The notes under the pieces were generated by a model that did not search any database, had not been told where the DNA came from, and worked only from the letters and a program-made list of their open reading frames with translations. A stretch of 64,000 nt of DNA from an uncultured Poribacteria bacterium (GTDB lineage Bacteria > Poribacteria > WGA-4E > WGA-3G). The translations under genes were made by a program, and so were the position numbers. The DNA lies in NCBI GenBank assembly GCA_951813565.1, contig OX638351.1, positions 4,096,001 to 4,160,000 of the forward strand, read 5' to 3'. Positions 1 to 64,000 of the stretch are shown here, piece after piece (within the stretch, counting starts at the first letter, position 1; each line of letters starts with the position of its first letter).

Positions 1-128
1 AGGTCTGTTTTTCTATATACCTTCCGCCCCTCTGGGGCTATACGCATCTACAAAACAGATTCATCTTCTTATGTTAACACTATAGAATAATGAAAAACAA
101 CTTTATAATTTATAGGTGTTTCAGTTCT

Positions 129-1442
129 TCAGGTTTTCTGCGGTTTTTTGCGCGCGGCAGGAAACAAAATATTATTTAGTATCAACCGATAACCGGGTGA
201 ATGTTTATGGAGGTCTAAATTCGTAGGTATCTTCCCTTCTCCAACGAGGTGGCGGTAATCCTCTGGATCATGTCCACCGAGAAAAGTAAAAGTTCCTTTT
301 CCTAAAGTGCCGTGGACGTATTTAGCATAATTTGTGCCTTCAATTTTACCTAAAATTGTAACCGATTTGTGGATCCTGTCTAAATTAAAAGATGTTGTCT
401 GCCCAAGAAAACCGCGCACTTCTGAAACGTGGTTTTGCGTGAGCATTGTCGGAATAGGATCATGTTTTGCAGAAAATTCAAACAGTTGGAAATCCTCTAC
501 GCCGGTATGCGGACTCCGATCAGGATTTGGATTATCAACATCGGAAAATTCATAACGATTCGGATTGGGGTAGAGCGTGAATTTTTCAAATGCGAACGTT
601 CGCTCAAAGTCCAATTGTTTTTGGAAATCAGGCGCGAGCGGTGTCGTGTCTAAAACAGGATCAACAATATCAAGAATCCCACCCTTTGTTGCTAACGCAA
701 TGTCCAGAGTTTCAGGTGCAGAACACATGGCAAAGATAAATCCACCTTTTGCTACATAATCAGCAATATCCAGTGCCGTTTGCCCCTTGTGCCGAGAAAC
801 ACGCTTAAATCCTGCTTCTTTTGCTGCTGTCTCAAAGAGTGCTGTCCGTTGTTGATACCACACTTGGTGTGAAAAGGAACCATGGAATTTTCCGTGCTGT
901 CCGGTAAAATCTTCGTGATGTAGGTGCAACCAATCGTAACCTTCTGTGTGCAATGCACCGCGCTGCACCTCTTTGTCCCAAATTTGGTCGTAAGGGATTT
1001 CGGCATAATCCAATGCGATTTTCACCGCATCGTCCCACGGGTCGCGATATGGGGATGCTTCTGGTGGTGCGTACACAGCGATTTTAGGGGCTTTCTCTAA
1101 CAGAATCTCATCCATATTACTGGTTTCAATGATGGTCTCTTTGATTGTCCGATATTCAACGTCGCTCATCTGTTCAAAAGTGACACCCATCTGTGCAGCA
1201 CGCACTCGGACATCGGGAACATCGGGAATTACAAACGATCCGCCACGATAATTCAGCCACCAGAAACATTGGTATTCACGCGGCACCTCTAATGCCCAAT
1301 ATGTTAGTCCGTAAGCTTTAAGATGGTTTGTCTGTTTCTGCTCCATCGGCACGAGTAAATACTGTGCTGAGGCGGTAGATAGAAGCATTGTAAGGCAGAC
1401 TATAATTAGTAAAGAAAGGGTGAACTTGTTTGGTTTATACAT
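129..1442 (-). CDS. Conserved secreted protein of the family often auto-annotated 'asparagine synthetase B' in FCB bacteria; real function unknown
   Basis: 437 aa, signal peptide; motifs NHLKAYG, LNYRGGSF, YDWLHLHHEDFTGQ, FAMCSA, GGHDPEDY, SPGYRLILNN. Confidence 0.7.
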   Translation of the reverse strand: MYKPNKFTLSLLIIVCLTMLLSTASAQYLLVPMEQKQTNHLKAYGLTYWALEVPREYQCFWWLNYRGGSFVIPDVPDVRVRAAQMGVTFEQMSDVEYRTIKETIIETSNMDEILLEKAPKIAVYAPPEASPYRDPWDDAVKIALDYAEIPYDQIWDKEVQRGALHTEGYDWLHLHHEDFTGQHGKFHGSFSHQVWYQQRTALFETAAKEAGFKRVSRHKGQTALDIADYVAKGGFIFAMCSAPETLDIALATKGGILDIVDPVLDTTPLAPDFQKQLDFERTFAFEKFTLYPNPNRYEFSDVDNPNPDRSPHTGVEDFQLFEFSAKHDPIPTMLTQNHVSEVRGFLGQTTSFNLDRIHKSVTILGKIEGTNYAKYVHGTLGKGTFTFLGGHDPEDYRHLVGEGKIPTNLDLHKHSPGYRLILNNILFPAARKKPQKT

Positions 1443-1526
1443 AGTGCGTTCCTATTTTTAACATGAGTTCGTCTTTAAGAATTTCGGAGGTGCCCGACGC
1501 GATTCATTTTGATAACAGATCATTTT

Positions 1527-1633
1527 CCGCACTCCAGCGGAGTGCTATGTCTATAGAAAACGTGATACCCAAATTATAGCATTCCAGCGGAGTGCTATGT
1601 GTGATGGATTCGCATACCGCTCCGCTGGAGCGG
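1527..1633. repeat. REP-like palindrome cluster (CTCCAGCGGAG units)
   Basis: Two direct copies of TCCAGCGGAGTGCTATGT plus an inverted CTCCGCTGGAG copy. Confidence 0.7.
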
Positions 1634-1682
1634 AGGAAAGAACTGACTCTTTTCTATTTTCTAAGTTAACATTGCGAGGCAC

Positions 1683-1754
1683 CAAATCAAGAAATCAACG
1701 GTATGAACGACATTTAGTCATTCACCGGGTCCGAATGCCTCTTTGGCATTCCCC
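1683..1754 (+). mobile_element. CAAATCAAC-hairpin micro-insertion (degenerate nested pair) within a REP arm
   Basis: Sits in GCGAGGCAC^GGAGACCTCGC; compare the uninterrupted arm GCGAGGCACAGAGACCTCGC near 47244. Confidence 0.6.
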
Positions 1755-1789
1755 GGAGACCTCGCGCTACAAATCGGGTTAATTTGATA

Positions 1790-4675
1790 TTACTCAACCG
1801 AAACCGCAATGGGTTGATACCCAAATACCGCTTTTCCATTACTCATCAGTGGCGATTCACTGCCAGGGTTAGTAATATCAACAGTCCAGAGTTGTCCGTT
1901 GTTTTCGTAAATTATCCAATTTCCGCTGGGTGGCACCCAAACAGGACGGCTACCTCCCATTGCAGTTATCTGTTGTTCTATTGGTCTGCCGTTAGCGTTG
2001 AAGGTGACGACCCAAATTTGACGGGGATTGCCATTGAACCCGCGTGAAAAAGCGAGCGTTCTTTGGTCATCAGGATGCCATGCTGGTTCCGCGTCATCCG
2101 CAGGCGAAATCACAATCGGTTCAACGCTATTTTTTATATTGTCGAAAGCGTAAATATTACGGTTTAGACCAGCCTTAGGGTTTTCAATTGTTCCCGCAGC
2201 GGCATAAGCAAGCAATTGCCCATCTTTGCGCCATGCCGGATTAGACATTTCAAGTGCTGTTGAAGGAATTCGGAAGATTTTCTCGGTTCGGAGATGCTGA
2301 ATTACAACCCGTTTTCGTCCAATTGTTTCGGTATGTGCATACGCAATATATTCACCATCTGGAGAAATGGTAACATCTTCTGCCATTTGTCGATTATCAA
2401 GTAGAACCATGCTTTTGCCAGTAACAATATCTCTTATGATGACATTGTCGTCAAAATCATGGTAAACAAGCGTTCCAATATCTGATGCGGAGGGACGAAA
2501 CCCAGCACCGAGCGGGGCAACACGTGTGTCTACTGTAACGGCGGCCGCATCTTTCGTTGGGGTGCCAATTACCCGGTCAGCTGCAGGGGCAATACGCCAT
2601 AAAACACCTTCATGACTATAATAGATAAACGCCGACTCTGCAGCAAGTGAAAAACCGTCTATATTGACATCTACAGCTGTCCTCGCGTTAGGTTTCTTTT
2701 CACTATCTTGAGGGGTTTCTGTTTCTTTAGAAATATTTTGTGTGTTCGGTTGGAATTCCTTCTTGTCCTTGAGTTTCCATCCAGCACCATCTGCTTCAAA
2801 GTTAAACGCTAAACCTTTTGTCCAATACATCCATTCTTCAATCATTTTTCCATTCTCGGTATATTTGAAAATGTCTTCTGGTTCCCCATACATGCGTGCG
2901 ATGTTCCATTGTCCGCCATCTGAAAGTTCAGCCATTGTGCCTTTCTCATCAACATAGGACGCTAAAATGTCAATGTCTACATGAGGTGTTGTTTTACTGG
3001 GGAAGACGGTGAGCGCAGCTGGCATGCCGCGCACTGGTTGATGGGTGCCGTAAATCCCGATTCCGTCCGATGTGCCTGAACGTCCGTCTCTGTTTTGGTC
3101 AACAACTGCCATAATATAATATGTTCCGGGTTTGACATCAACGAGAAATCTACCATTATCGTCAAGAAATAGCGGCATCCACATCGGTGCACTGAAGTCT
3201 GGTGTAGTAGAAAGGCTTAAAAGACCGTCCGGGGCACGGTCTTGATTCTCCGAAGTTGGGTTTTCAGTGACTTTTTCTACGGTGTGAGAAGAGAAAAATG
3301 AGGTAATTTTTCCGGTGATACTACCCATCGGTTCTTCTGGAGATGCACTTGTGGGAGTACCGAGTGCTAAATTCCCAGTGAGTAGGTTGTTCTCTATAGC
3401 AACAAGTTGTCCTTCTGCATCATAACGTGCACTCATCTGAATATTAACAGCACGCGTTTCACCCACATCAAAAACTACCGCAGCTGGCGGGGTCGTAGCT
3501 ATGGAGTCAGTGCCTAAACCTCCCAATCTATCACCTTCACTATACCTACCGTCTCCATCCATGTCATGATTTGCAATGATGTAATACTCCCCAGGTGGTA
3601 GTTGAAAGCGAAACTTCCCTTCTGAATCTGTTGTGGCGCTTGCGATGGGATTCACTAAAGCGGATGTCGGATAAACTTCAACACGGACTTCTGTTTCCGT
3701 TTGGGGCGTTGGGGTTATACGACCAGAAATAATTGCGGTGTTTTTTTGATTTTCCGTTTGATGAGTCGCCGTGTAAGTGGCAGTAATCTGTATCTCCAAA
3801 TTTTCAGTAAATGTATTAGGCTTAATCAGTATTGGCTGTGGAAAGGCACCGCGTTTATATATATTTGTGACACCGTAAAATCCGAAGGTGTCTCCAGCAT
3901 CAAGTTTATTGCTGTTATTTTTGTCAACTATTGCCATCAGATAGTATTTACCGGGTTTCAATCTCAGTTCCCACTGTCCAGTCTTGGCATCAACAATAGC
4001 GATCCCTGCACGGTATTTCCAAGACGTATCTGTATATGCAAGAATAAGTCTTTTGTCTTTTGCAATACCGGTCTCTTTTGTATCTTTTAGAATCCCTCTA
4101 CATCCTGATGCTGCTCGGGTCAACTCAGCTTTAAATTGTTGGTATTCACTTGGTTGGTATACGTTTGCAGGCACAAGTTTCAGCTCGTCACCAACATTCT
4201 GAAGCCTGGCAGTTATTGGAATCTGTATACCTTTCAATGCAGCGTTTGCGCCTATATCAACCACTTGATGTTTTTGCGTTTCATTTTGCCAATCCTTAAT
4301 TCCTAAGACACCGTAACCATCACCCTCGTCAAATTTTCCAGAACTATCAACATCGACGTAAGCAACTAAATAATACCTACCCGGTTCCACACGTAGTTCG
4401 AATGCCCCTGTCCCTGAACGAGATAATCCACTGGTATAAAGGTCTTTGAGTTTTTCATCGCGGTACACTGATACGTTTGTTTGTGACAGGTCTTGTCCTG
4501 TCCAAATAACCATTCCAGACAGTTTGGCAGTAAAGTGGTTAGATGAAGATTGGGTGTTAGCTACATTCGGTGGCAATGTTTGGTTTGGCGATTGTTGTGC
4601 ATAGAGCATCAGATTACCGATGAATCCTATACTCATAACAAGTGCTAAATATATCAATCGTTTCATGAGTGCCAT
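1790..4675 (-). CDS. Large secreted protein: four Ig/prealbumin-like repeats with DxDxxG Ca-binding loops plus C-terminal TolB/PD40-like beta-propeller
   Basis: 961 aa, signal peptide; repeats PGxYY..D[VKMQ][DN]...D..G; C-terminal ISPDGEYIAY, NPAWRKDG, EPAWHPD, RPVWVPPSG. Confidence 0.7.
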   Translation of the reverse strand: MALMKRLIYLALVMSIGFIGNLMLYAQQSPNQTLPPNVANTQSSSNHFTAKLSGMVIWTGQDLSQTNVSVYRDEKLKDLYTSGLSRSGTGAFELRVEPGRYYLVAYVDVDSSGKFDEGDGYGVLGIKDWQNETQKHQVVDIGANAALKGIQIPITARLQNVGDELKLVPANVYQPSEYQQFKAELTRAASGCRGILKDTKETGIAKDKRLILAYTDTSWKYRAGIAIVDAKTGQWELRLKPGKYYLMAIVDKNNSNKLDAGDTFGFYGVTNIYKRGAFPQPILIKPNTFTENLEIQITATYTATHQTENQKNTAIISGRITPTPQTETEVRVEVYPTSALVNPIASATTDSEGKFRFQLPPGEYYIIANHDMDGDGRYSEGDRLGGLGTDSIATTPPAAVVFDVGETRAVNIQMSARYDAEGQLVAIENNLLTGNLALGTPTSASPEEPMGSITGKITSFFSSHTVEKVTENPTSENQDRAPDGLLSLSTTPDFSAPMWMPLFLDDNGRFLVDVKPGTYYIMAVVDQNRDGRSGTSDGIGIYGTHQPVRGMPAALTVFPSKTTPHVDIDILASYVDEKGTMAELSDGGQWNIARMYGEPEDIFKYTENGKMIEEWMYWTKGLAFNFEADGAGWKLKDKKEFQPNTQNISKETETPQDSEKKPNARTAVDVNIDGFSLAAESAFIYYSHEGVLWRIAPAADRVIGTPTKDAAAVTVDTRVAPLGAGFRPSASDIGTLVYHDFDDNVIIRDIVTGKSMVLLDNRQMAEDVTISPDGEYIAYAHTETIGRKRVVIQHLRTEKIFRIPSTALEMSNPAWRKDGQLLAYAAAGTIENPKAGLNRNIYAFDNIKNSVEPIVISPADDAEPAWHPDDQRTLAFSRGFNGNPRQIWVVTFNANGRPIEQQITAMGGSRPVWVPPSGNWIIYENNGQLWTVDITNPGSESPLMSNGKAVFGYQPIAVSVE

Positions 4676-4995
4676 GTCTCCATTTTGAGCAGGTTTACTT
4701 GTAGTGTTATTCTTTAATCTATTGCTTGCATGTTATCACATCTTTGAACAATTTTCAAGGAGATCATGAAGATGGGTGTGCAAAGTTTTTGCCATTAACC
4801 ACGTCCTTCTCTTGTGGAAGGGCTTTGTCCGCCCGATTTATTACCCAAAGGTAGCGCGTTTTGTCCACGCGCCGTTTACAGCATCTGAGGTCAGGACTCG
4901 GCGCGTTTACATGAAGATTAAGAAAATATTTCGGTAATTTTCTAACGATAGACATCTTGTTTTATGTTTTTCTTGTATGAGGTGCATTATCTGGT

Positions 4996-5146
4996 TGTCT
5001 GAATCGCGGAAGGCACAGAGAACACAGAGGACGCGGAAAATGCTTTTGTGTCTGCTACATTTCCTTTCGCAAGAGACGGGTCGGTAACAAAGAAACTCTT
5101 AATTCCGCGTCCTCTGCGTTCTCCGCGATAATCCGTGATTCAGACA
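4996..5146. repeat. Long imperfect palindrome (REPIN-like)
   Basis: TGTCTGAATCGCGGA..CAGAGGACGCGGAA versus TTCCGCGTCCTCTG..TCCGTGATTCAGACA. Confidence 0.7.
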
Positions 5147-5234
5147 GAAAAGAGATCAGAAGGACCGAATTAATAAATTAATCTTCATCAAAACGCGCCT
5201 GCCAGGTGTGGCGAACCGCTAAATTGACAGTTAT

Positions 5235-5310
5235 GGGTTTCCCTTGCGACACCCGCCATTGCTGATGTATTCAAACAACGGGCGGGTGTCGCAAGGGAAA
5301 CCCGACCTAC
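5235..5310. repeat. REP doublet, 23-bp perfect inverted repeat ending in CCTAC
   Basis: GGGTTTCCCTTGCGACACCCGCC (5235-5257) / GGCGGGTGTCGCAAGGGAAACCC (5281-5303); preceded by a MITE end TAAATTGACAGTTA. Confidence 0.75.
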
Positions 5311-5439
5311 AATGCTGGTTCAGACAGTGAACAATTCAGACAAATATTTACACACGCAAATCCAAGTGATAGAAATCTATGAATATGGTATCATGTTTTA
5401 ATTGATGTTACTATTACCACATTACAAGGACAAACATAA

Positions 5440-6219
5440 ATGATTCGTGTTTCACATCTCACAAAAGAATATGGAGAAAAGAAAGCAGTAGACAAAATCA
5501 GTTTTGAAGCCGCAAAAGGTGAAATTGTTGGATATCTTGGTCCGAACGGCGCAGGAAAAAGCACTACCCTAAAAATGTTAGTGGGATTGCTTCAACCGAC
5601 ATCTGGTGAAATATCTGTTGCGGGTTATAGTGCAGAAACGGAGCTGCTGGAATTAAAACAGCGGGTTGGATATGTACCTGAGGAGGCGCAGCTATATGAA
5701 CACCTCACCTTAGTGGAACACCTGCAGTTGATGGGCAGACTCTATCATTTAGAGGAAGAACTGATAGCGCAAAAAATTGTAGAGCTTGCAAAGTTGTTTG
5801 ACATGGAAGCACAAGCAAACCAACGAATAAGCAGTTTTTCGCAAGGCATGCGTCAGAAATGCCTCATCATGGCAGCACTGTTGCATAATCCAGATGTCCT
5901 GTTTTTAGATGAACCTTTTACTAATCTGGATGTTACAACCGTAACATTTTTGAAATCATTACTGCAACGTTTAGCGGAATTGGGTAAAACCATTCTCTAC
6001 TGTACACATATTCTTGAAGTGGCAGAAACGCTCTGCCCACGAATTATGATTATCAATGAGGGAAAACTTATCGCCGATGCACCGGTAGCAGCGTTACGGC
6101 AGCAGACGAATCAGACAGCACTCAATGAAATTTTTGTACAACTGACTGAAACGACAGGACTTGATGAAAAAACTGATGAAGCTGTCCGAATTGTGACGGG
6201 GGCAGCCCCTAATGCTTGA
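5440..6219 (+). CDS. ABC transporter ATP-binding protein (ABC-2 exporter type)
   Basis: Walker A GPNGAGKST, signature FSQGMRQK, Walker B LFLDEP, H-loop. Confidence 0.95.
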   Translation: MIRVSHLTKEYGEKKAVDKISFEAAKGEIVGYLGPNGAGKSTTLKMLVGLLQPTSGEISVAGYSAETELLELKQRVGYVPEEAQLYEHLTLVEHLQLMGRLYHLEEELIAQKIVELAKLFDMEAQANQRISSFSQGMRQKCLIMAALLHNPDVLFLDEPFTNLDVTTVTFLKSLLQRLAELGKTILYCTHILEVAETLCPRIMIINEGKLIADAPVAALRQQTNQTALNEIFVQLTETTGLDEKTDEAVRIVTGAAPNA

Positions 6220-7843
6220 AAGAATCGCTGCAAAGTTTGGTGCATGCCCTATTCAATATAAGCTGCTACTGCAAACGGAGAAGACAGTAGAGGAACGAGC
6301 ACTTGAGGGAAAACAGGGAACGGCAAAACTCTCACTCGCTGTGACCTGTGCTTTCTGTTTTTTAGCAAGCATCTTTTCAGCGTTGCCGGTGTTCTTTGGC
6401 ATGGACGTGTTCACCTACGCACTCATTGGTGTCACGATGTCTATGTTCATCGTAGGGATGTGGACTCTCCCTTACTTTGACCTTCTCCTTAGTCCTATAA
6501 ACTATCCTGTTGTCGCACATACGCCCATGTCATCACGCACCTATTTTCTTGTAAAGTTAACACAGATTCTCAAGTATGCTGTCTTGTTGTTAATTTGTCT
6601 GAATATCTTTCCATCAATTTGCGGTCCCTTCATCCGTGGAGATAACACCACTATTCTACGCTACTTTTTCCCTATCTTTTATATACCTATTGCCTTTATG
6701 GCAGGATTTTTCACGATTGGGGTGATGACCGCATTCGCCGGGTATTTGACCAAACTCTATTCTGTAAAGAGACTCCGAAAAATATCTAAATCCGCTCAGT
6801 TTATATTGCCGCTTCTTTTTCCTGCATTCTTTTTTCTCATACCAACCGATTTAGTAGCAGACAATTATAAATCGGTTCTAAAGTGGCTATATGTGCTTCC
6901 AAACGGTTGGTTTGCTGGAGCAGTATCACTTGCCACCAGTACGATTGACCGTCCTGAGTTTACCCGTGATGTGATTTTAGCTGGAATAGCAATTTTTTCA
7001 ACGCTTCTACTGGTCTTAATTCCGCTCCGAAGTATAGCAAAGACTTATGCAAAGTATCTCTCCTTTCTGATGGAATCTGGCAGTAGGCAGAAGGACAAAC
7101 TACGGATAAAACAATCTTTCCTCGCGCGATTTTTCCGATCACGTGATGTCTACGCAGGTTTTTGTCTCAGTGCATCCTACATGCGACGTGATAGACACAT
7201 TCTAAATCAACTCGCTTCTGGAGCGGTTGTAAGTGTCATGATGATTGCAATGTTCTTTGTTCGGAAAATATATCCTATAGAATACATTGCGTATCACTAC
7301 ACTATCGGTCTTAGTCCAGGGTTAACTGGTCTCTCCGTCTTTCTTGGGGTGGTTTTAGTCTTCGGTTTTCTCAGTTCTGTCGGGTATTCGGAGCATTGGA
7401 AAGCCTCGTGGATGCTATCTCTTGTCCCACTTCGGAAGCCGTATGACTTATGGCGTGGCGTTGAAGCAGCTACCTTTATCTATATTGTCTTTCCTTACAC
7501 ACTCCTGTTTTTTATAGTTGCTACAGTTTTCTGGGGTGTTATGGGCATATTTTTTATCTTGCCGGGACTCCTCGTTGTGCTATTTTCAGTCATCACTTAC
7601 CCAAAACCGGAATCCGGGATACCTCTTTCCAAAGAAGCAGTTGAAATAGATAGAATGGCAGGGTGTCTTGCTTATGGTATAAGTATGATTATAGCAGGTG
7701 TTTTAGTCGGTGTTCAATTTTTAGCTGCTTTCATTCATGTGTGGGTGTATATTGCAGTCTATTGCGTGATAGTAATTGGTGGACTTATCGGTTTTATCAA
7801 ATTTTACAAAAAAGAATCAATGAAGGAAACCTCTGATGCTTGA
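6212..7843 (+). CDS. ABC exporter permease
   Basis: 543 aa polytopic membrane protein overlapping the ATPase stop; paralog of next gene. Confidence 0.8.
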   Translation: MLERIAAKFGACPIQYKLLLQTEKTVEERALEGKQGTAKLSLAVTCAFCFLASIFSALPVFFGMDVFTYALIGVTMSMFIVGMWTLPYFDLLLSPINYPVVAHTPMSSRTYFLVKLTQILKYAVLLLICLNIFPSICGPFIRGDNTTILRYFFPIFYIPIAFMAGFFTIGVMTAFAGYLTKLYSVKRLRKISKSAQFILPLLFPAFFFLIPTDLVADNYKSVLKWLYVLPNGWFAGAVSLATSTIDRPEFTRDVILAGIAIFSTLLLVLIPLRSIAKTYAKYLSFLMESGSRQKDKLRIKQSFLARFFRSRDVYAGFCLSASYMRRDRHILNQLASGAVVSVMMIAMFFVRKIYPIEYIAYHYTIGLSPGLTGLSVFLGVVLVFGFLSSVGYSEHWKASWMLSLVPLRKPYDLWRGVEAATFIYIVFPYTLLFFIVATVFWGVMGIFFILPGLLVVLFSVITYPKPESGIPLSKEAVEIDRMAGCLAYGISMIIAGVLVGVQFLAAFIHVWVYIAVYCVIVIGGLIGFIKFYKKESMKETSDA

Positions 7844-9449
7844 GAAAATTGCGGAAATGTTTGGCGTGTCCTCAACCCAGTACAGCTATCTTCTACAGAC
7901 AGAGAAGATGGTCGAAAAACGGGCACTTAAAGGACAACCCCTTTCTTCAAACATATTGAACTACGTGTTTAGTTTTCTGATAAGTGCAACGTTTTTCTTT
8001 ATTCCGTTACTGATAAACATTTCTGTCTATAGTTATGCACTTATAGGAATAACTGTATCAATGGTGATGATAGGGATATGGACGCTCCCCTACTTTGATA
8101 TTCTTATCTATCCCATAAACTACCCCGTTGTGGCGCACACACCGATATCATCGCGCACCTATTTTCTCGTCAAGTTGACACAGATACTCAGTTATACTGT
8201 CAAGTTGTTGATTTGTCTAAATCTCATACCTGCTATCGGCGGCATTTGGATTCGTAGTGGAGAATCTTCTCAACTCCAATACCTTTTTCCGTTGGTCTAT
8301 CTTCCTATCGCTATTATTTCCGGCATATTCACCGTTGGTATTATGACAACATTTGCAGGGTATTTGACAAAACTTTACGCCTATAAAAAACTACGAAATG
8401 TTGCGAAATTTTTTCAAGGATTATTTCCTCTACTGTTTCCATCAGTCTGGATGATCGTTTATTTTTTCCCTAAAGACATCCCCAAAGATACCACTATAGA
8501 AATGTTTTCCTCCGCTGCAAAATGGTTCTACGCACTGCCGAACGGTTGGTTTGCTGCCACAGCATCGGTTTTGCTTGGACAAATAGAAGTCCGTTTCCTG
8601 ATTTTAACTGCACTTGCTGTTATTTCAACCGCTTTCTTAGTCCTTGTACCACTTCAAAGCATCGCTAAAACATATTCAAAATACCTCTCTTACCTAATAG
8701 AAGTCGATGTCAAACAGAAATTTGAGTTAAAAGTGAAAATCCCTCGGTTCGCCAGAATCATTAAAAACCGTGTTATCCGTGCAGGTTTTTGTATGAGTTC
8801 TGTATATTTCTACCGAGATAAAAGGATGTTACAAGGTATATTAGGTATGCTTGGAGGTTCCATAGGCTTTTTTATTTTTTTTACACAAGCTGAAAAATTT
8901 TCTCTGGGATGGTTTATGAAGTCATACATTCCCGGACTAAATCTCGCGTTTTTTATGATGTCCTGTTTTTTCGGTGTAGCTTTTGTAAACATTTTTCTTT
9001 CTATTTTCAGGTATTCAGAACATTGGAAAGCATCTTGGATGTTTAGGGTAATACCTCTTACGGCGCCTCTTGATTTATGGCGCGGCGTACAGATAACCAC
9101 AATACTCTATACTGTTATGCCGTATGCGCTTTTGCTGTACGCTATTGCTATCGTTTTTTGGCGGGCAGCAGGGATTTTATATGTTTTACCGAGTCTGGTC
9201 TTTATCTTGTATAATATCCTGTCTCACCCGAAACCTGAATCAGGTATACCATTCTCCGAGGAAATCAACCCAAAGAAAGGCGGAATGGGGTGTGCGCATT
9301 TTATCTATGTTAATCTGGCAATAGTGGGATTCATCGGTATCCATTTTATCACTTATATGATTCATGTGTGGGTATATATTGGGGTGTATTGTGTCAGCGT
9401 TGTGGGTGGACTTATCGGGTTTGTTTATCTTTTTTCAAAAAGAAAATAA
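7836..9449 (+). CDS. ABC exporter permease (paralog)
   Basis: 537 aa; shares PINYPVVAHTP, LPNGWF, YSEHWKASW, PKPESGIP with the previous gene. Confidence 0.8.
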   Translation: MLEKIAEMFGVSSTQYSYLLQTEKMVEKRALKGQPLSSNILNYVFSFLISATFFFIPLLINISVYSYALIGITVSMVMIGIWTLPYFDILIYPINYPVVAHTPISSRTYFLVKLTQILSYTVKLLICLNLIPAIGGIWIRSGESSQLQYLFPLVYLPIAIISGIFTVGIMTTFAGYLTKLYAYKKLRNVAKFFQGLFPLLFPSVWMIVYFFPKDIPKDTTIEMFSSAAKWFYALPNGWFAATASVLLGQIEVRFLILTALAVISTAFLVLVPLQSIAKTYSKYLSYLIEVDVKQKFELKVKIPRFARIIKNRVIRAGFCMSSVYFYRDKRMLQGILGMLGGSIGFFIFFTQAEKFSLGWFMKSYIPGLNLAFFMMSCFFGVAFVNIFLSIFRYSEHWKASWMFRVIPLTAPLDLWRGVQITTILYTVMPYALLLYAIAIVFWRAAGILYVLPSLVFILYNILSHPKPESGIPFSEEINPKKGGMGCAHFIYVNLAIVGFIGIHFITYMIHVWVYIGVYCVSVVGGLIGFVYLFSKRK

Positions 9450-9486
9450 AAAACTGCGTAGGTTGGGTAGAGCGCATCAAAACCCA

Positions 9487-9700
9487 TAGGCGTCAATTTA
9501 GGGATTTATTTCAGGTTTCACACATTTTAACCCAAACAACACCGCAACCCGATTGTAGGGGCGGGTCTCTGTGCCCGCCCATTGTCTAAATACATCAGAT
9601 ATGGCGGGGCACAGAGACCCCGCCAAATGCCAAAAAGCGCATTTGGCGTTGATTTGGCCCTACAATGTGTGACGGGATTTGCCCACTAAATTGACGCCTA
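9487..9700. mobile_element. MITE with 15-bp TIR, flanked by a 23-bp direct repeat; carries a REP doublet
   Basis: TAGGCGTCAATTTAG / CTAAATTGACGCCTA; direct repeat TGGGTAGAGCGCATCAAAACCCA at 9464-9486 and 9701-9723. Confidence 0.85.
9622..9656 (-). mobile_element. 35-nt CAAATCAAC-hairpin micro-insertion
   Basis: Reverse strand CAAATCAAC GCCAAATGC GCTTTTTG GCATTTGGC inside GTAGGGC^GGGGTCTC; empty equivalent near 47251-47270. Confidence 0.85.
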
Positions 9701-9851
9701 TGGGTAGAGCGCATCAAAACCCAACATAATATAAATAGTCTCGTTTGTAAGAGGCACAATGAATTGCGCGACTACAAACGCCGATTTTCACTCCCGAAAC
9801 GTGAAACGTGGTGGACGGAAACCCACGGCGTGTGCCTACTACTGTGCAGAA

Positions 9852-11228
9852 TCACTTTGCCAAATCTTTCGCTTTTTGGAACTTCTGTTTAGCGAATTGT
9901 CCCCACTCTTTGATCTTCTCGTTGCGATAGATAGGGTCTTTCCAGTCAGCAGCTGCAACTTTCATCGCTTCCTCTTCAGAAATCGGCATCTCCACCAGCG
10001 CTGCAATTGCCGCATCACGTTTCTCAGCATCTGGACATTCTCGGATTGCTTTCCACGCATCAACAAGGTCTATATGCGAATCAATAATAAGTATACCAAA
10101 GAGGTCATTAACAATATCCCACCGTGCGCTGCCTTTATCAGCATCATAAGGAAACGGAGATAATTCTAAAGTAAACGGGTTCGTCACAACACATCGATCC
10201 CCTAATTCGTCATAGAGCGTAGGCAGCACGCTGGCTCGGTTCAATCCACCTTTCCATTTAGGTCCTTCATTATCACTATCGCGCAGCATCCACAGTTTTT
10301 GCGCCTGTTCAGACAAAACGAACTCAACAAACTTTTTCGCTATCTCCATGTTCGGCGCACCTTTCAGAATTGCGATTGAATCTGGATTGACAACAGTACC
10401 ATCCGTTGGCAAAACATATTTGATTTTTTCAGAACCTAATGCAGCGATTTGGCTATAAGCATAAAAATCAATCGCTAACCCGTAAATCACTTGCCCTGCA
10501 CCAACGTCTCTTGGAATAACGTTGGACCCAGCAGAAAACTTCTTCACATTTCCACCCAATTTCGTCAGGAGTGCAAATCCTTTCTCCCATCCGTGTGTTT
10601 GGAGGATTATTTCATACATCATGTGTGCACTACCACTTTCTCTTGGGTCGGCAGCACCAATTTGATTGATTAAAGCGATGTCTCCCAAATCCTCCCATTT
10701 TGTGGCTTTCGGTAAATTTTTCATCTCACGCAGCTGATCATTGTACATAATACCGAAACTTGATAACGCCGCACCATACCACCGATGTTTAGAATCGTAG
10801 ACAGGAATCCCATGATACGATTGTGGAATCTGTTTCAGTTGCGCATCAGGAAGTTTGTATGAAGTTAACAACCCCATCTCAGAAAGGCGGAGATAACTGT
10901 CCGTTCCACCGCCAAAGAAAATATCAATGCCGATACCCTCTGGTACCCGCTTAAACTCAGATTCAATAAACCGATAGTTGGACGAAGTACCACCAACATC
11001 TCGCCAATCAGTTTTGACGGGTCTACCTGTCTGTGCCTCATACCATTTTTCAAAATTGCTGCCGAATTCTGTCTCAATACTTTCTGGATGTGGTGATATA
11101 ATGATAAGTTGATCTTGTGTCTGGTCCGGTGACTTGCATTGCCAAAATACCATTACGCAGAGCAGTATCCCTAACGTTGCGATATGGGTAACCTTCAAAG
11201 TTTGCCGTAACGGATTTAAATAGGACAT
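9852..11228 (-). CDS. ABC transporter substrate-binding lipoprotein (Fe3+/AfuA-like family)
   Basis: Lipobox-like FWQC; IIISPH, DIFFGGG, ADPRESGS, AILKGAPN motifs. Confidence 0.85.
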   Translation of the reverse strand: MSYLNPLRQTLKVTHIATLGILLCVMVFWQCKSPDQTQDQLIIISPHPESIETEFGSNFEKWYEAQTGRPVKTDWRDVGGTSSNYRFIESEFKRVPEGIGIDIFFGGGTDSYLRLSEMGLLTSYKLPDAQLKQIPQSYHGIPVYDSKHRWYGAALSSFGIMYNDQLREMKNLPKATKWEDLGDIALINQIGAADPRESGSAHMMYEIILQTHGWEKGFALLTKLGGNVKKFSAGSNVIPRDVGAGQVIYGLAIDFYAYSQIAALGSEKIKYVLPTDGTVVNPDSIAILKGAPNMEIAKKFVEFVLSEQAQKLWMLRDSDNEGPKWKGGLNRASVLPTLYDELGDRCVVTNPFTLELSPFPYDADKGSARWDIVNDLFGILIIDSHIDLVDAWKAIRECPDAEKRDAAIAALVEMPISEEEAMKVAAADWKDPIYRNEKIKEWGQFAKQKFQKAKDLAK

Positions 11229-11698
11229 AGTTGTGATTTCTCCTCTGAAAATTTAAGTTTTGTTACAAATCATTCGTGGTCGCGACTGAAAACCGAAACC
11301 GATAAATTTATCAGACTCTGAACAGCGAAATAATATCCTGCATTTTCCACGCTAAAATCAGGATTCCCGCGAGCAGAATTATGTACCACACAATCATCGC
11401 TTTTACTTGTTTTTTCTTGAAGAACGAACGCGGTGGTCTGTTCTGTTTCATTAGTTTGCTCCTTATACCTATCCGTCGAAACGGATTGCAACTCCTACAT
11501 AGATGCGACAATAATAGCATATCTTATCCAGAAGCGTCAAGCCAAATCCCAGAGTCGGGCAGGGTTATTTAGTTTTCTATATTTCCGACGATTTTTATCA
11601 TACACGTTAATGCTTATAATAGTATCGTCCGTTGGGTAGAGCTTGCGAAACCCATAGGCATCAATTTAGTGGGCAAATCCCGTCAAACCTTGTAGGGC

Positions 11699-11732
11699 CA
11701 AATCAACGCCAAATGCGCGTGTGGCATTTGTC
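11699..11732 (+). mobile_element. 34-nt CAAATCAAC-hairpin micro-insertion at a junction of two REP types
   Basis: TGTAGGGC[CAAATCAACGCCAAATGCGCGTGTGGCATTTGTC]GGGACTAA. Confidence 0.8.
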
Positions 11733-12030
11733 GGGACTAAAGAGCGTGTCCGCAACGTTTTCTATAAACATATCGTCCCTACGGGACTAAGGAAAATACC
11801 GAATTTATTTTTTAATCTTCATTTAGTTTGCGTCTCATAAGGCACAAACTGAAAGTTTGTGCTACAACTTCTATTGTCCATTATCTTTCCAAGACAAGTT
11901 TAGCAAAGTGTCCCAATAATTTCAAAGTTCACTATAAATAGCCCTGCCACTATAAAACTTTTCTGTTGTCATTTTTTTAGAGATATGGTATTGTAAAAGA
12001 TAAGATTTTGACCACACTAAAGAGGACAAC

Positions 12031-14424
12031 TTGTTGAGTATGCTAAAAAAGCTGATTGGTATCCTTTTTATTTTGAGTTTGTTCCCCATTTTTGCTATAG
12101 CCAACCCGCCAAAGGCACGTAGTCACCTTCCCTCAAACTCCGTTGCGATGAGTGATGATGCGTTAGCCACTTTTTTTAATCCCGCAGGGTTAGGCACTAA
12201 TCGCGCCCTGAATTTATACTACTTACGAACATACCACAGCGATTGGCCTGGTGATGATGCACTCTATATCTCGGCACCAAGTGGTGGATTCAGCATGGAA
12301 TTCGTAAACGCTGCAAATGATATTGACTTTGCGCGTTACAGTTTGTCTGCAGGACACCATTTCGGTAACGCGCTGTACTGGGGAACAAGTTATAGTTGGA
12401 TCAACTCAGACAATAGGTTTTATGACCGATTCAAATCGCTTTCTGTGGGTTTAATGTATCGGCGCCGCTATATCTCAATAGGCGCAATCGGACGCGACCT
12501 CAATCGTCCGAAATTGTTTAATCAAAAATTGGGACGAACCTACGATGTTGGTGTTGCGCTCCGTCCAGGAACATGGCGCACCACTTTTTCTGTAGATATG
12601 CGCAAAACACAAGATGTGGATGAAATTGTCCTCAGTTACGCTGTTGAAATCCGCCCAATTCGGGAACTCATGCTACGTGGAACTTATAACAGTGATAGCA
12701 GTTTTGACATCCGTTTTGGTATTAACGTTGGAAATTTCGGTATCGGCACAGCGAATTATTTTGATGAAAATAGAAAAACAAACGCTGGGATTGGTTACTT
12801 CAACTTTTCAACAGCCGCTATAACCAAACCGATTCCCCGTAAACGTATTTTCCTTGACTTAGGAATGCACCAACTTGATAGAACACTCCGCATCGCTAAA
12901 TGGGACGAAGATGTGGCTGGCGTTTTAATTCGAATTAATGGGGGCAGATATGGAATAGGGCAATTCCAAGAGATAAGTGATGCTATCCTGGAATTTAAGG
13001 GATCGGGCAAAGTTGTTATCTGCTATATCACTAATTGCTCAACAGGAGATTACATCGTAGCCTCAGCGTGTGATGTTATCCTGATGCATCCAAGTGCTGA
13101 GGTGCGCCTTATCGGATTACGGTCAGAACGTAGTTTTTACAAAGGTGCTTTGGACAAACTCGGTATTCAAGCACATTTTGAACATATTGGCGAATATAAA
13201 TCTGCATCGGAACCGTTCACTCGAAGCGATATGTCTGAACCACATCGCGAGAACCAAAATGCGCTCCTTGATGACCTATATGATCAACTCACTAAAATTA
13301 TTGCTACAGCAAGAGGATGGTCATCTGAACACGTTAAACAACTAATTGATCACGGACCCTATACTGCTACTGGCGCACTCAGATCCAAAATTGTTGACGA
13401 ACTTGTTTATGAGGATAGACTGAAGGACAGAGCAAGTAAACTTACGGCAAGTGATGTTACCCTTGTTAAGATCAATGATTATCTAAAAAGTGGTTTGTAT
13501 CCTCACGATTGGACTGTTGCAAAACCCAAAATTGCGGTTATTGAAGCAAAAGGGTTGATGTTAACCGGAGAAAGTTTTGCCGATCCTTTTACTGGGACGA
13601 CGGTAATGGGAGCAGGTACGATAGCGCGTGCAATCAAGTATACGCGCGAAGACGCATCAATTAAAGCAGTTGTCCTGCGAATTGATAGTGGAGGCGGGTT
13701 AGTTATCGCTGCGGATATTATCTGGAATGAACTCATGTGGCTCACGCAGGTAAAACCAGTTGTTGTCTCTATGGCAGACATCGCCGCTTCTGGTGGATAT
13801 TATATTGCTGCACCTGCGGATGTTATTGTCGCCGAACCAGGAACAATAACTGGTTCGATCGGTGTCATCGGTGGAAAGTATAGTTTCAAAGGATTGTATG
13901 AAAAACTCGGTATCAAGAAAGAAATTATGACTCGCGGGGCACATGCAGACTTTTATAGTGATTATAGCGATTACTCTCCAGACGAACAGAAGATCGTTCA
14001 GAAGCAAATCAACGAAATTTATGAAGATTTTATCTCTAAAGTCGCACAGGGAAGAGCGCAATTAACGAGAGAAGATGTGGATAAAGTTGCCCGCGGCCGT
14101 GTATGGACAGGAAGGCAAGCGAAAGAGAAAGGATTGGTTGATGAACTCGGTGGATTGAGCAAGGCACTTTCAATTGCGCAGAAACGTGCAGGTTTGGAAA
14201 AAAAGACTGTAGAGATAGTTCGATTTCCTAAACTACCTTGGATAGCACAATTATTCGGAAATATTCGGCTCATATCCACAAAACAGAGGGTCCTATCACA
14301 AGGTATGTCCCAACCTTATGTGCGTCAATTACTTGGGCAAACGACCAGTTTAAAATTGATCAATATCATTAAGAAGCATCGCATCTTTCTATTGATGCCT
14401 TATCAAATTAACGTGGGTTCATAA
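12031..14424 (+). CDS. sppA: Signal peptide peptidase SppA (tandem S49 domains) with N-terminal beta-barrel-like domain
   Basis: GEYKSA, LRIDSGGG, AASGGYY, TITGSIGV, GRVWTG; about 260-aa N-terminal extension with FFNPAGLG and alternating beta strands. Confidence 0.9.
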   Translation: MLSMLKKLIGILFILSLFPIFAIANPPKARSHLPSNSVAMSDDALATFFNPAGLGTNRALNLYYLRTYHSDWPGDDALYISAPSGGFSMEFVNAANDIDFARYSLSAGHHFGNALYWGTSYSWINSDNRFYDRFKSLSVGLMYRRRYISIGAIGRDLNRPKLFNQKLGRTYDVGVALRPGTWRTTFSVDMRKTQDVDEIVLSYAVEIRPIRELMLRGTYNSDSSFDIRFGINVGNFGIGTANYFDENRKTNAGIGYFNFSTAAITKPIPRKRIFLDLGMHQLDRTLRIAKWDEDVAGVLIRINGGRYGIGQFQEISDAILEFKGSGKVVICYITNCSTGDYIVASACDVILMHPSAEVRLIGLRSERSFYKGALDKLGIQAHFEHIGEYKSASEPFTRSDMSEPHRENQNALLDDLYDQLTKIIATARGWSSEHVKQLIDHGPYTATGALRSKIVDELVYEDRLKDRASKLTASDVTLVKINDYLKSGLYPHDWTVAKPKIAVIEAKGLMLTGESFADPFTGTTVMGAGTIARAIKYTREDASIKAVVLRIDSGGGLVIAADIIWNELMWLTQVKPVVVSMADIAASGGYYIAAPADVIVAEPGTITGSIGVIGGKYSFKGLYEKLGIKKEIMTRGAHADFYSDYSDYSPDEQKIVQKQINEIYEDFISKVAQGRAQLTREDVDKVARGRVWTGRQAKEKGLVDELGGLSKALSIAQKRAGLEKKTVEIVRFPKLPWIAQLFGNIRLISTKQRVLSQGMSQPYVRQLLGQTTSLKLINIIKKHRIFLLMPYQINVGS

Positions 14425-14485
14425 AATTGAACTCTATTATAATTTTGCAAGATGAGCCAAATGACGGATTCAAGGAAAGTATTCG

Positions 14486-15124
14486 ATGACACAAGTCAAT
14501 GAATTTGCTATTGCCAGACAGAGAATGGTCCGCAACCAAATTGAAAATCGTGATATTCAGAATCCTGATATACTGGCTGCAATGTGTAAAATTCAGAGGC
14601 ATCTTTTTGTAACACCTGAATTTCATAAATGGGCTTATCACGATAGACCCCTTCCAATAGATAAGGGGCAAACGATTTCGCAACCCTATATGGTTGCATT
14701 GATGACAGCATTATTAAAATTAACCCCTCATTCAAAAGTACTAGAAATCGGAACAGGGTGTGGGTATCAAACCGCTGTGTTGGCAGAAGTTGCCGAAGAG
14801 GTTTATTCCGTTGAAATTCTTCCTGAACTCGCTAAAAGTGCAGAAGCACGACTAAAAGCACTTAATTATCAAAATATACATCTAAAACAAGCGAACGGTT
14901 ATTTCGGTTGGATTGAGCATGCGCCGTATGATGGCGTGGTCGTAACTGCTGCCCCTAAAAATATACCGCACCGACTTACACAGCAACTCGTTGAAGGTGG
15001 ACGAATGGTTATCCCTGTTGGTTCAGATACGCAGGAACTTTTCGTAATTCAGAAATGTAACGGAAAAGTTGAAACCACGAGGATCATTGGTGTCAGTTTT
15101 GTTCCAATGACAGGCACACCGTAG
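14486..15124 (+). CDS. pcm: Protein-L-isoaspartate O-methyltransferase
   Basis: GQTISQPYMVA, VLEIGTGCGYQTA, APYD, GGRMVIPVG, FVPM. Confidence 0.95.
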   Translation: MTQVNEFAIARQRMVRNQIENRDIQNPDILAAMCKIQRHLFVTPEFHKWAYHDRPLPIDKGQTISQPYMVALMTALLKLTPHSKVLEIGTGCGYQTAVLAEVAEEVYSVEILPELAKSAEARLKALNYQNIHLKQANGYFGWIEHAPYDGVVVTAAPKNIPHRLTQQLVEGGRMVIPVGSDTQELFVIQKCNGKVETTRIIGVSFVPMTGTP

Positions 15125-15132
15125 GAGAAAAA

Positions 15133-16089
15133 ATGACAAAAATTAGATTGAGATGTTATTACATACTGTTTATATTTTTATTATTCACACCCTCTGTTTA
15201 TGCTGCTTTTGATGACATTGGTGTTGGCGCTCGTCCTCTCGGTCTCGGCGGGGCTTTTGTTGCTCTCGCTGATGATAGCAACGCTGCTAACTACAACGCT
15301 GGTGGTTTAGCCTATATTAAGGAAATTCAGATTGGCGCCACCCATGCACAAAGATTCAGCGGACTCATCACCTATAACACAATTAGTGGTATTCTTCCCC
15401 TCGGCAGAGTCGGAACTTTCGGCGCAAATATCGGTATTTTGGCGGAAGATTCACAGATTTATCAAGAACAAACGTTGCGCTTCTCTTACGGGAATACGCT
15501 TTTCAAGCAATTAGGGTTAGGAATCAACCTAAAACTATTTGGGACAACTTTTGATGAGGCAAACGAATTCGTTGCTGAGAATCCGTATTTTGCCAATACC
15601 TCAAGTTCAGCCTTATCGTTTGATCTGGGTGTAATTGTTAAGCCATTCAATAGCTTGAGTATCGGTGTATCGGTGGAAAATATACTTCCTGCAGATATAA
15701 GCATATCCGAAAATCAGACAGACTCGGTACCACAAAATATACGTGCAGGCTTGGCATACAATCTTGCATCTATCGCTGAGATGAGTGCACAGGGTGAGGC
15801 AATCAGCAACATATTGAAAGCAGCTTTGGGAACTATTGAAGTTGCAGCTCGAAACGGTGAGATTTCTACGCGAGCAGGCGTAGAAATCTGGTTGAACAAA
15901 GCTATCGGTATCCGAGGTGGTTACGGAATGAATAGCGGAGGGAATTCTGCTACGACCCTGAATCTCGGTGGTAGTGCTAAGATACCGATTAGCAGCACGG
16001 CACTTCAACTTGACTATGGATTTCAGTTCCTGACTGGAGACCTTCAAGACAACACAACACAACGATTCTCCGTAAATATATTATTCTAA
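15133..16089 (+). CDS. PorV/PorQ-family outer-membrane beta-barrel protein
   Basis: Signal peptide; GVGARPLGLGGAFVALADD..A..YNAGGL hatch motif; C-terminal Phe. Confidence 0.8.
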   Translation: MTKIRLRCYYILFIFLLFTPSVYAAFDDIGVGARPLGLGGAFVALADDSNAANYNAGGLAYIKEIQIGATHAQRFSGLITYNTISGILPLGRVGTFGANIGILAEDSQIYQEQTLRFSYGNTLFKQLGLGINLKLFGTTFDEANEFVAENPYFANTSSSALSFDLGVIVKPFNSLSIGVSVENILPADISISENQTDSVPQNIRAGLAYNLASIAEMSAQGEAISNILKAALGTIEVAARNGEISTRAGVEIWLNKAIGIRGGYGMNSGGNSATTLNLGGSAKIPISSTALQLDYGFQFLTGDLQDNTTQRFSVNILF

Positions 16090-16104
16090 GATGGGAAGTA
16101 CTTC

Positions 16105-17502
16105 ATGAAAAACGCAATCCTCTTTATAACCTTTATCATTAGCCTCCTTTTCAGTCTACATAGTTACAGTGCAGTGACATCACATGGTGAAATTAACGTT
16201 GCGGGTGAAACGAAAGGTATTGTCCCTGCCAGTTCAACAGTACCATTGGTTGTGACACTTATTATTGACAGGTCTCTGGCAGTAGCTGGAGAAGAAGACA
16301 TTAAGACTATTGAAATAATAATGCCTACAGGGTTTGTGCCTCAATTATCTGATTTTGATAGTATCTTACGAGATGGAAAAAAACTAAATGCGAAAGCAGT
16401 AATCTCTGGAAATGCGCTGCGTGTGGAACTGGCGCAAACGATCGTGGATATTCAGAATTCAATATATGAAATTTCATTTGACTGCAGAACGTCAAATAAT
16501 TTTGGTGAAGTAGTATTCAAAGTAAGACTCCGCAATAATCAAGATGCTCCAATTGGCGAATTTATTAAAGAAGGACAAGCAGATGGCAAATTAAATAACG
16601 ACAAGTTCAGATTACAAGTAATCCCAAATGTGCCGCCTGCCCCTGTTACGGGCTTTACTGCCGAGGCTGACAAAACCGGTGAAAATGATGTAACACTCCG
16701 TTGGCAAAAATCGACGGATCCGGATGTCAATGGATACCTTATCTATCGGGATAAGGATTCCCAAATCAATGTACAAAAACGTGAATCAACGACATTCCGC
16801 GATGTTAATGTTTTTCCCGGAACTCATACATACGAAATAACCGCCTATAAAACACTTTTTTTACAATCAGAACGTTCACCGATACAGACTGTAGAGGTAT
16901 CAGAAGACACTGCTGCACCAGAACCACCGAACATGCTCCGCGTTGTTACCTCAAGCGAGGGTATAGAAGTATCGTGGAAGCCGAGTATTAGTCGCGACAC
17001 AACAAGGTATAAAATTTTGTTTGGTTCCTCAGAGGTTGAAACTTTGGAACTTCTTCCTGATGGTGAAATTTTTACCGAAGATGTGGCGCATGAATCTTCC
17101 GATTTTAAATTTGTAGATAGAAGACCCTTATCAGTGGGTAGTTTTATTTATGCCGTAGTCGCGATTGACGAGGTTAACAACGAATCTGCCCCTGCAAAGA
17201 AAAGACTTCGGATATTCGATAAACCCTATCCCAATCCGTTTACACCTCTTTCGGATGATTCAGATTTTAATTCCATTGTTTTTCCAGCACGTGCAGTTGA
17301 AGATGTTGAGGGAGAATTCAGTGTGCTGCTCTTTAACCTAAACGGCGTGCTTGTTAAAACCTTGACTGCACAACTTGGGGAAACAGAACTGAAATGGGAC
17401 GGTAAAGATGAAAGCGGTGAAATTGTTGAAAGCGGTATTTATATCTATCAATTACAGGTTGGCGATAGTTTCAAAACGGGAACAATCATTGTTGCGAAAT
17501 AG
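16105..17502 (+). CDS. Secreted fibronectin type III protein with FlgD-Ig/T9SS-like C-terminal domain
   Basis: Two FN3-like repeats; PYPNPFTP..WDGKDESG..VESGIYIYQL. Confidence 0.8.
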   Translation: MKNAILFITFIISLLFSLHSYSAVTSHGEINVAGETKGIVPASSTVPLVVTLIIDRSLAVAGEEDIKTIEIIMPTGFVPQLSDFDSILRDGKKLNAKAVISGNALRVELAQTIVDIQNSIYEISFDCRTSNNFGEVVFKVRLRNNQDAPIGEFIKEGQADGKLNNDKFRLQVIPNVPPAPVTGFTAEADKTGENDVTLRWQKSTDPDVNGYLIYRDKDSQINVQKRESTTFRDVNVFPGTHTYEITAYKTLFLQSERSPIQTVEVSEDTAAPEPPNMLRVVTSSEGIEVSWKPSISRDTTRYKILFGSSEVETLELLPDGEIFTEDVAHESSDFKFVDRRPLSVGSFIYAVVAIDEVNNESAPAKKRLRIFDKPYPNPFTPLSDDSDFNSIVFPARAVEDVEGEFSVLLFNLNGVLVKTLTAQLGETELKWDGKDESGEIVESGIYIYQLQVGDSFKTGTIIVAK

Positions 17503-17557
17503 AACCGCATCTATGCGGTATTGTTCAAATGAGTTTTGAAATAGATTTTAGAAATAT

Positions 17558-17587
17558 TTGACTTAATATTAGATACACAGTTATACT
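17558..17587 (+). promoter_or_regulatory. Putative sigma70 promoter
   Basis: TTGACT-N18-TATACT upstream of AAGGAG and ATG at 17636. Confidence 0.45.
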
Positions 17588-17635
17588 ATAGAATTAGAAT
17601 CTTCTCAGAAGAATTTTAAATATAAAGGAGTTATC

Positions 17636-18679
17636 ATGAACAGATTAAAGTCATTTCTACACTTACCAAGAATAATCAAACTGACGATCATTTGCACTTT
17701 AGCAATTGCCTTACCGGTCATGGCAGATTGGGTTACACTACAAGAAATGGACCCAGATATTCGAGATTACATGTCTATGGTATTTACAAATGAAAAAACT
17801 GGATGGGTAGTAGGTTCAGCTGCTTTTGAAGATTTTGAAAATCCTGGCTTCATTGGATATACGATGAATGGTGGGAAGACGTGGCAAAAATCAGAAATCA
17901 AACTGAGTGCAGACCTACATAAGATCCATTTCTTAGATGCTAACCATGGTTGGGCAGTCGGAGCAAACGGATTAATTGCCGGTACTACTAATGGCAGAGA
18001 CTGGGAACGCCAAATTTGTAAGGTAGACAAGGTTCTTGAGGTGAACACCGCACTTAAAGGTGTCTATTTCATAAATAAAAATGTTGGGTACGCTGTGGGT
18101 CAGAACGATACTATTGTTGCAACAAAAAATGGCGGAAAAATGTGGGAAGCACTAAAAGGCGGAAAAATGGCAGCAAATGTAGGTGACGATGAGGCAAGCA
18201 TGTTTAATGCAGTTCAGTTTCTCGACGAAAATACTGGATGGATAGCTGGAGTCCGCGTTTTTCCTGCCACAAAGTCACAAAAAAGCGTTATTCAGAAGAC
18301 TACTGATGGAGCCGTGACGTGGCAAATGCAAGAAACAGGTACAGAGGATATTCTTGAAGATATATTTTTCCTTGATGCTTCAGTAGGTTGGGCAGTTGGG
18401 GAGAACGGTGTTATCCTCCACACCACCAACGGCGGCAAAAAATGGCAAATACAGAAAAGTGGTACCACAGAGATTCTCCGAAGTGTTCGATTTGTAGATA
18501 AATATACTGGATGGGCAGTAGGAGGAGATTTCGGAGTCGGTGTAATCCTCAGCACCAACAGTGGTGGCAAAAAATGGGAAATTGAAAAGAGAAAAGAAAA
18601 AATGGTCAGTGTATCCGTACTCGATAAAAAGAATGCTTGGTTGGCAGCGGAACGCGGTTTAATCTTAAAGACAGAATAG
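17636..18679 (+). CDS. YCF48/BNR-repeat beta-propeller protein
   Basis: Repeats F.D...GWAVG..G.I..T.NGG..W. Confidence 0.85.
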   Translation: MNRLKSFLHLPRIIKLTIICTLAIALPVMADWVTLQEMDPDIRDYMSMVFTNEKTGWVVGSAAFEDFENPGFIGYTMNGGKTWQKSEIKLSADLHKIHFLDANHGWAVGANGLIAGTTNGRDWERQICKVDKVLEVNTALKGVYFINKNVGYAVGQNDTIVATKNGGKMWEALKGGKMAANVGDDEASMFNAVQFLDENTGWIAGVRVFPATKSQKSVIQKTTDGAVTWQMQETGTEDILEDIFFLDASVGWAVGENGVILHTTNGGKKWQIQKSGTTEILRSVRFVDKYTGWAVGGDFGVGVILSTNSGGKKWEIEKRKEKMVSVSVLDKKNAWLAAERGLILKTE

Positions 18680-18777
18680 GTTGGAATAATAATTAAGTAG
18701 CCTATATCTGGACAGTAGATGCTTGCAGACTGATATACCATTATATTAGCGCATGGAATGACGTGAAAAAATAAAGG

Positions 18778-18958
18778 AACGTGAGTTCAATAATAAAATT
18801 CCATAAATACTGTAGGTTGGGTAGAACTGAATCCAGAATAAAATCCGATACAAAAGAGTGATTCATTCTCCATTTAAGGCTGAAAGGACAGAAAAGTGGT
18901 GAAACCCAACTCTTTTATCTCTTATACTTACACTCGAAATCAATATCGAACTCACGTT
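18778..18958. mobile_element. MITE with AACGTGAGTTC TIR and 5-bp target duplication AAAGG
   Basis: AAAGG|AACGTGAGTTC...GAACTCACGTT|AAAGG; carries a GTAGGTTGGG..CCCAAC REP. Confidence 0.8.
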
Positions 18959-18972
18959 AAAGGAGGAAAATT

Positions 18973-20145
18973 TTGGGAAGTTCTACATTCGCCAAGCGGA
19001 TGAGCCGCTTGGGAACAGAATCTGCGTTTGAGGTGTTAGCTAAAGCCAAAAGCTTAGAAGCACAAGGTAAAGATATTATTCATTTAGAAATAGGTCAGCC
19101 AGACTTTTCAACGCCGATGAATGTGTGTGAAGCTGCATTCAAGGCAATGAAAGACGGACATACCGGTTACTGCCCATCAGCAGGGATACCCGAATTCCGA
19201 GAGGTTATCGCACAACATATTTCTGAAACACGCGGTATAGATATCCATCCGGATGAAGTGACTGTTACCCCAGGCGCGAAACCGATTATCTTTTTCACAA
19301 TTTTAGCATTAATTGATGAAGGAGATGAGGTAATTTATCCAGAACCTGGCTTCCCTGTTTATGAATCCGTTGTTGATTTTATCGGTGGCAAAGCGGTACC
19401 GCTTCCGCTTCGTGAAGAGGTCGACTTTCGCTTTCTTATTGAGGATTTGGTTGGTTCGATAACTGAACGCACAAAATTGCTAATACTCAATTCGCCGCAG
19501 AATCCCACAGGTGGAACCCTCACAACAGAAGACATTGCTGCAATTGCGGAACTCGCGCGAAAACATAATTTTTATATCCTGACAGACGAAGTCTATTCAC
19601 GCCTCCTTTACGAAGGCACCCATCAAAGTATCCTGAGTCTCCCCGGTATGAAAGAGCAGACTATTCTGATTGATGGACATTCTAAAACGTACGCTATGAC
19701 CGGTTGGCGGCTTGGATATGGTATCGCACCACGCCCAATTGCAGACAAAATCACTCAGTTGACGATCAATTCAAATTCCTGCACTGCAACCTTCACACAA
19801 ATTGCTGGAATAGAAGCACTAACAGGGCCTCAAACATTTGTTACCCAAATGGTTACGGAATTTAGAAAACGACGCGATGCAATTGTAGAGGGTTTAAATG
19901 CTATTGACGGTATGAGTTGTATCAAACCGCTCGGTTCGTTCTACGTTTTCCCGAATGTCACACAACTTCCTCTTTCCTGCGAAGCTCTCGCTGATTATTT
20001 AATGGATGAAGCAGGGGTTGCCCTACTACCGGGCACAGCTTTTGGAAAATACGGGGATGGGTATCTGCGACTTTCGTATGCGAATTCGTTGGAAAATATT
20101 GAAGAGGCACTACACCGAATAAAAACCGGAATTGGAAAGTTATAG
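18973..20145 (+). CDS. PLP-dependent aminotransferase class I (aspartate aminotransferase-like)
   Basis: IGQPDF, NSPQNPTG, DEVY, SKTYAMTGWRLG; TTG start after AGGAGG. Confidence 0.92.
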   Translation: MGSSTFAKRMSRLGTESAFEVLAKAKSLEAQGKDIIHLEIGQPDFSTPMNVCEAAFKAMKDGHTGYCPSAGIPEFREVIAQHISETRGIDIHPDEVTVTPGAKPIIFFTILALIDEGDEVIYPEPGFPVYESVVDFIGGKAVPLPLREEVDFRFLIEDLVGSITERTKLLILNSPQNPTGGTLTTEDIAAIAELARKHNFYILTDEVYSRLLYEGTHQSILSLPGMKEQTILIDGHSKTYAMTGWRLGYGIAPRPIADKITQLTINSNSCTATFTQIAGIEALTGPQTFVTQMVTEFRKRRDAIVEGLNAIDGMSCIKPLGSFYVFPNVTQLPLSCEALADYLMDEAGVALLPGTAFGKYGDGYLRLSYANSLENIEEALHRIKTGIGKL

Positions 20146-20167
20146 AATAAAGTTGGGAAATTCTCGT

Positions 20168-21097
20168 ATGTCTCGTAAAGTTAGCGCGCGTATCCCTGCC
20201 AGCACAACTAATCTGGGTCCCGGGTTTGATGTGTTAGGACTCGCCTTAAAACTCTATAGCACAGTGACTTTAGAAACCACTGGAAGCAGTTCTGAAGTTG
20301 TTGTAAGTGGAGTTGACGTTGATAAGATACCAAGCACTCCTGAACATATCGCATTCCAAGCTGTCCAGTCTGTTTTCCAACGGAGCGGCGTGCAGCAGCC
20401 CAAAGGGCTAAAATTGAGCATCGCTAACGGAATTCCGGCGATTCGTGGGTTAGGTGGAAGCGGAACAGCGATCCTTGGCGGTTTACTCACAGCAAATGTT
20501 CTGTGTGGTAATCCGTTCTCATATTCAGAACTACTCAATTTTGCAACAGCCATGGAGGGACACCCCGATAATGTTGCTGCTTCTTTGTATGGTGGCATGG
20601 TCATTTCGGTGCAAGAAGGGGAACACATTCATACAATTCAGTTAGAATGTGATCCGACTCTTCATGTCGTACTCGCAATTCCAGAATTTACATTGTCAAC
20701 ACAGAAAGCACGGAACATTCTACCGAAAACTGTTGATTTTGCTGATGCTATCTACAATATTAGCAGAAGTTCCTTATTAGTCGCTTGCATTGCTACCGGA
20801 AAATTGGAGATGCTGTCGGTTGCAATGAAAGATAAACTACATCAACCTTACCGCAGCACGCTAATTCCAGGCTTTGATGATGTTGTTGACGCCGCGACAG
20901 ACGCTGGAGCAGTAAGTATCGCATTGAGTGGTGCGGGACCAACCATCGCTGCATACTGTTTGAATAACATGGACGCAGTTGGGAATCGGATGCGAGATGT
21001 TTTTAAACGACATAATATTCCATGCAAAATCCAGGTGATCGGTGCGGACCTGGAAGGCGCAAAAGTCTGGAGTAACGGGGACGAAAGTCCAAAATAA
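20168..21097 (+). CDS. thrB: Homoserine kinase
   Basis: PASTTNLGPGFD, GLGGSG, EGHPDN, LHQPYR, LSGAGPT; start chosen at ATG 20168. Confidence 0.93.
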   Translation: MSRKVSARIPASTTNLGPGFDVLGLALKLYSTVTLETTGSSSEVVVSGVDVDKIPSTPEHIAFQAVQSVFQRSGVQQPKGLKLSIANGIPAIRGLGGSGTAILGGLLTANVLCGNPFSYSELLNFATAMEGHPDNVAASLYGGMVISVQEGEHIHTIQLECDPTLHVVLAIPEFTLSTQKARNILPKTVDFADAIYNISRSSLLVACIATGKLEMLSVAMKDKLHQPYRSTLIPGFDDVVDAATDAGAVSIALSGAGPTIAAYCLNNMDAVGNRMRDVFKRHNIPCKIQVIGADLEGAKVWSNGDESPK

Positions 21098-21139
21098 ACC
21101 ACAGTAACTTTGTAAGAATGTGAAACGTTAGGAAAAACA

Positions 21140-23866
21140 ATGTCTAATTTTTATGCAGAAAGTATCGCATTTCTGTTAAACCAATTTAGTACCGATCTGG
21201 AATACGGCTTAAGCCACGCGGCAGTAGAAAAATTAAAGACACATTATGGTAATAATGTGCCGAATTCCAAGATAGATGCTTCGCAAATCGGATCCTTTTT
21301 TGAGCAGGTCCTTAACTGGAGATTACTGCTTTTAGTACTTGCCATAACAGTTTTTGTATTTTCCACTGATGTGCCGAGAATTGCCCTTATCGGAGGGGTT
21401 TTGATTCTTTCTTTCTGTTGGGCGACTATAGTTTCAATAAGTTTTCGACGTAGACACAAGCAACGTACAGCACAATTCAGCATTACCGTTGCGGTTATGC
21501 GTCAAGGTACGCAAGAAAAATGTTCCCCCTCCGATATTGTACCAGGGGACCTGCTTCTTCTTAAACCCGGCGATTATATCCCTGCCGATGCCCGAATAGT
21601 GCAATCAGACGGGTTAAAAGTTAACGAATCTGTGCTATTCGGGAGTAGTGGTTCAGCTGCAAAAACTTTTAAGGAGATAAAGGAGACTGGACTCCCTCCG
21701 GAAAAACAGACAAACATGGTTTTTGGAGGGACATACGTTGATACTGGAACAGGTCAGGCGATCGTGGTCAGAATAGGTGATGAGTTAGAAATGCACCAGA
21801 ATCGTGGAAATGCACGTTCTTTGCCGCACGAGACGACTGTCGCAGAAAATCAAATAAAATTTTTCATAGATATTCTAAAAGTCATAGGTCTGGTTGTCGG
21901 TGGAATAGCAGTTGCTATTTTCTGGTGGCAAAAATCACAACAGAGTGATCCAACAAATTGGATAGAATTCCTTCAATTCGGTTTAATTTTTGCAATTGCC
22001 GCAACCCCTCATGACTTAGTGTTGCTACTACACTCCATCTTTGATCAGAAAACCTCTGGTGTGCTTAAGAAAGGCATGGCACTCCGAAATAGGCATTTCC
22101 TTGAGAAATTGAATCGTCTCACAGCTTTTTGTACTGATGAAAAAGGCATCGCAAGCACAAAATCTCTCACTATTTCCAGTATTTTTGTTGATCAACAAAT
22201 GGTAAACCGTTCTGTATGGGAAAATTGGTTAAAATCACTCAAATCCCAGTCACCTGAAGAAAAAAGCAAGCGAATAAATGATATTCCACCAAGATTTCAA
22301 ATTCCTCAAGGTGCTCCTGGACTCGTGCTGACTGCAGGGTTGGGAACTTCCGGCGAACGGTATTATGATAGGACGGGAGTTGATCATGCACATCAACTTG
22401 TTATACAAGACACTATGGAACGACTCGGGTATAAGCTGGCAGATCTTAAATCTAATATGCATCTTGTCTCTGAATATCCATGGACACCGAACTTCGGATA
22501 TGAACTTCATGTGTTTGAATCAGAGGAAAACGAGTATCTGAACATTATATTTGGCGATGCCCGTAATGTGCTTGAGGCGTGTAATTCCATTCTTGTAAAT
22601 GGAGAGGTATCTGAATTCTACTATGAACAGTATGAGATGTGTAGTGAAATTCTCAATTACATGCAAAACCCCAGGGATACTGTTTATGGTGTAGCATCAT
22701 TACATTCCGAGGTGCCGCTAACACCACAAGAAGTTCAGGGAATGTCAACTTTTTTAGGATTCATTAGTTTTTCTGTCACTGATAACGACGAGACAAAAGA
22801 AGTTATAAAATCATTTATGGATATAGGCTTAAAGGTCATTCTAATGAGTGAAAGTGACGAACAAAAAACAACCGATTTAGCCAAAGAGTTGGGTCTCGTC
22901 CATACTCGTAATGCAGTCGGAACAAGAGAAGAACTGATGCAGCTATCCACACAAGAGTTCGACAAAGAAGTTCCAAATTGGAATGCCTATTCGCAACCGA
23001 CACAAGAACAACGTAGGAATATTGTGCTCAGTTTGAAACGACACAATCATTCTGTTGGTTATTTGGCACAAAATGCTAACGATCAACGCGCGATGATCAC
23101 GGCTGACCTCGCACTGGCAGATACAAGGTACGCTTCACATTTTGCCCAAGAACATGCCGACTGCCTGATAATTGAAAAAGGCTTCAAGGCAGTTAAGGAC
23201 TGCTTGCTATATGCGCGAGAAGCGTATCACAATCTTTCTGGTTCGCTTCGGTGGTGTTTATCATGCACACTGGCACAATTTTTTACTGTCGTTTTTGGAT
23301 TAATTCTGCATGCCAGGTTCAAGTTTGAGATGCCGCTAACACTTACGCAGGTGGTCTGGGTTCAATTTTTAACAACGCTGCTTCCAGCAATTGGATTAGG
23401 TTATGAACAGATAACCGTTGATGAAAAGCGACATCACCCCGGCAGAGCAACGATGCTCCTTCCGAAAACCGCTGTGATTGATATTGTTTGCCGAAGTCTT
23501 GTTATTAGTTTAATGACAATTATCCATTTTTTGGTGCTAACAGTTACTGGAACAGAATCTAATCTTATAGAGGCACGCACAGCAGCCTGTACTACATTGA
23601 TTTTTGCACAGGTGGCTGTATACTTCCAATGCACGCGATATCCATGGGAATCTCTTTTTAAAAGGATGTTCACTAACGTCCGTCTATTTGTAATTTTTCT
23701 AATCGTTATCGGGCTTCATGCATCAGCGATGTACATTGCCCCCATGCAGAATATTTTGGAAATCGTACCGCTTCAGCAGGAATGGATAGTAACGTCTTTG
23801 TGTAGTCTGATTTTGCTACTGTTACCATTAAATTTAGCGATAAATCCACGCAAAGATAGAACTTAA
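21140..23866 (+). CDS. P-type ATPase homolog (type II architecture) with degenerate catalytic motifs
   Basis: VPGDLLLLKPGDYIPADARI, NMVFGGT and typical TM layout; but DKTGT appears as DEKGI, TGES as FGSS, GDGVND as AQNAND. Confidence 0.85.
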   Translation: MSNFYAESIAFLLNQFSTDLEYGLSHAAVEKLKTHYGNNVPNSKIDASQIGSFFEQVLNWRLLLLVLAITVFVFSTDVPRIALIGGVLILSFCWATIVSISFRRRHKQRTAQFSITVAVMRQGTQEKCSPSDIVPGDLLLLKPGDYIPADARIVQSDGLKVNESVLFGSSGSAAKTFKEIKETGLPPEKQTNMVFGGTYVDTGTGQAIVVRIGDELEMHQNRGNARSLPHETTVAENQIKFFIDILKVIGLVVGGIAVAIFWWQKSQQSDPTNWIEFLQFGLIFAIAATPHDLVLLLHSIFDQKTSGVLKKGMALRNRHFLEKLNRLTAFCTDEKGIASTKSLTISSIFVDQQMVNRSVWENWLKSLKSQSPEEKSKRINDIPPRFQIPQGAPGLVLTAGLGTSGERYYDRTGVDHAHQLVIQDTMERLGYKLADLKSNMHLVSEYPWTPNFGYELHVFESEENEYLNIIFGDARNVLEACNSILVNGEVSEFYYEQYEMCSEILNYMQNPRDTVYGVASLHSEVPLTPQEVQGMSTFLGFISFSVTDNDETKEVIKSFMDIGLKVILMSESDEQKTTDLAKELGLVHTRNAVGTREELMQLSTQEFDKEVPNWNAYSQPTQEQRRNIVLSLKRHNHSVGYLAQNANDQRAMITADLALADTRYASHFAQEHADCLIIEKGFKAVKDCLLYAREAYHNLSGSLRWCLSCTLAQFFTVVFGLILHARFKFEMPLTLTQVVWVQFLTTLLPAIGLGYEQITVDEKRHHPGRATMLLPKTAVIDIVCRSLVISLMTIIHFLVLTVTGTESNLIEARTAACTTLIFAQVAVYFQCTRYPWESLFKRMFTNVRLFVIFLIVIGLHASAMYIAPMQNILEIVPLQQEWIVTSLCSLILLLLPLNLAINPRKDRT

Positions 23867-25815
23867 ACCCAAAATCCGTAGGTCGGTATACCTCCAATAA
23901 TACCTATAATTGTCCAAATACTTCCTACCGTAAACTCACCAAGGATAAGTCCTAAAAAGAACGGCGCTACCTTTCTGTATCTCACAGGTCCACCATATTT
24001 GAGAATGATCAGTTTAATTAACCAGCTCATAAAAAGACAACCCCATGTAACATGCATGCCCCAACTGGTAGAAATAGCAAAGCCGGCAGGATGAAACGGC
24101 CACCACACAAAACGCATTCGAAATAGCATTAGCACTGCTGTCAGTAGAAATCCAATACCTGTAAACAGACTTTCTGGGATAAGCGTGTCAGTAGGAGATT
24201 GAAGCCAGCCTGTTAGACGGCGGTAAGGTTCTATACCAAATGCACTCAAAGATGGCCAATACGCCCGTACTTCCATTCCTAATCGATAACCTCGGTCGAT
24301 TAAAGCCCAAAAACCTGCCAACGACCCTAACACAGCGGCTAACATTAAGGCAAAGATAATCCGTTTCATTGTCATATTTGTCCGCTCTATAATTTTAAAA
24401 CCTTCTAACTGATGTGGCATCGGATGGCTTCGATATGCACGATTGATAAACCAAAACATTGAAAACATGATGAGATTATCTCTACCCAACCTGCGTGTGC
24501 CTACGACCCGCGTTAAAATTTGGTCAGGACCAGAATAGTGCAGATCATGCACGGGAGTTCCCAACTCAGCACGCATGCGCGTGATTGCAATAGAAATCAT
24601 ATAATAGATAGCAAAAAACGCGAGCATAACGCCTATATTGGCACCGCCATAGTAGCAAAAAATAACTAAGAAAACCATTACCGCGATGAGTCCGATAACG
24701 GCAGCTCTGTAAGAAATCGCTTCATTTTCATCTTCTTGTGATTTGTTTCGGCTGAAAAGTGCTCGTCCTACCTGAAGTAGATGTCTGCGACTTGCCCATA
24801 TAGCTAAAACGCACAAGGCAAGGTAACCGCCAGATGCTTGCTCGTTCGTGTAAGGAAAACGTGGAAGGTTTCGAAATCCAAATGCGGCACCCGCAACACG
24901 CATTAACCGCCAATACCAAAAGAAAAACCAACAGGAAAAAGAGAGGTCAAGTGGGATGAAGAACCCAAGTCCAATTGCAAATGGATAGAGTGAAAACGGT
25001 ATTCTACCCATCGCGTTCCAAGGGCTTTCTGTGAAAACTTGGTAACTCCGAATACGGGTGCGTAGTTCGGGTAGAAATGGGTATAAAAAACTTATACCGT
25101 TCCATAATGCCAAGCCCCCAGCAACACAAAAACCGAGCCACATTAACTTATTCTGAAAAAGACGATTTTGAGGGGTTTCCGTAAGGTTGAGAGGAAGATG
25201 TATAATCGGATAACTTAGTTTTTCATACTCAATCCACTGTTTTCGGATAATAATATTGATGCAAAGCATGCCGAAAATCAATACACTAATAAAGACTGTC
25301 CACCACAATACGGGTGTTGCCCAACCAAGCAAGGATTCAAATGTATAAAGTGGTAGATCACCTTCATAATAACCTTGTAGCAATTGGCTATTGCTAACCG
25401 TGAGCCAGTCTGGAAGGAAAGGTAGAAACAGTTGTTGCCATTCATTTTCAGGCGTTGCAAAGCGGAAGGCATGACCAAGCATCGGCACCAAAATTTCAAG
25501 CATATCATGCCCAGTAATTCCTGATGCGATGGAAAGCATCAGGTAAACAACGACCAACTCGCTTTGGACCAAAGCAATTCGTGGAAGAAACCGCTGCAGT
25601 AACTGGTTGAGACCGATAACTACAAATAAACTAAAAATAACATTGAAAAAGAGAGAAATCGTAACAGGGTGTCCCGAATAACGGATGACCTCCATTTCAA
25701 TAACCCAATAGCAATTTATCGGAATTAGAATAACAGCAATTAGGATGGATTTAAGCGTAACCCCGTGAGCAGGAATGTTTGAGGACGACGGGGGTGGGGC
25801 TTTTTGAATTTCCAT
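23863..25815 (-). CDS. DUF6785/DUF6784-like polytopic membrane protein (putative peptide transporter)
   Basis: 650 aa; RKQW..EKLSYPI, SFSCWFF, RMRAELG, WWPFHPAG, PFFLGLILGE. Confidence 0.7.
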   Translation of the reverse strand: MEIQKAPPPSSSNIPAHGVTLKSILIAVILIPINCYWVIEMEVIRYSGHPVTISLFFNVIFSLFVVIGLNQLLQRFLPRIALVQSELVVVYLMLSIASGITGHDMLEILVPMLGHAFRFATPENEWQQLFLPFLPDWLTVSNSQLLQGYYEGDLPLYTFESLLGWATPVLWWTVFISVLIFGMLCINIIIRKQWIEYEKLSYPIIHLPLNLTETPQNRLFQNKLMWLGFCVAGGLALWNGISFLYPFLPELRTRIRSYQVFTESPWNAMGRIPFSLYPFAIGLGFFIPLDLSFSCWFFFWYWRLMRVAGAAFGFRNLPRFPYTNEQASGGYLALCVLAIWASRRHLLQVGRALFSRNKSQEDENEAISYRAAVIGLIAVMVFLVIFCYYGGANIGVMLAFFAIYYMISIAITRMRAELGTPVHDLHYSGPDQILTRVVGTRRLGRDNLIMFSMFWFINRAYRSHPMPHQLEGFKIIERTNMTMKRIIFALMLAAVLGSLAGFWALIDRGYRLGMEVRAYWPSLSAFGIEPYRRLTGWLQSPTDTLIPESLFTGIGFLLTAVLMLFRMRFVWWPFHPAGFAISTSWGMHVTWGCLFMSWLIKLIILKYGGPVRYRKVAPFFLGLILGEFTVGSIWTIIGIIGGIPTYGFWV

Positions 25816-26078
25816 TTAGTCTTGAATCAGCTCACGGGTATTATTTTTATGTAGTCTACCGCAATGCGCGTGGGTTGTCAACGGCTATTTTATTCCTACC
25901 GTGAGATATTTAGGATATGCATTACGAATATTTCATACATGTTTCCCGAATTCCCTTACATGTTACCATGCATGTTCGTTCTAACTGTAAGTTACTGTGG
26001 CTTATAAGTTACATGTAGCTACACGGGGTGATAGATTTAAGCTTAGTTAGTATAAGATTTTATTTTGGTAGATTTCAG

Positions 26079-26322
26079 AATTAATTGAGGGATGTGCATA
26101 AATAATTCCCATGTTAAAGTATGTGTTTAAAGGTAGTCCGCACACGCCGTGGGTTTCCGTCCACAAGTTCAAAGAGGCGCAGCATGCCACACGCGCATGC
26201 TGCGTTGATTTGGCAATGAATTGCGCGACTACAAACGGCATTTCTATAAATCAAGCGGCACCTGGCGTCTGTCCCTGTCTGTGTTGATCCGCCAAATATT
26301 TATGCACACTCCTCAATTAATT
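26079..26322. mobile_element. MITE-like element with about 26-bp imperfect TIR containing REP pieces
   Basis: AATTAATTGAGGGATGTGCATAAATA / TATTTATGCACACTCCTCAATTAATT. Confidence 0.65.
26179..26212 (-). mobile_element. 34-nt CAAATCAAC-hairpin micro-insertion
   Basis: Reverse strand CAAATCAAC GCAGCATGC GCGTGTG GCATGCTGC in GAGGC^GCAATGAATTGCGCGACTAC; near-identical empty arm at about 9751-9775. Confidence 0.85.
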
Positions 26323-26341
26323 AGACATTATTGATCTGTGC

Positions 26342-26372
26342 ATCAACGCAGCATGCGCTTTTGGCATGCTGC
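26342..26372 (+). mobile_element. Micro-insertion with truncated leader, at the left arm of a REP doublet
   Basis: ATCAAC GCAGCATGC GCTTTTG GCATGCTGC followed by GGGAGTGATCTCCGA..TCGGAGATCACTCCTAC. Confidence 0.7.
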
Positions 26373-26453
26373 GGGAGTGATCTCCGATTCCCGACTATCA
26401 AAGCGGTTAGTCGCGATTCGGAGATCACTCCTACAGAATTAGTATCTCATTAA

Positions 26454-26841
26454 TTATACTATAGTTTGGACAATTTTAGCTGTTTTCGTGAGGTTGGGTT
26501 AGACAGAAACATCTTAGAAATAGATATAGTTTTCATATTGGACACCTGTCGCCCCGCTGGGGCTGAAGCGGGTTGTTTACAGCGTTTCTATACACCTGTC
26601 GCCCCGCTGGGGCTGCCCAAAAGTATTTTTGGACGAGTTCTTTCAGCCAGCAAAATCGCAGAAAATATAAATACTATAAGATGACACCTTAGCCCCAGGG
26701 GCGACAGGTGTATAGAAGAAGGTAATTGCCGCTGTCTAAAGCCCCCGCGGGGCGACAGGTGTCCAATATTTTGCTTTGGACACCTAACAGTTTCTCAGCA
26801 AGTCCTCGAACAGTATGTAAATTGTCCAAACTATAGTATAA
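26454..26841. mobile_element. MITE with perfect 23-bp TIR enclosing four ACACCTGTCGCCCC REP units
   Basis: TTATACTATAGTTTGGACAATTT (26454-26476) / AAATTGTCCAAACTATAGTATAA (26819-26841). Confidence 0.8.
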
Positions 26842-26879
26842 TATTAAGAGGGATAATGAATTGCGCGACTACAAACGCG

Positions 26880-27995
26880 TTATTGGATTGTGCTTGCCTT
26901 TAAACCACTACCCGTCAGAACTGAAACCGTCACATCCCCTTCTCGGATAATACCTTCCTGCTTAAACTTCTCATATCCCTCAATTACGACAGCAGAGGTT
27001 GGTTCAACATAGATACCTTTCTCGGCAAGCGTTTTTATTCCCGCCTTAATGTCCGCATCATCAACAGTCGTAAACGCACCATTGGTAAAACGGATCGCCT
27101 CTAAAATCGTTCGCTCTCGGATAGGAATTTCAGCAGTAATACCTTCCGCAAGGGTTGGTCTGGTTTGTAGCATTCTTGAGATGGTGGGTGTTTTATCACA
27201 GTAAGCGTTGTAAATTGGGCAACAGGTTTCAGGTTGAACACCGAGTAAACGGGGAACACGTTCAATCGTCCCCGCTTCGTGCAATTCCCGATAACCGAGA
27301 AAAAGTCCCAGATAGATGCTTCCGAATCCGACAGGACAGATAATATGTGCAGGAACGTCTCCTTCCAACTGCTCAGTTATTTCATAAGCAAGTGTCTTTG
27401 TGCCTTCCAAGAAAAAGGGATGCCAATTGTGAGAAGCATAGCAGGTGTTTTCTGCAGCCAGTTTAACGGCTTCTGTTGTTGCGGTCCGATTTCCCGGCAC
27501 CAGTTTTAACTCTGCACCGTAAGCAGAAATCTGTTTTAATTTACCTTTTGAGGTAGATTCTGGACAGTAGATGGTACAGCGAATACCTGCTCTTGCACTG
27601 TAGGCAGCGATTGCTGCACCTGCATTGCCCGATGAATCCTCAACGACATCTGTAACGCCATGTGCTTTGAGATGTGTCAACAGGACGGATGCACCTCGAT
27701 CTTTATATGAACCGGTTGGACAGAGATAGTCCAGTTTTACATAGTGTTCTGGGTTTTCCGTTGGGTTCAGCGGAATGATAGGGGTCATTCCTTCGCCAAG
27801 GGTGATAATCTCGGAGTCTGTGGGAATAGACAATGCCTCGCGGTAACGCCAAAGTGAGGGTATAGAGGCATCGTATTTTTGAGATCGCGAGGCATTTTTT
27901 TCCAGGGTTAACGGGGAACCACAATCACATTTATATCGTAATGCTGTCACTTTATAGGTAGCATTACATCTATTACACAGATATTGCATGGTCAT
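26880..27995 (-). CDS. thrC: Threonine synthase (PLP fold II)
   Basis: N-terminal CxxC..CxC, TLGEGMTP, PTGSYKDRG, SSGNAG, EGTKT, VEPTSA, LTGSGLK. Confidence 0.85.
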   Translation of the reverse strand: MTMQYLCNRCNATYKVTALRYKCDCGSPLTLEKNASRSQKYDASIPSLWRYREALSIPTDSEIITLGEGMTPIIPLNPTENPEHYVKLDYLCPTGSYKDRGASVLLTHLKAHGVTDVVEDSSGNAGAAIAAYSARAGIRCTIYCPESTSKGKLKQISAYGAELKLVPGNRTATTEAVKLAAENTCYASHNWHPFFLEGTKTLAYEITEQLEGDVPAHIICPVGFGSIYLGLFLGYRELHEAGTIERVPRLLGVQPETCCPIYNAYCDKTPTISRMLQTRPTLAEGITAEIPIRERTILEAIRFTNGAFTTVDDADIKAGIKTLAEKGIYVEPTSAVVIEGYEKFKQEGIIREGDVTVSVLTGSGLKASTIQ

Positions 27996-28672
27996 TCAGT
28001 ATGAGTCTTCAGTTGTCCCCAAGTCATTGCCAACTTGGATACCGGATCGACAGCTTGTGGCATACCAAACAAACCGTCCGGGTCAAAATTCTTTGGTGGT
28101 TCAATAGTGCTGACCCAAACGCGATTGATCCAAATCGGTCCTTTACCGTTCGAAGAAAATCTGAAATCCGAACCATTCGCACGATTCTCAAAACGACCAT
28201 CTTTGATTATCCAAATATGAACGCGCCATTTATCTGTTCCTTCAGGTTTTAAAACAGGAAAAGCACCATCTCCTGCACCACGGAACGCACCGCCAACGGG
28301 ACCAGCACCATTGCTGTCATATTGGCAATTAATCTGTTCCGCCTTGTTGGAGTCAAAATATTCCATGACAATCCAGGCTTTATGGTTTCCGCCGAATAGA
28401 AATGAATCGTCAATTTTGAAATACATGTGGTTGTGTCCTGGTCCATTATAGGGCCAAGGGTTTTCCAAACAGTCCACTTTATCCTGCACAGCAGGTTCTG
28501 TGATTCCATCTCCTTGTTCACTTTGGGTTAGTAATACACCTTCGCTTTCCTCACCAAGGTCTACCCAAATGAAGTTTTCACCTTCAACCGGTTCTTCCGC
28601 AGCAAATGCACCAAGTGAAATCAGAAAGCATTGAATCAAAAGAATTACTGTCAATTGAATACAACGGGACAT
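27992..28672 (-). CDS. Secreted protein with C-terminal AVDPxxKLAxTWGxLK motif
   Basis: Signal peptide; ends AVDPVSKLAMTWGQLK; AGGAGG upstream. Confidence 0.75.
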   Translation of the reverse strand: MSRCIQLTVILLIQCFLISLGAFAAEEPVEGENFIWVDLGEESEGVLLTQSEQGDGITEPAVQDKVDCLENPWPYNGPGHNHMYFKIDDSFLFGGNHKAWIVMEYFDSNKAEQINCQYDSNGAGPVGGAFRGAGDGAFPVLKPEGTDKWRVHIWIIKDGRFENRANGSDFRFSSNGKGPIWINRVWVSTIEPPKNFDPDGLFGMPQAVDPVSKLAMTWGQLKTHTE

Positions 28673-28699
28673 TTTTTTCCTCCTTATAATTGTGAGTTT

Positions 28700-29018
28700 T
28701 AGTGAAACCTACAATAGTCGTTTGGCGGGAATCCGGAACATCATAAGTGGAAAGCACACCACTGATTAGCGGGAAACCGACGAGTTTTCCATCTGTGTTC
28801 TTAGTATTACCAGCGTAATGCCCATAGTCATTGGTTCCTTTTACTTCCAGAAACTCAATACCAGGCACATTTATCGTCTCATAGATATAATGTGAGGTGT
28901 GTGTTTCGGCAATAGTGATAGGGATGGGTGGTAGATCAACTTGTGCTGCGGCGTGCCACGAAAAACAGATAATTAGACTTATGAACAAGGGAAGTTTCGT
29001 TTTTATGTGGTGACTCAT
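28700..29018 (-). pseudogene. Truncated paralog of the 29390-32068 secreted protein
   Basis: YETINVPGIEFL..YAGNTKNTDGKLVGF..STYDVP matches FETIDVPGVDFL..YAGYTKSTDG..TTYDFP, then homology stops. Confidence 0.65.
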
Positions 29019-29079
29019 AGTTATCCTTTTTAGGTTAAAAGAACCATATCGTAGACTGAGTCGAGCGGAGCGAAACTCA

Positions 29080-29368
29080 TAACTGTCAATTTAAGCACAT
29101 AATTACCGGATTATCTCTTGTGGGAGGGCTTTGAAAGCCCGACTTTGTGAGATTCAAACAGGTAAATCCAAATCAACGCTGAATACGTGTTTGGTATTCA
29201 GCGGGTGTCACAGCGTTGATTTAAAGGTAGCAGGTATACTCCGTCCGCCGTCCGCTCACATATTTTTGGAAAATATACGGCACACGGCGTGTGCCTACTA
29301 CTTTGCATGTGTATTATCAAGGTTGAAAACTCTCTCACAAGAAAGATTACACGTTAAATTGACACCTG
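29080..29368. mobile_element. MITE (TGTCAATTTAA ends) containing nested REPs and a micro-insertion at 29169-29202
   Basis: TAACTGTCAATTTAAG..TTAAATTGACACC; internal TCTTGTGGGAGGG..CTCTCACAAGA; CAAATCAAC GCTGAATAC GTGTTTG GTATTCAGC. Confidence 0.7.
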
Positions 29369-29389
29369 TAAGTTCTACACTAATTGACT

Positions 29390-32068
29390 CTACTTTAAAA
29401 TCATGAGTCGACGTGTTTGTTGAAAAGTTGGTGTTGTCAACTGGTAAAAATAGATACCACTTGAGACGCTTTCACCTAAAGTATTCTTGCCATCCCAATA
29501 AGCAGCCTGTCCACGACTATTATAATAGCCTGCGGATTGGATACCGAGCGAAAGTGTGCGAATCACCTTACCCGTTGTATCGTAAATGGATACCGATACA
29601 GGACTATCTTGTGAGAGTTGATACGGAATCCACGTTTCTGGGTTAAATGGATTCGGATAGTTCTGCAACAACTTGTTCTGTAGCGGTTTGCCGATGCTAT
29701 CAAACTTGACAGATAATAGTGCGTTTGCCAGATTATCAGGAGTCACTTTAATAGTGAGTGCTTGTGATTCTACATTGCCGTTCGGACCGATAACGCGTAA
29801 TTCAATCACGTCTCCAACTCTGACAACGCTGCGCCGTGCCAAGTCAGCAGTTGCAGCAGCGAAGTAATCCCCTTGCACCGATGTGGTTATCACGCTGTTT
29901 GTTCTCAGGTTACGCACTATTACCTTATAGCCATCAAACGTTGGTTTACCTTCCAATTGCCCACTGACAACAAACGCCCACGCTTCCTGCGCCTGGGATG
30001 TAGCAAGTGGTGCTGCTGCAGCCTGCGTTCTATTTGTCCACCGTGATCCCACGAAGGCAAAATTGCGCGTCTGTGGCACATTGACGATATAGCCTTGTCC
30101 ACCCTCAATGGGGAATCCATCGTTGGGTGCGCCTGGTGTCCAACCTACAAAACGTTGATTTTCAGCATCAAGTGCTATTATAACTGTCGCGCCAGCTACC
30201 CCTGCAAGTGATTTTGCTGTCATCGGTTTTGGTGATGCCAAAGGCAGAGAAAGCATATTCAAACCTTGCGTCAACGTAACGTTGTAGACATTGCCAAAAA
30301 AATCGCTCACTGGTTTGGTAGCGGGTCTGGCGATAAACCCGTGTCTGCGTCCATCTGCTGAGTCATAGTGTCCGACTATAGAACCGTCCTGATTAATATT
30401 CCAGCCCTCTGTGCTAACGCTGCCCGGAAACTTTAATTTATGTAACCCGTGCTGGAATGAACCGACATAGGTGACCGGGACATCATCCACTGGTTTGGCT
30501 CTGCCCACGAGAGTTCCTGCATCGTTGATACCATGCACAAAAAAGTATTCAAAACTTGCTGCGTTTGGAAGGTCGAGAGATATAAGTCTGCCTTCCAGGG
30601 AACGCATATATGGATGATATATACCATCAGCATCTATGAAACTACCCACCATACGACCACTCGTGTTCACAAAATCAGCATAAGTTGCTGATGCTCCAGC
30701 GGCCTCAACTATTGTGTCACCTGAGAAACCACGGCGAACACCAGAAGCATCTATAAAACTACCTGTCAGTGCACCGGTCGCATCGCTGATACCGTATATC
30801 TCCGTTTGGACGGCACCTGGAAAATCGTATTGCCGCAATTCGCCATTTTCCAAGATGACACCGTGGTAGAGACCCTCGCTATCCTCGTAGTGTCCCGCAG
30901 CTACGCCATTATTACCGAGGGCGTAGAAAAAAGTGTTCTGTGAGCCAGGGAAACTGTATGTCGTAAAAACGCCATCAATTAATGTAAAGCCGACTATTTT
31001 TTCGCCATCCGCACTCATCGTGTTACCTGCGTACCCTTCAAAGTCGGTACTTGCAGTCAACGCTAAAAACGCTACCCCGGGAACGTCAATTGTCTCATAA
31101 GTATAGCTGACATCCTCAAGTGGTACAATGGGTTCATCGGGGACTGCTACACCAGGTCTGGCGATAAAGCCGTGTCTGCGTCCATCTTCTGTGTCATAGT
31201 GTCCGACGATAGAGCCATCCTGATTAATATTAAATCCCTCCGTGCTAACGCTGCCCGGCACCTTAAATGGCTTTAACCCTGCCTGGAATGTACCGACGTA
31301 AGTTTGTGGGACACCACCCTTTGATTTGGCTCGCGCAACGACAATATTTGCATCGTTGATACCGTGCACAAAAAAGTATTCCAACAGTGCTGCTCTTGGA
31401 AGGTCAAGAGATACAAACCTACCTGTCGGAGTGCGTATGTATGGATGATATATACCATCAGCATCTACGTAACTGCCCACCATACCACCGCTTGAGTTGA
31501 CAAAATCGGCAAAAGTTTCCAATGCTCCGTCAACCTCAATTATTTCGTCACCTGAGAAACCACGGCGAACACCAGAAGCATCTATAAAATTACCTGTTAG
31601 TTTCCCGGTCGCATCACTAATACCATATATTTCCGTTTGGACAGCACCCGGAAAATCGTATTGCCGCAATTCGCCATTTTCCAACACGACACCATGGAAC
31701 AGACCATTGCTATCCTCGTAGTGTCCGGCAGCGTTCCCATTATTACCGAGGGCATAGAAATAAGTGTTCTGTGAGCCAGGGAAATCGTAGGTGGTAAAAA
31801 CGCCATCAATTAGCGTAAAGGCGACCTCTTTTTCTCCATCAGTGCTTTTGGTGTAACCCGCGTAATCCTCAAAGTCGCTACTCGCTGTCAACGCTAAAAA
31901 ATCTACACCGGGAACATCAATCGTCTCAAAAGTATAGTTGTCACTGGCGAGTTTGACAACGGGTTCAGTGTTGTCTTGTGCAGCAGTGTCCATAAGAAAA
32001 AAGGAATTGAGGCACATGAAAAACGTAAACATGAAAAACAAAAAACTGGTTTTAATCTGTGTAGACAT
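29390..32068 (-). CDS. Secreted protein with a duplicated beta-propeller-like domain and T9SS-like C-terminal domain
   Basis: Two highly similar ~280-aa repeats (YDFPG, HGINDA, NINQDGSIVG); LLQNYPNPFNPETWIPY..SGIYFYQL. Confidence 0.85.
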   Translation of the reverse strand: MSTQIKTSFLFFMFTFFMCLNSFFLMDTAAQDNTEPVVKLASDNYTFETIDVPGVDFLALTASSDFEDYAGYTKSTDGEKEVAFTLIDGVFTTYDFPGSQNTYFYALGNNGNAAGHYEDSNGLFHGVVLENGELRQYDFPGAVQTEIYGISDATGKLTGNFIDASGVRRGFSGDEIIEVDGALETFADFVNSSGGMVGSYVDADGIYHPYIRTPTGRFVSLDLPRAALLEYFFVHGINDANIVVARAKSKGGVPQTYVGTFQAGLKPFKVPGSVSTEGFNINQDGSIVGHYDTEDGRRHGFIARPGVAVPDEPIVPLEDVSYTYETIDVPGVAFLALTASTDFEGYAGNTMSADGEKIVGFTLIDGVFTTYSFPGSQNTFFYALGNNGVAAGHYEDSEGLYHGVILENGELRQYDFPGAVQTEIYGISDATGALTGSFIDASGVRRGFSGDTIVEAAGASATYADFVNTSGRMVGSFIDADGIYHPYMRSLEGRLISLDLPNAASFEYFFVHGINDAGTLVGRAKPVDDVPVTYVGSFQHGLHKLKFPGSVSTEGWNINQDGSIVGHYDSADGRRHGFIARPATKPVSDFFGNVYNVTLTQGLNMLSLPLASPKPMTAKSLAGVAGATVIIALDAENQRFVGWTPGAPNDGFPIEGGQGYIVNVPQTRNFAFVGSRWTNRTQAAAAPLATSQAQEAWAFVVSGQLEGKPTFDGYKVIVRNLRTNSVITTSVQGDYFAAATADLARRSVVRVGDVIELRVIGPNGNVESQALTIKVTPDNLANALLSVKFDSIGKPLQNKLLQNYPNPFNPETWIPYQLSQDSPVSVSIYDTTGKVIRTLSLGIQSAGYYNSRGQAAYWDGKNTLGESVSSGIYFYQLTTPTFQQTRRLMILK

Positions 32069-32307
32069 AATGAAAACTCCCTAAATTATTTTCTCCAAAG
32101 ATCAAAGCAATATGCCGGATATCTCGTTCTGAGGGATGATGCTTGTAGTTGAAGTATTGCAGGTTTGCATTCAGCCACACGATAAAGACGAGGATTGGGT
32201 ATTCTGGCACATTTAGCATACCTATTAAGTATCTAACATTTTGCCAAAAAAGGCAAGGAGAATCTCATCTGTTTTCTTGATTTCCTTAGAAACTCGGCGA
32301 TGTGAAA

Positions 32308-33312
32308 TCATTCATCCCAAGGCAGCGGCACGCCGAGGCGTTCACTCGCTGCGCGTGCGGATGCCTGTTCCATTTCACCGTAGCGGATACCTTCTTGACG
32401 ATGTAACGCTGTCCGTTCTACTTCAATGGCACCTGGTAACAGTGCCTGATCTGTTCCGGGCAAAGGTTCATAAGTTTCACGGACATCACGCACCAACCGA
32501 TCAACTTCAGCATGGAAAAGGTCGGGTGGCACAACGGATTCAACATGTATAGCAAGTACCATGCCGCCATGACGTGCCCCACTCCATTTTGCGGTATCTT
32601 CCGGTGCTGGTTCAGTGAAACCGGTCAATGCTCCACCCAGTAGGCATGCCACGGCTGTATAGCCGATACTCTTAAAGAATGCAGCAGGAATTATGGAGAG
32701 TAGTTCATCAAATTCTGGACCGCGTTGGTAATCTGCCATAATACATGTCGCCGCGTCAAGCACGACTGGCGGTTCATCGCCCGAAGGGATAGCAAAACAG
32801 ATAGGTGGGTTACCGTAGTAGCCAAGTTGAGGCTTTGTATCTCTATTTCCAGCATTACCATGGTTTTGATACCCTTGCACCGAAAAACCGACACAACCCG
32901 ATTCATTGCATAAACGGGCATAGTGTCCTGCTGAGCCGTAGTGACCAATGTAGCGGACGAGTCCCATTCCAATGCCTACCTCCTTTGCTTTGGCGATCGC
33001 GCGTTCAGTTGCCCGTACCATCGGAAGGTAACCGAGTGTGCCGTTGCCATCAAGCACAACGGCTGTCGGTGTTTCATGGATAACACGGATATTCGGGTTG
33101 GGATTGAGACTACCGTTTTCAAAACCTCCGCAGTAGCCGCTTAGCGTCCGTGTGCCGTGGCTACGCACACCACGCAAATCGGAATTCACGAGCAGACGAC
33201 TGATAATCGCGGCGTGTTCATGTGTAATCCCTGCTTTTTCAAAGCAGGTAGTGCTAAAGTTGAGAAGTCGTTCTTCGTCAACACGGATGAATTCTTCTGG
33301 CGGTCTATTCAT
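32308..33312 (-). CDS. Ldh_2 family oxidoreductase (type 2 malate/L-lactate dehydrogenase-like)
   Basis: DLRGVRSHG, LDGNGTLG, HYGSAGHY, GNPPICFAIP, LLPG. Confidence 0.88.
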   Translation of the reverse strand: MNRPPEEFIRVDEERLLNFSTTCFEKAGITHEHAAIISRLLVNSDLRGVRSHGTRTLSGYCGGFENGSLNPNPNIRVIHETPTAVVLDGNGTLGYLPMVRATERAIAKAKEVGIGMGLVRYIGHYGSAGHYARLCNESGCVGFSVQGYQNHGNAGNRDTKPQLGYYGNPPICFAIPSGDEPPVVLDAATCIMADYQRGPEFDELLSIIPAAFFKSIGYTAVACLLGGALTGFTEPAPEDTAKWSGARHGGMVLAIHVESVVPPDLFHAEVDRLVRDVRETYEPLPGTDQALLPGAIEVERTALHRQEGIRYGEMEQASARAASERLGVPLPWDE

Positions 33313-33358
33313 AATTTTCTCCTATTTCGTATTGACACTATCAATTCAATGCCATATT

Positions 33359-34513
33359 TTATGGGTCAATTTGCTGATAGAACTGCTTTTCACCGTCTTT
33401 GATAGTGAAAATCACAGCGCTTTTAGTGGGTTGGCGATTTTCGTTATAACGTGCAATGCTTGTCGCACCAACATAATTTTCTGTGACAGCAAGTTGCTCA
33501 CGTATTGCATCTGGATCAAGACTACCTGCTCGTTCTATCGCTTCAAAAAGCAATTTGACAGCATCGTAGTTTACAGCCACACCTCCAGTAGGTGTAGATT
33601 CATAGACAGACATGTAAGTGTCAACAAAAGCGCGTGCATTCGGTTCATTTGTGTCCGGTGAAAAGTGACCGCTGAAGTAACTACCTTCTATTTCAGCATT
33701 TTCGTCGTCAAACAGGAGTGTACTGTCCCAAGAATCTGCGCCAAGAAAAACTGTGGGTTCACCAGCGGCGTTTTGCAACGGAATTGCCCGTGCCTGTTGT
33801 GTAATATCTACAATGTCTTGAACAAAACCCGCTGTGAAAAGCGCATCAGGTTTCATTTCTTCGATTTGTGTTAACTGCTCTGTAAAATCGGTTGTACCAC
33901 CTTCAAAGGACGCATTTGCAACCACATTTCCACCAAGTGAGGTAAAATTAGATGCAAAAAATTCGGATATCCCTTCTGTATAGAGGTCCCCGCTTCGTGT
34001 TATAATGGCAGCGGTTGAAATACCGAGTTCCATTTTCGCAAATTGTGCCATCACAGCACCTTGAAAACTGTCCGTAAACGCTGCCATAAACACAAAATCA
34101 CCGGCTTGCGTAACATTCGGGTTCGTTGCGGTGGTCGTAACCATCGGTATCCGATGTTTTTGTGCAACGGGACCTACCACAGCAGCGTGAGAAGAACGGT
34201 TTGGTCCAATCAGCGCGACGATTTCGTCTTCAACAATCAACGACTCAGCAAGTTGAACAGAGACATCCAATATTGCTTCTTTGTTAATATGGCCAATCAA
34301 TTCAACAGGCATACCAAATAGCCCGCCGCGTTGGTTAATTTCTGTTACCGCCATTTCTGCACCGTTTGGATAGGTAACCCGTTGTCCAGCAACGATAAAA
34401 CCGATTTTCACAGTTGGCTCTGGCGTAGGGGCAAGAACCTCTTTGACATTATCACATCCTATAAATGTTAACACTAACAAACTCACGCAAATTGTTGCTA
34501 TAAATTTCTGCAT
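33359..34513 (-). CDS. Branched-chain amino acid ABC substrate-binding lipoprotein (LivJ/K-like), orphan
   Basis: Lipobox FIGC; EINQRGG, ATNPNVT, FTDSFQG, GADSWD, YDAV. Confidence 0.88.
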   Translation of the reverse strand: MQKFIATICVSLLVLTFIGCDNVKEVLAPTPEPTVKIGFIVAGQRVTYPNGAEMAVTEINQRGGLFGMPVELIGHINKEAILDVSVQLAESLIVEDEIVALIGPNRSSHAAVVGPVAQKHRIPMVTTTATNPNVTQAGDFVFMAAFTDSFQGAVMAQFAKMELGISTAAIITRSGDLYTEGISEFFASNFTSLGGNVVANASFEGGTTDFTEQLTQIEEMKPDALFTAGFVQDIVDITQQARAIPLQNAAGEPTVFLGADSWDSTLLFDDENAEIEGSYFSGHFSPDTNEPNARAFVDTYMSVYESTPTGGVAVNYDAVKLLFEAIERAGSLDPDAIREQLAVTENYVGATSIARYNENRQPTKSAVIFTIKDGEKQFYQQIDP

Positions 34514-34758
34514 ATAAAGCTCCTTTGTTACGACATAGGAGTATGCCGACTCCTTAATCTTATGTAAAAAAAACCTTTTCTTAGTTTCAGATTTCTGTTA
34601 AAATGAAAAACTTATGCTGATGGTTTCGCCGCCTCGTTATCCTAAAATCAGCAACGAGGATAAGGTCTGGCTAATCAAACAAACTAATATAATTAATATC
34701 ATTAATTTATGATAATAAGCAAGTTATTTCTAAGAATGTTGTATAGGTCAATAAATTT

Positions 34759-35502
34759 ATGGAAACCTTAATCACAGTGATTGGTCGTGGGCATTCTGGG
34801 ACACGCGCTATATCACATACGTTGTACGCCAGCGGTGTTTATATGGGGAGTCAATTAAACCCGTCTGGCGATAAGATTCCGCCGCACGCAATGTACGATG
34901 CATGTAGAGTGATGGCAAAATATGTCAAATGGAAAGGCGGATTATCGTGGAATTTCGATCCGTTGTGGACGATACCGATTGACCCAGAGTTTGCGCAGCT
35001 TATCCATACTTATTTGTCGGATGTGCTGGATGACAAGTCTAAAAATAAAGGATGGAAAATACCAGAGACAACACTCGTGTATCCTTGGATAGCGCGTATG
35101 TTTCCAGAGGTCCGTTTTATCCATTGGATTCGTGATCCGAGGGATTGTATCTTAGGTAGTCACAAAACAGATAATTTACGCGACTTTGGCATTGAATATC
35201 AGCAAACGGATGATATTTTTGAAAGACGAGCGATTTCTTGGTACTATCAATATCAATTGATGAAAGCGACGCCGAAACCGAAACATGTAATTCAAATCCG
35301 ATTTGAGGATTTCGTGCTGAAACAAGAGGAGACACTCAAACGGCTTGAAGCATATTTAGACATGCCGTTAGGACGAATTATAGTGCGTCCAGAAGCGGTT
35401 GCACGTTGGAAAAAAGTTGACAAACCTTGTGGACTTCCTTTTGATTTTTTACGAGAGGCTATTGTTGAAAACGGTTATGCATTAACAGCAGATTCACCAT
35501 AA
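34759..35502 (+). CDS. Sulfotransferase family protein
   Basis: 5'-PSB-like GRGHSGTR, GWKIPE, 3'-PB-like IRDPRD, IRFEDF. Confidence 0.8.
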   Translation: METLITVIGRGHSGTRAISHTLYASGVYMGSQLNPSGDKIPPHAMYDACRVMAKYVKWKGGLSWNFDPLWTIPIDPEFAQLIHTYLSDVLDDKSKNKGWKIPETTLVYPWIARMFPEVRFIHWIRDPRDCILGSHKTDNLRDFGIEYQQTDDIFERRAISWYYQYQLMKATPKPKHVIQIRFEDFVLKQEETLKRLEAYLDMPLGRIIVRPEAVARWKKVDKPCGLPFDFLREAIVENGYALTADSP

Positions 35503-35525
35503 AATATTACAAAAGAGGAACTATT

Positions 35526-36551
35526 ATGCCCAAAAATGGAAAATTTCAAGTTGGCTTGGTTGGAACCGGGGGAATTGCCCGTGCCCATGGCGGTGCGTGC
35601 CAAGCAGCACCAAGTGCTGAATTAGCGGCAATCCATGATGTGTCAGAAGGTGCATTAGCCGGTTTTGGTGAGCAGTTTGATGTTGCTCCCGAAAATCGAT
35701 ATCTATCTTTAGATGAGATGTTGGAATCTGAAGATTTGGATATTGCGGTCATTTGTACGTGGGGTGCGTTCCACGCCGAAGTTGGAATTCAAATTTCAGA
35801 ATCCCGTCAAGTGAAAGCGATTCTATGTGAAAAACCTTTCACATCAACAGCTGCGGAAGCAGAGGCATTCGTTGGTGCAGCACAAGAAAACGGTGTCCTC
35901 GTCGCAGAAGCGTTTAAGTTTCGCCATCATCCGATGCATATCAAGGCAAAAGAATTAGTTGATTCGGGTGCAATCGGTGAGTTTATGACGCTCCGCAGCA
36001 CTTTCTGCACTGGTGGTGGGGGTGGCGGACCCGAAACCCGTAAACCCGAAGCAAATTGGCGGTTTAATAAAGCGAAGGGTGGCGGTAGTATTTACGATTT
36101 GGCGTGTTACAATATCCACCATGCACGGTTTATGTTCGGTGCTGAACCGATTCGGGTGTCGGGCGCGTCTCAAGCAGGATTGGAAGTTGATGATGCTTCC
36201 TACCTACTCTTAGTATTCCCCGATGAAAAAACTGCCCAGATTTCTACCGGTTTCAATTGTGCTGGTGGTCAGTATGCCGAAATGACAGGGTTAGGGGGCA
36301 TGCTTCGAATTGATGCCGCATGGAATAATGGCGGTTCTCCTGTTAATATTGTTCTGCAGAACAGGGATGGTCGTGAAGTAATTGATATTGATCCTGTTAA
36401 TCAGTTTGCATTGCAGCTTGAGCACATGTGCGAATGTTTGAAAACAGGACAACCGCACCGCATCTCACCCGAAAGCTGCATAAATCAGATGCGCGTTATT
36501 GATGCTGCTTTTGAGGCTATGGCAACTGGTCGAACGGTTGAATTAGGATAA
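35526..36551 (+). CDS. Gfo/Idh/MocA family oxidoreductase
   Basis: GLVGTGGIA, LCEKP, GGGSIYDLACY. Confidence 0.92.
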   Translation: MPKNGKFQVGLVGTGGIARAHGGACQAAPSAELAAIHDVSEGALAGFGEQFDVAPENRYLSLDEMLESEDLDIAVICTWGAFHAEVGIQISESRQVKAILCEKPFTSTAAEAEAFVGAAQENGVLVAEAFKFRHHPMHIKAKELVDSGAIGEFMTLRSTFCTGGGGGGPETRKPEANWRFNKAKGGGSIYDLACYNIHHARFMFGAEPIRVSGASQAGLEVDDASYLLLVFPDEKTAQISTGFNCAGGQYAEMTGLGGMLRIDAAWNNGGSPVNIVLQNRDGREVIDIDPVNQFALQLEHMCECLKTGQPHRISPESCINQMRVIDAAFEAMATGRTVELG

Positions 36552-36656
36552 CAAATTTAAATGGCAATCGGCTTTCAGTCTTCGGCTATCAGCAGAAATG
36601 GCTATAGACTGACAACTATTATTCTAACTGCTGATGGCTGATGGCTGACTGCTGTT

Positions 36657-37370
36657 ATGCTGGCAACTATTATGGCAAATCTTGCTGAAACGAAAGCACT
36701 TACCTTCGACCTATTCGGAACAATTTTAGATTTAGGCGGCAGTCTTACACCTTTCATCCGTGAATCTTTAGATGCCCACGATGCTTCCGATATATTTGCG
36801 GGTGATTTTTGGGAACAGTGGCGCTACAGGCAACGGATTGAGCAGTATCAGGACACAATCATGATGCTTGGGCATAGCGGCTACCTGGAAACGGTGCGCC
36901 GTGCATTGCACTACACGCTCAGACGAAACGGCATAAATGCTTCAAGTGCTACAGTTGAAGCATTTATGCAAGGGTGGCATCACTTGTCTCCCTTTCCAGA
37001 AGTTTTACCTGCGCTTGAACGACTACAATCTCGGTATCAATTAGTGGTATTGTCCAACGGGGATCCAGAGTTTTTAGAATACCTTGTTACAGAAAGGGTT
37101 GCATGGGATTTTGACGATGTTATCTCTGTTACATCTGTGGGGGCATTTAAACCGCATCCAGCGGTCTATCGTGGTGCTGCAGGAAAACTGGGTCTTGAAG
37201 TTAGTGAGTGCCTAATGGTATCCGCGAACTCATTTGACATTATGGGTGCGCGGGCGTGTGGATATCGGGGTGCGTTTGTCAATCGTTACAACTTACCTTA
37301 TGAGGATACGCAATTTCAACCTGATGTGACTGTGAACGATTTTACGGAATTGGCAGACGCTTTGTTATAG
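36657..37370 (+). CDS. Haloacid dehalogenase, type II (start may be 36672)
   Basis: FDLFGT, LSNG, FKPHPAVY, VSANSFD. Confidence 0.88.
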   Translation: MLATIMANLAETKALTFDLFGTILDLGGSLTPFIRESLDAHDASDIFAGDFWEQWRYRQRIEQYQDTIMMLGHSGYLETVRRALHYTLRRNGINASSATVEAFMQGWHHLSPFPEVLPALERLQSRYQLVVLSNGDPEFLEYLVTERVAWDFDDVISVTSVGAFKPHPAVYRGAAGKLGLEVSECLMVSANSFDIMGARACGYRGAFVNRYNLPYEDTQFQPDVTVNDFTELADALL

Positions 37371-37385
37371 TCACATTCATTTCTG

Positions 37386-38006
37386 CTATTTAGTGCTATC
37401 TGAAGTGGTGATGTTCCATAGGAGTATCGTTCCATCCGCACTTCCACTCACGAGCGTCCTACCATCCGTATTGAATGTGATACTATTGACATCTCCTGTA
37501 TGTTCCTTGAAGATCCGAATGTGTTTACCTGTAGCGACATCCCACAGGCGGATAGTATTGTCCGCACTACCACTTGCGATTGTTTTTCCATCCGGACTAA
37601 ACGCTACGCTTTTGACATCACCCGTATGTCCTTTGAGTGCCTGCTTTTGTTCACCTGTGCCTATATCCCATAAACGGATAGCGTAATCTGCCCAACCTTC
37701 ACCACTTGCAAATGTTTTACCGTCAGGACTGAACGCAATACAAGTAACATTTCTTGTATGACCTGTCAGTAGTGCTATTTCTTTATAGGTTGCCGTATCA
37801 TAAAGCCAAATACTGATTGAGCTTGCGACCGCGAAGTGTTTGCCATCTGGGGAATATTGTATCTGACTGATATAGCCTTTACCTAACCTTGCTGTGGCAC
37901 CTTCAGGTAAACTGAATTGCGGAGAATCTTGTGCAAAAACGTTCGGAAGATATAATATTGAGAGGATATACAATATTGAGAAAATGATAAATGATCGGTT
38001 TTTCAT
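37386..38006 (-). CDS. Short secreted WD40-repeat protein
   Basis: Signal peptide, LPEGATARLGKG, about 4 GH..WD repeats. Confidence 0.85.
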   Translation of the reverse strand: MKNRSFIIFSILYILSILYLPNVFAQDSPQFSLPEGATARLGKGYISQIQYSPDGKHFAVASSISIWLYDTATYKEIALLTGHTRNVTCIAFSPDGKTFASGEGWADYAIRLWDIGTGEQKQALKGHTGDVKSVAFSPDGKTIASGSADNTIRLWDVATGKHIRIFKEHTGDVNSITFNTDGRTLVSGSADGTILLWNITTSDSTK

Positions 38007-38128
38007 GCGGATTTCTTATTTTTACTGTGATTGATTGTAATACGCAGCATGTATCGATTAATGTGTGCATCTTCTGTTTTATAGTATTTCACAAAGATGA
38101 TGAAATGTCAACATTCACTTAAACAAAA

Positions 38129-38213
38129 CAGGGTTATTTATAGTGAACTTATTTACATAATTTACTATAAAATGTGAAAATATAGCCGAAAAATAGAAAA
38201 CTGAATAACCCTG
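38129..38213. mobile_element. Small MITE, CAGGGTTATT TIR family
   Basis: CAGGGTTATT..AATAACCCTG; same ends as 50512-50718 and a lone end near 11560. Confidence 0.6.
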
Positions 38214-38262
38214 AAACAGAAAAGAGGGCAGACCGTATGCCTACCCTCAATAAATCTAAATA

Positions 38263-40815
38263 TTATTTCTTTATCAACATCTTTTGTGTGGCTGTGAATT
38301 TTCCTGCTGTTAGCGTGTAGAAATAGACACCACTTGCAACTGACTCACCGATCTCGTTTTTGCCGTCCCAGTACGCTGTGCTACCTTTGTGTTGGTAAAG
38401 TCCTGCCGATTGATGTCCTAAAACTAATGTTCGAATCAGTTTAGCATCTGAAGAATGTATCTGGATTAATACATCGGCGGATTCTGCCAACTGATACGGT
38501 ATCCAAGTTTCCGGGTTGAAGGGGTTTGGATAATTAGGCAATAGAACAGTCTTTTTCGGTGTCAATGCTACCAACAACTTTTCAAGGAAACGGATACCTT
38601 TTTGTGATGTTGCATCCATCAGGTCAACCTGCTGTGCTTGTATCAACCATTTTTGCACATCGGCTCTTGTAAACGCGAACTTTAAGTCACGACCTAATCC
38701 TAAAGGTGCAGCGGCTGCATCATCTATCGCACCTGCAACCTTAATAAGATCGGCAATATTAACGACACCATCACCATTCACATCTGCAGGATTTGGACCT
38801 GTTTGCCCGAAGTTTGCGGCAACAACAACTAAATCGTTAACATCAATAACTCCATCACCATTTATATCTGCTTCATGTCGCGTAGGGTTGAATAAGGCAG
38901 CGAAATCCCACAATAGTATTATTCCTGTATCGACCGATAGTGCAAGCGTCTTACCATCGGGGCTAATTGTAAGGTTATAAAAACCTTCTGGTATACCCCT
39001 AAGCATTAATTTGAGTGCACCACTTTCCGGATCCCAAAACCGCAATGTTCTATCTTCCCAACCTCCTGCAGTTACGAGCGTTCGCCCATCCGGACTGAAA
39101 ATAACATGCTTAAACTTGCCAACATGCCCAGTGATAATTGTGTTTCTCTCGCCAGTGTGGACATTCCACAAATGTGCTTCCTGACCACTCCCACCAGCCG
39201 CAATCGTGTTCCCATCCGGACTGAATACGATATCGGTAGTTTTTGGTATGGAGCCAGTGTATGTTGTAATTAGTTTTCTACTTGCGATGTCCCACAAATG
39301 TATTCCGGCACTATCGCCATATACGAACTTGCGACTATCCGGACTGAACGTAATGTCTCCAACCCCTTTCTCAATTCCAGTGAACGTCCAAAGAAGATCA
39401 CCTGTGGCAGCATCCCAAAAAATGGGTTTTAAGTTAGTAGCGAAAGTTGTGAGAATCCGTCCATCCGGACTGAAGGTGACGCGATAGATGTCACGTTCAT
39501 GTCCAATAATCGTTGCTTTCTGGGATCCAGAGGGAACATCCCATAACCTTATCGGGTAGTCATCAGCAAACCATCTATCCTCATAAATTACGCCGCCGCT
39601 ACTGGCTATAGTTTGCCCATCTGGACTAATGGCAACCGATATGACTGGACCTATGTGTCCGAGGAAGGTTTTTATGTTTTTGCCGGATGTCGTATCCCAC
39701 AGTCGCACCGTTTTATCCCTACTTCCACTCACAATTGTGTGTCCATCTGGACTGAACGCTATCTCTGAGAAACCGGAGATATGTCCAGTGATTGTGGTTC
39801 TTTGCTCAAGCTTCTCCGCATCCCACAGAATGATAGTTCCATCCTTACTATAACTCGCAAAAGTAGTTCCATCAAGACTATATGCCACACTCGCGACGTC
39901 GTCAGTATGTGCTATGAGCGTCGTCTTATAATTACCTGTAGAAACATCCCACAGACATACTGTATTATCCATGCTACCACTTGCAAGGGTGCTACCATCC
40001 GAGCTAAACGCGACATCGTTGACACCACCTATGTGTCCTATAAGGGTGTTTTTCAGGGTGCTACTTGCAATATCCCACAGGTTGACATGTGCGGTCCATC
40101 TACCGCCACAACTTGCTATTGTGCTGCTGTCTGGACTAAATGCGATATTCGCATCATAAGGAAATCTATCTTCTGCCAATATGAAAGTTGCTTTGAGTTC
40201 AACAGTAGCAACATCCCATAATTTCATCGTAGTATTTTCCCCCTCATAACCACAACTGACAAAAACCGTTCCATCTGGACTGTAGGCGATGGTATCAACA
40301 CCACTTTTATGCCCAATTATAGTTGCTTTCAGCTCTCCGCTTGAAACATCCCAAAACTTGACTGTTCTGTCTTTATTAGATTGACTACATGTCGCGATTG
40401 TTTTTCCATTGGGGTTGAATGCTATATTTGTGATATATTTGGTATGTGCAGATATAGTTAGTTTGAGATTGCCAGTGTCAACATCCCATAAAAAAAGTTC
40501 GGAAGTATTATTACATGCAAGTTTTTTCCCATCAGGACTGAATGCAATATTGGAATAATAGTCTAAATTACTTGATAGCAAATTTAGTTCTTTACCAGTG
40601 AATCCATCATAGAGCCAAATCCCAATAGGAGTTGTGACTGCGAGTAGAGAACTATCTGGCGAGAAGGTGATATTACCAGTTATCTCTCCTTTCCCGATAC
40701 GCATTTTTGCACCTTCGGGCAAGCCCAACTGCATGTAGTTTTGCGAAAAAGCATTTGGTGTAAAGCAAATTAAAATAAGAACAAGCAGTAAAATGGTGGA
40801 TCGTATCGTTTCCAT
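38263..40815 (-). CDS. Secreted WD40-repeat protein with dockerin-like domain and T9SS-like C-terminal domain
   Basis: Many WD40 repeats; DINGDGVIDVNDL / DVNGDGVVNIADL; PNYPNPFNPETW; start at 40815 after AGGAG. Confidence 0.9.
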   Translation of the reverse strand: METIRSTILLLVLILICFTPNAFSQNYMQLGLPEGAKMRIGKGEITGNITFSPDSSLLAVTTPIGIWLYDGFTGKELNLLSSNLDYYSNIAFSPDGKKLACNNTSELFLWDVDTGNLKLTISAHTKYITNIAFNPNGKTIATCSQSNKDRTVKFWDVSSGELKATIIGHKSGVDTIAYSPDGTVFVSCGYEGENTTMKLWDVATVELKATFILAEDRFPYDANIAFSPDSSTIASCGGRWTAHVNLWDIASSTLKNTLIGHIGGVNDVAFSSDGSTLASGSMDNTVCLWDVSTGNYKTTLIAHTDDVASVAYSLDGTTFASYSKDGTIILWDAEKLEQRTTITGHISGFSEIAFSPDGHTIVSGSRDKTVRLWDTTSGKNIKTFLGHIGPVISVAISPDGQTIASSGGVIYEDRWFADDYPIRLWDVPSGSQKATIIGHERDIYRVTFSPDGRILTTFATNLKPIFWDAATGDLLWTFTGIEKGVGDITFSPDSRKFVYGDSAGIHLWDIASRKLITTYTGSIPKTTDIVFSPDGNTIAAGGSGQEAHLWNVHTGERNTIITGHVGKFKHVIFSPDGRTLVTAGGWEDRTLRFWDPESGALKLMLRGIPEGFYNLTISPDGKTLALSVDTGIILLWDFAALFNPTRHEADINGDGVIDVNDLVVVAANFGQTGPNPADVNGDGVVNIADLIKVAGAIDDAAAAPLGLGRDLKFAFTRADVQKWLIQAQQVDLMDATSQKGIRFLEKLLVALTPKKTVLLPNYPNPFNPETWIPYQLAESADVLIQIHSSDAKLIRTLVLGHQSAGLYQHKGSTAYWDGKNEIGESVASGVYFYTLTAGKFTATQKMLIKK

Positions 40816-40825
40816 CTTTTTTCTC

Positions 40826-43408
40826 CTATTTTCGTATGACCATGCGCCGTGTTGCAGTGAAGTTTCCAGCAGAAAGTGTATAAAAATAGATACCGCTCGC
40901 AACAGGTTCACCAAATTCATTTTTACCGTCCCAATGTGCTGCCTTATTTCGATTCTGATAGTTCCCGGCAGGCTGATTGCCTAATACCAATGCCCGAACC
41001 GACTGTCCATCAATAGAATAGATGCAAAGTGTGACATCTGCTGGGTTTGCCAACTGATAGGGTATCCACGTTTCAGGGTTAAACGGGTTCGGGTAGTTGG
41101 ATAAGAGCACTGTCTTTTCTGGAGTCAATACTGCTAAGAGTTGTTCAAGTACTGCAATGCCTTTCTGAAATGTTGGTGTATTGCTGTTAACTTGCCACGC
41201 GTGCGTTAACCAATGTTGTACTTCATCAGCAGTGAGCAATTCTATAGATTTCGATGCCACTGACGGAGCACCATTCTCATTAGCAAGCGCAGCAGCAACT
41301 AATAAGATATCCGCTATATTGATAACACCATCCCCGTTGACATCGGCAGCATTATCATCTCCCGACTGCCCAAATTGTGATGCAACAAAAATAAGGTCTT
41401 GCAAATCTACACTACCATCACGGTTCGCATCCTCAGCGAGTTGTTGTATTTCATTTTCAGTGCCTAACAACGAAGTATAATCCCATATAAGAACCGTTCC
41501 GTCCCTACTGCCACTTATAAGTGTTCTGCCATCAGGACTAAAGATTGCCTTGGATACACCATACGTGTGATCTGTGATGATTTTTTTCTGTTCACCAGTA
41601 GCAACATCCCAAATTTGTAAAGTTGAATCGCGCCAATTGCCACAACTTACGAGTGTCTTACCATCAATACTGAATGTAAGTTTATGTATCCCTTCGATGT
41701 GGTTAGTATGGATTACACTCGGATTACCAGTCGTAACATCCCATAGAATAATCGTGTTATCTTCACTTCCACTGGCGACTATTCTTTCATCAGAGTTAAA
41801 TGCCACACATTTTACCTTATTTGTATGTCCAGTGAAAGTTGCTATATTTGATCGGGAGGTAAAATCCCAAAAACGTACTGTACCATCATAACTTCCACTA
41901 ACAAGGGTGCGGCTATCACGACTAAAAACAATTGATGTCACCTCATCTGTATGCCCTATAAGCGCGTCAATATAGGTGCGCCCCATATACCATAAATGTA
42001 TTGTTTTGTCACTATGTCCTGCAGCGATGAATTGACCGTCTGGGCTGAAAGCAAGGGAATTATAACCTCCTGATAAGGCCGACGTGTTTTTTTGTCCATG
42101 ACCATACCACTTATAAATGGTATTAATTGGGGTGGTACTGGAAACGTCCCAAAGATGAATTGCCCCAAAATCCAAACTTGCAAACGTGTTGCCATCCGGA
42201 CTGAAAACTAAATCATAATGATTTGAGTGCCTTCCTCGTCCATATATAAACTTTTTGTATTCGCCTGTGATAGGATTCCACAGGTGGATATTATCCCAAC
42301 TCGAAGTGGCGAGGAGATTACCATTTGGACTGATTGTTATTCCTGCAACGCCTATTGTATGTCCAGTAATAGACAATTTGCGCGTCCTACTTTCAACATC
42401 CCATAGATACAAATCTCCGCCTCCACCACTCGCGAGTGTTTTGCCATCAGGACTGAATGCGACATAACTGCCCCCCAGTTCTCCTCCGAATTCGGTTAAG
42501 TGTGTTCCTGTAGCAAGGTCCCATAGATGCAAACCTTTAAAACCGCCGGTTGCGAGCGTGTTCCCATCTGGACTTACAGCAATACTATTGAGCGATAGCG
42601 CATCAAATTCAATTATCTTCTTTCCAGTGTTAACATCCCACACCTGAATATCGTCGTACGTATCCCCACTTATGAGCGTGTTCCCATCTGGACTGAACAA
42701 AAGATAACTTATTCCTCGCGCATACTTGGACAAAGTGGTTTTGTGTGTAGCAGTGTTAACATCCCATAGTCTTAGGGTGCGATCCGAACTTGCACTTGCA
42801 AGCGTAGCACCATCCGGACTGAAGACAATATATCCTACCCATTTAGTATGTCCTTCAAGAGTCGCATTTTGCTCTCCAGTGGTAAGGTCCCAAAGATGAA
42901 TAACTTCGTCACTGGCACCAGCCAGCATCCGCCCATCTGTACTAAAAGCGATACGGTGAATATCCGCAGTATCTCCTTTTAGTATTACTTTAACCCTACC
43001 ATTTGTTAAGTCTCGCAATTGTACTGTATCGTCTGCTTCCCTGCTAACATACATGCTGACATCCGGACTCACTCCCAATATGTTACCTGGATTCACTGCA
43101 ATTAAATCCAGTTCAACACCCGTGTGTGCATCATAGATCCAAAAACCTATACTACTTTTAACAATTACCCGATTCCCATCGGGTGAAAACGTGATATTAC
43201 CGACACTTCCCTTGCCAAGACGTAATTTAGCCCCTTCAGGCAAATCCCATCGGGTATAGTCTTGCGCAAAAGTGTTCTGTAGGAATAGGGTTGAAAGCAC
43301 TAAGAGCAATAAAATTGGATTTTTTATCTGAAATTCAAAAAGGTGTTTGTGACGTAAATTATTTTTCACGCTTTTTGTATGAGTATTTTGGGATTCAATA
43401 GCTCTCAT
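40826..43408 (-). CDS. Secreted WD40-repeat protein with dockerin-like domain and T9SS-like C-terminal domain
   Basis: WD40 repeats; DANRDGSVDLQDL / DVNGDGVINIAD; SNYPNPFNPETW. Confidence 0.9.
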   Translation of the reverse strand: MRAIESQNTHTKSVKNNLRHKHLFEFQIKNPILLLLVLSTLFLQNTFAQDYTRWDLPEGAKLRLGKGSVGNITFSPDGNRVIVKSSIGFWIYDAHTGVELDLIAVNPGNILGVSPDVSMYVSREADDTVQLRDLTNGRVKVILKGDTADIHRIAFSTDGRMLAGASDEVIHLWDLTTGEQNATLEGHTKWVGYIVFSPDGATLASASSDRTLRLWDVNTATHKTTLSKYARGISYLLFSPDGNTLISGDTYDDIQVWDVNTGKKIIEFDALSLNSIAVSPDGNTLATGGFKGLHLWDLATGTHLTEFGGELGGSYVAFSPDGKTLASGGGGDLYLWDVESRTRKLSITGHTIGVAGITISPNGNLLATSSWDNIHLWNPITGEYKKFIYGRGRHSNHYDLVFSPDGNTFASLDFGAIHLWDVSSTTPINTIYKWYGHGQKNTSALSGGYNSLAFSPDGQFIAAGHSDKTIHLWYMGRTYIDALIGHTDEVTSIVFSRDSRTLVSGSYDGTVRFWDFTSRSNIATFTGHTNKVKCVAFNSDERIVASGSEDNTIILWDVTTGNPSVIHTNHIEGIHKLTFSIDGKTLVSCGNWRDSTLQIWDVATGEQKKIITDHTYGVSKAIFSPDGRTLISGSRDGTVLIWDYTSLLGTENEIQQLAEDANRDGSVDLQDLIFVASQFGQSGDDNAADVNGDGVINIADILLVAAALANENGAPSVASKSIELLTADEVQHWLTHAWQVNSNTPTFQKGIAVLEQLLAVLTPEKTVLLSNYPNPFNPETWIPYQLANPADVTLCIYSIDGQSVRALVLGNQPAGNYQNRNKAAHWDGKNEFGEPVASGIYFYTLSAGNFTATRRMVIRK

Positions 43409-43460
43409 AGGTTTGCGTTCCTATTTGATTCGGTTCTTTTCAACAACTGTAATAGCAATT

Positions 43461-43476
43461 AGCAAATCTGATGCCA
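43461..43476 (-). promoter_or_regulatory. Putative sigma54 (-24/-12) promoter
   Basis: Reverse strand TGGCATCAGATTTGCT (GG-N10-GC), about 50 nt upstream of the 43408 start. Confidence 0.6.
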
Positions 43477-44057
43477 GTTTTGAGTTATTGTTGAAAGTAC
43501 AAATAGGTTTCGTTTAGCAGGAATTTTTTAGCATTGATGGGCGGTTATATCGTCAAAAAGCAACATCATTGCCCATAATTTGAACATTTACAGCCATTAT
43601 AGTTCAAAGGCAAGGTTAGGGTGTTCCGTGTCAAGAGGGTAGCCTGCACGAAAACGGGCAATTATGGTGCATGTTGCACGATATAGTGCATTTGTGGAAA
43701 GAAGATTAGATTGTGTGGCTCATGTAAAGAATGAGTGCTAATCAAAAGGTTTAACCCGCGTGGCCATTGCCTTCATTAAAAACAACCGCACACACTTTTT
43801 ACATGAGCGGATTGTGTTATATTGAAAGTTGAAGATATGTGAACACCCTATGATAGACGCGGTTTCAAACCGTGCCTATTACAGGGTGTAAATGATTATA
43901 CGTTTTCTATAATGGATATGTGTTAAGACAGTGGAAAAATGGGCGCAGTAAAAGAGTGTAAGAAAAGAAATCAGTACGCGGACGTAAGGTAAGTCTGCGA
44001 GTTACATCTCACAATTATAGATGAACGCTGACATTGTCCCTATGCTGCGCAAACTGC

Positions 44058-46946
44058 CTATTTCAAAATAACCATTTTGCGCAGGAGCGACATATTGTCC
44101 GCCTGCAGTTGATAGAAATAGAGACCGCTGGCAACTTTTTCCCCAACATCGTTTTTACCATTCCAAAAAGCTGCGCGACTCCGATGCTGATAAAGTCCGG
44201 CAGCCTGTTGTCCCAAAAGTAGGGTCCGTATCAACTGTCCATCGGCAGAATAGATGCGGATTGTCACATTGGCGGATTCTGCCAACTGATACGGTATCCA
44301 AGTTTCCGGGTTGAAGGGATTTGGATAGTTTGGAAGAAGGGCAGTTTCTTGCGGAGTCAGTGCTGCCAGTAGTTGTTCCAAAACCAAGATGCCGCGTTGG
44401 AAAGCAGGATCGGAATGTGCAAGTTGTTTAGCATCCCGCAACCACTGTTGCACCTCTGTTTTTGTCGGAGCGTTTTCAAGGTCGTAACTCCAGATTGCCG
44501 GCGCAGCACTTGAAGAACTTGTCATAGCAGCTGCAACCAACGTAAGGTCTACGATATTGACAATTCCATCACCGTTCACGTCCGCAAGGTTTTCACCCAC
44601 CTGTGTAAAATTAGATGCGACTAAAGTCAAATCTTGTATATTTACAACGCCGTCTCCATTCAGATCCTCTTGCTGGCGTACAGGTTCCGCTACCTGTCCG
44701 GTCCTAACGCGCGCATAATAAACGTTACCAGTGCTATCAGTCAATCGCACATTAGACACAGTTAGTTTAGATGCCTTAGGCGCAAGAACTTCAAAGGTGA
44801 TGTTTGCCAACGTTCCCATCCCAAATCCTTCTCCAGCAAGAGATGTTGCAGCGAGCGTAACAGTGTTTTCCGTAATAATTGGCTGCACGGAAAATGCCCC
44901 CATTGGTAAAAAATTAGCATTTGCACTTTCGACATAACGGAGCGCTGAGGCATCATACCTAATAGTTGCCTGATATCCGGCTACGCTACCAGCGTCTTCA
45001 ATATTAAGTGAGAACGTAAGCTGCCCATCTATAGCAGGAGACTGCAGAGAAGGTGGAGATAGACTTACAGTCGCATAAGTGTTGGTTGGGGGTGTAAAAT
45101 TCCATAGGAGCGTTGTGCCATCTGAGCTGCTACTGGCAAGCGTCCTTGCATCCGGACTGAACGCTATGTCAAGGATGCCGCCTGTATGCCCAGAAAACGT
45201 TTGTATATGCTGACCAGATACCGTATCCCATAAACGGATAGTACGATCGCCGCCAGCACTGGCAAGTGTTTCACCATCGTTACTAAAAGCGACGCTCCAG
45301 ACTAAATCCGTATGTTCAGTAAAATTCTGGAGTTCTACGCCAAAGACAATATCCCATATTCGGACAGTATTATCGTCACTACCGCTGGCAAGCATGTCGC
45401 CATTTGGACTAAAAGCGACGCTCCTCACGAAATCCGTATGCCCAATAAGTGTTTGCTGGGGTTCACCGGAAGCGGTATCCCATAATATGATAGTGTCATC
45501 TGCGCTACCACTTGCAATCGTCTCTCCATCTTCACTGAAAGCAACGCTTAGTACCGCATTTGTGTGTTCATCGAATGTTCTCAGTTCTTCTGCAAGAGCA
45601 GTATCCCATAATTTGATAGTACCGTCTTCACTACCGCTCACAATCTTGGACCCGTCAGGACTGAAGGCAATGCTCCAAACCCAATCTTCGTGTCCAATAA
45701 GCGTGTCAATGTGTTCACCGGTAAAGGCATTCCATAACCGGATAGTCCCATCGTCACTACCACTTGCCAGTGTGTTTCCATCAGGACTGAAGGCAATGCT
45801 CCATATCCAATCCTCATGTCCTATTAACATCTGTTGGTGTTGCCCTGTGGTAGCATCCCATAGATTAATCGTATTATCTGCACCACCTGTTGCTACTACG
45901 TTTCCATTAATGTTGAAGCCAACACTTAAAATATAATTTGTATATCCAGTAAGTACCTGTCGCTGTCCTCCAAAGACAGGATCCCACAACCGAACAGTCC
46001 CATCGGCACTGCCACTTGCAAGCGTTCCTCCACTTGAATTGAACGCTACACTTAAAACAACATTTGTATGTCCAGGGAGTTCCTGCTGAGGTTGCCCAGT
46101 AACAGCATCCCACAAAAGGATAGTCCCATCGGCACTGCCACTTGCAAGCGTATTTCCATTTGGACTATATGCCACACTATAGACGGTACCCAGATGTCCG
46201 GGTAGAGTCTGCTTTGATACACCGAAGGCAGTATACCAAAGTCTTACAGTACCATCTCGACTGCCACTTGCGAGTGTTCCTTCATTTGGACTGAACGCTA
46301 CACTGTAAACAGAATCTTCATGCCCGGTCAGGATGTGTTGTTGTTCACCAGTTGCAACATCCCACAGTTGGACAGACCCGTCTAAACTGCCACTTGCGAG
46401 CGTTTCTCCACTCGTACTAAAAGCAACGCTCGTAACAGCATCAAAATGTCCGGGAAGTGTCTGCAGATTTTCACGAGTAATATAATTCCAAAGTTGGATT
46501 GTGCTGCCACCATGGCCACTGGCAAGTGTTTGACCATCTGAACTAAATGCCAAACTCAAGACTACGTCTGTGGGGCCTGTAAGATCCTCTTGATGTTCGC
46601 CAGTTGTTGCATTCCAGAGTTTAATTGTTCCATCATCATGGCCACTGGCAAGTGTCTGACCATCCGAACTAAATGCAGCACAGTAAACAGTCTGTGTATC
46701 TTCAGTGAGCAATCTTATTTCTTCATAGGTTTGTGCATTATAGAGCCAAATACCGATGGAACTGACTACCGCCAAACGTGTGCCATCTCGCGAATATGTA
46801 AGCTCAGCTATCCTTCCCTTTCCGAGACGCGCTTTCGCGTTGTCGGGTAAACTAAATTGTGAGGCGGTTTGAGCAAAGGTTTCGGTAAGAAAAAATGACA
46901 AAACAAGAAGTTGGGTAAAAAAAATAAAAAATAACGTCTTTTTCAT
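44058..46946 (-). CDS. Secreted WD40-repeat protein with cohesin-like, dockerin-like and T9SS-like C-terminal domains
   Basis: Regular WD40 repeats; VAGYQATIRYD..GTLANITFEV; DLNGDGVVNIQDL; PNYPNPFNPETW; start at 46946. Confidence 0.9.
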   Translation of the reverse strand: MKKTLFFIFFTQLLVLSFFLTETFAQTASQFSLPDNAKARLGKGRIAELTYSRDGTRLAVVSSIGIWLYNAQTYEEIRLLTEDTQTVYCAAFSSDGQTLASGHDDGTIKLWNATTGEHQEDLTGPTDVVLSLAFSSDGQTLASGHGGSTIQLWNYITRENLQTLPGHFDAVTSVAFSTSGETLASGSLDGSVQLWDVATGEQQHILTGHEDSVYSVAFSPNEGTLASGSRDGTVRLWYTAFGVSKQTLPGHLGTVYSVAYSPNGNTLASGSADGTILLWDAVTGQPQQELPGHTNVVLSVAFNSSGGTLASGSADGTVRLWDPVFGGQRQVLTGYTNYILSVGFNINGNVVATGGADNTINLWDATTGQHQQMLIGHEDWIWSIAFSPDGNTLASGSDDGTIRLWNAFTGEHIDTLIGHEDWVWSIAFSPDGSKIVSGSEDGTIKLWDTALAEELRTFDEHTNAVLSVAFSEDGETIASGSADDTIILWDTASGEPQQTLIGHTDFVRSVAFSPNGDMLASGSDDNTVRIWDIVFGVELQNFTEHTDLVWSVAFSNDGETLASAGGDRTIRLWDTVSGQHIQTFSGHTGGILDIAFSPDARTLASSSSDGTTLLWNFTPPTNTYATVSLSPPSLQSPAIDGQLTFSLNIEDAGSVAGYQATIRYDASALRYVESANANFLPMGAFSVQPIITENTVTLAATSLAGEGFGMGTLANITFEVLAPKASKLTVSNVRLTDSTGNVYYARVRTGQVAEPVRQQEDLNGDGVVNIQDLTLVASNFTQVGENLADVNGDGIVNIVDLTLVAAAMTSSSSAAPAIWSYDLENAPTKTEVQQWLRDAKQLAHSDPAFQRGILVLEQLLAALTPQETALLPNYPNPFNPETWIPYQLAESANVTIRIYSADGQLIRTLLLGQQAAGLYQHRSRAAFWNGKNDVGEKVASGLYFYQLQADNMSLLRKMVILK

Positions 46947-47107
46947 TGTAGTATTCTCCTTTTGAAGGTAATTGGCTGCTATATGTTGCATGCAAACAAT
47001 TTGATTGATGTCTTTTTCTAAAGTATACCACAAAGACGGTGAGAATGCAATTTTACGTGGGAATGGGTGTAGGTTAGAATATTGGTAGGCATCAAATTAC
47101 TACAGTC

Positions 47108-47285
47108 TATCTCATAAATTGTTAAATACGGTTCCTTACACAGGATCTACATTCATCGTAGGGGCGGGTCCCCGGTGAATGCCAAAAGGCATTCGGACCG
47201 TTGATTTGGTGCCCGCCCATTGTTTACACTTATGAGAGAGATGGCGAGGCACAGAGACCTCGCCCTACAAATGATTTATGAGATA
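47108..47285. mobile_element. MITE-like element (TATCTCATAAAT TIR) with REP doublet and 35-nt micro-insertion at 47174-47208
   Basis: TATCTCATAAAT / ATTTATGAGATA; reverse-strand CAAATCAACGGTCCGAATGCCTTTTGGCATTCACC in GGGCAC^GGGGACCC. Confidence 0.7.
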
Positions 47286-47337
47286 CGCTCTAATGCTTTG
47301 GCTGCTTGATTTTGGTTTTTGTCAGTGTGATAAGAGT

Positions 47338-48237
47338 TTATGACCAGACAAACACTTCGTTATCATCTGGGGAATATCCGATGAATACAGCCAAAACAAT
47401 TCTTGCACGTGTGCCCTGAACAGCTGGTACTTCGTGGATGCAACGGGTGTTGAAAAAGTATAGGTCCCCTTGTTCCAAATTGACCTGACAGTTTTCTATT
47501 CTGTTCTCGGCTGCGTAGCTATCAAACGTTTCTGCTGCAATATGTGGTTGAACGTCTTCAGACCAAAGGCATCGGTGTAGGATAGCTTGTGTTCCTTTTC
47601 CGGTTGCATCCGCATTTTGCACACACAACACACCTGCAAACTGATGTTCAAAGCGATAAACAGCGTAATCGGCCCGTTGTTCACGATATTTGACACTGTC
47701 AATGTGCGGTTTATAACTATGTGTTTCGTAGTGAACGCGGAAGATAGCTGGACCATAAAGTGACCCGTCAGGTTCACGCGCGACTTTAACCTCTTTTCCG
47801 GGAGAAAGCGCAGCAAGAGTGTCATAAATCAAGTCAACAGGGTTTTTGAAGCCATCAAATAAGAATTGAAATAGATGATGCGTTGCTTCAGCATGTGCTA
47901 AAAAACGGGTTTTTTCGCTACCACGATTACCAAGACTCGTGCCGATGTCGATACGGGTACGTTTGTCGGCAGAGTTGATGTCCGCTTCGTCTCGCATCAG
48001 TCCCATGTTGGTGAATCTATTGATGAGTCCATGACATTGTGCGGGGGAATAGGCATTACGTAAAATAATGGCAGGTATTTCCGCTTGTGATAGCGAATAG
48101 ATCGGGTCCTTATATTTTTCGCAAACCGCTTTGAGATTAGGCTCTGCTGGAAGCCAATTTGTGTTATTTTGCATAAGATACTCACTTTGTAAATCCGCGT
48201 GATTCACTTCATTTGCGGTGATCAGCGATATAGACAA
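47338..48237 (-). CDS. 2OG-Fe(II) oxygenase superfamily protein
   Basis: HID, GDLYFFN..IHEV, distal Arg (ARIVL); start uncertain. Confidence 0.7.
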   Translation of the reverse strand: MSISLITANEVNHADLQSEYLMQNNTNWLPAEPNLKAVCEKYKDPIYSLSQAEIPAIILRNAYSPAQCHGLINRFTNMGLMRDEADINSADKRTRIDIGTSLGNRGSEKTRFLAHAEATHHLFQFLFDGFKNPVDLIYDTLAALSPGKEVKVAREPDGSLYGPAIFRVHYETHSYKPHIDSVKYREQRADYAVYRFEHQFAGVLCVQNADATGKGTQAILHRCLWSEDVQPHIAAETFDSYAAENRIENCQVNLEQGDLYFFNTRCIHEVPAVQGTRARIVLAVFIGYSPDDNEVFVWS

Positions 48238-48251
48238 TTTTATGCAGCGAT

Positions 48252-49079
48252 TTAGAATTTCGGATTGAAAAGGTAATCATCCATTTTCTCATTTACGAAT
48301 TCTGCATTATGGTCAAGTTCGCTATTTTCAAAAGCGGCTTCACATCCGGTTTGGTACTTCAGTCGTCTGCCAGAACGGAGCCAACGGATACGGTGGATCA
48401 TCGCTATCATGTGGCGTGGTTCATCGGATAGGTTTGGGACGCCGCGGTGCCAGAGCCGCATGTCTCGAATCAACACGCTTCCCTTTTTCGCATTCCCACG
48501 GATAGGCGGCGCGATTTCACGTCGTTCTGCCTCATGTTCTTCGTCTATGTGTCGATCACTGACATCCAGATGCGATCCGGGCCAGAGTTCTACACTGCCG
48601 TTCTCTTCTGTTGTATCCTGAGGTGAGATATTCACAACCACTTCAGCTGCTGGGTGTGCAACTTGCTGATTTAACCAGAGATGATCACCGTCTCTGTGGA
48701 GCGGTTGCGTGCCGCTACCAGGACAGTTGGTGTTGCCGTTATAGAAATTATTGTAGACCCCAGCACCGAGCAGTTCCTGTGTTATCTGCACGACGTAAGG
48801 ATTGGCAACGATGTCGCTAAAAATATATGGCGCAAACGGTGGCGGTCCCTGCTGAAGATGTCCCTTGAGCATTCCTGCACCACCCCATTTTCCTGCCTTA
48901 ATCAACTTTTGCGAATCAGCATCCATCCGTTCGCGAAGAATATCCAAATGTTTATGGTTAACAATGTTTTCTATGACGACACATCCATCAACACGGATAG
49001 CTTCAATCGCTTTTTTGAGGTGCGTTTCTGAGAACTTGCCTGCGGTTAATTCTTTAGGTTGAGCTTTTACCACTACCAT
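48252..49079 (-). CDS. Phytanoyl-CoA dioxygenase (PhyH) family protein
   Basis: QPLHRD, ENGSVELWPGSH, RLWHRG, PRHM. Confidence 0.9.
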   Translation of the reverse strand: MVVVKAQPKELTAGKFSETHLKKAIEAIRVDGCVVIENIVNHKHLDILRERMDADSQKLIKAGKWGGAGMLKGHLQQGPPPFAPYIFSDIVANPYVVQITQELLGAGVYNNFYNGNTNCPGSGTQPLHRDGDHLWLNQQVAHPAAEVVVNISPQDTTEENGSVELWPGSHLDVSDRHIDEEHEAERREIAPPIRGNAKKGSVLIRDMRLWHRGVPNLSDEPRHMIAMIHRIRWLRSGRRLKYQTGCEAAFENSELDHNAEFVNEKMDDYLFNPKF

Positions 49080-50427
49080 TGAAAAATTCCTTGTAGAGTG
49101 CTTGAACTGCAGTGTCCATATCCGTTGACTTTACACCGAACATCATGCTGACTTCATTTGAACCTTGGTTGATCATCTCTATATTGACTTTTGCGCCTGC
49201 TAACGCCCCTGTTGCTCGTGAAGCAATGCCAACAGTATGCCGCATACCTTCACCGACAACCATGATGAGAGATAACTCGCGTTCTACAAAAACATCTTCT
49301 GGCGCAAGCGTTTGCCGAATCTTTTCCACAACCCTTTTCTCTTTGTCCGCAGGTAAGTTTTCTTCGCGAAGGATGACAGACATGTTGTCTATGCCAGAGG
49401 GGATATGTTCAAAAGAGATGTTTTCGCCTTCCAAAATCTGTAGCAGCCGTCTGCCGAATCCGATTTGCCGATTCATTAGATATTTGCTAAGGTAGACACA
49501 ACAAACATTGCTCATCGCAGCAATCCCAACAACAGGCATTTCCGTTGAAGTACGATGTGGAACAATCAGGGTGCCGGATGCTTTTGGGTTATTGGTATTT
49601 CGGATGTGGACTGGTACCATTGCACGATATACGGGTTCAAGTGCCTCATCGTGAAATACTGAGAAGCCGGCGTAAGAGAGTTCGCGCATCTCACGGTAGG
49701 TTAGTTCCGAAATTGGGACAGGATTTAATACTATTGACGGATTTGCAGCGAATACGGAGTCAACATCTGTGAAATTTTCGTAAACTTCTGCTCGAACCGC
49801 ACTGGCAAGAATCGCACCTGTAATATCTGAACCGCCGCGAGAGAAGGTAACAATGTGATCTTCTTTGGAATAACCGAAAAATCCTGGAAAAATTGTAATG
49901 CCGGGACGTTCGCTTAGACTTCGCAAGCGACTGTATGCTTCGGGTAAAACCTGGGCATTGCCAGGTTCATCTGAGAGTAGTAAACCTGCATCTTTCGGAT
50001 TCACATAGTGTGCTTCTACGCCTCGCGCCTGCAGCACCTGTGCAATTAGACGAGCGCAATTGTCTTCTCCACCTGCTTTCATCGTATCCATATAGAGGTC
50101 AGCATCATCTGTGCTGTTTTCAAGACGTTGTGTTAAGTCGCGTGCAATAGGGTCAACGACCTCATCAGGGAGTTCCAATTCAGAAGCAATATTCCGATAA
50201 CGTTCAATAGTCTCAGCACATTCCGAAGCACCGATTTTTCCCATCAGCCGCTCCGATGCTGCTGCAATCAGCAGGTCGGTTACTTTTATATCTTCACTGT
50301 GACGTTTTCCGGGTGCTGATACGACAATTAACCTTCGTGCTGGGTCAGCTGTGATGATGTCACATACTTGGCGAACCTGCTCTGCTGTCGCGAGGGAACT
50401 CCCCCCAAACTTTGATACTTTTAACAA
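49054..50427 (-). CDS. lysC: Aspartate kinase
   Basis: KFGGSS, VVSAPGKR, SRGGSD, TDVD, ACT domains; TTG start. Confidence 0.92.
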   Translation of the reverse strand: MLKVSKFGGSSLATAEQVRQVCDIITADPARRLIVVSAPGKRHSEDIKVTDLLIAAASERLMGKIGASECAETIERYRNIASELELPDEVVDPIARDLTQRLENSTDDADLYMDTMKAGGEDNCARLIAQVLQARGVEAHYVNPKDAGLLLSDEPGNAQVLPEAYSRLRSLSERPGITIFPGFFGYSKEDHIVTFSRGGSDITGAILASAVRAEVYENFTDVDSVFAANPSIVLNPVPISELTYREMRELSYAGFSVFHDEALEPVYRAMVPVHIRNTNNPKASGTLIVPHRTSTEMPVVGIAAMSNVCCVYLSKYLMNRQIGFGRRLLQILEGENISFEHIPSGIDNMSVILREENLPADKEKRVVEKIRQTLAPEDVFVERELSLIMVVGEGMRHTVGIASRATGALAGAKVNIEMINQGSNEVSMMFGVKSTDMDTAVQALYKEFFNGSGKSST

Positions 50428-50511
50428 TCCATATCCTCCAATCCAATATTGTATGTTCAGGACAATTATATCACAGTTCTAATTTAAATGAAATAGATTC
50501 CAAATCAAGGT

Positions 50512-50718
50512 AGGGTTATTCAGTTTTCGAAATTTTTTTTACAAGTGTTTATTTTTTATGAAAAGCAGATATAGCGTGTTTTTTTACAACATATCTGCTA
50601 TAGTTCACCTTAAAACGACCTATTTTGAGGTGAATAATGACAAGAAGAAAATCTTGCCACTTAATAGAAACTCGCAGTTAACCTTATAAAATGAAAATTT
50701 ATAAAACTGAATAACCCT
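50512..50718. mobile_element. MITE with perfect 16-bp TIR
   Basis: AGGGTTATTCAGTTTT / AAAACTGAATAACCCT. Confidence 0.75.
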
Positions 50719-50800
50719 GATACCAAAACAACTTGACACTTTCCTGCTTTGCATGGTATTTTTTAACATTCTAAACCTATTTTTTAGGCGAGGTGAAATC

Positions 50801-52549
50801 TTGAGTATTGTTGTCCACGTCACGCACGAAGCCATCCAAAAAATGGGAGGCATCGGTGCTGTTTTAGAAGGGTTGCTGACAACCCGCAGCTACAACGAAG
50901 CGATTGAGCGAACCTTTCTTGTCGGTCCTCTTTTTTCCGGTGCCGATTTGGAAGCATTGGATTCGGTGTTGTATCACGCTGCCGAAGGGACAAAAACAAC
51001 ACCCCACGCAGCGGCACTCAGCGAGATTGAAAAGACCTATCATGTTGAACTTATCTACGGACAACGGCGATTTGAAAATAAAGATCAGAACGTTACCACA
51101 TTGACAGATGTAATCTTAGTCAATGTCTCGAACAGCAATGAAGACATGACAGGACAGTTTAAGTGGCAACTTTACGAGCATTTTGGTATTGAATCAACTC
51201 GTTATGAGAGTGAATGGGAGTTTGAGGAGTATGTGCGCCTTGCCGAACCTGCTTATGAAGCACTGCAAGTACTGATCGGTGAAGCAACAGAAACGCCTGT
51301 ATATATTATCTCGCATGAGTTTATGGGGATGCCGCTTGCGCTCAAAACTCAGATTGAACGTAAAAATGGTAACGGCGCGGCAAATATACGCACTGTCTTT
51401 TATGCTCATGAAGTGGCAACGATACGTCCTATTGTTGAAGGACATCCCGGACACGATGTCCGTTTTTACAACGCGTTAGATCAGGCAAAATCACAAGGCA
51501 TGCTAATCAGTGATGTATTCGGTGATCCGTTCTGGTATTTTAAGCATGCGTTGATTGACAAAGCACATCTCTGCGATACGATCTTTGCTGTTGGGGACCT
51601 TGTTGTAGATGAACTCCGCTTTTTGGCACAACCTTTTGAAGCGTTTCCGATTAACCTCGTCTATAACGGAATTCCTGCGTTTGAGATGAGCTTAGAGGAT
51701 AAGTTAGCATCGAAAGCACGGCTCCAAAAATATGCAAGAACGCTGCTTGACTATCGTCCTGATTATGTGTTTACGCATGTTACACGGCTTGTTAAAAGTA
51801 AAGGATTATGGCGCGATTTGCAGGTACTAACACATCTGGATTCGCTGCTTGCTTCTAATGACAAGACTGCTGTGCTGTTTATCCTCTCTACAGAAATTGC
51901 CACAGGACGACCCCACGAAAACATTCATGAAATGGAACGCGAATACGGCTGGCCTGTGTTTCACAAAATTGGTTATCCAGATTTGGTCGGAGCAGAAATT
52001 GAGTTGAACAACGGTGTTTCTGCCTTCAATCTGCAGTCTAAAGCAATAAAAGTCGTGTTTGTGAATCAGTTCGGGTGGAGTCAGACCTCTTGCGGCAGTC
52101 GAATGCCGATAGAGATGGAATTTATGGATATCCGTAAAGGAAGTGATGCGGAATTTGGGCAGTCAATTTATGAACCTTTTGGGATTGCACAGGTGGAGCC
52201 GCTCAGTTTCGGTGCGATTTGTGTTGTTAGCAATGTGTGCGGATGTTGCGGTTTCATTCAACGTGCAACTGACAATCGCGAAGTTCCGAATGTTGTAATT
52301 GCTGACTATACGCACCTTAATGCCGCACCGAAATCGTTAGGAGATGTGCTGAACATCGGTTTAGCAGAACGAACGCAGATTGAAGTGGAAAATAGCCGGG
52401 ACATCGCTGCAAAACTGCTTGGTCGTCTACCGCGGAAACCGCGTGATGTTGAGGATATGATTAAAGAAGGATATGAAATTGCCTCTCGTATGAGTTGGGA
52501 GGTTGTTGTTAAAGATTATTTTTTGCCTGGATTGAAACAGGCATTGTAA
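50801..52549 (+). CDS. GT-B glycosyltransferase, GT3 glycogen-synthase-like
   Basis: HEAIQKMGGI (compare GT3 EVxNKVGGI), SHEFM, YNG, SKG, SIYEPFG; TTG start after GAGGTG. Confidence 0.65.
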   Translation: MSIVVHVTHEAIQKMGGIGAVLEGLLTTRSYNEAIERTFLVGPLFSGADLEALDSVLYHAAEGTKTTPHAAALSEIEKTYHVELIYGQRRFENKDQNVTTLTDVILVNVSNSNEDMTGQFKWQLYEHFGIESTRYESEWEFEEYVRLAEPAYEALQVLIGEATETPVYIISHEFMGMPLALKTQIERKNGNGAANIRTVFYAHEVATIRPIVEGHPGHDVRFYNALDQAKSQGMLISDVFGDPFWYFKHALIDKAHLCDTIFAVGDLVVDELRFLAQPFEAFPINLVYNGIPAFEMSLEDKLASKARLQKYARTLLDYRPDYVFTHVTRLVKSKGLWRDLQVLTHLDSLLASNDKTAVLFILSTEIATGRPHENIHEMEREYGWPVFHKIGYPDLVGAEIELNNGVSAFNLQSKAIKVVFVNQFGWSQTSCGSRMPIEMEFMDIRKGSDAEFGQSIYEPFGIAQVEPLSFGAICVVSNVCGCCGFIQRATDNREVPNVVIADYTHLNAAPKSLGDVLNIGLAERTQIEVENSRDIAAKLLGRLPRKPRDVEDMIKEGYEIASRMSWEVVVKDYFLPGLKQAL

Positions 52550-52586
52550 TATTTTGTACAGTTTGTCTATAAAGGATTTGATTATT

Positions 52587-53447
52587 ATGCAAGAAGTACG
52601 TAATTCTAATGATCCAATACCGTTGTCTCCAGGAGAGAAGTTGATGACTCCAGAACAGAAGTTTTTCTTTGACTTACGGGGTTGGCTTCTGCTACCATCG
52701 GTATTGTCAGAGTCGGAAATCGAAGAGATGAAAGCGGAAGTGTATGCAGGTGCAAGGCAGAGTTATCAAGGTGCTTTACAGAATTTACTTGACCATCCGG
52801 CAATTGTAGGTATTCTAAGCGAAATCCTTGCTGATGAACGATTTATCTTTGACGATTGCTACGGCTTTCGGTGTGAGAATTCGATTACGACGGTCAGAAA
52901 ACCCGGCTGGAGCACTTCTTCTAATAGTGGTACTGCGGTGCCGCATGTCGTACGACCTCCACAACAAGCAAATGCGATGCGGTATCAGGTGGCAGGTGGA
53001 AAGATATTCGCAGGACTCACACGTGTGATTTGGGAACTTGAGGAGGTGAAAGCTGGACAGGGAGGGACTACTTTTCTGAGTGGGTCTCATAAGGCACATT
53101 TCAACTACGGTGGACCGGACCCAAACCGCCCGAATATTAGTGAATCTCCTTGGGAAAATAAAATAAAGGATATGATGGAGGATTATAGTTGTCCCCCTGG
53201 GTCAGTACTTATTTTCACTGAAAGCCTTATCCATGCTACCAACAACTGGACGAACCCTGACAATCCGCGTTGTGCTGTGTTTAATTGTTACAACTCAATA
53301 TGGGCGCAATGGTTTCGGTTGAATCTAAGTCATGAAATTATTGAAACGATGCCGCCGAAACGGCAATCTTTATTCCGTGGAACTTGGGCAATAGGTGGGG
53401 GTCCTGGCGGAAACCGTCAGTATTCGTTGGATAATACTACCAAATAA
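52587..53447 (+). CDS. PhyH-like Fe(II)/2OG oxygenase
   Basis: FFFDLRGW, GGTTFLSGSHK, GSVLIFTESLIH, NPRCA. Confidence 0.8.
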   Translation: MQEVRNSNDPIPLSPGEKLMTPEQKFFFDLRGWLLLPSVLSESEIEEMKAEVYAGARQSYQGALQNLLDHPAIVGILSEILADERFIFDDCYGFRCENSITTVRKPGWSTSSNSGTAVPHVVRPPQQANAMRYQVAGGKIFAGLTRVIWELEEVKAGQGGTTFLSGSHKAHFNYGGPDPNRPNISESPWENKIKDMMEDYSCPPGSVLIFTESLIHATNNWTNPDNPRCAVFNCYNSIWAQWFRLNLSHEIIETMPPKRQSLFRGTWAIGGGPGGNRQYSLDNTTK

Positions 53448-53471
53448 TTTTAAAACTATAAGGAGATATTA

Positions 53472-54311
53472 ATGTCAAAAGAAACGTTAAACGGTGAACC
53501 AAAACCAATGACTCCAGAACAGAAGTTTTTCTTTGATCTTCGCGGTTGGATTTTATTACCATCAATATTATCGGACTCAGAAATCGAAGAGATGAAAGCG
53601 GAAGTATATGCGGGCGCAAGGCAAAGTTATCAGGGTTCACTGCAGAACCTCCTTGATCATCCTGCAATTGTAGGTGTTCTAAATGAAATTCTGTCCGAAG
53701 ATCCGTTTGTACACGATGATTGCTACGGATTTCGATGTGAAGGGTCTTTTACCACAGTCCGTGAATCTGGTTGGAGTGTAACATCACGTGGTGACAACGG
53801 CTTACCACACGTTGTGCGACCACCGCAACAAGCAAATGCGATGCGGTATCAGGTTGCTGGTGAAAAGATATTCGCTGGACTTACTCGTGTCGTATGGGAA
53901 CTTGAGGAGGTAAAGGCCGGACAAGGCGGCACCTCTTTTCTGAGTGGATCGCATAAAGCGCATTTCAACTATGGAGGCCCCGACCCTTATCGTCCGAATA
54001 TCGGCGAGTCGCCTTGGGAGAATAGCATGCGGGATATGATGGACGACTATAGCTGCCTACCGGGTTCTGTCGTCATTTTCACTGAAAGTCTTGTGCATGC
54101 GGCAAACGACTGGACGAATCCGTCAAATCCGCGCTGTGCTGTCTTTAATTGTTACAACTCTATCTGGGCACAGTGGCATCGGTTGAATCTGAGCCATGAA
54201 ATCATTGAAACGATGCCGCCGAGACGACAATCATTATTCCGCGGGACGTGGGCAATTGGCGGTGGTCCTGGTGGGAATCGTGAGTATTCACTGGAAAATA
54301 ATACTACGTGA
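53472..54311 (+). CDS. PhyH-like Fe(II)/2OG oxygenase (tandem paralog)
   Basis: Highly similar to the preceding protein over its full length; AAGGAG upstream. Confidence 0.8.
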   Translation: MSKETLNGEPKPMTPEQKFFFDLRGWILLPSILSDSEIEEMKAEVYAGARQSYQGSLQNLLDHPAIVGVLNEILSEDPFVHDDCYGFRCEGSFTTVRESGWSVTSRGDNGLPHVVRPPQQANAMRYQVAGEKIFAGLTRVVWELEEVKAGQGGTSFLSGSHKAHFNYGGPDPYRPNIGESPWENSMRDMMDDYSCLPGSVVIFTESLVHAANDWTNPSNPRCAVFNCYNSIWAQWHRLNLSHEIIETMPPRRQSLFRGTWAIGGGPGGNREYSLENNTT

Positions 54312-54319
54312 TAATAAGC

Positions 54320-54347
54320 GTATGCGGGATTGTCTAATCCCGCATAC
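54320..54347 (+). terminator. Stem-loop after the PhyH pair
   Basis: GTATGCGGGATT-GTCT-AATCCCGCATAC; no U-tract. Confidence 0.5.
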
Positions 54348-54782
54348 AGACACACATGTGAAAACTATTCTAAAGCTACTGATAATACGATTCACTTGAT
54401 TCACAGAATTTCCCGATCACATGCGTCTCCACTGTCAATGACAAATAAACCTATCAAACAACCCATCTCGTCTTAAATAACCCGCCTTATCCTTTATCAA
54501 CACGAATCATCTCTATAATTTCATACGTATGCTGTATTTTGCTTTCCATATCCTCGCTGGAAACTGCTAATATCACAATATTAATGTGTGAATTTAGAAG
54601 GCGTTTCATAATTTTGAAATCCAACACGAAATTTATGGATAGAATTACGAATTAATTTTGATTTATACGTCTTTAATTTACATATTTCTGAAGAAGTATT
54701 GTATAATTTAGTGTGAATTTTACCTGAATTATGTAAAATTTAAGATTAAACCTGATTTTTTAGATAGAATCTAATATTTAGT

Positions 54783-54811
54783 TTGACATTATTAAAAATA
54801 TATAGTATACT
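54783..54811 (+). promoter_or_regulatory. Near-consensus sigma70 promoter
   Basis: TTGACA-N17-TATACT followed by AAGGAGG and ATG at 54844. Confidence 0.75.
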
Positions 54812-54843
54812 TTACGTATTACCTATTAAGTAAGGAGGGAAAA

Positions 54844-55326
54844 ATGAATTCGGTGAAGGAAAAATTGGAAAAGTGGTTGAAGGAGAATCCTGAAGGTTGG
54901 CTAACAGAATCTGACCAATCCATTTCGGATCAGGCAGGAGTCTCGACAGGATCGGTAAGTAGACATTTGCATATGGTTGTTGCAAAGCGGAATGGTGTTA
55001 TGCCATCTGAGGTTAGAAAGCAGAGACAAGAGACTAGACCTATTTCGCGTAGAACAAAAGTGGATTTGAATAAAATTCGTGAAATCATTGCAGCGAATCC
55101 TGATATGCCTGTTTGTGATCTGGCATTCATGGCTGATTGCTCTGAGGCAACAATTGAGCGATTATTGAAGGCAATTGGTCATGGCACTGATGAGAGTCAA
55201 GAAGATGATGATGATGATGACCAAAACTCCAATTCTAAGATCATATCGATTCGTTCAGATCTGGAAAACATCAAAGTGGGAATGGAGACAGTTTTAACAC
55301 GTTTAGATGAACTATTAAACGATTAA
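54844..55326 (+). CDS. Hypothetical DNA-binding protein with two HTH-like motifs
   Basis: SDQSISDQAGVSTGSVSRH and PVCDLAFMADCSEATIER; acidic linker; C-terminal coiled coil. Confidence 0.65.
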   Translation: MNSVKEKLEKWLKENPEGWLTESDQSISDQAGVSTGSVSRHLHMVVAKRNGVMPSEVRKQRQETRPISRRTKVDLNKIREIIAANPDMPVCDLAFMADCSEATIERLLKAIGHGTDESQEDDDDDDQNSNSKIISIRSDLENIKVGMETVLTRLDELLND

Positions 55327-55382
55327 ACGGTGTTTATTAAAACATATCGTTTTTATTTGAGTTGTTTGTCTAAGGCAAAAGC

Positions 55383-55417
55383 TTGAAACCTCGGATCGCC
55401 ATAATCCGAGGTTTCAA
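55383..55417 (+). terminator. Stem-loop downstream of the HTH gene
   Basis: TTGAAACCTCGGAT..ATCCGAGGTTTCAA, 14-bp stem. Confidence 0.55.
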
Positions 55418-55797
55418 AAGACTACCTGCTGTGGAAACGAGAGTTTCCATCATATATTCAACATTTCTGTTTTAATTACAGAAATGTTGAAAAGAAAACG
55501 GTGAATTGTGTGATTGGTCAACAAGATAAACCATCAAAAACTTTATCTTGAATTGAACCATTTTCTTTTAAAATTATCCAACAGGTGCTATTAATTGTGT
55601 CATATCAAATGAAAATTGTCAAGCAAAACAAAAATATTTCTAAAATTCAGTAAAACAAATGTGTTTTTGAATTTGATTGCACTTATGATGTACTTTATGC
55701 TTTTTTGTGTTACTTGCATTTAATTGGCACAATAACGGTGTTGAGTTAACGCAACTCTTCTGTTGGGTATTAAACATACCTCAATGGAGGATTCGAC

Positions 55798-56022
55798 ATG
55801 GGAAATAAGAAATACCCATCTCGGCAAGTTAGAAGGGCAGCTAAACGTAAGGCGGAGAAATATCAATCAAAAAAAAATAGTCGGAAAACTCGTAAGTCAG
55901 AAAAGTCTGGCAACATGCAGTTCAAGGATAATTTGAAGTTTGTAATTTGTATTATCGTTCGTCTTATAAGTCCGCACCTGAAGGACATTTTCGAAAAGCT
56001 CAAAGAAATATTTTTAATCTAA
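55798..56022 (+). CDS. Small basic hypothetical protein
   Basis: GGAGG upstream; Arg/Lys-rich N-terminus, hydrophobic C-terminus. Confidence 0.5.
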   Translation: MGNKKYPSRQVRRAAKRKAEKYQSKKNSRKTRKSEKSGNMQFKDNLKFVICIIVRLISPHLKDIFEKLKEIFLI

Positions 56023-56191
56023 GACTTCAAAATGCCAGAGTGTCTGGCTCTGGCAACCCAACATAGACATACCATAGTGGTAGAGGTCACGGTTGGCTGT
56101 CCCTAGCTTTTCCGGAGAAAAGCACCGTCCTTATGGCACGTATTCGGGCAAAGGAATAATTATAAAGTGTGCGTTACCTGCTGCTATACCT

Positions 56192-56428
56192 TCAATCTGC
56201 GACTTTATCTTCGGATGATTCAAGGGATATAGGCTTCTCTGCAGGCGGTTCTGGATCAACAAACTTATACTTACCTGTTTTCCGCAATCTTTTCCCTACC
56301 TCTTGGTAATGAGCGAGTAATCGATAAAGATCATGCCCACATTCTTCTGAAATTTTCATACGCATTTCACGAACTTCCTTAACGACTTCATTCATTTCTG
56401 GGCGTAAAAGATCCTCGCGCGTTACCAT
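56192..56428 (-). CDS. Small hypothetical protein
   Basis: GGAGG upstream; 78 aa helical (EVREMRMKISEECGHDL). Confidence 0.6.
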   Translation of the reverse strand: MVTREDLLRPEMNEVVKEVREMRMKISEECGHDLYRLLAHYQEVGKRLRKTGKYKFVDPEPPAEKPISLESSEDKVAD

Positions 56429-56488
56429 TTATGCAGTGCCTCCTAAAATATTATACCATGCAAAGATCCAATTGTCAAAACAAGATAT

Positions 56489-58540
56489 TCATGAATTTGA
56501 TACCATTTGAGGAGCTAACACCAGCGCGCTTCGGGCAGGAACATAAAGTTGAATAGACTGTGTATGCCCTTCTGTCGCTACGTCTTGCCACGGATAATGA
56601 ACCCCTTCTACAGCACCGTAACCGCCAAATTCAGTGTCGTCCGTGTTGAGAATGAGACGGTAATCTGCTTTTTCAGGCACAGGGATACGCCAATCCGTGA
56701 CAGATGCTGTCGGATGGAAGTTAAAGGCAAACACAAGTCCTCCGCGCGTGTATACAATTTGTTTTGCGTCCTCGTGAATCAATAGAAGCTGAATGTTTTC
56801 ATCAGTGAGAATATGATACGTTGTATCAAGATGTTGCATGGATCGGTCAAAATCGTTTAGATGCCGATAATAGAGCGTCCCATCATCTACGAGGTGCCAC
56901 TGCCTGCGCGCATACCAATAAGAATTGTTGTTTCCTGCCCGGGGAAAATCAATCCACTCAGGATGTCCAAACTCATTGCCCATAAAGTTGAGATACCCTT
57001 CACCACCTAAACTAAACGTGAGCAGGCGAATCAACTTGTGTAAAGCAACACCGCGAGCAATCCTTAAGCTTGGCGTGCAAACACTCATTTTTGTGTAGAG
57101 TTCGGCATCCATCAGTTGCATCGCAAGTGTTTTGTCACCGACAATGCTTTGGTCGTGGCTTTCGACGTAAGCAATGTGTTTTTCACCTGCGCGGCGGTTG
57201 CGCAACATGCCGTAAATTTCTCCGATGCGCCAATTCTCGTCCTTTTTCTCTTTCAACAACCGAATCCAATAGTCTGGAATGCCCATGGCAAGGCGATAAT
57301 CAAAACCAAATCCGCCTTCTTCAATAGGACGTGCAAGACCGGGCATTCCGCTCATATCCTCAGCAATAGAAATCGCGTTTGGGTTGACAGCATGGATAAC
57401 TTCATTTGCTAACATCAGGTAAGCGATGGAATCTAACTCCACTTTAGGGCTAAAGTAATCATCGTAACCTGTGAACTCCTGACCAAGACCATGGTCACTG
57501 TAGAGCATACTCGTAACACCATCAAATCTAAAGCCGTCAAAACGATAAGTTTCCAGCCAAAATCGGATATTGCTCAGTAAAAACCGCTGCACCTCGTATT
57601 TGCTGTAATCGAAACAACGAGAGTCCCAGGCGATGTGTTCGCCTTTTTCACCTGCATGAAAATAGTGATACTCCGTGCCATCAAAGCGGTTCAACCCTTC
57701 ATTGATGTTTTTCACAGCATGGCTATGCACCAAATCCATAATCACCAGCAATCCCATTTCGTGTGCAGTGTCTATGAGTTCCTTAAGTTCTTCAGGTGTT
57801 CCAAAACGACTTGATACTGCGAAAAAGTTGCTTACATGATACCCGAAACTTGCATAATAGGGATGCTCCATTATTGCCATCAGTTGCACTGCGTTGTAAC
57901 CTAAATTGGCAATTCGGAGCAACACGTTTTGCGTAAACTCTGCAAACGTTCCGACTTTTTCTCCTTCTTGCGCCATGCCGACATGTGCTTCGTAGATGCG
58001 CAACCCCTGTTTGTGTGCGTTAAAATTTGGTGCTTGATTCTTCCATTGATACGAATCCGACGGCGACCAATATTGTCCTGTGAATTCAGTTTCGCTTTCC
58101 TGAATGACGCGCTGAATATAGGCGGGAATTCTATCAAGTGCCCCCAGTTCTGATTTGACATGCACTTTTACTCGGCTACCGTGTGTGAACCGATCTGCAT
58201 AATCTTTATCCGACAAAAAAAGATGCCATATTCCCCATTCATCAATAGACATTGGGTTGGCATCACGATTCCAGTCGTTAAAATCGCCTATAAGGGAGAG
58301 GGACTGTGCGCCCGGTGCCCACTCGCGGTACCAAACACCGCTTTCACCTGCATTTTCGCCTCGGTTGAAACCGAAATAACGATGCCCTTGGCTAATCTTG
58401 CCTAATATACTACCAGTTTTTTCAATCTGGGCTTTGAAACGTTGATAGTGCGCGAACCTTTCGCGTAATTGAGGGGCATAAGGCTTTAACAAAGGATCGC
58501 GTTTGATGAGGCGTGTGCCATCAGCTTTGTGTTTCTCCAT
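56489..58540 (-). CDS. glgB: 1,4-alpha-glucan branching enzyme (GH13_8-like)
   Basis: YREWAP, IYEAHVG, YASFGYHV, DGFRFDGVTS, AEDMSG, ESHDQ, NFMGNEFGHPEWIDFPR. Confidence 0.93.
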   Translation of the reverse strand: MEKHKADGTRLIKRDPLLKPYAPQLRERFAHYQRFKAQIEKTGSILGKISQGHRYFGFNRGENAGESGVWYREWAPGAQSLSLIGDFNDWNRDANPMSIDEWGIWHLFLSDKDYADRFTHGSRVKVHVKSELGALDRIPAYIQRVIQESETEFTGQYWSPSDSYQWKNQAPNFNAHKQGLRIYEAHVGMAQEGEKVGTFAEFTQNVLLRIANLGYNAVQLMAIMEHPYYASFGYHVSNFFAVSSRFGTPEELKELIDTAHEMGLLVIMDLVHSHAVKNINEGLNRFDGTEYHYFHAGEKGEHIAWDSRCFDYSKYEVQRFLLSNIRFWLETYRFDGFRFDGVTSMLYSDHGLGQEFTGYDDYFSPKVELDSIAYLMLANEVIHAVNPNAISIAEDMSGMPGLARPIEEGGFGFDYRLAMGIPDYWIRLLKEKKDENWRIGEIYGMLRNRRAGEKHIAYVESHDQSIVGDKTLAMQLMDAELYTKMSVCTPSLRIARGVALHKLIRLLTFSLGGEGYLNFMGNEFGHPEWIDFPRAGNNNSYWYARRQWHLVDDGTLYYRHLNDFDRSMQHLDTTYHILTDENIQLLLIHEDAKQIVYTRGGLVFAFNFHPTASVTDWRIPVPEKADYRLILNTDDTEFGGYGAVEGVHYPWQDVATEGHTQSIQLYVPARSALVLAPQMVSNS

Positions 58541-58889
58541 AATGTATCAGTTTAACACAAGATGGTTGGCGATTCAAGTATGATGTCTGCTAAGCACGCC
58601 TATAGGCAGATGTTCACCTATTTTTTTTCTAATATAATTCGGTTTGTTTAACATAAAATACACGTTAATATCAAATATTGAGTTATTTTGAAAATTAATT
58701 TGACTAATTTAGTCAGGTCTAGTATATTTATAATCATGTGTTCGGTAGAAACAATTTTTGGGAATTGGTCCGATGAATCAACGCCAAGTGCCATAAGACA
58801 CTTGGCGGGAAACCGAACTTATCGTGGTCGTAAGAGTAGAATTCAAAGCATAGAGAGCTTCATATCTCTTACACCGAACTGACGTTGTA

Positions 58890-59390
58890 TCAGTTTTCAA
58901 CACCTGATTCATTCCATTGTGCGTGGCGCTGAAGGGTACGGATATCAATCCCTAACGATTCAGCTGCTTCACGTAAGGATGTAAACTTCTCAATACGCAT
59001 CTGCGCAACAGCGCGTAGAATTTGATTTTGATTCATTTTTCCTATGTTAAGTGCTTCCGCTTCTTCTGCAGTTTTTGCATTGACGGAATTTCTCACGCTA
59101 TACCACGGTTGCGGTGTTTGCGTGGAGAGTTCATGCATAATTATATGCTGCGTCTCTGGATGGAGTGCTTCCCATATCGCGTGCTGCGTATCAGAGGCAA
59201 GTGTTCCCCATATAGAGATTAGAGTCTGTAAGAACTCAGGATATATATTTGGAAAATCTTTTGGTTCAAGAGTATCAGTAGTGGCGAGCGCAATAGCAGT
59301 TTGAATAGTACTTCTGAGCTGCCGAATATTGCCGGGCCACGCAGCTTGTTCAAGACGAGTGAGTGCCTCTGGACTAATGCCTTTAACGCT
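58890..59390 (-). pseudogene. C-terminal remnant of a sigma54-dependent activator (NtrC/Fis family)
   Basis: Reads GISPEALTRLEQAAWPGNIRQLRSTI into a Fis-like HTH (SLREAAESLGIDIRTLQR); no start and no AAA+ core. Confidence 0.75.
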
Positions 59391-59395
59391 CCCCC

Positions 59396-59803
59396 GTCAA
59401 ATCCCCATGCTTTAGCTTGTGGGATGTCCACGGCTAACAATGTGATGGACAGCACGAAATGTCCAGCGAAAGCGGAATAAAACCCATCGCTATAACGAAA
59501 TCTATAAAGTTGGTGGATAGCGTCCATATCAAGCCACTGCAGCACTGCAGCACTGCAGACTGGAATGCGTGAGCGGAGGCAACCCCTCCCGAAGTCTAAG
59601 GACTTGTCGCGTGGCGTGCCTGGTAGAAAGGGCAGCTATAAAATGGGTGGAAACAGAGCCAACCCACGACATTGCGAAAAATAAATCAAACGGGCAGGCT
59701 TGGCTGCCTAAAGTGGAGCGACACTAAGACGGTGGACGCTAAGCGAAAACCGCAGTCGCGAGGAAGCACAAGCCCCTACCTTTAGGTAGTGGGTACCTAT
59801 GAC
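59396..59803 (+). mobile_element. Non-autonomous IS200/IS605-type element without ORF
   Basis: Left hairpin GTCAAATCCCCATGCTTTAGCTTGTGGGA; right hairpin AAGCCCCTACCTTTAGGTAGTGGG..TGAC. Confidence 0.65.
59690..59803 (+). ncRNA. Candidate TnpB omega-RNA (reRNA) scaffold
   Basis: GCCT..GTGGAG..TAAGAC..GCA..GAAGCA.AAGCCCC-hairpin order resembles tnpB right ends as recalled; not model-scored. Confidence 0.5.
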
Positions 59804-59911
59804 TTATCTTTTGCTAATTCCTATAGTAGCTTATGTTTTTAACACATTGCGGTAACAGGTATTCCAAAATCTTAGCAATTGAAGCGTGAAATATTAGACC
59901 CGTAAAGAATT

Positions 59912-59927
59912 TGGCATGGAATTTGCT
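59912..59927 (+). promoter_or_regulatory. Putative sigma54 promoter with no obvious downstream CDS
   Basis: TGGCATGGAATTTGCT (GG-N10-GC). Confidence 0.45.
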
Positions 59928-60221
59928 TATTTTCTTAAGTTGCAATGTAACTCTTTCGCAAATATTTGGAGTGTTTAGTTAGACATAGGACTTTATGACA
60001 TAGGCACATACCAAGTGCCTTAATGCTGTAGGCGCGCCTGTCCCTCTCCCCTAAAGGTGCGCTTACAAAATCGCGATTTGGGTAGGCGCGCTAATCAAAT
60101 CGCGATTTATGGTGGTAGCGGTCTTCGGATCGCTACTGTCTTTTTTATAGTAGATTTTATACCATTTCCATGTGATTATATTGCATTGTGTCTTAGGTCA
60201 AGTTTCACTATGCCCTACCCA

Positions 60222-60465
60222 TAGGTGTCAACTTAAGAAAAAAATGATGGATTTTCTCTTGTGGGAGGGAAACTTTGTCCGCCCGATTTTGTGAGACTCA
60301 AACTGTTAAATCCAAATCAACGATGAATGCGCCTATGGCATTCATCCAAATCAACGCAGCATGCGCGTCCGACATGCTGCCAAATCAACGCTGAATGCGC
60401 GTGTAGGCATTCAGCGGGGTTGAAAACCCCTCCCACAAGAAGGTGTATCCTTAAGTTTACACCTA
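60222..60465. mobile_element. MITE (same end family as 9487-9700) with REP doublet and triple micro-insertion array
   Basis: TAGGTGTCAACTTAAG / CTTAAGTTTACACCTA. Confidence 0.75.
60313..60415 (+). repeat. Tandem array of three different CAAATCAAC-hairpin units
   Basis: Units 60313-60346, 60347-60380, 60381-60415. Confidence 0.9.
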
Positions 60466-60608
60466 TGGGTAGAGTGAAGCGAAACCCAATTCAACCGTCT
60501 TGACAGTCCTAAAGAGTTGGGTTTCACTTATTTTCAGAAATATAGACCTCAAATGGGTCAACAACCTCTCTTTAGGGTTTGTTTTTATTGTCCATTTCCG
60601 TTCTACTT

Positions 60609-60641
60609 CACCGAATGGCATAGGCGCATTCGGTGTTGATT
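60609..60641 (-). mobile_element. Degenerate micro-insertion
   Basis: Reverse strand AATCAAC ACCGAATGC GCCTATG CCATTCGGT. Confidence 0.55.
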
Positions 60642-60753
60642 CCCTACCGGATTTATCAAACTCACGTTACATTAACGACTTGTGCCAGTTAACATTTTGT
60701 TTTGTTGGTTTTCACATATATTTGCATTTGTGCTATAAACATATCGTCCCTAC

Positions 60754-60822
60754 CAAATCAACGCCAAATGCGCCAAATCAACGGTCCGAATGCCTTTTGG
60801 CATTCCCCGTATGGCATTTGGC
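60754..60822 (+). mobile_element. Micro-insertion with a second unit nested in its loop (60774-60808)
   Basis: CCCTAC[CAAATCAACGCCAAATGCGC[35 nt]GTATGGCATTTGGC]GGGACTAA. Confidence 0.9.
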
Positions 60823-60873
60823 GGGACTAAAGAGTGCTCGTCCAATCATTTTCTATAAACATATCGTCCCTAC

Positions 60874-60907
60874 CAAATCAACGCCAAATGCGCTTATGGC
60901 ATTTGTC
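60874..60907 (+). mobile_element. 34-nt micro-insertion
   Basis: CCCTAC[CAAATCAACGCCAAATGCGCTTATGGCATTTGTC]GGACT. Confidence 0.85.
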
Positions 60908-61055
60908 GGACTGAAGAACATATAAATATATGATAATGACTTACAAACATTTTCTTTTGTGAAATAAAGTTCTACATATGGTTATTTAGCACAACTCGTT
61001 ACACTAACAAACAACTGAGTAAAGAAAAACCTTTAACTTTCATCTTAAATTCCTC

Positions 61056-61826
61056 CTAAGGGTTTAAGCCTAAAAATTCATACACATCAAATCCACTTGA
61101 GTCGTAATCAAGGATACGAATCCCTGGCGTTTTCTCTCCTGCTCGAATTTTTGCTTGGGCTTCTGAAGACAAGACATTAGAATCTCCAACAAAACTGACT
61201 ATTTTAGATGTTCCGTTAGCTGTTTTCGTCTCTTTGGTCCGAACATATACCGTATTCGGTGTAACGACATATATTTTCTGAGTATGACGATCTAAACTAA
61301 GTTTAACATCAGTTTGCCCTTGTTTCCATAATTTAATACGGACGCGATCAAGCAACTCCCTTGGCCGAAGGGTATCATGATGACCCTCTCGGTCAAGATC
61401 GAAAGTCCAAAACGGCCGATACGCATCAGGATAATCCGATGGAATTTGAGGATAGGCACCAAACCCATAGTCTGACTCACCATAGGAAGCAATTCGCCAA
61501 TCATTGGGATCTGCTGCAAGTTTTGCCACGTCCTCAATATGTTCTAAGGGTACACCTTTCTCAGAAGATTCAAGTGGTGTTTCGGAAGTTTCGTTTGCAG
61601 GATCCAGTGGTTTTTCCTCTGGGGTTTCTGTGTTCTCTGCAACGGTTTGTTCCGTTGGTGTTTTACCATCTTTACTGGACGCATCCTTACGAACCTGACT
61701 AAAGTCTGGTACATTATAGACTTTTTTCTCAGCGGTAGGAGGCTTAGGTTTCAAGAGAATAAACCCACCAACGCCAATAACAACAATAAGTACCAGCAGC
61801 CAATGCCAATTTTTGCGCCAATACAT
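61056..61826 (-). CDS. N-terminally membrane-anchored hypothetical protein
   Basis: One TM helix, low-complexity linker, YGFGAYPQIPSDYP domain; GGAGG upstream. Confidence 0.75.
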   Translation of the reverse strand: MYWRKNWHWLLVLIVVIGVGGFILLKPKPPTAEKKVYNVPDFSQVRKDASSKDGKTPTEQTVAENTETPEEKPLDPANETSETPLESSEKGVPLEHIEDVAKLAADPNDWRIASYGESDYGFGAYPQIPSDYPDAYRPFWTFDLDREGHHDTLRPRELLDRVRIKLWKQGQTDVKLSLDRHTQKIYVVTPNTVYVRTKETKTANGTSKIVSFVGDSNVLSSEAQAKIRAGEKTPGIRILDYDSSGFDVYEFLGLNP

Positions 61827-62230
61827 TGTTTCACCTCCCGTAGGTTGTGACTTCCTTGTCAGGGAAGTCAGTTGTAAATAAATAACGCACTACAACGTCA
61901 GTCGTTTAGGCACTTTGAATGTGAGTTAGCGTTCACTATCATGAGGTCTATTGACTTCACCGGTATGCTTACAGATAAAATATAGATTAAATAGCGAACA
62001 ATGTTAATTTTTTGCTAAAAATGCACAAAACATCAAGATATTTTACAATATCTGTCTATGATTGTACACACACACACACAATTTTTGTCAACTGTTTTTT
62101 AATTATTGTAGAGATATTTAGTTTTTGCTCACTTTAGTGAGAAATTGTAACCGGGGATCGCTTTTAAGGTGAAGAAATCTTGAGCAGACAGTAAAACTAA
62201 CGGAGAATTGAACGGGTCTGACAAAAGGAG

Positions 62231-62260
62231 TTGACAAACATCTATATCTTTAGGTAGAAT
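62231..62260 (+). promoter_or_regulatory. Putative sigma70 promoter
   Basis: TTGACA-N18-TAGAAT, then AAGGAG and ATG at 62300. Confidence 0.6.
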
Positions 62261-62299
62261 TACAATAATAAGTTAATACTTCTGCAAAAGGAGACAAAA

Positions 62300-62665
62300 A
62301 TGGCAGACGAAAATGGTAATAACGAACTTGCTGAAAATACAGATCATAACGCTTCAGGAAGCGGATTTATTGTAAACGTCAATCAGCTGCAATCCATGGA
62401 TATTCCGCTGCGATTTAACCGCGTCAAAACAGATAATGGTTGGATTATCAATGTGCAGGAAGCAGGAAGAGTAACAGTAAACTTTTTAACCAGTATGAGA
62501 AAATTGGAGACTGCATTGGTCGCGGGTGATAGCATTGAGCGGGATGGTGACGACCTTATAATCATGCGAAGCCAGCCAGCCGATGCATATCGCTCACAGC
62601 GAGGCACTTCCCCGTTAACGCTTAGTCGTGAGGAGTTGTTGTCAACTACCCCATCAGCGAAGTAA
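62300..62665 (+). CDS. Hypothetical protein
   Basis: 121 aa ORF with promoter and Shine-Dalgarno. Confidence 0.7.
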   Translation: MADENGNNELAENTDHNASGSGFIVNVNQLQSMDIPLRFNRVKTDNGWIINVQEAGRVTVNFLTSMRKLETALVAGDSIERDGDDLIIMRSQPADAYRSQRGTSPLTLSREELLSTTPSAK

Positions 62666-62891
62666 GACAGAATTCTAAATAGTGTAAATGGATTTAGTTA
62701 TATTTTAAGCGTAGATTTAGTAAAGCATATAATTACTTGCACACTTTCATAATAGCGCTCTGACCAGTAATGTTGACTGCACCTAATAACAACGGGTCGC
62801 GAGCTGGAGCTCGCTCCTACAGGAAGAGGTAGGGCGGATAAAGCACCTACTAACAGATGTCTACATAATTGTATATTTCACTATATTTACG

Positions 62892-63037
62892 CAAGTTGCT
62901 ACTTACAAAATTTTGAACAAAAAGACGATGTTTTTCCTAAAAAACAAGGGTTTTTCGTTGATTCTGGATGTCTTTTGTTATAAATCGGGGTTAGAAACCC
63001 CTCCTACAAGAGAATTTACGAAATCGGTAGCAACTTG
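62892..63037. mobile_element. MITE-like element (CAAGTTGCTAC TIR) with a REP arm
   Basis: CAAGTTGCTAC / GTAGCAACTTG; internal AAATCGGGGTTAGAAACCCCTCCTAC. Confidence 0.55.
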
Positions 63038-63164
63038 GGTTATATTTCAGAAAGATTTACTTAACCGAACTATTTTTATAAGCCATATTAATTTTCGTAT
63101 TAGGAGGTACCAGACCATTTTAGAACGTATCTACAGACTTATTTCAAGTTTAAAAGGTGGAACA

Positions 63165-63635
63165 ATGGTGCCGACAGCTGTAGTGCTGAGTCCCGATAGT
63201 TACGCGGAAGTTGTTGCTGAACTATTTGAAACATCCGAATCGGAAGGTGATGAAGCACAGGGACTTGAGCATCAACTGGGATTACCTCCTATTTCAGTTC
63301 GGTCAGATGATACGGATATTGTCGTTGTAAAGGAATTGGTGCCGAACCCGTGTCCAATTTGCCATCATCCGCTTAAGTTTCTCCGAGAATTGATTGAACG
63401 GTTTGAGAAGGAAGAAACCAATTTGATTAGGTGTCCGCTTGGACACCGCTATTCCGGGATGATGAAGGTTTACCATTTGAACATTTTTCAGCAATCGGAA
63501 AACTCCGAAACGGTGAAAAAAGTTACTGAATGCCCAGCATGTGGCGGTAAAAAAATCCAGTACTTAGGTCCAGCGGAGATGTTTTGTTTAGATTGTGACT
63601 GGGATAGTGGTATGGTTGCTCGGTATAAAATGTAG
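63165..63635 (+). CDS. Hypothetical double zinc-ribbon protein
   Basis: CPIC, CPLGH, CPAC, CLDC; start at ATG 63165 after AAGGTGG. Confidence 0.65.
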   Translation: MVPTAVVLSPDSYAEVVAELFETSESEGDEAQGLEHQLGLPPISVRSDDTDIVVVKELVPNPCPICHHPLKFLRELIERFEKEETNLIRCPLGHRYSGMMKVYHLNIFQQSENSETVKKVTECPACGGKKIQYLGPAEMFCLDCDWDSGMVARYKM

Positions 63636-63747
63636 TATTTTCTGGATTTACGCAAATTTCGGCAGAATAGGTGTTTATAGTGAAATCCATAATTTTTTGG
63701 ACATTCTGTTCTTATGCAGATTCAAACATACCATAAATATCCGAGGC

Positions 63748-63880
63748 GACAAGTCATGGCGAATACCACACGCGTATTCGCCCAAGTGCGCTTGGCGTTG
63801 ATTTGGCAATGAATTGCGCTTGGTGAATGCGCCAAATCAACGGTCCGAATGCCTTTTGGCATTCCCCGTATGGCATTCAC
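63748..63880. mobile_element. Cluster of nested micro-insertions in both orientations
   Basis: Minus-strand unit 63748-63805 with inner hairpin 63758-63782; plus-strand unit 63833-63867 nested in GTGAATGCGC^GTATGGCATTCAC. Confidence 0.75.
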
Positions 63881-64000
63881 ATTAAACGCCGCTAACCTTA
63901 AGAATAATGTAAAGGTATTTTTAGATTTTACTATAATAGGATTTAAAGTTTCATAGCAAACAGTCAGGAAGAAAGTGCTGGAGTGTGTAAGCGCGTTTTA

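Follow-up and report, generated by a model that had tools for sequence, protein, structure and literature searches.

Leader-hairpin units in the window

The stretch of DNA analyzed here, referred to as the window, comprises 64,000 nt (positions 4096001 to 4160000) of the 5.43-Mb genome of an uncultured Poribacteria bacterium (G000). Between its ORFs lie copies of a 33- to 36-nt unit that consists of a leader (N-R-AATCAAC) and a hairpin with a 9-bp stem and a 7- to 8-nt loop. Using a unit profile trained on 119 perfect genomic units, we obtained 15 matches in the window, including five that are weak or degenerate (E 0.01 to 0.6), at 9622-9656(-), 11699-11730, 26179-26212(-), 26342-26372, 29169-29202, 47177-47208(-), 60313-60344, 60347-60380, 60381-60415, 60611-60641(-), 60754-60773, 60774-60805, 60874-60905, 63761-63780(-), and 63833-63864. 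With a double leader at 1683, these matches make up about 16 to 17 loci; the coordinates given in the preliminary description were right, while its count of about 19 copies was too high. All copies in the window fall between ORFs, as had been claimed. At no more than one mismatch, the leader CAAATCAAC occurs 48 times in the window, compared with a mean of 28.9 and a maximum of 44 in 100 shuffles. The Rfam 15 covariance models gave no match at the gathering score in the window and just three chance-level matches (E 0.5 to 1) in the region 60150-61000. The loci and the empty sites are as follows (^, junction):

1683..1754, + strand: double leader (CAAATCAAG-AAATCAAC), then two stacked sister B/C-type hairpins (sequence reading, leader matches)
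9622..9656, - strand: 35-nt unit with stem GCCAAATGC and 8-nt loop in the REP GTAGGGC^GGGGTCTCTGTGCCCCGCC (profile E 2e-9, fold)
11699..11732, + strand: 34-nt unit 3' of GTAGGGC, followed by GGGAC (profile, fold)
11774..11790, + strand: empty site CGTCCCTAC^GGGAC with junction 11782/11783; filled paralogues at 60754 and 60874 (repeat family D16)
26179..26212, - strand: 34-nt unit with stem GCAGCATGC in GCGCAATTCATTGC^GCCTC of a GTAG-tagged palindrome (profile E 7e-10)
26339..26372, + strand: unit whose leader has diverged (GTGCATCAAC), with the REP GGGAGTGATCTCCGATTCCCGAC after it (profile, model positions 4-34; repeat family D11)
29169..29202, + strand: 34-nt unit at TAAATC^GGG (profile)
47174..47208, - strand: 35-nt B-type module with the same leader and hairpin GGTCCGAATGCC-TTTT-GGCATTCACC, inside the palindrome GGGCGGGCAC^GGGGACCCGCCC (weak profile match)
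47250..47275, - strand: empty REP GTAGGGC^GAGGTCTCTGTGCCTCGCC (sequence reading)
60313..60415, + strand: three-unit array with differing stems (GATGAATGC, GCAGCATGC, GCTGAATGC) at TAAATC^GGGGTTGAAAACCCC (profile, fold)
60610..60643, - strand: G-leader unit (GGAATCAAC, stem ACCGAATGC) 3' of CCGGTAG (profile)
60754..60822, + strand: A-type unit at CCCTAC^GGGAC, whose loop GC^GTATG contains a nested 35-nt B-type module at 60774-60808 (profile, fold)
60874..60907, + strand: 34-nt unit at CCCTAC^GG(G)AC, the un-nested sister of the 60754 copy (profile, repeat family D16)
62981..63002, + strand: empty site TAAATC^GGGGTTAGAAACCCC with junction 62986/62987 (sequence reading)
63748..63805, - strand: composite with leader CAAATCAAC at CATTGC^ and a GCCAAG-type hairpin holding a further nested hairpin (weak profile match)
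63833..63867, + strand: 35-nt B-type module nested in an older hairpin, whose loop it enters at GCGC^GTATGGCATTC (weak profile match)

The arrangement of a double leader and two hairpins at 1683..1754 recurs elsewhere in the genome. Three pairs of filled and empty sites had been proposed within the window, and all three hold. The site CGTCCCTAC^GGGAC lacks a unit at 11782/11783 and carries one at 60753/60754 and 60873/60874. TAAATC^GGGGTT has its empty copy at 62986/62987 and its filled copy at 60312/60313. For GTAGGGC^G, the empty copy lies near 47261 (minus strand) and the filled ones at 9622-9656(-) and 11699.

Unit architecture

Genome-wide, the profile search identified 481 good unit copies, and the exact 9-mer CAAATCAAC occurs 649 times on both strands, with ~57 expected. 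The leader core is AATCAAC; in column counts over 161 and 40 distinct units, leader positions 3 to 9 are 93 to 98% conserved, and neither unit end carries GTAG or CGTC. The first two leader bases change with the base on their left. In the hairpin, the fold, the top base pairs, and the loop are conserved, while the sequence of the lower stem is free, with compensatory switches at pair 3 (C-G/A-T/T-A), pair 4 (A-T/G-C), pair 5 (A-T/C-G), and pair 8 (G-C/A-T). Of the cells counted, 89.7% are paired compared with 79.2% after shuffling (500 shuffles; maximum, 80.9%), and single-stranded DNA folds of six units reproduced the hairpin, with z-scores of −3.0 to −3.6 for five units and −1.0 for the other.

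The preliminary description of a leader-plus-hairpin unit is borne out, but the family is larger than it suggested, and includes a second, sister hairpin type (B/C-type; 145 copies) that has the same leader as the A-type unit. Units occur singly (n = 325) or in direct arrays (n = 61) of up to 9 units, giving 386 units or arrays in total. The only inverted pairs were those formed by units filling the two feet of one host hairpin.

Units are present or absent as one piece

For 247 of the 386 units or arrays, we identified an empty site matching the joined flanks, all comparisons being between paralogues, and in the commonest outcome the length difference equals the unit or array exactly, with offset 0. 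For 179 of the 386, a non-self empty paralogue extends 40 nt or more to both sides. Among ~290-nt host repeats that are 99.0 to 99.7% identical without gaps, one and the same point holds 0, 1, 2, 3, or 5 units. Moreover, 45 of the 145 B/C-type modules lie inside an A-type loop, and their removal restores the A-type hairpin. These data support the earlier claims that the unit is discrete, very small, and precisely present or absent, and that it nests both in GTAG-type REPs and in other units. Filled and empty sites differ by the unit alone, between a left flank ending in C or G and a right flank starting with G, and the leader at one unit end is not an inverted copy of the stem arm at the other; the absence of target duplications and of terminal inverted repeats had also been claimed, and both absences exclude that the unit is a MITE. 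Nor is the unit a fixed part of a longer repeat: it occurs in 141 flank contexts, 110 of which are singletons, and one context, GTAGTCGCGCAATTCATTGC^GCCTC, accounts for 22 arrays with three stem types. The unit enters DNA as one piece and the target is not duplicated; possibly, it also leaves as one piece.

Only 4 of the 481 units lie within ORFs of at least 150 aa, although such ORFs make up 77.8% of the genome; this rarity is a selfish-DNA signature. We conclude that the unit is very probably a discrete mobile DNA module, non-coding and non-autonomous.

Target site and array growth

Insertion is 5' of a G, mostly of GGG, and the 3' flank begins with GGG in 66 of the 141 contexts. Left base and leader most often combine as C^CA (53 contexts) or G^TG (26 contexts). 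Accordingly, the insertion at C^G that had been described is valid for units with a CA leader, but not for those with leaders starting with TG, CG, or GG, which are preceded by G or T. In many cases, the target G opens the G-rich arm of a hairpin, in a REP or elsewhere, or lies in the GC^GT of another unit's loop. In a strict test, the unit was located at a hairpin foot or loop edge in 20 of 124 contexts compared with 5% of random GGG sites, while the predicted pairing at the junction did not differ from that at random GGG sites. The 3' edge of the unit is fixed and the 5' edge shifts by 1 to 2 nt among contexts. When the host is a GTAGGAG REP, the unit takes the place of the A of GTAG or requires a GTGG variant; here and in GCGACCT-CCA-GGTCGC hosts, the unit substitutes for 1 to 2 bases of the host instead of splitting it cleanly.

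Because C is the last base of the unit and G the base after it, insertion recreates a C^G site; arrays therefore lengthen at the hairpin-proximal end, and units become nested in one another. Array-internal units have C|CA in 95 of 95 cases, even if the first unit has a TG, CG, or GG leader. We observed no orientation bias of the units along the genome, whose flat GC skew deprives the replication-strand test of power, and a weak bias relative to neighboring genes (109 in the same and 142 in the opposite orientation).

Distribution among relatives

The relatives of this bacterium are Candidatus Poribacteria, not cyanobacteria, and we found the unit in only one family of this phylum. Within the genus, 38 of 39 genomes contain the unit, with 0 to 422 copies across the 39 species and dominant stems that differ by species, a pattern of lineage-specific bursts. 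G001, which is 97% complete, has neither units nor Y1 matches. The number of Y1 matches does not follow the number of units (21 matches and 5 units in G009; 4 matches and 393 units in G006).

Candidate movers

The best explanation overall, which we put forward tentatively, is that this module of leader and hairpin is moved in trans as folded single-stranded DNA. A protein encoded elsewhere would recognize the leader together with the hairpin, and the first two leader bases, which covary with the base preceding the insertion, would play a guide-like role. The proposed parallel is with Y1 HUH enzymes (RAYT/TnpA-REP and IS200/IS605 TnpA), which recognize a hairpin together with its 5' tag and select the cleavage site via bases 5' of the hairpin. 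In published work, TnpA-REP cuts at CT or CA dinucleotides on either side of the REP hairpin, the 5' tag of the REP helps to select this site, and guide bases 5' of the hairpin determine the cleavage site in IS200/IS605 (PMC8266576).

Among named candidates for the mover, a RAYT-like enzyme ranks first, but that a Y1/RAYT-type enzyme moves the unit is doubtful. G000 has 10 Y1_Tnp matches; none of the 10 lies inside the window, which bears out the preliminary statement that it holds no candidate mobilizing gene. None of the 10 genes has units on both sides, and only 2 have one unit within 1.5 kb. Some, at 242 kb and 5.07 Mb, are REPtrons, i.e., flanked by REPs that differ from the unit; the REPs invaded by the unit carry a GT(A/G)G tag. 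The HUH/RAYT mechanism suggested earlier faces counter-evidence from two relatives, G023 (one contig, 92% complete; 49 well-formed units) and G010 (25 well-formed units), both with mixed arrays and dominant stems of their own and without matches to PF01797; unit presence is thus not tied to RAYT in a comparison that is weakened by incomplete assemblies. The mover may be an unrecognized enzyme.

Two other transposon types were rejected. The IS110-family recombinase (PF02371) has no match in G000 but does in control genomes, ruling out an IS110-dependent element. G000 contains four tnpA-tnpB copies of IS200/IS605 and tens of further tnpB-only matches; the ends of the resident 1.73-kb tnpA-tnpB element carry the hairpin CCCCTACCTTTAGGTAGGGG, which is unrelated to the unit and rules out a short element derived from it.

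Relationship to known systems

The closest analogues of the unit are REP/REPIN elements and Elhai's small dispersed repeats. The latter, SDR1-8 (Elhai et al. 2008, Genome Res 18:1484), are said to be 21 to 27 nt long, to have nested copies and a shared fold with compensatory changes, and to occur in one coherent genome group, moved by an unknown agent. The unit behaves similarly in that it is very small, inserts precisely in many contexts, nests, and has a conserved fold. The SDR1-8 repeats of Nostocaceae are likewise very small and insertion-like, occur in many contexts, and interrupt a short sequence at one exact position; SDR5 inserts between bases 3 and 4 of HIP1 (PMC4390886; PMC5861425). 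By contrast, the unit, compared with SDR1-8 by description, belongs to another phylum, Poribacteria, is longer (33 to 36 nt), is built from a leader plus a hairpin, and targets C^G or N^GGG, not HIP1 as described there for SDR5. HIP1 is rare in this genome (50 copies).

REP/BIME/REPIN-RAYT elements resemble the unit as short, non-coding extragenic hairpins behind a conserved single-stranded 5' motif, with hundreds of copies and compensatory stems, and are presumably mobilized in trans by an enzyme encoded in single copy. A REP is described as a 20- to 50-nt palindrome after a conserved tetranucleotide, mostly GTAG (PMC8266576), with CGTC as an alternative (PMC3733652). GT(A/G)G-tagged REPs and REP-flanked Y1 genes exist in this genome, but here the REPs are targets, not the moving part. 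Membership of the unit in REP/REPIN-RAYT was rejected on four counts: its tag is AATCAAC and not GTAG/CGTC, no Y1 gene is flanked by units to form a REPtron, direct arrays and nesting take the place of inverted doublets, and units persist in genomes lacking a Y1 match. Di Nocera et al. 2013 reported REP families regularly inside longer palindromes in Anabaena variabilis, Thermomicrobium roseum, and Halothiobacillus neapolitanus, with empty targets not found in two of these species (PMC3733652). Those REPs are GTAG/CGTC-tagged dimers, each in one fixed host palindrome (PMC3733652), whereas the unit is a differently tagged single hairpin in 141 contexts, many with empty paralogues.

IS200/IS605 elements share with the unit the lack of target duplication and insertion beside a specific short sequence; their hairpin is recognized on single-stranded DNA, which for the unit is a proposal. 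The unit has one hairpin rather than distinct left and right ends. Short palindrome-associated derivatives of IS200/IS605 are reportedly ~100 nt or more, far above the 34 nt of the unit, and the resident ends are unrelated.

Alternative routes of spread

Copying during replication or repair without a dedicated enzyme is a less favored and, in our view, unlikely route. A nascent strand would stall at a hairpin or G-run, switch by microhomology to a distant unit (through GGG at one junction and the C or G preceding the leader at the other), copy it, and switch back, and the units would be templated patches rather than transposons. This fits their occurrence in 38 of 39 genomes regardless of Y1 content, the constant 3' edge next to a 5' edge varying by 1 to 2 nt, the replacement of 1 to 2 host bases in GTAGGAG and GCGACCT-CCA-GGTCGC hosts, and synteny breaks that coincide with unit-bearing spacers. 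Both junctions also share short identities across donors and targets (GGG on the right, C or G on the left), so that leader variant and left base would be inherited together. However, microhomology of 1 to 3 nt is very short for hundreds of identical ectopic events, spread is limited to leader-plus-hairpin modules while the far commoner REPs are absent as 34-nt patches, and the strong conservation of AATCAAC and loop points to a protein that recognizes them.

Movement through an RNA copy, in which a unit transcript is reverse-transcribed at a nick beside a G-run, appears improbable. An RNA intermediate has reportedly been proposed for small dispersed repeats of Nostoc. With reverse transcription at such a nick, the 3' junction would stay constant and the 5' junction would vary, as observed, and a hairpin with compensatory changes would fold as RNA too. 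G000 encodes two reverse transcriptases, but the one next to Cas1 scores best against CRISPR-associated models and the other against the defense reverse transcriptase Drt4, and neither locus revealed a group II intron or retron-type element. The orientation bias relative to genes (109 versus 142) is weak, and the Rfam families lack a match, which also argue against this route.

It is very improbable that spread and conservation reflect selection for a DNA or RNA signal used by the host (for instance, a protein-binding site or an mRNA-stabilizing hairpin) rather than selfish mobility. In favor of such a signal, nearly all units are intergenic (all but 4 of 481, counting long ORFs), leader and fold are kept across a bacterial family, and REPs, the nearest analogues, are ascribed such roles (PMC8266576). 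Against it, copy numbers vary between 0 and 422 from species to species within one genus, units nest and build arrays of up to 9, their position and orientation to genes are not fixed, and function leaves arrival at new sites unexplained.

Returning to the preferred reading, a leader-plus-hairpin module moved in trans, the unit lies in hundreds of copies between the genes of this sponge-symbiont bacterium and is among the smallest mobile DNAs seen.

Abundance and placement of the unit

The chromosome studied (G000) is closed and has a size of 5.43 Mb and a G+C content of 43%; the window spans G000:C1:4096001-4160000. The host is a sponge-symbiont poribacterium, because type IX secretion sorting domains are present in proteins encoded in the window, G000 has only 50 copies of the HIP1 octamer of cyanobacteria, and all nine loci with one exact 34-nt unit, in a scan of one genome per species, belong to Candidatus Poribacteria.

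The exact 9-mer leader CAAATCAAC occurs 649 times in G000 compared with ~57 occurrences expected from base composition on both strands, and 119 of these 649 sites continue into a perfect 9-bp stem that encloses a loop of 7 or 8 nt. Using a profile built from these 119 perfect units, we identified 481 matches in G000 at E ≤1e-3 and 928 at E ≤10; copies are 34 nt (n = 333), 35 nt (n = 136), 36 nt (n = 10), or 33 nt (n = 2) long. In the window, the profile matched 15 places, at all of which the preliminary description had placed a copy of the unit. At 1683, a double leader precedes two hairpins of the type of the sister module, which shares the leader of the unit (A-type) and has another hairpin (B/C-type). 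The intergenic location that had been proposed also held, in that every copy in the window falls between ORFs and only 4 of the 481 units lie within ORFs of ≥150 aa, which make up 77.8% of the genome.

Anatomy and fold

Column counts were made on distinct sequences (34-mers, 161; 35-mers, 40). In the leader, positions 3 to 9 (AATCAAC) are conserved at 93-98%, while position 1 (C, T, or G) and position 2 (A or G) are variable. The top of the stem (AT-G/A-C pairing with G-C/T-AT) and loop positions G19, C20, T22, T24, and G25 are conserved, and the lower stem shows compensatory changes.

Base pairs (number of sequences) at individual stem positions
Stem pair 3: C-G, 78; A-T, 29; T-A, 18
Stem pair 4: A-T, 70; G-C, 61
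Stem pair 5: A-T, 121; C-G, 29
Stem pair 8: G-C, 118; A-T, 23

In total, 89.7% of the cells are paired, whereas 500 column shuffles averaged 79.2% and did not exceed 80.9%, a comparison that does not give a probability because the copies are related. Of six units of the window that were folded as single-stranded DNA, five formed the described hairpin with z scores of −3.0 to −3.6, and the sixth, in which the stem end is mismatched, had a z score of −1.0. Additional stem types, e.g., GCAGAATGC, GCCGAATAC, and GTCGAATAC, are found elsewhere in the genus.

The sister module has the hairpin GGT(CC/AT)GAATGCC-TTTT-GGCATTCCCC, is 35-36 nt long, and is present in 145 copies. The leader pattern N-R-AATCAAC occurs 1,815 times compared with ~467 expected occurrences. 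Thus, the preliminary description correctly recognized a real family of units but put its extent too low. We also noticed that a double leader, CAAATCAA-GAAATCAAC, is frequent 5′ of GGTATG- and GCTACA-type hairpins (e.g., G000 positions 134080 and 235134; window position 1683), an arrangement that points to duplication of the leaders themselves or to leaders that can stay behind.

Filled and empty sites

The 481 units fall into 325 single units, 45 pairs, 9 triplets, and 7 longer arrays (maximum of 9 units), which makes 386 single units or arrays. After in silico excision of the unit or array at each of these loci, the joined 40+40-nt flanks were used as queries against G000. For 247 of the 386, a junction-spanning paralogue was found within this one genome; most commonly, the length difference equaled the unit or array, with an offset of 0 or one that fell within 1-3 ambiguous bases. 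Using 200-nt flanks, with self-hits excluded and ≤6 gap positions, an empty paralogue spanning ≥40 nt on each side was identified for 179 of the 386. Several ~290-nt host repeats that bear 1, 2, 3, or 5 units at one point align to a single empty copy at 4904191-4904480 with 99.0-99.7% identity and 0 gaps.

Clustering of the flanks gave 141 contexts, of which 110 are singletons, and a single context may hold several stem types. For instance, the 22 arrays at GTAGTCGCGCAATTCATTGC^GCCTC have the stems GCCAAATGC (9 arrays), GCAGCATGC (7), and GCCAAATAC (6); several paired positions distinguish these stems, and in-place change is therefore a far less economical explanation than repeated insertion at one kind of site. 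The sister module provides a further case: 45 of its 145 copies sit at GC^GT in the hairpin loop of an A-type unit, and their removal restores the A-type hairpin with ≤1 mismatch in 9 bp. The window contains two examples.

Nested sister modules in the window
60774-60808: nested sister module
63833-63867: nested sister module

The three pairs of filled and empty sites originally pointed out in the window were all recovered. All filled and empty sites compared here are paralogues in one genome. Likewise, the proposed lack of a target duplication was borne out, as filled and empty sites differ by the unit alone and the last three bases of the flank and of the unit are unrelated, and the unit has no terminal inverted repeats. 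We consider it very probable that the module is mobile DNA.

Target choice

For target statistics, each context was represented by one unit. If these have a CA leader, the base to their left is C in 82% of contexts, and the first three positions of their right flank are G in 77%, 59%, and 56%. For units with G at leader position 2, the left base is G in 63% and the right flank is G in 90%, 76%, and 67%. Among the pairs of left base and leader, C^CA, with 53 contexts, and G^TG, with 26, are the commonest. Accordingly, the C^G rule suggested initially applies to the CA-leader type and fails for the others, such as the 26 G^TG contexts. The common feature of the targets is insertion 5′ of G, usually GGG; the right flank begins with GGG in 66 of the 141 contexts.

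In the large host families, this G-run is the first hairpin arm, or the unit lies in the loop against the 3′ arm, and the REP CTTGTGGGAG^GGGTTTTCAACCCC^GATTT is filled at both feet with the units facing inward. A strict test for a hairpin-foot or loop position was positive for 20 of 124 contexts compared with 5% of random GGG sites, and predicted pairing at the junction showed no difference from random GGG sites. Hairpin-foot placement is, therefore, a tendency, and we give the rule as N^G(GG).

REPs of the GTAGGAG type are found filled as GT-GAATCAAC...C-GGGAG and empty as GTAGGAG. Either the A was replaced or the target was a GTGGGAG variant, a REP form that does exist. In one REP loop, two bases (CA) were replaced by the unit. 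From these two cases, the insertion has a constant 3′ edge and a 5′ edge that shifts by 1-2 nt.

Arrays

In all 95 units that are preceded by another unit, the junction between the two is a C directly followed by CA, even where the first unit of the array has TG, CG, or GG after G. Because the last base of a unit is C and the GGG of the host comes next, each insertion recreates a C^GGG site; arrays would, in this way, grow by new CA-type units that enter beside the host G-run. Repeated insertion is in keeping with arrays that mix stems, such as the one at 60313-60415, which combines three stem types. Tandem duplication is also indicated, as identical units, or a block of two units, recur in runs.

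Orthologous loci and sequencing reads

In the nearest species, glgB identity is only 84-87%. In eight relatives, homology to the 60.2-61.0 kb spacer ends at ~60150, and the next gene is located elsewhere. The spacers at 11.2-12.0 and 25.9-26.9 kb are synteny breakpoints in four relatives (G008, G012, G014, and G017). More generally, we observed that the unit-rich spacers 11229-12030, 25816-26879, and 60150-61055 coincide with breaks in gene order relative to the nearest species.

Public sequencing runs contain the strain (up to 0.90 of the sampled words, with 9 rows at half or more), and short-read (Logan) contigs of these runs break in repeat-rich spacers. Two joints leave out sequence of the window, one of them 36 nt (from 60606 to 60643) and the other 37 nt (from 63829 to 63867), and each has <30 nt on one side; both may originate in paralogous empty sites.

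Three other repeat types were noticed in the window. A ~420-nt repeat at 59383-59804, beside a unit-rich spacer, has at least five other copies in G000 with 95-97% identity and weaker copies in relatives, and may be a MITE or a small IS fragment. Coding segments at 6416-9422, 30324-31454, and 52644-54104 (families D8-D10, D13, and D15) are tandemly duplicated with 75-80% identity, which points to paralogous neighboring genes. Finally, four large ORFs on the minus strand at 37400-47033 (206, 885, 860, and 991 aa) have a 126-nt period with a 43-nt core in up to 32 copies; our guess from the repeat length is that they encode WD40/beta-propeller repeats.

Distribution of the unit

The A-type pattern matched G000 422 times and its reversed control 0 times. 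Within the genus, it is present in 38 of the 39 other genomes, with 0 to 393 copies per genome; in a sister genus, 48 of 65 genomes have 1-17 copies each; and in the family as a whole, it is present in 89 of 111 genomes. A search of the remaining 64 genomes of the phylum gave two single matches, neither of which forms the hairpin, and viral contigs gave 0 matches to a unit pattern. The dominant stem and the copy number vary between species, as expected for bursts after speciation.

Candidates for moving the unit

G000 contains 10 matches to Y1_Tnp (PF01797), four of which belong to a ~1.73-kb IS200/IS605-type element with tnpA and tnpB; the tnpB part alone has tens of further ~1.26-kb matches in G000. 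We rejected the unit as a derivative of this resident element, as the hairpin at its ends (CCCCTACCTTTAGGTAGGGG) is unrelated to the unit. Three further Y1 genes are RAYT-like and flanked by REPs of their own (REPtrons), and another RAYT-like gene lies at 3098010.

Y1 transposase loci in G000
G000:C1:3744522-3746253: IS200/IS605-type element
G000:C1:228254-230011: IS200/IS605-type element
G000:C1:2158614-2160370: IS200/IS605-type element
G000:C1:4319136-4320896: IS200/IS605-type element
G000:C1:242089-242412: RAYT-like Y1 gene (REPtron); flanking REPs of type GTAGGAGCGAGCTCCAGCTCGCGAC
G000:C1:5070893-5071213: RAYT-like Y1 gene (REPtron); inverted GGCGAGGTTAGGAAACCTCGCC copies on the flanks
G000:C1:3549623-3549949: RAYT-like Y1 gene (REPtron) with an internal TAG stop; GTAGGAG-tagged REPs on both sides

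At the gene at 242089, the REPs are in tandem on one side, and the single REP on the opposite side bears a unit. The GGCGAGGTTAGGAAACCTCGCC REP has ~142 copies (≤2 mismatches), of which seven are split by unit stacks at CTC^GCC. One of the three REPtrons has a tandem run of GTCGCGAGCTGGAG(C/G)T...CCTACA REPs.

An enzyme of this Y1/RAYT type is the best named candidate for the mover, and we regard it as a tentative one. In published work, TnpA-REP binds folded single-stranded REPs and requires their 5′ tag; it cuts at CT or CA dinucleotides on the 5′ or the 3′ side of the hairpin, with the tag aiding the choice of site in one case. In IS200/IS605, guide bases 5′ of the hairpin select cleavage and target sites (PMC8266576). 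These results are consistent with such an enzyme acting at such places, and leader bases 1 and 2, which co-vary with the left base, would on this view be a guide-like feature. However, several results speak against a RAYT as the mover. None of the 10 Y1 genes is bordered by units on both sides, and just 2 of them have a unit within 1.5 kb. Moreover, PF01797 has no match in two relatives, G023 (one contig) and G010, which nonetheless contain 49 and 25 well-formed units, respectively, together with mixed arrays and stems of their own, and unit counts do not track Y1 counts.

G023 and G010 also have 253 and 212 matches, respectively, to GTAGGAG-type REPs, many as opposed pairs 49 nt apart; these are REP populations without a detectable RAYT. 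In the relative G001, we counted 0 units and 0 Y1 matches and just 17 matches to REPs, a combination that agrees with several models.

Next comes a template-switch or repair process using bases shared by the flanks, which we consider rather unlikely. The cumulative GC skew of G000 is nearly flat and does not define origin and terminus, so that the 196 to 190 split of units carries no information on replication-strand bias. An RNA route is more doubtful still: in tandem spacers, 109 units have the same orientation as the genes and 142 the opposite one, which is no strong bias, and a search of the window against Rfam gave no family matches. A retroelement reverse transcriptase was rejected, as the only reverse transcriptases of G000 are CRISPR associated or Drt4-like, and an IS110 recombinase was rejected for want of any IS110 match in G000.

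Reverse transcriptases of G000
L056 (G000:C1:3987500-3995500), 1492-4562, minus strand: CRISPR-associated reverse transcriptase adjoining cas1 (adaptation module)
L057 (a second G000 locus), 3250-4785: Drt4-like defense reverse transcriptase

Comparison with known elements and significance

The unit is like REPs in build (tag plus hairpin) and like the small dispersed repeats (SDRs) of Elhai in behavior (very small, precise, and nested). The cyanobacterial small repeats of Elhai 2008 are reported to be very small, precise, and nested, with the mover left open. A cyanobacterial (Nostocales) origin or an identity as SDR, raised by the WD40 and nested repeats, was rejected given the type IX secretion sorting domains, the HIP1 count, and the relatives in Poribacteria. 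The unit lacks those defining features of REP/REPIN elements, MITEs, and IS200/IS605 derivatives that were tested. From earlier work, REPs inside other palindromes were already known (PMC3733652), and SDR5 inserts at a fixed point of HIP1 (PMC4390886 and PMC5861425). Among the papers listed in our literature searches, none dealt with such elements in Poribacteria, and a search with the 9-mer leader gave unrelated papers only.

Mobile DNA of ~34 nt is close to the lower size limit for recognition and movement, and this unit shows how far the information needed for transposition can shrink: to a tag of 7 bases, a fold, and a loop. The family offers unusually clean study material, with a closed chromosome that holds hundreds of sites, both filled and empty, with several stem alleles, and with a leader variant whose two bases co-vary with the base at the target. 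The order of units in an array may record the sequence of insertions. The question of the mover raised by Elhai's repeats can now be addressed with oligonucleotides and a few candidate proteins. In practice, spacers with units coincide with synteny breaks and with short-read contig breaks in sponge-symbiont assemblies.

A speculative reading, which we think improbable in its entirety, is that the AATCAAC-hairpin modules are a new class of ultra-small DNA transposons made of tag and hairpin, in which the first two bases would program the landing base (CA after C, and TG or CG after G) and the mover, common to this family of Poribacteria, would lie outside the known Y1/RAYT, IS110, and retroelement families. 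If true, the modules would be a natural minimal guide-like system for the insertion of single-stranded DNA, with C^G or G^G as the chosen sites.

Follow-up and report, generated by a model that had tools for sequence, protein, structure and literature searches.

The closest analogues of the repeat units described here are REP/RAYT elements and the small dispersed repeats of cyanobacteria. The latter, SDR1-8, were reportedly described by Elhai et al. in 2008 (Genome Res 18:1484) from Nostoc punctiforme and its relatives, with units of 21-27 nt. To our knowledge, they have no coding capacity, and we know of no enzyme that acts on them. IS200/IS605 elements such as IS608 and ISDra2 depend on hairpins, make no target duplication and insert strand-specifically beside a short sequence. 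In IS608, the guide is a short stretch of unpaired bases on the 5′ side of the hairpin foot. Integron attC sites are 57-141 nt long, possess paired R''/R' boxes and stand between cassettes together with an integron integrase. REP families carry a GTAG or CGTC tag, and CGTC REPs are without a dedicated transposase (Di Nocera 2013, PMC3733652). Neither REP-type repeats nor smaller ones turned up for Poribacteria in the literature searched.

We analyzed a 64,000-nt stretch of DNA (hereafter, the window) from the 5.43-Mb genome of an uncultured Poribacteria bacterium, a sponge symbiont. The window contains a repeated unit in which a leader precedes a hairpin; the stem of the hairpin is 9 bp, and its loop is 7-8 nt with G at both ends. 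The total length is 34-36 nt and there is one hairpin per unit. We propose, with a probability of roughly 0.55, that these units are a genus-specific, very small (34-36 nt), non-coding, non-autonomous and structure-dependent family of mobile DNA. They probably move as single-stranded DNA. As shown in Table 1, all units listed in a first-pass annotation of the window, including the three copies of a bulged subtype (B-type), were found at their positions. The window units fold as expected as DNA (z -2.8 to -4.2 for perfect stems).

Table 1. Units, related hairpins and their hosts in the window
Feature	Position	Strand	Leader, stem and loop	Site or host	Score and DNA fold
A-type unit	9622..9656	-	leader CAAATCAAC, stem GCCAAATGC/GCATTTGGC, loop GCTTTTTG	second REP of an inverted REP pair, GTAGGGC^GGGGTC	54.8 bits; -9.3 kcal/mol, z -2.96
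GTAG-tagged REP hairpin	9556..9580	+	GTAGGGGCGGGTCTCTGTGCCCGCC	unfilled partner of the REP hosting the 9622 unit	
A-type unit	11699..11732	+	stem GCCAAATGC/GCATTTGTC, C-T mismatch at pair 2	GTAGGGC^GGGACT; empty site CCCTAC^GGGACT at about 11780 to 11795	55.4 bits
A-type unit	26179..26212	-	stem GCAGCATGC/GCATGCTGC	REP1 (GTAGTCGCGCAATTCATTGC^GCCTC); 34-nt stage of growth series	57.8 bits
A-type unit	about 26340..26375	+	degenerate leader GCATCAACG, stem GCAGCATGC/GCATGCTGC		47.8 bits
A-type unit	29169..29202	+	stem GCTGAATAC/GTATTCAGC	TAAATC^GGGTGT	z -4.23
B-type (bulged) unit	47174..47208	-	stem GGTCCGAATGCC-TTTT-GGCATTC[A/C]CC	loop of GTAG-tagged REP	z -3.65
Variant unit	58774..58808	+	leader TGAATCAAC, stem GCCAAGTG/CACTTGGC		23.9 bits, E about 9e-4
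Three A-type units in tandem	60313..60415	+	co-varying stems GATGAATGC, GCAGCATGC, GCTGAATGC	flanked by TAAATC and hairpin GGGGTTGAAAACCCC	
First tandem unit	60313-60346	+	stem GATGAATGC/GCATTCATC		
Second tandem unit	starts 60347	+			
Third tandem unit	60381-60415	+	stem GCTGAATGC/GCATTCAGC		
A-type unit	60609..60643	-	degenerate leader GGAATCAACA, stem CCGAATG		46.1 bits
A-type unit (69-nt nest, depth 2)	60754..60822	+	stem GCCAAATGC/GCATTTGGC, loop carries B-type unit		folds as nested hairpins, -16.5 kcal/mol, z -3.56
B-type unit	60774-60808		stem as at 47174	GCGC^GTATG in loop of 60754 unit	
A-type unit	60874..60907	+		CCCTAC^GG(G)ACT	55 bits
A-type unit	63758..63805	-	leader and CCAAGCGC stem	REP1 adjoins	
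Leaderless hairpin	63758-63782		GGCGAATAC/GTATTCGCC	loop of 63758..63805 unit	24.1 bits
Leaderless A-type hairpin	63820..63880	+	GGTGAATGC...GCATTCAC	loop holds B-type unit	
B-type unit	63833-63867		stem as at 47174	GCGC^GTATG in loop of 63820 hairpin	

The units at 11699, 58774, 60347, 60609 (minus strand) and 60874 were absent from the first-pass annotation.

The window has 14 exact copies of the leader CAAATCAACG, where 0.30 would be expected, and 0 of 100 shuffles reached 14. One of these matches, at 14005, is a chance match inside an ORF without a hairpin. Across the 5.43-Mb genome the exact leader occurs 550 times, although multiplication of the host repeats carries units with it and so inflates their copy number. 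The leader had been described as fixed. This holds for the core, AATCAAC, but the two bases before it differ by subfamily (CA 321, TG 100, CG 37 and GA 33; n = 525), and the unpaired end of the unit is [CA]AATCAAC. The junctions had been placed away from the IS608 and ISDra2 motifs. The outer junctions do lie away from them, but one junction in compound copies stands right after TCAA, because the leader octamer is duplicated in these 120 copies (CAAATCAA|GAAATCAA|CG). Among the simple A-type units of the genome, the loop is 7-8 nt long in 237 of 244 and has G at both ends in 227 of 244, as the first-pass annotation had noted for the window. Conservation across units covers the four inner base pairs next to the loop (ATGC/GCAT) and both ends of the loop itself (GC...G), and the inner stem is common to all subtypes. 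In contrast, the outer 4-5 bp are free to vary provided that pairing is kept.

The observation that the stem arms vary and yet stay paired was borne out. In the 10 window units, 95.6% of cells are paired, both sides have changed at 6 of the 9 pairs, and slid controls were 21-39% paired. In alignments that were fitted to the model's own structure, 55 distinct sequences (window plus 29 loci) had 95.6% of cells paired and 7 of 9 pairs changed on both sides, and 56 distinct sequences from other species had 96.7% and 6 of 9. None of 500 shuffles matched the covariation score of the 10 window units, and the score was beyond all 500 shuffles in this genome and in other species as well, but these counts are not probabilities because the unit copies share descent. 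We counted 21 different 5′ arms and 11 different perfect stems of 9 bp, and the paired fraction of 0.91 compares with a mean of 0.61 and a maximum of 0.72 in 1000 re-pairings of the arms. The suggestion that structure and length are kept is supported: the outer 4-5 bp change by paired substitutions, and 386 of the 393 cleanly delimited units in the genome are 34-36 nt long. A unit that functions in the form of a folded single strand should show such paired substitutions in the outer stem and a fixed length. Homogenisation of palindromes fits poorly as the source of the stem symmetry. It is not efficient here, because a C-T mismatch at pair 2 is retained in 74 of 244 copies. The REP stems of this genome co-vary too (GGCGGGG.../...CCCCGCC versus GGCGAGG.../...CCTCGCC).

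Directly 5′ of the unit, C is found in 347 of 393 cases. Directly 3′ of it, G is found in 322 cases, and in 62 of the other 71 the next unit follows; T directly after a unit was found in 0 of 393. GGG stands directly after 187 units, and the C before and the G after are the only constant flanks. In other species, C precedes 57 of 69 units and G follows 65 of 69, in at least 30 different flank contexts. There is no target duplication of more than 1 nt. The hosts are GTAG-tagged REPs (stems, loops and tags), the loops of sibling units (position 2/3) and the 3′ foot of siblings. Leader-bearing units have base-precise ends in many unrelated hosts, with which they share at most 1 nt. Empty and filled sites were found for six host classes, in which the numbers of units in the same and opposite orientation were 141/4, 89/1, 28/1, 11/0, 47/1 and 87/5. 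The host choice, which includes siblings, produces nested and tandem stacks when it is repeated; in these, the units stand in direct tandem or are nested in the same orientation, not as inverted pairs. For example, in one host family with 34 copies the insert is 0 nt (3 copies), 34 nt (2), 69 nt (11), 76-105 nt (6), 129 nt (4) or 153 nt (8). At junctions in REP loops and GTAG tags, the unit together with a G takes the place of a host A, and leaderless hairpins add a net 24 nt while 4-5 host bases are replaced. These unclean junctions fit template switching and transposition equally well.

Like the cyanobacterial small dispersed repeats, as these are said to behave, the units are very small (<40 nt), dispersed and non-coding, form a hairpin with compensatory changes, insert into each other and are found inside short tandem repeats (here at G000:134073 and at loci L076, L093 and L107). 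By description, the cyanobacterial repeats differ in being 21-27 nt long, whereas the Poribacteria units are 34-36 nt with a 7-9-nt unpaired leader and, unlike them, prefer GTAG-tagged REP hosts and the target C^G. A hairpin, orientation-specific insertion and an unpaired segment 5′ of the hairpin are shared with IS200/IS605, and at the units no duplication of more than 1 nt is seen. However, the units have one hairpin instead of two subterminal ones, and their target, which seems to be no more than C^G (C^GGG in many cases), would differ from the fixed tetra- or pentanucleotide of that family. In length, leader and position the units do not match attC: they are 34-36 nt, mostly have no 3′ complement of the leader and do not lie between cassette ORFs. 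The units also resemble REPs and REPINs: each is an intergenic palindrome of 20-40 nt, one end of which carries an unpaired motif (PMC3733652, PMC3116915), and both are numerous and lineage-specific, with subfamily stems that vary while pairing is kept (PMC3733652; Bertels & Rainey 2011, PMC3116915). The apparent want of a dedicated transposase is common to the units and the CGTC REPs (PMC3733652 for the latter), but the loop is 7-8 nt in the units and 4-5 nt in the CGTC families. Moreover, the units form direct tandems and nests, not inverted dimers, show no phyletic link to RAYT, and parasitise REPs, whereas REPs flank the RAYT gene. Yeast mitochondrial GC clusters (PMC4478555) are reportedly likewise small, palindromic, non-coding and mobile-looking and multiply within one genome, but they are organellar and of other composition.

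Units are present in 24 of 24 genomes of one Candidatus Poribacteria genus and in 0 of 16 genomes from three sister families. Thus, as far as sampled, the family is confined to this genus. The matches per genome within the genus are very unequal (from 3 to at least about 140). When IS200/IS605 ends and the distributions of RAYT-like and Y1 genes were compared, no transposase could be linked to the units. RAYT-like genes occur in 16 of the 24 genus genomes and a second Y1 type in 12 of 24, and both also occur in sister families, which do not possess units. Y1_Tnp is absent from two genomes with at least 40 and at least 47 unit matches, one of which is a single contig. All six genomes with at least 125 unit matches have Y1_Tnp, and the four genomes without it have at most 47 among the matches listed; this association is weak because the genomes are related and the counts are among the matches listed only. 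Both intact RAYT-like genes (loci L008 and L010) are flanked by GTAG REPs and have a unit in or adjoining the upstream REP, and the units are inserts in those REPs. Nor do the units resemble the ends of this genome's IS200/IS605 copies: in L002, the tnpA-tnpB element has end hairpins (CCCCTGCCTTTAGGTAGGGG) that bear no relation to the unit.

It is hardly probable at all that the units are double-stranded sites, whether operators or attC/dif-type recombinase sites, to which a dimeric protein binds. They are palindromic and the leader ends with AAC, the complement of which starts with GTT; we take this to resemble the integron R-box loosely. However, a dimer that reads sequence would not tolerate freely varying paired arms, most leaders have no complementary copy on the 3′ side, 35 nt is far below the length of attC, and the hundreds of copies are neither placed between cassettes nor linked to promoters. 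Selection of the stem in a transcript, with the units acting as functional RNA (terminators, mRNA stabilisers or small RNAs), is very unlikely. Although the stems co-vary, 385 of 393 units lie outside ORFs (in a crude ORF set covering 80% of the genome) and a role in RNA has been proposed for REP-type repeats elsewhere (PMC3733652), the direction of the units is not biased relative to that of their gene neighbours (109 same, 134 opposite). Divergent, convergent and tandem spacers all hold units, in numbers that roughly follow spacer length, and no T-run comes after the hairpin. The arm mismatches show no excess of G-T, or G-U in RNA (5 distinct combinations against 9 for A-C), no Rfam 15 family matched at the gathering score in the whole window, and a sibling nested in the loop would disturb RNA function. 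The presence of units in divergent and convergent spacers alike and the missing gene-direction preference, G-T excess and Rfam match also disfavour the RNA intermediate that the first-pass annotation had considered beside a single-stranded DNA one.

The units might instead be another REP family, acted on by RAYT, with the stem covariation as usual REP behaviour. We regard this as unlikely. It would account for the REP-like size and hairpin, the close tie to GTAG-tagged REP hosts and the position of units at both intact RAYT-like genes; the REP stems of the genome co-vary as well, and all six unit-rich genomes have Y1_Tnp, which is a weak point since they are related. The units, however, carry no GTAG or CGTC tag, as the families defined in PMC3733652 do, but the unpaired end given above; the window's GTAG tags are those of the host REPs. 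They stand in direct tandems and nests instead of inverted REPIN pairs, at the RAYT genes they sit inside the GTAG REPs and are not themselves the flanking repeat, and the phyletic patterns of units and RAYT/Y1 disagree. We are similarly doubtful that no dedicated enzyme is involved and that the units arise by template switching or slippage between hairpins sharing a GAATGC/GCATTC core, the arms being restored by templated repair within the hairpin and not by selection. The single inner stem of all subtypes would fit such errors of replication, as would the duplicated leader octamer, the imprecise leaderless steps, the lack of a gene that correlates with the units, and chimeric units in which the 5′ arm of one unit is joined to the 3′ arm of its neighbour (e.g. 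ATGAATGG...CATGCTGC). These errors explain poorly, however, why leader-bearing units end base-precisely in unrelated hosts, why orientation is fixed at six host classes, why a non-pairing C-T persists at pair 2, and how a leader without a partner could be templated.

We prefer a structure-dependent family of mobile DNA. A trans-acting protein would recognize the unit in the form of a folded single strand of DNA and move it; most likely this would be a nuclease-ligase of the HUH/Y1 type (IS200/IS605- or RAYT-like) or a different structure-specific enzyme. Copying would be limited to units that can still fold, so that the arms would stay complementary and compensatory changes would appear. If mobility is real, few known site-specific insertion elements are as small as these units, and a leader with a bare hairpin would suffice for hundreds of genomic copies. 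More tentatively, they may be micro-mobile DNA of an undescribed kind, in which a 7-nt leader and a hairpin defined by structure only home to CpG steps in extruded hairpins. This would be the smallest site- and strand-specific class of bacterial insertion and the Poribacteria counterpart of the small dispersed repeats, and its mover would be an unrecognized structure-specific enzyme or a hijacked HUH protein that is not co-inherited. If this idea and the cyanobacterial parallel are both true, a general, overlooked mechanism of hairpin-to-hairpin DNA insertion would be indicated. Besides the cyanobacteria, the units provide an independent lineage for solving the mechanism of the small dispersed repeats, and the countable insertion series in one host family (0, 34, 69, ... 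153 nt) makes the rules of hairpin-targeted insertion readable.

The spacer of the 29169 unit is about 680 bp long with repeats in this genome, versus 67-159 bp and repeat-free at the orthologous position in six other species. GC skew is patchy and follows the gene strand, and the origin and terminus are not placeable from it. The repeats interrupt the assembled contigs of public runs, in which no filled/empty polymorphism was seen at a unique locus; a single 37-nt skip over the nested 63833 unit is supported by sides of 23 nt that lie in repeated sequence. The units account for the intergenic breaks in short-read assemblies of Poribacteria, and they could be used as strain markers in sponge microbiomes.

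In each unit, a leader is followed by a hairpin, and the whole is 34-36 nt in length. The first-pass annotation had described a fixed leader, paired stem arms and a loop of 7-8 nt at a series of sites, together with a subtype with a bulged stem. We found the leader CAAATCAAC, a stem of 9 bp beginning with G and a 7-8-nt loop at every one of these sites; the stem arms were the same as had been written, and the bulged subtype was present at its three sites. Hereafter, units with the plain 9-bp stem are called A-type and those with the bulged stem B-type. The B-type has the layout leader, GG-TCC/TAT-GAATGCC, 4-nt loop, GGCATTC-C/A-CC. The window holds 14 copies of the 10-mer leader, as compared with 0.30 expected, and none of 100 shuffles came close; one of the 14 copies is a chance match. 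In DNA folding, units with a perfect stem gave -7.4 to -10.5 kcal/mol (z -2.8 to -4.2). Two units with a C-T mismatch fold less stably (z -1.0 and -1.8). The nested pair at 60754 (69 nt) is predicted to fold with one hairpin inside the other (-16.5 kcal/mol, z -3.56). The coordinates of the units and of the other features are summarized in the table.

Coordinates of the units and related features (prefix G000:C1, single contig of the window genome; no prefix, window; (-), minus strand; REP, repetitive extragenic palindrome; RAYT, REP-associated tyrosine transposase)
Feature	Coordinates	Remarks
A-type units of the first-pass annotation	9622, 26179, 26342, 29169, 60313, 60381, 60754, 63758	
B-type units of the first-pass annotation	47174(-), 60774, 63833	
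Additional units	11699, 58774, 60347, 60609(-), 60874	not in the first-pass annotation
Leader copy	14005	within an ORF, no hairpin
GTAG-tagged REP hairpins	9556-9668	inverted pair (REPIN-like dimer); 9622 unit splits the second REP
Host hairpin GTCCC-TAC^GGGAC	near 11785; 60754, 60874	empty; filled
Repeat adjoining units	26452-26843	~390 bp; at least 9 other genome copies, 92-97% identity
Spacer of the 29169 unit	28711-29391	~680 bp
ORF in the extra DNA of this spacer	28584..29018(-)	144 aa
Leaderless hairpins (examples)	G000:C1:917780-917940; 63758-63805	~25 nt, inverted in the loops of other units
IS200/IS605-type element (L002)	G000:C1:226940-230296	tnpA 139 aa, tnpB-like ORF 370 aa; four more copies; bounded by CCCCTnCCTTTAGGTAGnGG hairpins
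Solo Y1 transposase-like gene (L006)	G000:C1:3097500-3098900	between its own palindromes (AGCACCnnnGGTGCGAAAGGTGTATA)
Tandem repeats downstream of a RAYT-like gene (L010)	G000:C1:242497-242900	~6 repeats of ~60 nt, each with a REP (GTCGCGAGCTGGAG...CCTAC)
Compound or B-type units in ~7-10-nt tandem repeats	G000:C1:134040-134200; loci L076, L093, L107	e.g. CGCGGATTAT
Rare full palindromes	G000:C1:782660; G000:C1:134291	leader (even doubled) mirrored 3': CAAATCAAGAAATCAACG...CGTTGATTTCTTGATTTG

The first-pass annotation had also claimed that the stem arms vary yet stay paired, and our alignments bear this out. Among the 10 window units (10 distinct sequences), 95.6% of the cells were paired and 6 of the 9 pairs had changed on both sides. 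For the window together with 29 loci of its genome (55 distinct sequences) the values were 95.6% and 7 of 9 pairs, and for other species (56 distinct sequences) 96.7% and 6 of 9 pairs; these two larger alignments were fitted to a covariance model. In all three sets, 0 of 500 shuffles reached the covariation score. When the 3' partner was moved by 1-3 columns in the 10 window units, pairing was just 21-39%. Because of the model fitting, shared descent and the multiplication of many copies as passengers of larger repeats, the independent compensatory events are fewer than these cell counts suggest.

The window genome is a single contig of 5,426,982 bp (43% G+C) with 550 exact leaders, 294 on the plus strand and 256 on the minus strand. 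A peeling script delimited 393 complete units, 244 A-type (no more than one stem mismatch) and 149 B-type (bulged stem); a further 423 leader cores, in compound forms, stand outside this set. The unit length is 34-36 nt in 386 of the 393. Among the 244 A-type units there are 34 different combinations of arms, with 21 different 5' arms and 11 different 9-bp stems that pair perfectly. Their paired fraction was 0.91, as compared with a mean of 0.61 and a maximum of 0.72 in 1000 random re-pairings of the arms. Imperfect stems occur in 103 of the 244 copies, and the chief defect is a single C-T at pair 2 (n=74). The variation lies mostly at pairs 2-5 and 8, and the inner ATGC/GCAT, like the loop ends, is almost invariant. 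The unit has a fixed length and a conserved leader and apical part, and the outer stem is free to vary but pairs.

The units are intergenic, irrespective of transcription. Outside the ORFs of a crude set (150 aa or longer, covering 80% of the genome) lie 385 of the 393 units. Tandem, divergent and convergent spacers are all occupied, approximately in proportion to spacer length, and the direction relative to the flanking genes showed no preference (109 same, 134 opposite). Placement is precise and orientation-specific, at C^G in hosts that can fold. The preceding base is C in 347 of the 393 units and the following base is G in 322; in 62 of the remainder the next tandem unit follows, and T never stands directly after a unit (0/393). 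For B-type units of other species, C precedes in 57 of 69 and G follows in 65 of 69, in at least 30 different contexts, which include further REP families and tandem heptamer repeats. One host in the window genome is REP1, GTAG-tagged GTAGTCGCGCAATTCATTGC^GCCTC, with ~164 empty and 89 filled copies. In another, REP2 (GTAGGG(C^G)GGGTC...GTGCCCGCC), units are inserted in both the stem and the loop. The hairpin GTCCC-TAC^GGGAC, the 5' foot of GGGGTTGAAAACCCC and the loop of a sibling unit at position 2/3 (ATGCGC^GTATGG) also serve as hosts. Sibling-loop insertion is limited to loops with GCG, and no inserted unit is seen in GCTTTTTG, which at 59 copies is the commonest loop. At all six host classes, the units take one orientation (same/opposite, 141/4, 89/1, 28/1, 11/0, 47/1 and 87/5). 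At least five GTAG/GTGG-tagged REP families are present in the genome.

Self-nesting and tandem growth of the units can be followed in one larger host family. It has 34 copies with identical flanks on both sides of a REP1 site, and the inserts lie exactly there. The site is empty in 3 copies (0 nt). A single A unit (34 nt) occupies it in 2 copies, one of which is the window's 26179 unit, and 11 copies carry a B unit nested in the loop of an A unit (69 nt). In 6 copies (76-105 nt), this content is extended by an 8-nt leader octamer and another B hairpin. An inverted leaderless hairpin is added in 4 copies (129 nt), and one further leaderless hairpin in 8 copies (153 nt). The leader-bearing steps are exact to the base, with duplication of at most a single C. 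The leaderless steps are unclean: the net gain is 24 nt, 4-5 host bases are replaced and ATG is always next. In REP loops and the GTAG tag, the unit plus G substitutes for one host A. The leaderless hairpins may be a second class of unit with different behaviour.

How might the units have spread? We consider it somewhat better than an even bet, with a probability of about 0.55, that they are mobile DNA. The unit would be recognised in the form of a single folded DNA strand, and an activity supplied in trans would copy or move it. As models of the mechanism, the HUH/Y1 enzymes of the IS200/IS605 and REP/RAYT systems come closest. HUH/Y1 enzymes require a hairpin together with a short unpaired motif, and their action is strand-specific and leaves the target unduplicated. 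If the units are mobile DNA, the chance that the enzyme is of Y1 type is perhaps one in two. Template switching between hairpins, which would proceed with no dedicated enzyme, competes seriously with the mobile-DNA reading, most of all where the leaderless hairpins are concerned. It is unlikely that the units function as RNA, because they have no orientation bias relative to genes, G-U is not in excess among the mismatches, no RNA family of Rfam matched, and nesting in the loop of a sibling would disturb such a function. It should be mentioned that the GC skew in 200-kb bins is patchy, with many sign changes and no two-replichore pattern, and follows the local gene-strand excess. Therefore, no replichores could be defined for a comparison of strand bias.

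Among the genomes sampled, the units are confined to a single genus, within which the copy numbers are very uneven. The covariance model, which was built on the 10 window units, gave more than 150 matches in the window genome itself and matched each of 24 further species in this genus (3 to ~140 matches per genome), one of which is almost devoid of units. In contrast, it had no match in the three sister families (16 genomes). Within the collection of species-representative genomes, the B-type pattern was found in at least 113 stretches; among the 80 matches listed, 79 bear the title Candidatus Poribacteria and 1 'uncultured bacterium'. In viral contigs, there was no match to the B-type pattern and no unit was found; the 5 matches to the A-type pattern there were chance matches without a hairpin, and a phage or plasmid carrier was rejected.

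The window genome has 10 Y1_Tnp matches. IS200/IS605 tnpA genes, accompanied by tnpB, account for five of them, the solo Y1 type for two (one broken) and RAYT-like genes for three (one broken). The five tnpA copies have no leader within 1.5 kb. The ends of these IS200/IS605 elements are unrelated to the units. Both intact RAYT-like genes have GTAG REPs on their flanks, and in both the upstream REP holds a unit as an insert. Among the 40 relatives surveyed, RAYT-like genes are present in 16 of the 24 genomes of the genus and in each of the three sister families, and the solo Y1 type in 12 of 24 and in two sister families. Any Y1_Tnp was found in 20 of the 24 genus genomes, and it had no match in two of them, one closed, whose unit matches number 40 and 47. 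In the 40 relatives, the distribution of the RAYT-like genes, the solo Y1 type and Y1_Tnp overall does not track the units. A Y1 gene is present in every one of the six unit-richest genomes, and unit matches do not exceed 47 in the four genomes that lack such a gene; we give this weak trend little weight because the match counts are lower bounds and the genomes are related. The solo Y1 gene of L006 may belong to a second REP/RAYT-like system, in which the repeat is untagged.

Unlike REPs, the units have no GTAG or CGTC tag, do not flank a RAYT gene, do not co-occur with RAYT across genomes and are not arranged in inverted dimers. Unlike IS200/IS605 derivatives, they consist of one hairpin rather than two, and have neither a fixed target word nor a matching autonomous element. 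In behaviour, the units come closest to the small dispersed repeats reported from Nostoc. These cyanobacterial repeats reportedly occur in a heptamer context, which the ~7-10-nt tandem-repeat setting of some units recalls. To our knowledge, the mechanism of the Nostoc repeats is still open. Our literature search turned up no account of such repeats in Poribacteria. The units offer a favourable system in which to decipher the rules of the phenomenon.

The spacer of the 29169 unit is 67-159 bp and free of repeats in six other species of the genus. In a seventh species, the orthologous spacer is 195 bp and holds a different set of nested units. The nearest species have 81-87% gene identity and spacers that cannot be aligned, so that comparison between species is of whole-spacer differences only. 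Over 44001-64000, the contigs of three public DNA runs end at every repeat cluster, and their many joints stem from repeated sequence. The contigs of a polyA RNA library (X11) cover 59237-60673 in part, at a depth of 3-6, and are uninformative on the units. In the sequencing runs X4, X8 and X9, a 37-nt skip (63829 to 63867) was observed at single-copy depth; because its sides are only 23 nt, it may derive from another copy of the host hairpin.

Follow-up and report, generated by a model that had tools for sequence, protein, structure and literature searches.

The question raised by this locus is how three different hairpin units came to be lined up head-to-tail at one intergenic site, downstream of a branching-enzyme-like gene in an uncultured Poribacteria genome, and whether they were acquired one after the other, as an earlier note on this DNA had proposed. 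The window, i.e., the whole 64,000-nt stretch of DNA analyzed here, corresponds to positions 4,096,001-4,160,000 of a one-contig genome of 5.43 Mb with 43% G+C. The sequence bore out the layout given in the earlier note: the units occupy positions 60313-60415 of the window and measure 34, 34 and 35 nt, with AAATC before them (60308-60312) and GGGGTT after them (from 60416). Every array unit is made up of CAAATCAACG and a hairpin, followed by a terminal C; counting the C in front of it, the conserved head reads CCAAATCAACG. The stems differ among the three units (ATGAATGC, CAGCATG and CTGAATGC, respectively) and all three end in C, again as had been described. The features referred to below are as follows.

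60202-60223, unstranded: left half of an outer palindromic repeat (GTTTCACT...CCCATA) whose centre holds the inserted host element; an inverted repeat, paired when the DNA is folded.
60224-60312, plus strand: host element, left arm; terminal inverted repeat GGTGTCAACTTAAG at its start, inner inverted repeat TCTTGTGGGAGGG at 60257-60269, TTAAATC at its end; 199 BLAST hits in the genome.
60313-60346, plus strand: unit 1, head plus hairpin ATGAATGC / GCATTCAT with loop GCCTATG; exact sequence single-copy.
60347-60380, plus strand: unit 2, head and a hairpin of the CAGCATGC type, which is common, its stem having a single mismatch (C.A); exact sequence single-copy.
60381-60415, plus strand: unit 3, head plus hairpin CTGAATGC / GCATTCAG; adjoins the mini-hairpin; five exact copies of the whole unit.
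60416-60430, unstranded: mini-hairpin GGGGTTGAAAACCCC, the landmark with arrays on either side; here site 2 (right side) is empty; 137 genome copies.
60431-60463, plus strand: host element, right arm; inner inverted repeat CCCTCCCACAAGA at 60428-60440, overlapping the mini-hairpin, and terminal inverted repeat CTTAAGTTTACACC at 60450-60463; 232 BLAST hits.
60464-60485, unstranded: right half of the outer palindromic repeat (TATGGG...GCGAAAC), seen as an inverted repeat and in the fold.
29083-29366, plus strand: another copy of the host element, the same site holding a single unit (29169-29202) that is followed by a reversed head and other repeat DNA.
60753-60830, plus strand: nested example, a GTCCGAATGCC-type unit within the loop of a CCAAATGC unit, with the geometry of the 27 nested cases described below.

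When folded as single-stranded DNA, units 1, 2 and 3 each formed a hairpin right after the head, with 9, 8+2 and 10 bp and energies of -7.8, -10.3 and -11.7 kcal/mol, respectively (z -3.6, -3.5 and -4.8). The 296-nt region as a whole had a fold z of -9.3, the three unit hairpins being enclosed by a long outer stem. The mini-hairpin GGGGTTGAAAACCCC formed 6 bp and was by itself not better than shuffles. In sister elements (the nearest subfamily), the stem type of unit 1 was confined to the first array position, and among CTGAATGC-type units the first 23 nt past the head were identical in 26 of 34. The earlier note had held that the same triple at many unrelated loci would point to movement as a block. 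The exact 103-nt triple has a single copy in the genome; the A-like/B/A order of unit types recurs at the same site in two sister elements, at 92-93% identity to the triple, and arrays therefore also travel with their host element. Within the 60313-60415 array there is no duplicated or hybrid unit, so that its own history is not directly readable, and all that we conclude about array change is drawn from paralogues and from other species.

The units belong to a large family. The motif AAATCAACG was found 17 times in the window (1.04 expected; none of 100 shuffles reached 17) and 817 times in the genome (approximately 58 expected for this 9-mer), and the 11-nt head 519 times genome-wide (approximately 2.7 expected). 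The copy number of AAATCAACG is far above chance. Spacings between motifs on the same strand peaked at 34-36 nt (78 pairs), corresponding to tandem units, and at 20-21 nt (34) and 28 nt (53), both corresponding to nested ones; in 227 of the 817 motif copies, the head is directly followed by a perfect hairpin of 6 bp or more. Runs of strict heads comprised 44 pairs, four triples, two fours, three fives and one nine. Site-1 arrays span from one to at least nine units, longer arrays having been among the things that the earlier note had suggested looking for. The stems, of 8-10 bp, fall into few types, i.e., CAGCATGC, CCAAATGC, CTGAATGC, CTGAATAC, ATGAATGC and a GTATGAATGCC/GTCCGAATGCC type, and stem positions 3-6, 8 and 9 are occupied by several Watson-Crick pair types, both in the source genome and in other species. 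Solitary old copies keep the head only as AATCAACG. No strand bias of the units relative to replication was detected (246 vs 208; 34 vs 31), with an irregular GC-skew curve that makes the origin and terminus uncertain; the cumulative skew is lowest at 0.49 Mb and highest at 5.05 Mb, which is very lopsided for a closed chromosome.

Searches of 18 further genomes of the genus showed the head to be enriched in every one of them, with 13-297 copies as against 0-9 for a control word, whereas it stood at background level in 12 genomes of seven other genera. When one genome per species was scanned for pairs of heads with 20-27 nt between them, at least 93 loci came up; among the 80 listed, 71 were from Poribacteria, three from an "uncultured bacterium" and six from other taxa. 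These last six, among the matches listed, bore no similarity to the source genome and are probably chance occurrences. Other species of the genus share the head but have different stems (e.g., CCGAATCC, CCACATGCC), and their arrays reach up to 10 units. Rfam returned no family for the array at the gathering threshold, nor at E values up to 1, and the literature that we searched on Poribacteria repeats, palindromes or the head sequence contained no description of the unit family.

The array lies within a MITE-like host element (60224-60463) with 14-nt terminal inverted repeats and approximately 200 copies in the genome. The copy at 29083-29366 is missing from the orthologous spacers of two other species (G002 and G017), from which it follows that the host element is mobile. 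At the array locus itself the element is absent from the orthologous locus of other species, synteny ending at approximately 60146-60168. The statement in the earlier note that the homologous site at 29168/29169 holds one unit proved correct: the unit lies at 29169-29202 after AAATC, and a reversed head and approximately 100 nt of other repeat DNA then precede a remnant of the mini-hairpin. The DNA following this single unit (29203-29320) contains the reversed head CGTTGATTT and a GTAG-type palindrome (GGCACACGGCGTGTGCC…TAC), indicating that several repeat families have been piled into one centre.

Public sequencing data placed the locus in other samples. Eight runs from four studies contain the stretch, and the four that were examined consist of short contigs breaking inside repeats. 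Contigs from three of these four cover 59800-60303 and those from the fourth cover 59800-60286; in addition, one run yielded a 71-nt contig identical to 60293-60363 and another a 95-nt contig with four other letters and one gap. Other samples thus have the host element, unit 1 and the first part of unit 2 at the same locus, the contigs joining the unique flank to the element and unit 1 to unit 2. No contig spanning the whole array was found in the four examined runs, whose short contigs end inside repeats, and a metagenome contig scan with a 24-nt unique flank gave no matches.

Comparison of host element copies pointed to the mini-hairpin as the place where units gather. Units occur on both of its sides, with the hairpin end always facing the mini-hairpin; the left junction is AAATC^GGGG and the right junction, read on the other strand, is its mirror image. 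Among the 137 mini-hairpins, 17 carried units on the left and 42 on the right. In the nearest subfamily (n=37), two copies were empty on both sides, 17 were left-filled and 18 were filled on the right only. In another subfamily (n=22), the right side held 1, 35, 70, 103-104, 137-139, 172 or 270 nt, i.e., one-unit steps of 0, 1, 2, 3, 4, 5 and approximately 8 unit-lengths. Two subfamilies, with left arms that are different all the way to the junction, both include empty and filled left sites, and an orthologous pair between species shares the same AAAT^CGGGG and mini-hairpin junction, empty in the source genome and filled in the other species. The C^G junction that the earlier note had described fits these empty and filled copies, as well as the 27 nested insertions considered next. 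The 5' foot of the GGGG...CCCC mini-hairpin is a genuine hot spot, the site that the family prefers, with graded occupancy among paralogues.

Signs of insertion were also seen away from the mini-hairpin. All 27 simple nested units start one base past the outer 5' arm and involve three outer types and one inner type; 10 of the 27 share one signature and may be copies of a single event. A 5-nt target duplication (GTATG or GTCCG flanking nested units) was considered and dropped, the combinations being mixed. Isolated heads with a hairpin had single-copy flanks in 37 of 258 cases; 24 of these 37 units were family members, as judged by reading the list, and (C)GG follows in 16 of the 24. On this evidence, some genuine insertion of units has to be assumed as well. 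A solitary unit with only AATCAACG conserved is present in otherwise single-copy DNA at 58763-58820 of the window (near 58775); at the orthologous spacer, G006 shows a plain hairpin of 13 bp centred on GGTTAGAAACC, in an alignment too diverged to fix boundaries. A 41-nt sequence in the window (…ATATCGTCCCTA, then a CCAAATGC unit) is exactly duplicated, with copies at 60733-60773 and 60853-60893, a distance of 120 nt. Since units at other places in the genome and in other species are preceded by the same 5' context, it is another unit carrier.

Once arrays are compared with one another, the copying of neighbours becomes apparent. In eight arrays with at least two CAGCATGC units, one loop variant is found throughout, although at least four common variants exist in the genome, and the loop variant GAGTTTG is found in one array only, four times there; two lineages have differing variants. 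Homogeneous runs of five and nine units are present in the source genome, and many in other species. At genome position 70019 there is an array with the rare unit 1 loop of the 60313-60415 array; it is what remains of the latter when 34 nt from one CAT word to another are removed, a hybrid hairpin being the result. The array at 533646 stands in the same relation to the one at 2324029; such 34-nt out-of-register deletions account for the hybrid hairpins. In the internal CTGAATGC unit seen most often, the last base is mismatched (…CAT ahead of the following head), a form that would match unequal exchange between the first (A…T) and last (C…G) units. On either side of the mini-hairpin the unit types follow one another in alternation, in keeping with a period of two units. 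Most array change thus looks like local duplication or deletion of neighbours. The earlier note took the different stems as a sign that this is not simple tandem duplication; arrays in general mostly change by the copying and deletion of neighbours, as seen from private variants repeated in place and from the hybrid hairpins.

The arrays are, in addition, polar. In 14 of the 16 left-filled copies the unit on the mini-hairpin side was one of two identical sequences, as compared with 13 different 22-mers, partly from nested inserts, among the far units. Exact copy numbers were also scored in 25 arrays that border on a mini-hairpin: the unit at the far end of the run that was scored proved single- or two-copy in five of them, and the near unit in none; in the 60313-60415 array, exact 20-mer copy numbers were 1, 2 and 26, rising towards the mini-hairpin. 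The left arms of host copies were 0.61 identical (median; IQR 0.51-0.73), as against 26 identical CTGAATGC units out of 34. Arrays sharing a uniquely marked unit (a nested insert) had their extra units on the mini-hairpin side (none in four copies, one in one and two in three), and the far B unit varies among these arrays, which indicates exchange between arrays. The polarity fits polar growth, but could equally be expected from gene conversion anchored at the conserved mini-hairpin side, since the mini-hairpin and inner repeat offer good homology and the diverged left arm none. Slippage alone does not explain uniform units on the mini-hairpin side beside host arms that are only approximately 61% identical. 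The last unit of an array cannot be copied by slippage between heads, and the uniformity of near units favors polar insertion unless gene conversion is invoked.

A search for candidate enzymes returned ten matches to Y1 (HUH) transposases in the genome: five IS200/IS605 TnpA, two subclass-1.2-like and three RAYT-like, of which two are intact. Both intact RAYT-like genes have one unit 75-115 nt upstream, and their flanks hold other, GTAG-type repeats. The first is found in the stretch 242020-243100 of the genome, where it is followed by approximately eight tandemly spaced GTAG-tagged repeats (GTAGGAGCGAGCTCCAGCTCGCGAC-like); the second, at 5070794-5071258, is bracketed by GGCGAGGTTTCCTAACCTCGCC palindromes. 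RAYT-like genes were not co-distributed with the units, being present in 12 of 18 genus genomes and also in three genera without units, with no match in four genomes that have 62-151 heads. The same was true of the subclass-1.2-like protein, found in 10 of 18 genus genomes and also in other genera. The two subclass-1.2-like proteins carry the Y…Q..HH motif, which is described for Y1 subclass 1.2 in the account given in PMC6006769. One of them, at genome positions 3097995-3098471 (motif YIKNQEIHH), has AGCACC…GGTGCGAAAGGTGTATA palindromes on both flanks, in contrast with the statement in that account that members of this subclass are generally without typical end structures (PMC6006769). Resident IS200/IS605 elements were rejected as a source of the units, their end hairpins (CCCCTNCCTTTAGGTAG...) sharing nothing with the head or stems. 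A repeat of approximately 420 nt at 59382-59803 of the window has at least eight other genome copies at 91-98% identity; its last 120 nt or so are the right end of a resident IS200/IS605-family element (TnpA and TnpB in four copies, TnpB only in more than 20), and it is probably a miniature derivative with the TnpB-side end.

The likening of the array to CRISPR or integron growth was not supported by these searches. No integron integrase was found in the genome, the best match to TIGR02249 scoring 33.1 bits against a cut-off of 265 (genome position 4.77 Mb), and there are no cas genes near the array, Cas1 lying at 1.20 and 3.99 Mb, at least 167 kb from the array at 4.156 Mb. Three CRISPR-like arrays are present near 1.198, 2.831 and 3.992 Mb, one with at least 54 repeats, together with the two Cas1 genes; their repeats are unrelated to the units. 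The more general proposal of sequential polar acquisition at a self-renewing site fared better in part: the graded occupancy, the C^G junction and the polarity, with 14 of 16 near units in two classes, agree with it, whereas the few alternating stem types, the copying of neighbours, the hybrids and the order shared by sister elements do not.

The explanation that we favor, and hold to be probable without being sure of it, is that the array consists of selfish or neutral REP-like repeats of one Poribacteria genus, which would change mainly by slippage and unequal exchange, with occasional insertion, and would hold no record of acquisition. Units would occasionally be inserted at hairpin feet and at one fixed loop position, by an agent that probably recognizes single-stranded hairpins. 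Where two or more units are present, the sequence patterns show that the array grows and shrinks mainly through slipped-strand events or unequal exchange, taking place between the 11-nt heads and the ATGCGC loop edges, which are conserved. The transposing host element carries arrays along, as its sister copies show, and exchange with sister arrays may keep the units beside the conserved mini-hairpin uniform, although this uniformity could also reflect selection for function.

Polar sequential acquisition in the strict sense would have a site-specific single-stranded-DNA enzyme add single units at C^GGG beside the mini-hairpin, restoring the junction so that the newest unit is nearest the mini-hairpin. 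It draws on the contrast between near units in two identical classes (14/16) and 13 different far 22-mers, on the far unit being single- or two-copy in 5/25 arrays and the near unit in 0/25, on the copy numbers of 1, 2 and 26 towards the mini-hairpin, and on the gain of units on the mini-hairpin side in marked arrays; units are also far more uniform than the host arms, and one junction is common to two host subfamilies and another species. We nevertheless judge it unlikely, for the strict alternation of two types and the identical private variants in each array point to neighbour copying, slippage of unit length is seen in the hybrid units, and 120 of 137 mini-hairpins are empty on the left, many despite AAATC. 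Moreover, there is no integron integrase (33 bits vs 265) and no co-distributed Y1 transposase, the varying far B unit among marked arrays indicates exchange between arrays, and gene conversion anchored in the conserved mini-hairpin and right arm also predicts the polarity. It seems distinctly unlikely that the unit is a gene-free nano-transposon of 34 nt, whereby an unlinked putative single-stranded-DNA enzyme would read the head and a structure-only hairpin and insert at the feet of the GGGG...CCCC mini-hairpin and at one fixed loop position, the restored C^GGG giving rise to polar arrays with the newest unit beside the mini-hairpin.

At the other extreme, the units might form a purely passive minisatellite, never mobile by themselves, spreading inside larger carriers and forming arrays only via slippage or recombination. 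Most units do lie in repeated carriers, single-copy flanks being found for only 37 of 258 isolated hairpin heads, the order of unit types is common to sister elements, and pneumococcal BOX elements behave in this manner according to the account in PMC3049150. What makes it improbable is that 27 nested units stand at one exact loop position in three outer types, that empty and filled sites differ at one precise junction in two host subfamilies and between species, that 24 solitary units lie in single-copy DNA, and that the 11-nt head is invariant over 19 species while the stems change freely, which suggests recognition by a factor. The least probable explanation, which is compatible with any mechanism, is that of a functional array whose heads bind a host protein or whose hairpins act in the transcript (stability or termination), with the number of units under selection. 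The head invariant throughout the genus, the covarying stems, the greater uniformity of the units relative to the surrounding repeat and the intergenic position downstream of the branching-enzyme-like gene would suit such a role; the lack of an Rfam match, whether with the gathering threshold or with E values as high as 1, the free variation of copy number and position between species at orthologous spacers, and the stem mismatch in frequent internal units count against it.

The array has known relatives in design. The boxB module of pneumococcal BOX elements is approximately 45 nt long; the central modules in Poribacteria measure 34 nt and come in several alternating, covarying stem types, the likeness being one of design only. 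BOX elements of Streptococcus pneumoniae are described as boxA, a variable number of boxB and boxC (PMC3049150). According to the same account, they are MITE-like composites with pairing outer modules and a self-folding central module in variable tandem number, this number changes by slipped-strand mispairing or unequal crossover, and elements insert into each other (PMC3049150), all of which resembles the present case. Here, the outer modules carry 14-nt terminal inverted repeats and have moved as a unit (approximately 200 copies, absent at orthologous sites), and the central tandem module varies from zero to at least nine units at the same site among paralogues. Unlike BOX modules, the Poribacteria units are mirror-oriented on both sides of the mini-hairpin and also occur solitary, in other carriers and nested in loops. 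As far as the published accounts of them go, BOX elements and REP/BIME repeats appear to be the closest in design.

The likeness to REP, BIME and REPIN sequences lies in high-copy extragenic palindromes of 20-40 nt with an unpaired conserved tag at the 5' foot, forming mosaics and confined to lineages, as these are portrayed in PMC3733652, PMC3479197 and PMC2817692. The present units are likewise small, high-copy and extragenic (34-36 nt, 817 motif copies, hairpin right after the head). The REP tag is given as an unpaired GTAG (or CGTC) at one end (PMC3733652), whereas the unpaired conserved part here is 8-11 nt long, AATCAACG, or CCAAATCAACG in arrays. In place of a cognate single-copy RAYT, the intact RAYT-like genes are flanked by GTAG-type repeats and are not co-distributed with the units. 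A BIME is presented as regularly spaced REPs in alternating orientation (PMC2817692); units within an array have the same orientation, and only the arrays flanking a mini-hairpin mirror each other. The BrickBuilt MITE of Porphyromonas gingivalis, as depicted in PMC4596501, is similar in having a spacer-less tandem array inside a MITE with leader and tail subunits, an intergenic location and variable forms. It repeats a single 23-nt unit (PMC4596501), however, and the Poribacteria units, which share a conserved head, are hairpins of several types and are found outside the carrier as well.

The array resembles an integron, by resemblance only, in its folded single-stranded hairpins with a short conserved motif and its polar order at one fixed junction. 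The consensus of the integron core is G^TT, and insertion here takes place away from it; in further contrast to integrons, the genome has no IntI-type integrase and most arrays show neighbour copying. Integron cassettes, whose attC hairpins are inserted at attI, usually consist of a gene and an attC site, and the present units of 34-35 nt abut with no gene between them. Rather than identical repeats with unique spacers as in CRISPR, the variable parts of 23-25 nt are a few palindrome types (e.g., 26 identical copies of one), and Cas1, at 1.20 and 3.99 Mb, is not adjacent to the array at 4.156 Mb. Nor do the units share end hairpins with IS200/IS605, as a miniature element derived from it would. 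By description, they are also like the SDRs of Nostocaceae, i.e., very small, seemingly mobile repeats inside other repeats and without a known enzyme. These are said to have been described by Elhai et al. in 2008 and are reportedly 21-27 nt long. We rejected an identification of the units as Nostocaceae SDRs, the genome being that of a Candidatus Poribacteria, i.e., of another phylum, and without a photosystem reaction-centre family. In the genomes referred to in the relevant part of PMC5861425, a citing paper, no SDR-like repeat occurred outside Nostocaceae.

How the smallest bacterial repeats spread (REPs without RAYT, CGTC repeats and cyanobacterial SDRs) is still an open question. The present family offers clean landmarks, i.e., an invariant 11-nt head, free stems, one exact insertion point in the loop and one exact junction at the mini-hairpin, in hundreds of arrays of zero to at least nine units from approximately 19 species of an uncultivated sponge symbiont. 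The units break short-read assemblies at these loci, and they are fast-changing markers for the typing of Poribacteria strains. If the nano-transposon idea were true, it would represent a cassette-less and integrase-less analogue of integron growth, and would provide a handle on the movement of REP- and SDR-like mini-repeats. If the polarity reflects insertion, the arrays would record the order of arrival of their units; if it reflects slippage and conversion, the family would be one more modular repeat of the BOX kind.

Follow-up and report, generated by a model that had tools for sequence, protein, structure and literature searches.

How repeats of only a few dozen bases spread is, to our knowledge, unsettled: for REP elements there is a candidate enzyme and little direct evidence of movement, and for the small dispersed repeats (SDR) of cyanobacteria we know of no mechanism. 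The SDR, which Elhai et al. are said to have described from the Nostocaceae in 2008 (Genome Res 18:1484), reportedly comprise hairpin-forming families of 21–27 nt that are nested in one another. SDR5 is inserted between the third and fourth bases of GCGATCGC, according to the part of PMC4390886 that deals with it, and the relevant passage of PMC5861425 reports SDRs only in Nostocaceae. REP elements (20–40 nt) are thought, in the passages devoted to them in PMC2817692, PMC3733652 and PMC3116915, to move as folded single strands by means of an HUH Y1 enzyme; these passages make no mention of units nesting in one another’s loops, and the word “nested” does not occur in PMC3733652. Elements of the IS200/IS605 family, as outlined in a section of PMC6006769, are without terminal inverted repeats or target duplication, depend on hairpins and insert beside a short specific sequence in single-stranded DNA. 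Palindromic repeats can also serve as landing sites: in the passages concerned, IS1397 targets palindromic units (PMC3116915) and ISPpu9, of the IS110 family, targets REP hairpins (PMC12288879). MITEs, in the corresponding passage of PMC3733652, are 70–300 bp long with terminal inverted repeats and target duplications.

We analyzed a 64-kb stretch of DNA (hereafter the window) from a Ca. Poribacteria genome rich in a modular family of tiny hairpin units. Canonical units (subtype A, 34 nt) are made up of a head, CAAATCAACG, a variable 8-bp stem, a GCNNNNG loop and a terminal C. In bulged units (subtype B, 35–36 nt), CAAATCAACG-G is followed by a bulge of 3 nt, the stem arms GAATGCC and GGCATTC on either side of a loop, and a final CCC. 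The closest analogues of this family are the REP/RAYT elements and the Nostoc small dispersed repeats. Like REP elements and BIMEs (RAYT, REPINs), the units are short and abundant imperfect palindromes that lie between genes and have, beside the stem, an unpaired 5′ motif that is conserved, and they form several sequence families per genome, clustered in mosaics; GTAG-tagged REP-like hairpins, as read from the sequence, act as hosts in the genome of the window. They differ from REP elements in that insertion occurs at a defined CG with exact boundaries and in that their conserved end is CAAATCAACG rather than GTAG or CGTC, GTAG being found here in hosts and not in units. Unlike the inverted doublets of REPINs, they are found alone, as direct tandems or nested with a shared orientation, and inverted pairs (loci L021, L050 and L063 of the sample described below) are the exception. 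As very small dispersed repeats with proposed mobility the units resemble the SDRs, and they too insert precisely at a fixed short target, a likeness of behavior and not of membership. They are found in a different phylum, target CG and are 34–36 nt long with a 10-nt head. A cyanobacterial origin or identity with the Nostocaceae families SDR1–8 was considered and set aside as unlikely, with HIP1 at chance level in the window (one occurrence against 0.52 expected) and the family placed in Poribacteria by the genome scan.

The absence of terminal inverted repeats and of target-site duplication is shared with IS200/IS605. An IS200/IS605 element carries a pair of unlike subterminal hairpins, and its tetra- or pentanucleotide target flanks it on a single side; the units have one hairpin, conserved bases on both sides (C and G) and, as a target, CG in a subtype-specific context (C^GGG for one subtype, GCGC^GT[AG]TGG for the other). 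As with IS1397 and ISPpu9, the hairpin of a resident repeat is chosen as the landing site, but those are full insertion sequences with a transposase, and the incomer here is a 35-nt repeat of the host’s own superfamily. With MITEs the units share being non-autonomous, intergenic, structured and variably present between relatives; they differ in their length of 34–36 nt and in having neither inverted ends nor duplication. Our search of the literature on Poribacteria repeats and transposases, which covered few subscription journals, found no description of the family, and the head motif appeared in primers only. The units apparently represent undescribed, very small mobile DNA with site-specific insertion. 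Because the units combine exact boundaries with a defined target and a strict orientation, because filled and empty sites coexist in one genome and target preferences differ by subtype, and because many chromosome-scale assemblies can be mined for them, the question of how such repeats spread becomes testable by computation and oligonucleotide assays.

Two nested hairpins in the window

The 35-mer CAAATCAACGGTCCGAATGCCTTTTGGCATTCCCC has exact matches in the window at 60774–60808 and 63833–63867, both on the forward strand, and a third copy with one mismatch at 47174–47208 on the reverse strand; no match was obtained in 100 dinucleotide-preserving shuffles. Both exact copies lie in the loop of a larger hairpin, with ...ATGCGC on the 5′ side and GTATGGCAT... 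on the 3′ side, as the initial annotation had described. The flanks read ...CAAATCAACGCCAAATGCGC-unit-GTATGGCATTTGGC GGGAC at the first site and ...TTGGTGAATGCGC-unit-GTATGGCATTCACAT at the second. Copy 1 was parsed as a simple B unit in which the head CAAATCAACG is followed by G, the 3-nt bulge TCC, the stem GAATGCC/GGCATTC closing a TTTT loop, and the tail CCC; copy 2 is identical to it. The last base of the insert equals the base preceding it (C), so that the boundary can be shifted by 1 nt (GCGC^G or GCG^CG).

The outer stems of the two hosts differ, as had been noted, being CCAAATGC/GCATTTGG at 60764–60771/60814–60821 and GTGAATGC/GCATTCAC at 63823–63830/63873–63880. Scripted removal of the inner unit from 60754–60822 (forward strand) restored the canonical 34-nt unit CAAATCAACGCCAAATGCGCGTATGGCATTTGGC, again as claimed, and our peeling script classed this host as type A at level 2. 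Its two halves occupy 60754–60773 (head, CCAAATGC and GC) and 60809–60822 (GTATG, GCATTTGG and C). The description of both hosts as outer units holds for this headed canonical unit and needs correction for the second host (63820–63882, forward strand), which is without the CAAATCAACG head. The latter is a headless hairpin between TTGG and CAT, read from its sequence as TTGG-TGAATGC-GC^GTATG-GCATTCA-CAT with the stem GTGAATGC/GCATTCAC and placed by regular expression in a class “type C”; it adjoins the REP-like sequence GCAATGAATTGCGC.

The outer unit at 60754 is in turn enclosed by the loop of another hairpin, GTCCCTAC^GGGAC (60746–60827, forward strand; arms 60746–60753 and 60823–60827), which makes the first site a triple nest. 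The uninterrupted form of this third host, CGTCCCTACGGGACTAA, is present at about 11778–11794 of the window (family D16). The third host belongs to an 85-nt composite repeat, CTATAAACATATCGTCCCTAC...GGGACTAAAGAG, and also holds units in L027, L034, L054, L079, L088, L089 and other loci. Folded as DNA, 60754–60822 forms a single stacked, nested hairpin (−19.4 kcal/mol, z = −4.3); the corresponding values for the second nest, 63820–63882, are −17.0 kcal/mol and z = −2.3.

Further units are scattered over the window. The third bulged copy (47174–47208, reverse strand, ending ...CACC) lies in the loop of GGGCGGG-CAC^GGGGA-CCCGCCC within a MITE-like block of about 190 nt at about 47110–47300, which carries the unit as cargo. 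At 60313–60415 (forward strand), three canonical units stand head to tail (60313–60346, 60347–60380 and 60381–60415) with the stems ATGAATGC, CAGCATGC and CTGAATGC, and the array abuts GGGGTTGAAAACCCC; since C^G is recreated at each 3′ junction, repeated insertion could stack units in this way. The same host context surrounds a canonical unit at 29169–29202 (forward strand, stem CTGAATAC; direct repeat D18, 82% identity). Other canonical units are found at 11699–11732 (forward strand), between ...TTGTAGGGC and GGGACTAAAGAG; at 26179–26212 (reverse strand), after GTAGTCGCGCAATTCATTGC^, a host that is uninterrupted at 9748–9781 and 26845–26878 (family D20); and at 9622–9656 (reverse strand), in the 5′ arm of a GTAG-tagged REP-like hairpin whose structure we read as TTGTAG-GGC^GGGG-TCTCTGTG-CCCCGCC. 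In a doublet at 1691–1756 (forward strand), the first member is a bulged unit with a head (GAAATCAACG..GTCATTCACC) and the second, after GG, a bulged hairpin without one that carries the window-specific GTCCG. Head to head with the second nest stands a “type C” composite at 63750–63805 (reverse strand), a headed unit whose center is replaced by a TTGG-GCGAATAC..GTATTCGC-CATGA hairpin; an attempt to derive it as a clean insertion failed.

Recurrence, empty sites and target specificity

A scan of species-representative genomes matched at least 122 loci, of which at least 109 were titled Ca. Poribacteria. Counting was done on the window together with 111 loci, among the matches listed, and yielded 141 distinct simple units after peeling, 67 of type A and 74 of type B. 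In the 67 A units, the stem pairs were C-G 50, T-A 9 and A-T 7 at position 2; A-T 47 and G-C 19 at position 3; A-T 58 and C-G 7 at position 4; and G-C 63 and A-T 4 at position 7. Compensatory change maintains the hairpin stem. The B consensus GTATGAATGCCATTTAGGCATTCCCC, by contrast with genes that are only 79–89% identical, is unchanged across many species.

The junction AT[GA]CGC^CAAATCAA... occurred at least 25 times, in 10 of 32 assemblies, in the window and the matches listed, so that the units are themselves targets, as the initial annotation had proposed. This count is based on junction patterns and not on the peeling script, which recovered only two interrupted headed hosts (in the window and L089) and missed hybrid units and hosts with 10-nt arms. 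At 22 of the 25 junctions, by our own reading, the inner element is followed at once by GT[AG]TGG, with which the host loop continues; the other three are more complex (two in L041, one in L071). With nested B units scored by their 5′ flank alone, the loop flank AT[GA]CGC preceded 15 of 74. Seven of the 17 hosts listed are headed and 10 headless, and nests reach a depth of four (for example at L015, position 3062). Five records in the sample are titled chromosome assemblies (OZ244563.1, OZ244889.1, OZ242381.1, OY763324.1 and OY282386.1), and the first two of these contain nests. Nested palindromes of this kind fill Poribacteria intergenic regions and will affect assembly, alignment, and promoter and terminator annotation in these uncultured sponge symbionts.

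Where a site is empty, a single CG remains at the junction (GCGCGTATGG and CCCTACGGGAC), and alignment of filled with empty forms (GCGC-unit-GTATGG against GCGCGTATGG) revealed neither terminal inverted repeats nor a target-site duplication. The single CG left at empty sites indicates that insertion is precise, at CG and without target duplication. The window itself provides a filled and an empty copy in tandem, 60733–60852 and 60853–60930 (forward strand; direct repeat D16, spacing 120), and in the latter, a paralogous composite, the type A unit at 60874–60907 (loop GCTTATG) is unbroken. A second pair lies within one assembly (L089, position 351, and L054, position 5086), where the outer A unit and its flanks are identical and a 36-nt B unit is the sole difference, and in L096 the second host is uninterrupted (loop GCTTGTG). 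These paralogues, differing only by the inner unit, support the suggestion that the bulged subtype inserted later at the nests, although such pairs also fit precise excision from the empty copies. Each insertion of B into A postdates that copy of the host; the broader proposal of an insertion order of subtypes does not follow, since only CG-containing loops can be hit and the subtypes are therefore unordered as families. The loops of B itself (ATTTA, TTTT) contain no CG, and none was found interrupted.

After peeling, C immediately preceded 61 and G immediately followed 63 of the 67 canonical units; for the 74 bulged units the corresponding numbers were 48 and 67. The canonical subtype sits almost only at C^GGG (G at +2 in 57 of 67 and at +3 in 58 of 67), often in GTAG-tagged REP-like hairpins, and in 69 cases it was never found as a simple unit within nest-type host loops. 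Nested junctions always follow the second CG of the loop, in the orientation of the host: among the matches listed, 22 junctions were at GCGC^, none at the first CG, none one base earlier and none inverted. G occupies the third loop position in 49 of 79 uninterrupted host-type loops and in every interrupted one. The window contains 2968 CG dinucleotides and only six host-type loops with GCGCG; two of the three copies of the 35-mer occupy the equivalent CG of two of these six loops, for which our own arithmetic gives about 1e-5 under random use of CG. A C^G rule, as first put forward, stands insofar as one CG is kept at empty sites and C and G flank most units. It is too weak alone and has to be supplemented by a subtype-specific context, because the neighboring CG and the opposite orientation, which is also C^G, were used 0 times against 22–25.

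Origin and proposed mobilization of the units

We consider it probable that the units are non-autonomous mobile DNA that inserts precisely at CG without target duplication, and that nests form when B units enter the loops of resident hairpins. At the two nests of the window, a B unit probably entered the GCGCGTATG loop of a resident member of its own superfamily, at the CG that lies two bases inside this loop; the flanking G (with the following T in loops) then pairs with the newcomer’s head (..AC-G), giving a longer stem and a stacked hairpin within a hairpin. Directly observed are the boundaries, the CG of empty sites, the lack of duplication, the specificity for site and orientation, the recurrence across genomes, the pairs of filled and empty sites and a sequence signature private to one genome; the single-strand intermediate, the enzyme class and the choice between copying and cutting are what we infer. 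Our confidence in single-strand, HUH/Y1-type mobilization in trans is low. In such a scheme, the unit might be recognized as a folded single strand by a trans-acting enzyme of RAYT- or IS200-like kind, which would cut its left end at C^C and its right end at C^G and insert it at a further C^G in single-stranded DNA. Such sites could be exposed by hairpin loops, and by REP stems when they breathe, on the strand of the host hairpin, which would explain the constant orientation of the inner unit relative to its host.

A bolder reading, which we hold only tentatively and think rather doubtful, is that single-hairpin elements of 34–36 nt transpose as units throughout the phylum, with a targeting step that reads CG along with how the host hairpin is folded and on which strand it lies, an enzyme or mechanism that fits neither REP-RAYT nor IS200/IS605, and nests that record successive insertions. 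If this were true, the units would rank with the smallest mobile DNAs known and offer a natural system in which to study their movement.

Also rather unlikely is that the nested composite arose once and was then copied within larger repeats (the 85-nt tandem composite, the MITE-like blocks), gene conversion keeping the inner units alike. The triple nest GTCCCTAC^[A[B]]^GGGAC is common to the window, L089 and L036, and the composite occurs in tandem arrays (in L088, and in the window at a spacing of 120). In L087, from another species, there is a decayed homologue of the second nest with a decayed insert (83% identity over 131 nt), which suggests that the second nest may be old, and L035 contains a block homologous to the MITE-like block, with a unit at the site matching that of the third copy. 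These homologous nests indicate that some nests were inherited or moved within larger repeats, in which case gene conversion, and not recent insertion, may account in part for the copies within the window being identical. Conversion would also explain a private signature, GTCCG, which is present in all three headed B units and one headless B hairpin of the window and is absent, among the matches listed, from all 71 B units of 21 other assemblies. Against a single origin, the window has two hosts that are hairpins of unlike kind with unrelated flanks, the listed hosts are diverse, both headed and headless, and one assembly contains both a filled copy and an empty paralogue that matches it exactly in outer unit and flanks; in assembly CBDCOJ, moreover, the MITE-borne B unit has not been homogenized with the other B units of the genome.

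It is improbable, in our judgment, that the nested form is a selected functional structure, such as a protein-binding site or an RNA element, whose recurrence reflects selection and not insertion preference. The constancy of the B consensus among the diverged species noted above fits selection, as does the intergenic position of the units (65 of 67 central units did not overlap a flanking ORF call), but conservation is equally expected under recognition by a mobilizing enzyme. Presence and absence vary between orthologous regions, a turnover between species that also favors mobility: L036, the orthologue of window 45398–50486 (89% identity), is without the block holding the third copy, and its next intergenic region contains a nested composite where the window has none. 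The intergenic regions were tandem in 37 cases, divergent in 14 and convergent in 7, and the direction of units relative to genes showed no preference (16 same, 27 opposite), on which ground a terminator-like placement was rejected. A search of the whole window against Rfam 15 gave no match at the gathering score.

Local replication errors at quasi-palindromes (template switching, slippage, fold-back synthesis), operating without transposition, are very improbable. They would account for the paired changes that keep stems complementary, and the 9-nt tandem runs in which heads occur, CAAATCAAG-AAATCAAG-AAATCAACG, resemble slippage; they give no account of a common B consensus in at least 10 assemblies or of exact boundaries always at one and the same phosphodiester bond. 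Nor can copying of this local kind bring the identical 35-mer to unlinked sites at distances of 3 kb and 13 kb, and these copies largely refute the reading. That the nests are assembly artefacts joining two separate loci has a negligible chance of being true, given that an entire nest of 69 nt is shorter than a sequencing read, that excision restores a perfect hairpin, and that the junction is found in nine other assemblies, including the chromosome-titled OZ244563.1 and OZ244889.1.

Returning to mobilization in trans, we searched for a candidate enzyme in 10-kb loci, about 0.8 Mb from some 31 genomes. Among 123 unit-flanking ORFs (9 of 132, longer than 1000 aa, were left out), Pfam detected no Y1 transposase, and no transposase was found among the 46 window ORFs with Pfam and NCBIfam; both sets of ORFs were likewise without RAYT or TnpA. 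A single-copy RAYT gene is easily missed in a sample of this extent. A regular expression for HUH...Y, a crude motif and a weak test, matched none of 1451 open frames. The flanking ORFs did include one HNH protein and one TnpB (OrfB_IS605, L002, 3522–4640), whose own end hairpins are unrelated to the units. Eleven ORFs with unit heads on both sides were ordinary-looking.

Insertion of the IS200/IS605 kind is expected to leave a replication-strand bias. Unit orientation had no detectable link with local GC skew (33/27 and 19/20, Fisher p = 0.68); one chromosome, unlike the others, shows a clean switch of unit orientation.

Nested units and their empty sites

A 35-nt unit of the bulged type B, CAAATCAACGGTCCGAATGCCTTTTGGCATTCCCC, occurs in the 64-kb window as exact copies at 60774-60808(+) and 63833-63867(+) and, with one mismatch, at 47174-47208(-); dinucleotide-preserving shuffles of the window gave no match (0/100). 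These exact matches agree with the initial annotation, which had placed an identical unit at the first two sites, each time in the loop of an outer unit. The flanks are CAAATCAACGCCAAATGCGC and GTATGGCATTTGGC at the first site and TTGGTGAATGCGC and GTATGGCATTCACAT at the second. Using a script that strips simple units and re-scans for interrupted hosts, we confirmed that removal of the inner unit restores a canonical 34-nt (type A) unit, CAAATCAACGCCAAATGCGCGTATGGCATTTGGC, spanning 60754-60822. The description of the hosts as outer units applies to this first nest; the second host (63820-63882) lacks the conserved 5' motif, or head, CAAATCAACG. The junction position is uncertain by one base because a C both precedes the 35-nt insert and forms its last base. 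The window contains 2968 CG dinucleotides and six host-type loops with GCGCG, and the location of two of the three copies on the same CG of two GCGCG loops is not due to chance (about 1e-5 by our own arithmetic). The outer unit at 60754 itself lies within a third hairpin, GTCCCTAC^GGGAC (the caret marks the insertion point), the intact form of which is found near 11778-11794, so that three hairpins are nested at the first site.

The single-strand DNA fold predicted for 60743-60832 is one stacked nested hairpin of -19.4 kcal/mol (shuffles -10.0 ± 2.2; z = -4.3), and the second nest folds likewise (-17.0 kcal/mol, z = -2.3). In the former, base pairs join the head of the insert (its C and A) to the G and T after the insert, so that in the predicted structure the target G would complete the newcomer's stem.

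Filled and empty versions of the same site were compared. Alignment of two loci of one assembly from our genome scan (L089 at 351 and L054 at 5086) shows that the outer unit and tens of flanking bases are alike, the sole difference being a 36-nt B unit at GCGC^GTATGG. The tandem copies at 60733-60852 and 60853-60930 of the window show a filled/empty difference of the same kind. These pairs, which differ only by the B unit, bear out the proposal that the bulged subtype inserted later, and the empty sites keep one CG, so that no sequence is duplicated. In L096, the second host is present with the same adjoining REP-like GCAATGAATTGCGC and inverted unit, and its loop is intact (GCTTGTG), without CG at the site. 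It is very probable that a mobile unit inserted precisely and in a site-specific manner, and the original interpretation of the nests was essentially right. Misassembly of separate loci is very unlikely, because nests also occur in records titled chromosome assemblies (OZ244563.1, OZ244889.1) and an entire nest is shorter than one read.

The unit family and its targets

In the window, the head with at most one mismatch occurs 23 times against 6.6 expected, and a stricter pattern (head, ATGC, GCAT) nine times against 0 expected. A scan of species-representative genomes with the pattern CAAATCAACGN{4,6}ATGCN{5,9}GCAT gave at least 122 loci. Among the matches listed, 109 of 122 are titled Candidatus Poribacteria MAGs, two labelled "uncultured bacterium" (L076 and L104) also hold real units, and 11 single matches in other phyla were put down to chance. 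The loci listed stem from 31 assemblies, all distinct from the window's source genome. The nests are a small visible part of a family of very small, nested hairpin repeats that extends across the phylum and is apparently undescribed; no published description of a Poribacteria hairpin-unit family was found in a searched literature with few subscription journals.

After peeling, the window and 111 loci hold at least 141 distinct simple units, 67 of type A and 74 of type B. In type A (34 nt), the head is followed by an 8-bp stem, the two arms of which enclose a GCNNNNG loop, and by a closing C; in type B (35-36 nt), head-G and a 3-nt bulge precede GAATGCC, a loop of 4-5 nt, GGCATTC and CCC. Stem changes in the 67 type A units are paired at positions 2 (C-G 50, T-A 9, A-T 7), 3 (A-T 47, G-C 19), 4 (A-T 58, C-G 7) and 7 (G-C 63, A-T 4), indicating that the hairpin is conserved and not its sequence. 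Three type A units with three different stems form a head-to-tail array at 60313-60415. The surrounding region (60200-60490) is a many-layered palindromic mosaic in which concentric inverted repeats, CTTGTGGGAGGG (60258-60269) / CCCTCCCACAAG (60428-60439) and, further out, CCCTACCCATAGGTG.. / ..CACCTATGGGTAGAG, enclose the array; a related one-unit host lies at 29129-29202 (82% identity, direct repeat family D18).

Heads can also be multiplied in 9-nt steps, as CAAATCAAG-AAATCAAG-AAATCAACG, and a headless B hairpin is in every case preceded by another unit, in the form ...C-GG-GTATGAATGCC; such arrangements are found at L041 4914-4945, L089 592, L002 about 5040-5080 and window 1691-1756. On this evidence, the head may be separable as a module, or slippage-prone. 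Besides A and B there is a third class of hairpins, with the form GCGC-TTGG-[NNGAAT(A/G)C loop G(T/C)ATTCNN]-CATGA. It is found at 63750-63805(-) and 63820-63882(+) and at about 16 sites in the loci, takes the place of A or B unit centres and is the commonest host of nested B; we found no derivation of it as a clean single-point insertion.

The claim that units are themselves targets is upheld by 25 junctions of AT[GA]CGC followed by a head, in diverse hosts of 10/32 assemblies among the matches listed and the window. This loop flank precedes 15/74 type B and 0/69 simple type A units. By eye, the host loop resumes at GT[AG]TGG straight after the inner element in 22 of the 25. The other three, two in L041 and one in L071, are more intricate, and in two of the 25 (L041) the inner unit resembles type A and has multiplied heads. 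The 17 hosts listed comprise seven headed units and ten headless TTGG...CATGA hairpins. Among the matches listed and the window, 22 strict-form junctions lie at GCGC^ and none at the neighbouring CG, one base earlier or inverted, although the inverted site is likewise C^G. Interrupted loops always have G at the third position, as against only 49/79 intact host-type loops, and no CG-free type B loop was interrupted in the rows examined.

The base before the unit is C in 61/67 type A and 48/74 type B units; many of the exceptions have two heads, and their start was set one head too far in. The base after the unit is G in 63/67 and 67/74. Thus, the C^G rule of the initial annotation holds for the flanks of most units and for the single CG at empty sites, but it does not account for the neighbouring and inverted CG, which are used at none of the junctions listed. 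Type A is typically followed by GGG (+2 G in 57/67, +3 G in 58/67), its usual hosts being GTAG-tagged REP-like hairpins (e.g. TTGTAG-GTC^GGGT..., TTGTAG-GGC^GGGG...). B rather than A occupies GCGC^GT loops because the preferred contexts of the subtypes differ; consequently, B-inside-A nesting dates each event and not the families.

Several families of GTAG-tagged hairpins (e.g. TTGTAG-GGCGGGG..CCCCGCC, GTAGTCGCGCAATTCATTG, GTAGG-AGGGGTT..AACCCC) occur in the window, at 9600-9670, 9748-9781, 26213-26240, 26845-26878 and 60416-60439, and suggest that its genome also has a RAYT-type system. A DUF6785/DUF6784 gene adjoins a unit in three genomes (window 23863-25815(-), with the unit at 26179-26212; L039 5116-7020; L049 2968-4896). 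The units differ (type A in REP, nested B in a headless hairpin, plain B), and the sequences suggest that this intergenic region was occupied independently.

Candidate mechanism and known systems

The ends of the units are exact, and the target is a CG that is not duplicated. Orientation is fixed with respect to the host hairpin, the context depends on the subtype, and units stack in tandem at the 3' C^G. We propose, only tentatively, that folded single strands are cut and joined in trans by an HUH/Y1 enzyme related to RAYT or IS200, for which loops and breathing REP stems would offer single-stranded CG; we consider this HUH mechanism somewhat doubtful. The 123 ORFs flanking units include one TnpB and one HNH protein. 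The former belongs to a TnpB-only IS605-family element (L002 3350-4720; 373 aa, OrfB_IS605 and Cas12f1-like TNB), which shows that single-strand transposon machinery is present in Poribacteria; its end hairpins, CCCAATCCTTTAGGTTTGGG, are unrelated to the units. No transposase was found among the 46 window ORFs, a crude motif search for the enzyme gave no matches, and no RAYT was found among the flanking and window ORFs, a small part of the genomes. Three ORFs between the nests, 61056-61826(-), 62300-62665(+) and 62913-63635(+), had no Pfam or NCBIfam match and no link to repeats; the last has several CxxC pairs and is zinc-ribbon-like.

In their behaviour the units resemble REP elements and the small dispersed repeats (SDRs) of Nostoc, the latter compared by description only. 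Unlike REP, they have no GTAG or CGTC tag and are not as a rule arranged in inverted doublets. Nor do they have two hairpins per element, as IS200/IS605 does, or the inverted ends and duplications that characterise MITEs. The window matched no Rfam family. SDR5 has its insertion point between bases 3 and 4 of HIP1 (PMC4390886), and SDRs are restricted to Nostocaceae (PMC5861425). A cyanobacterial origin of the window was rejected, as HIP1 occurs only at chance level.

Unit orientation showed no link to local GC skew. In the 5.5-Mb chromosome OZ244563.1, sampled units (L057, L118, L119, L016, L067, L044, L095, L052, L055) are all + before 2.52 Mb and all - after 2.67 Mb, the pattern that a replichore bias would give; neither other assemblies nor local GC skew show it.

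Turnover in the window's lineage

A MITE-like block of ~190 nt with inverted ends (..TCTCATAAATCATT / AATTTATGAGA..), at about 47110-47300 within 47103-47309(-), carries the third B copy and two GTAG-tagged hairpins. It is missing at the orthologous intergenic site (8328-8333) of L036, the closest locus to the window among the matches listed (89% identity over window 45398-50486). A homologous block (79% over 193 nt) is found at a different locus, in L035 (4920-5105) from another assembly, and has a B unit in the same position within the block. The next intergenic region, bounded by the inverted pair AGGGTTATTCAGTTTT / AAAACTGAATAACCCT, holds a nested composite in L036 (4760-5140) but only an orphan head, CCAAATCAAGG (50500-50510), in the window (50500-50720). 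The composite adjoins an HNH endonuclease gene (L036 4159-4593).

Each of the window's three headed B units has GTCCG, as does the headless B hairpin at 1727-1756, against 0/71 B units of 21 other assemblies among the matches listed. We take this private signature to reflect a recent burst in the lineage of the window, derived from a single master copy. A possible alternative source of it is gene conversion; in the CBDCOJ genome, the block-borne B is not homogenised with the other B copies. Because L087 holds a decayed homologue of the second nest, either this nest or the site it occupies could be old.

WD40 arrays and Por_Secre_tail domains are found among the proteins of the window, with a run of large WD40-repeat proteins at 37386-47033 (126-nt DNA periodicity, repeat families D1-D6); eukaryote-like repeat proteins such as WD40 runs are typical of sponge symbionts.
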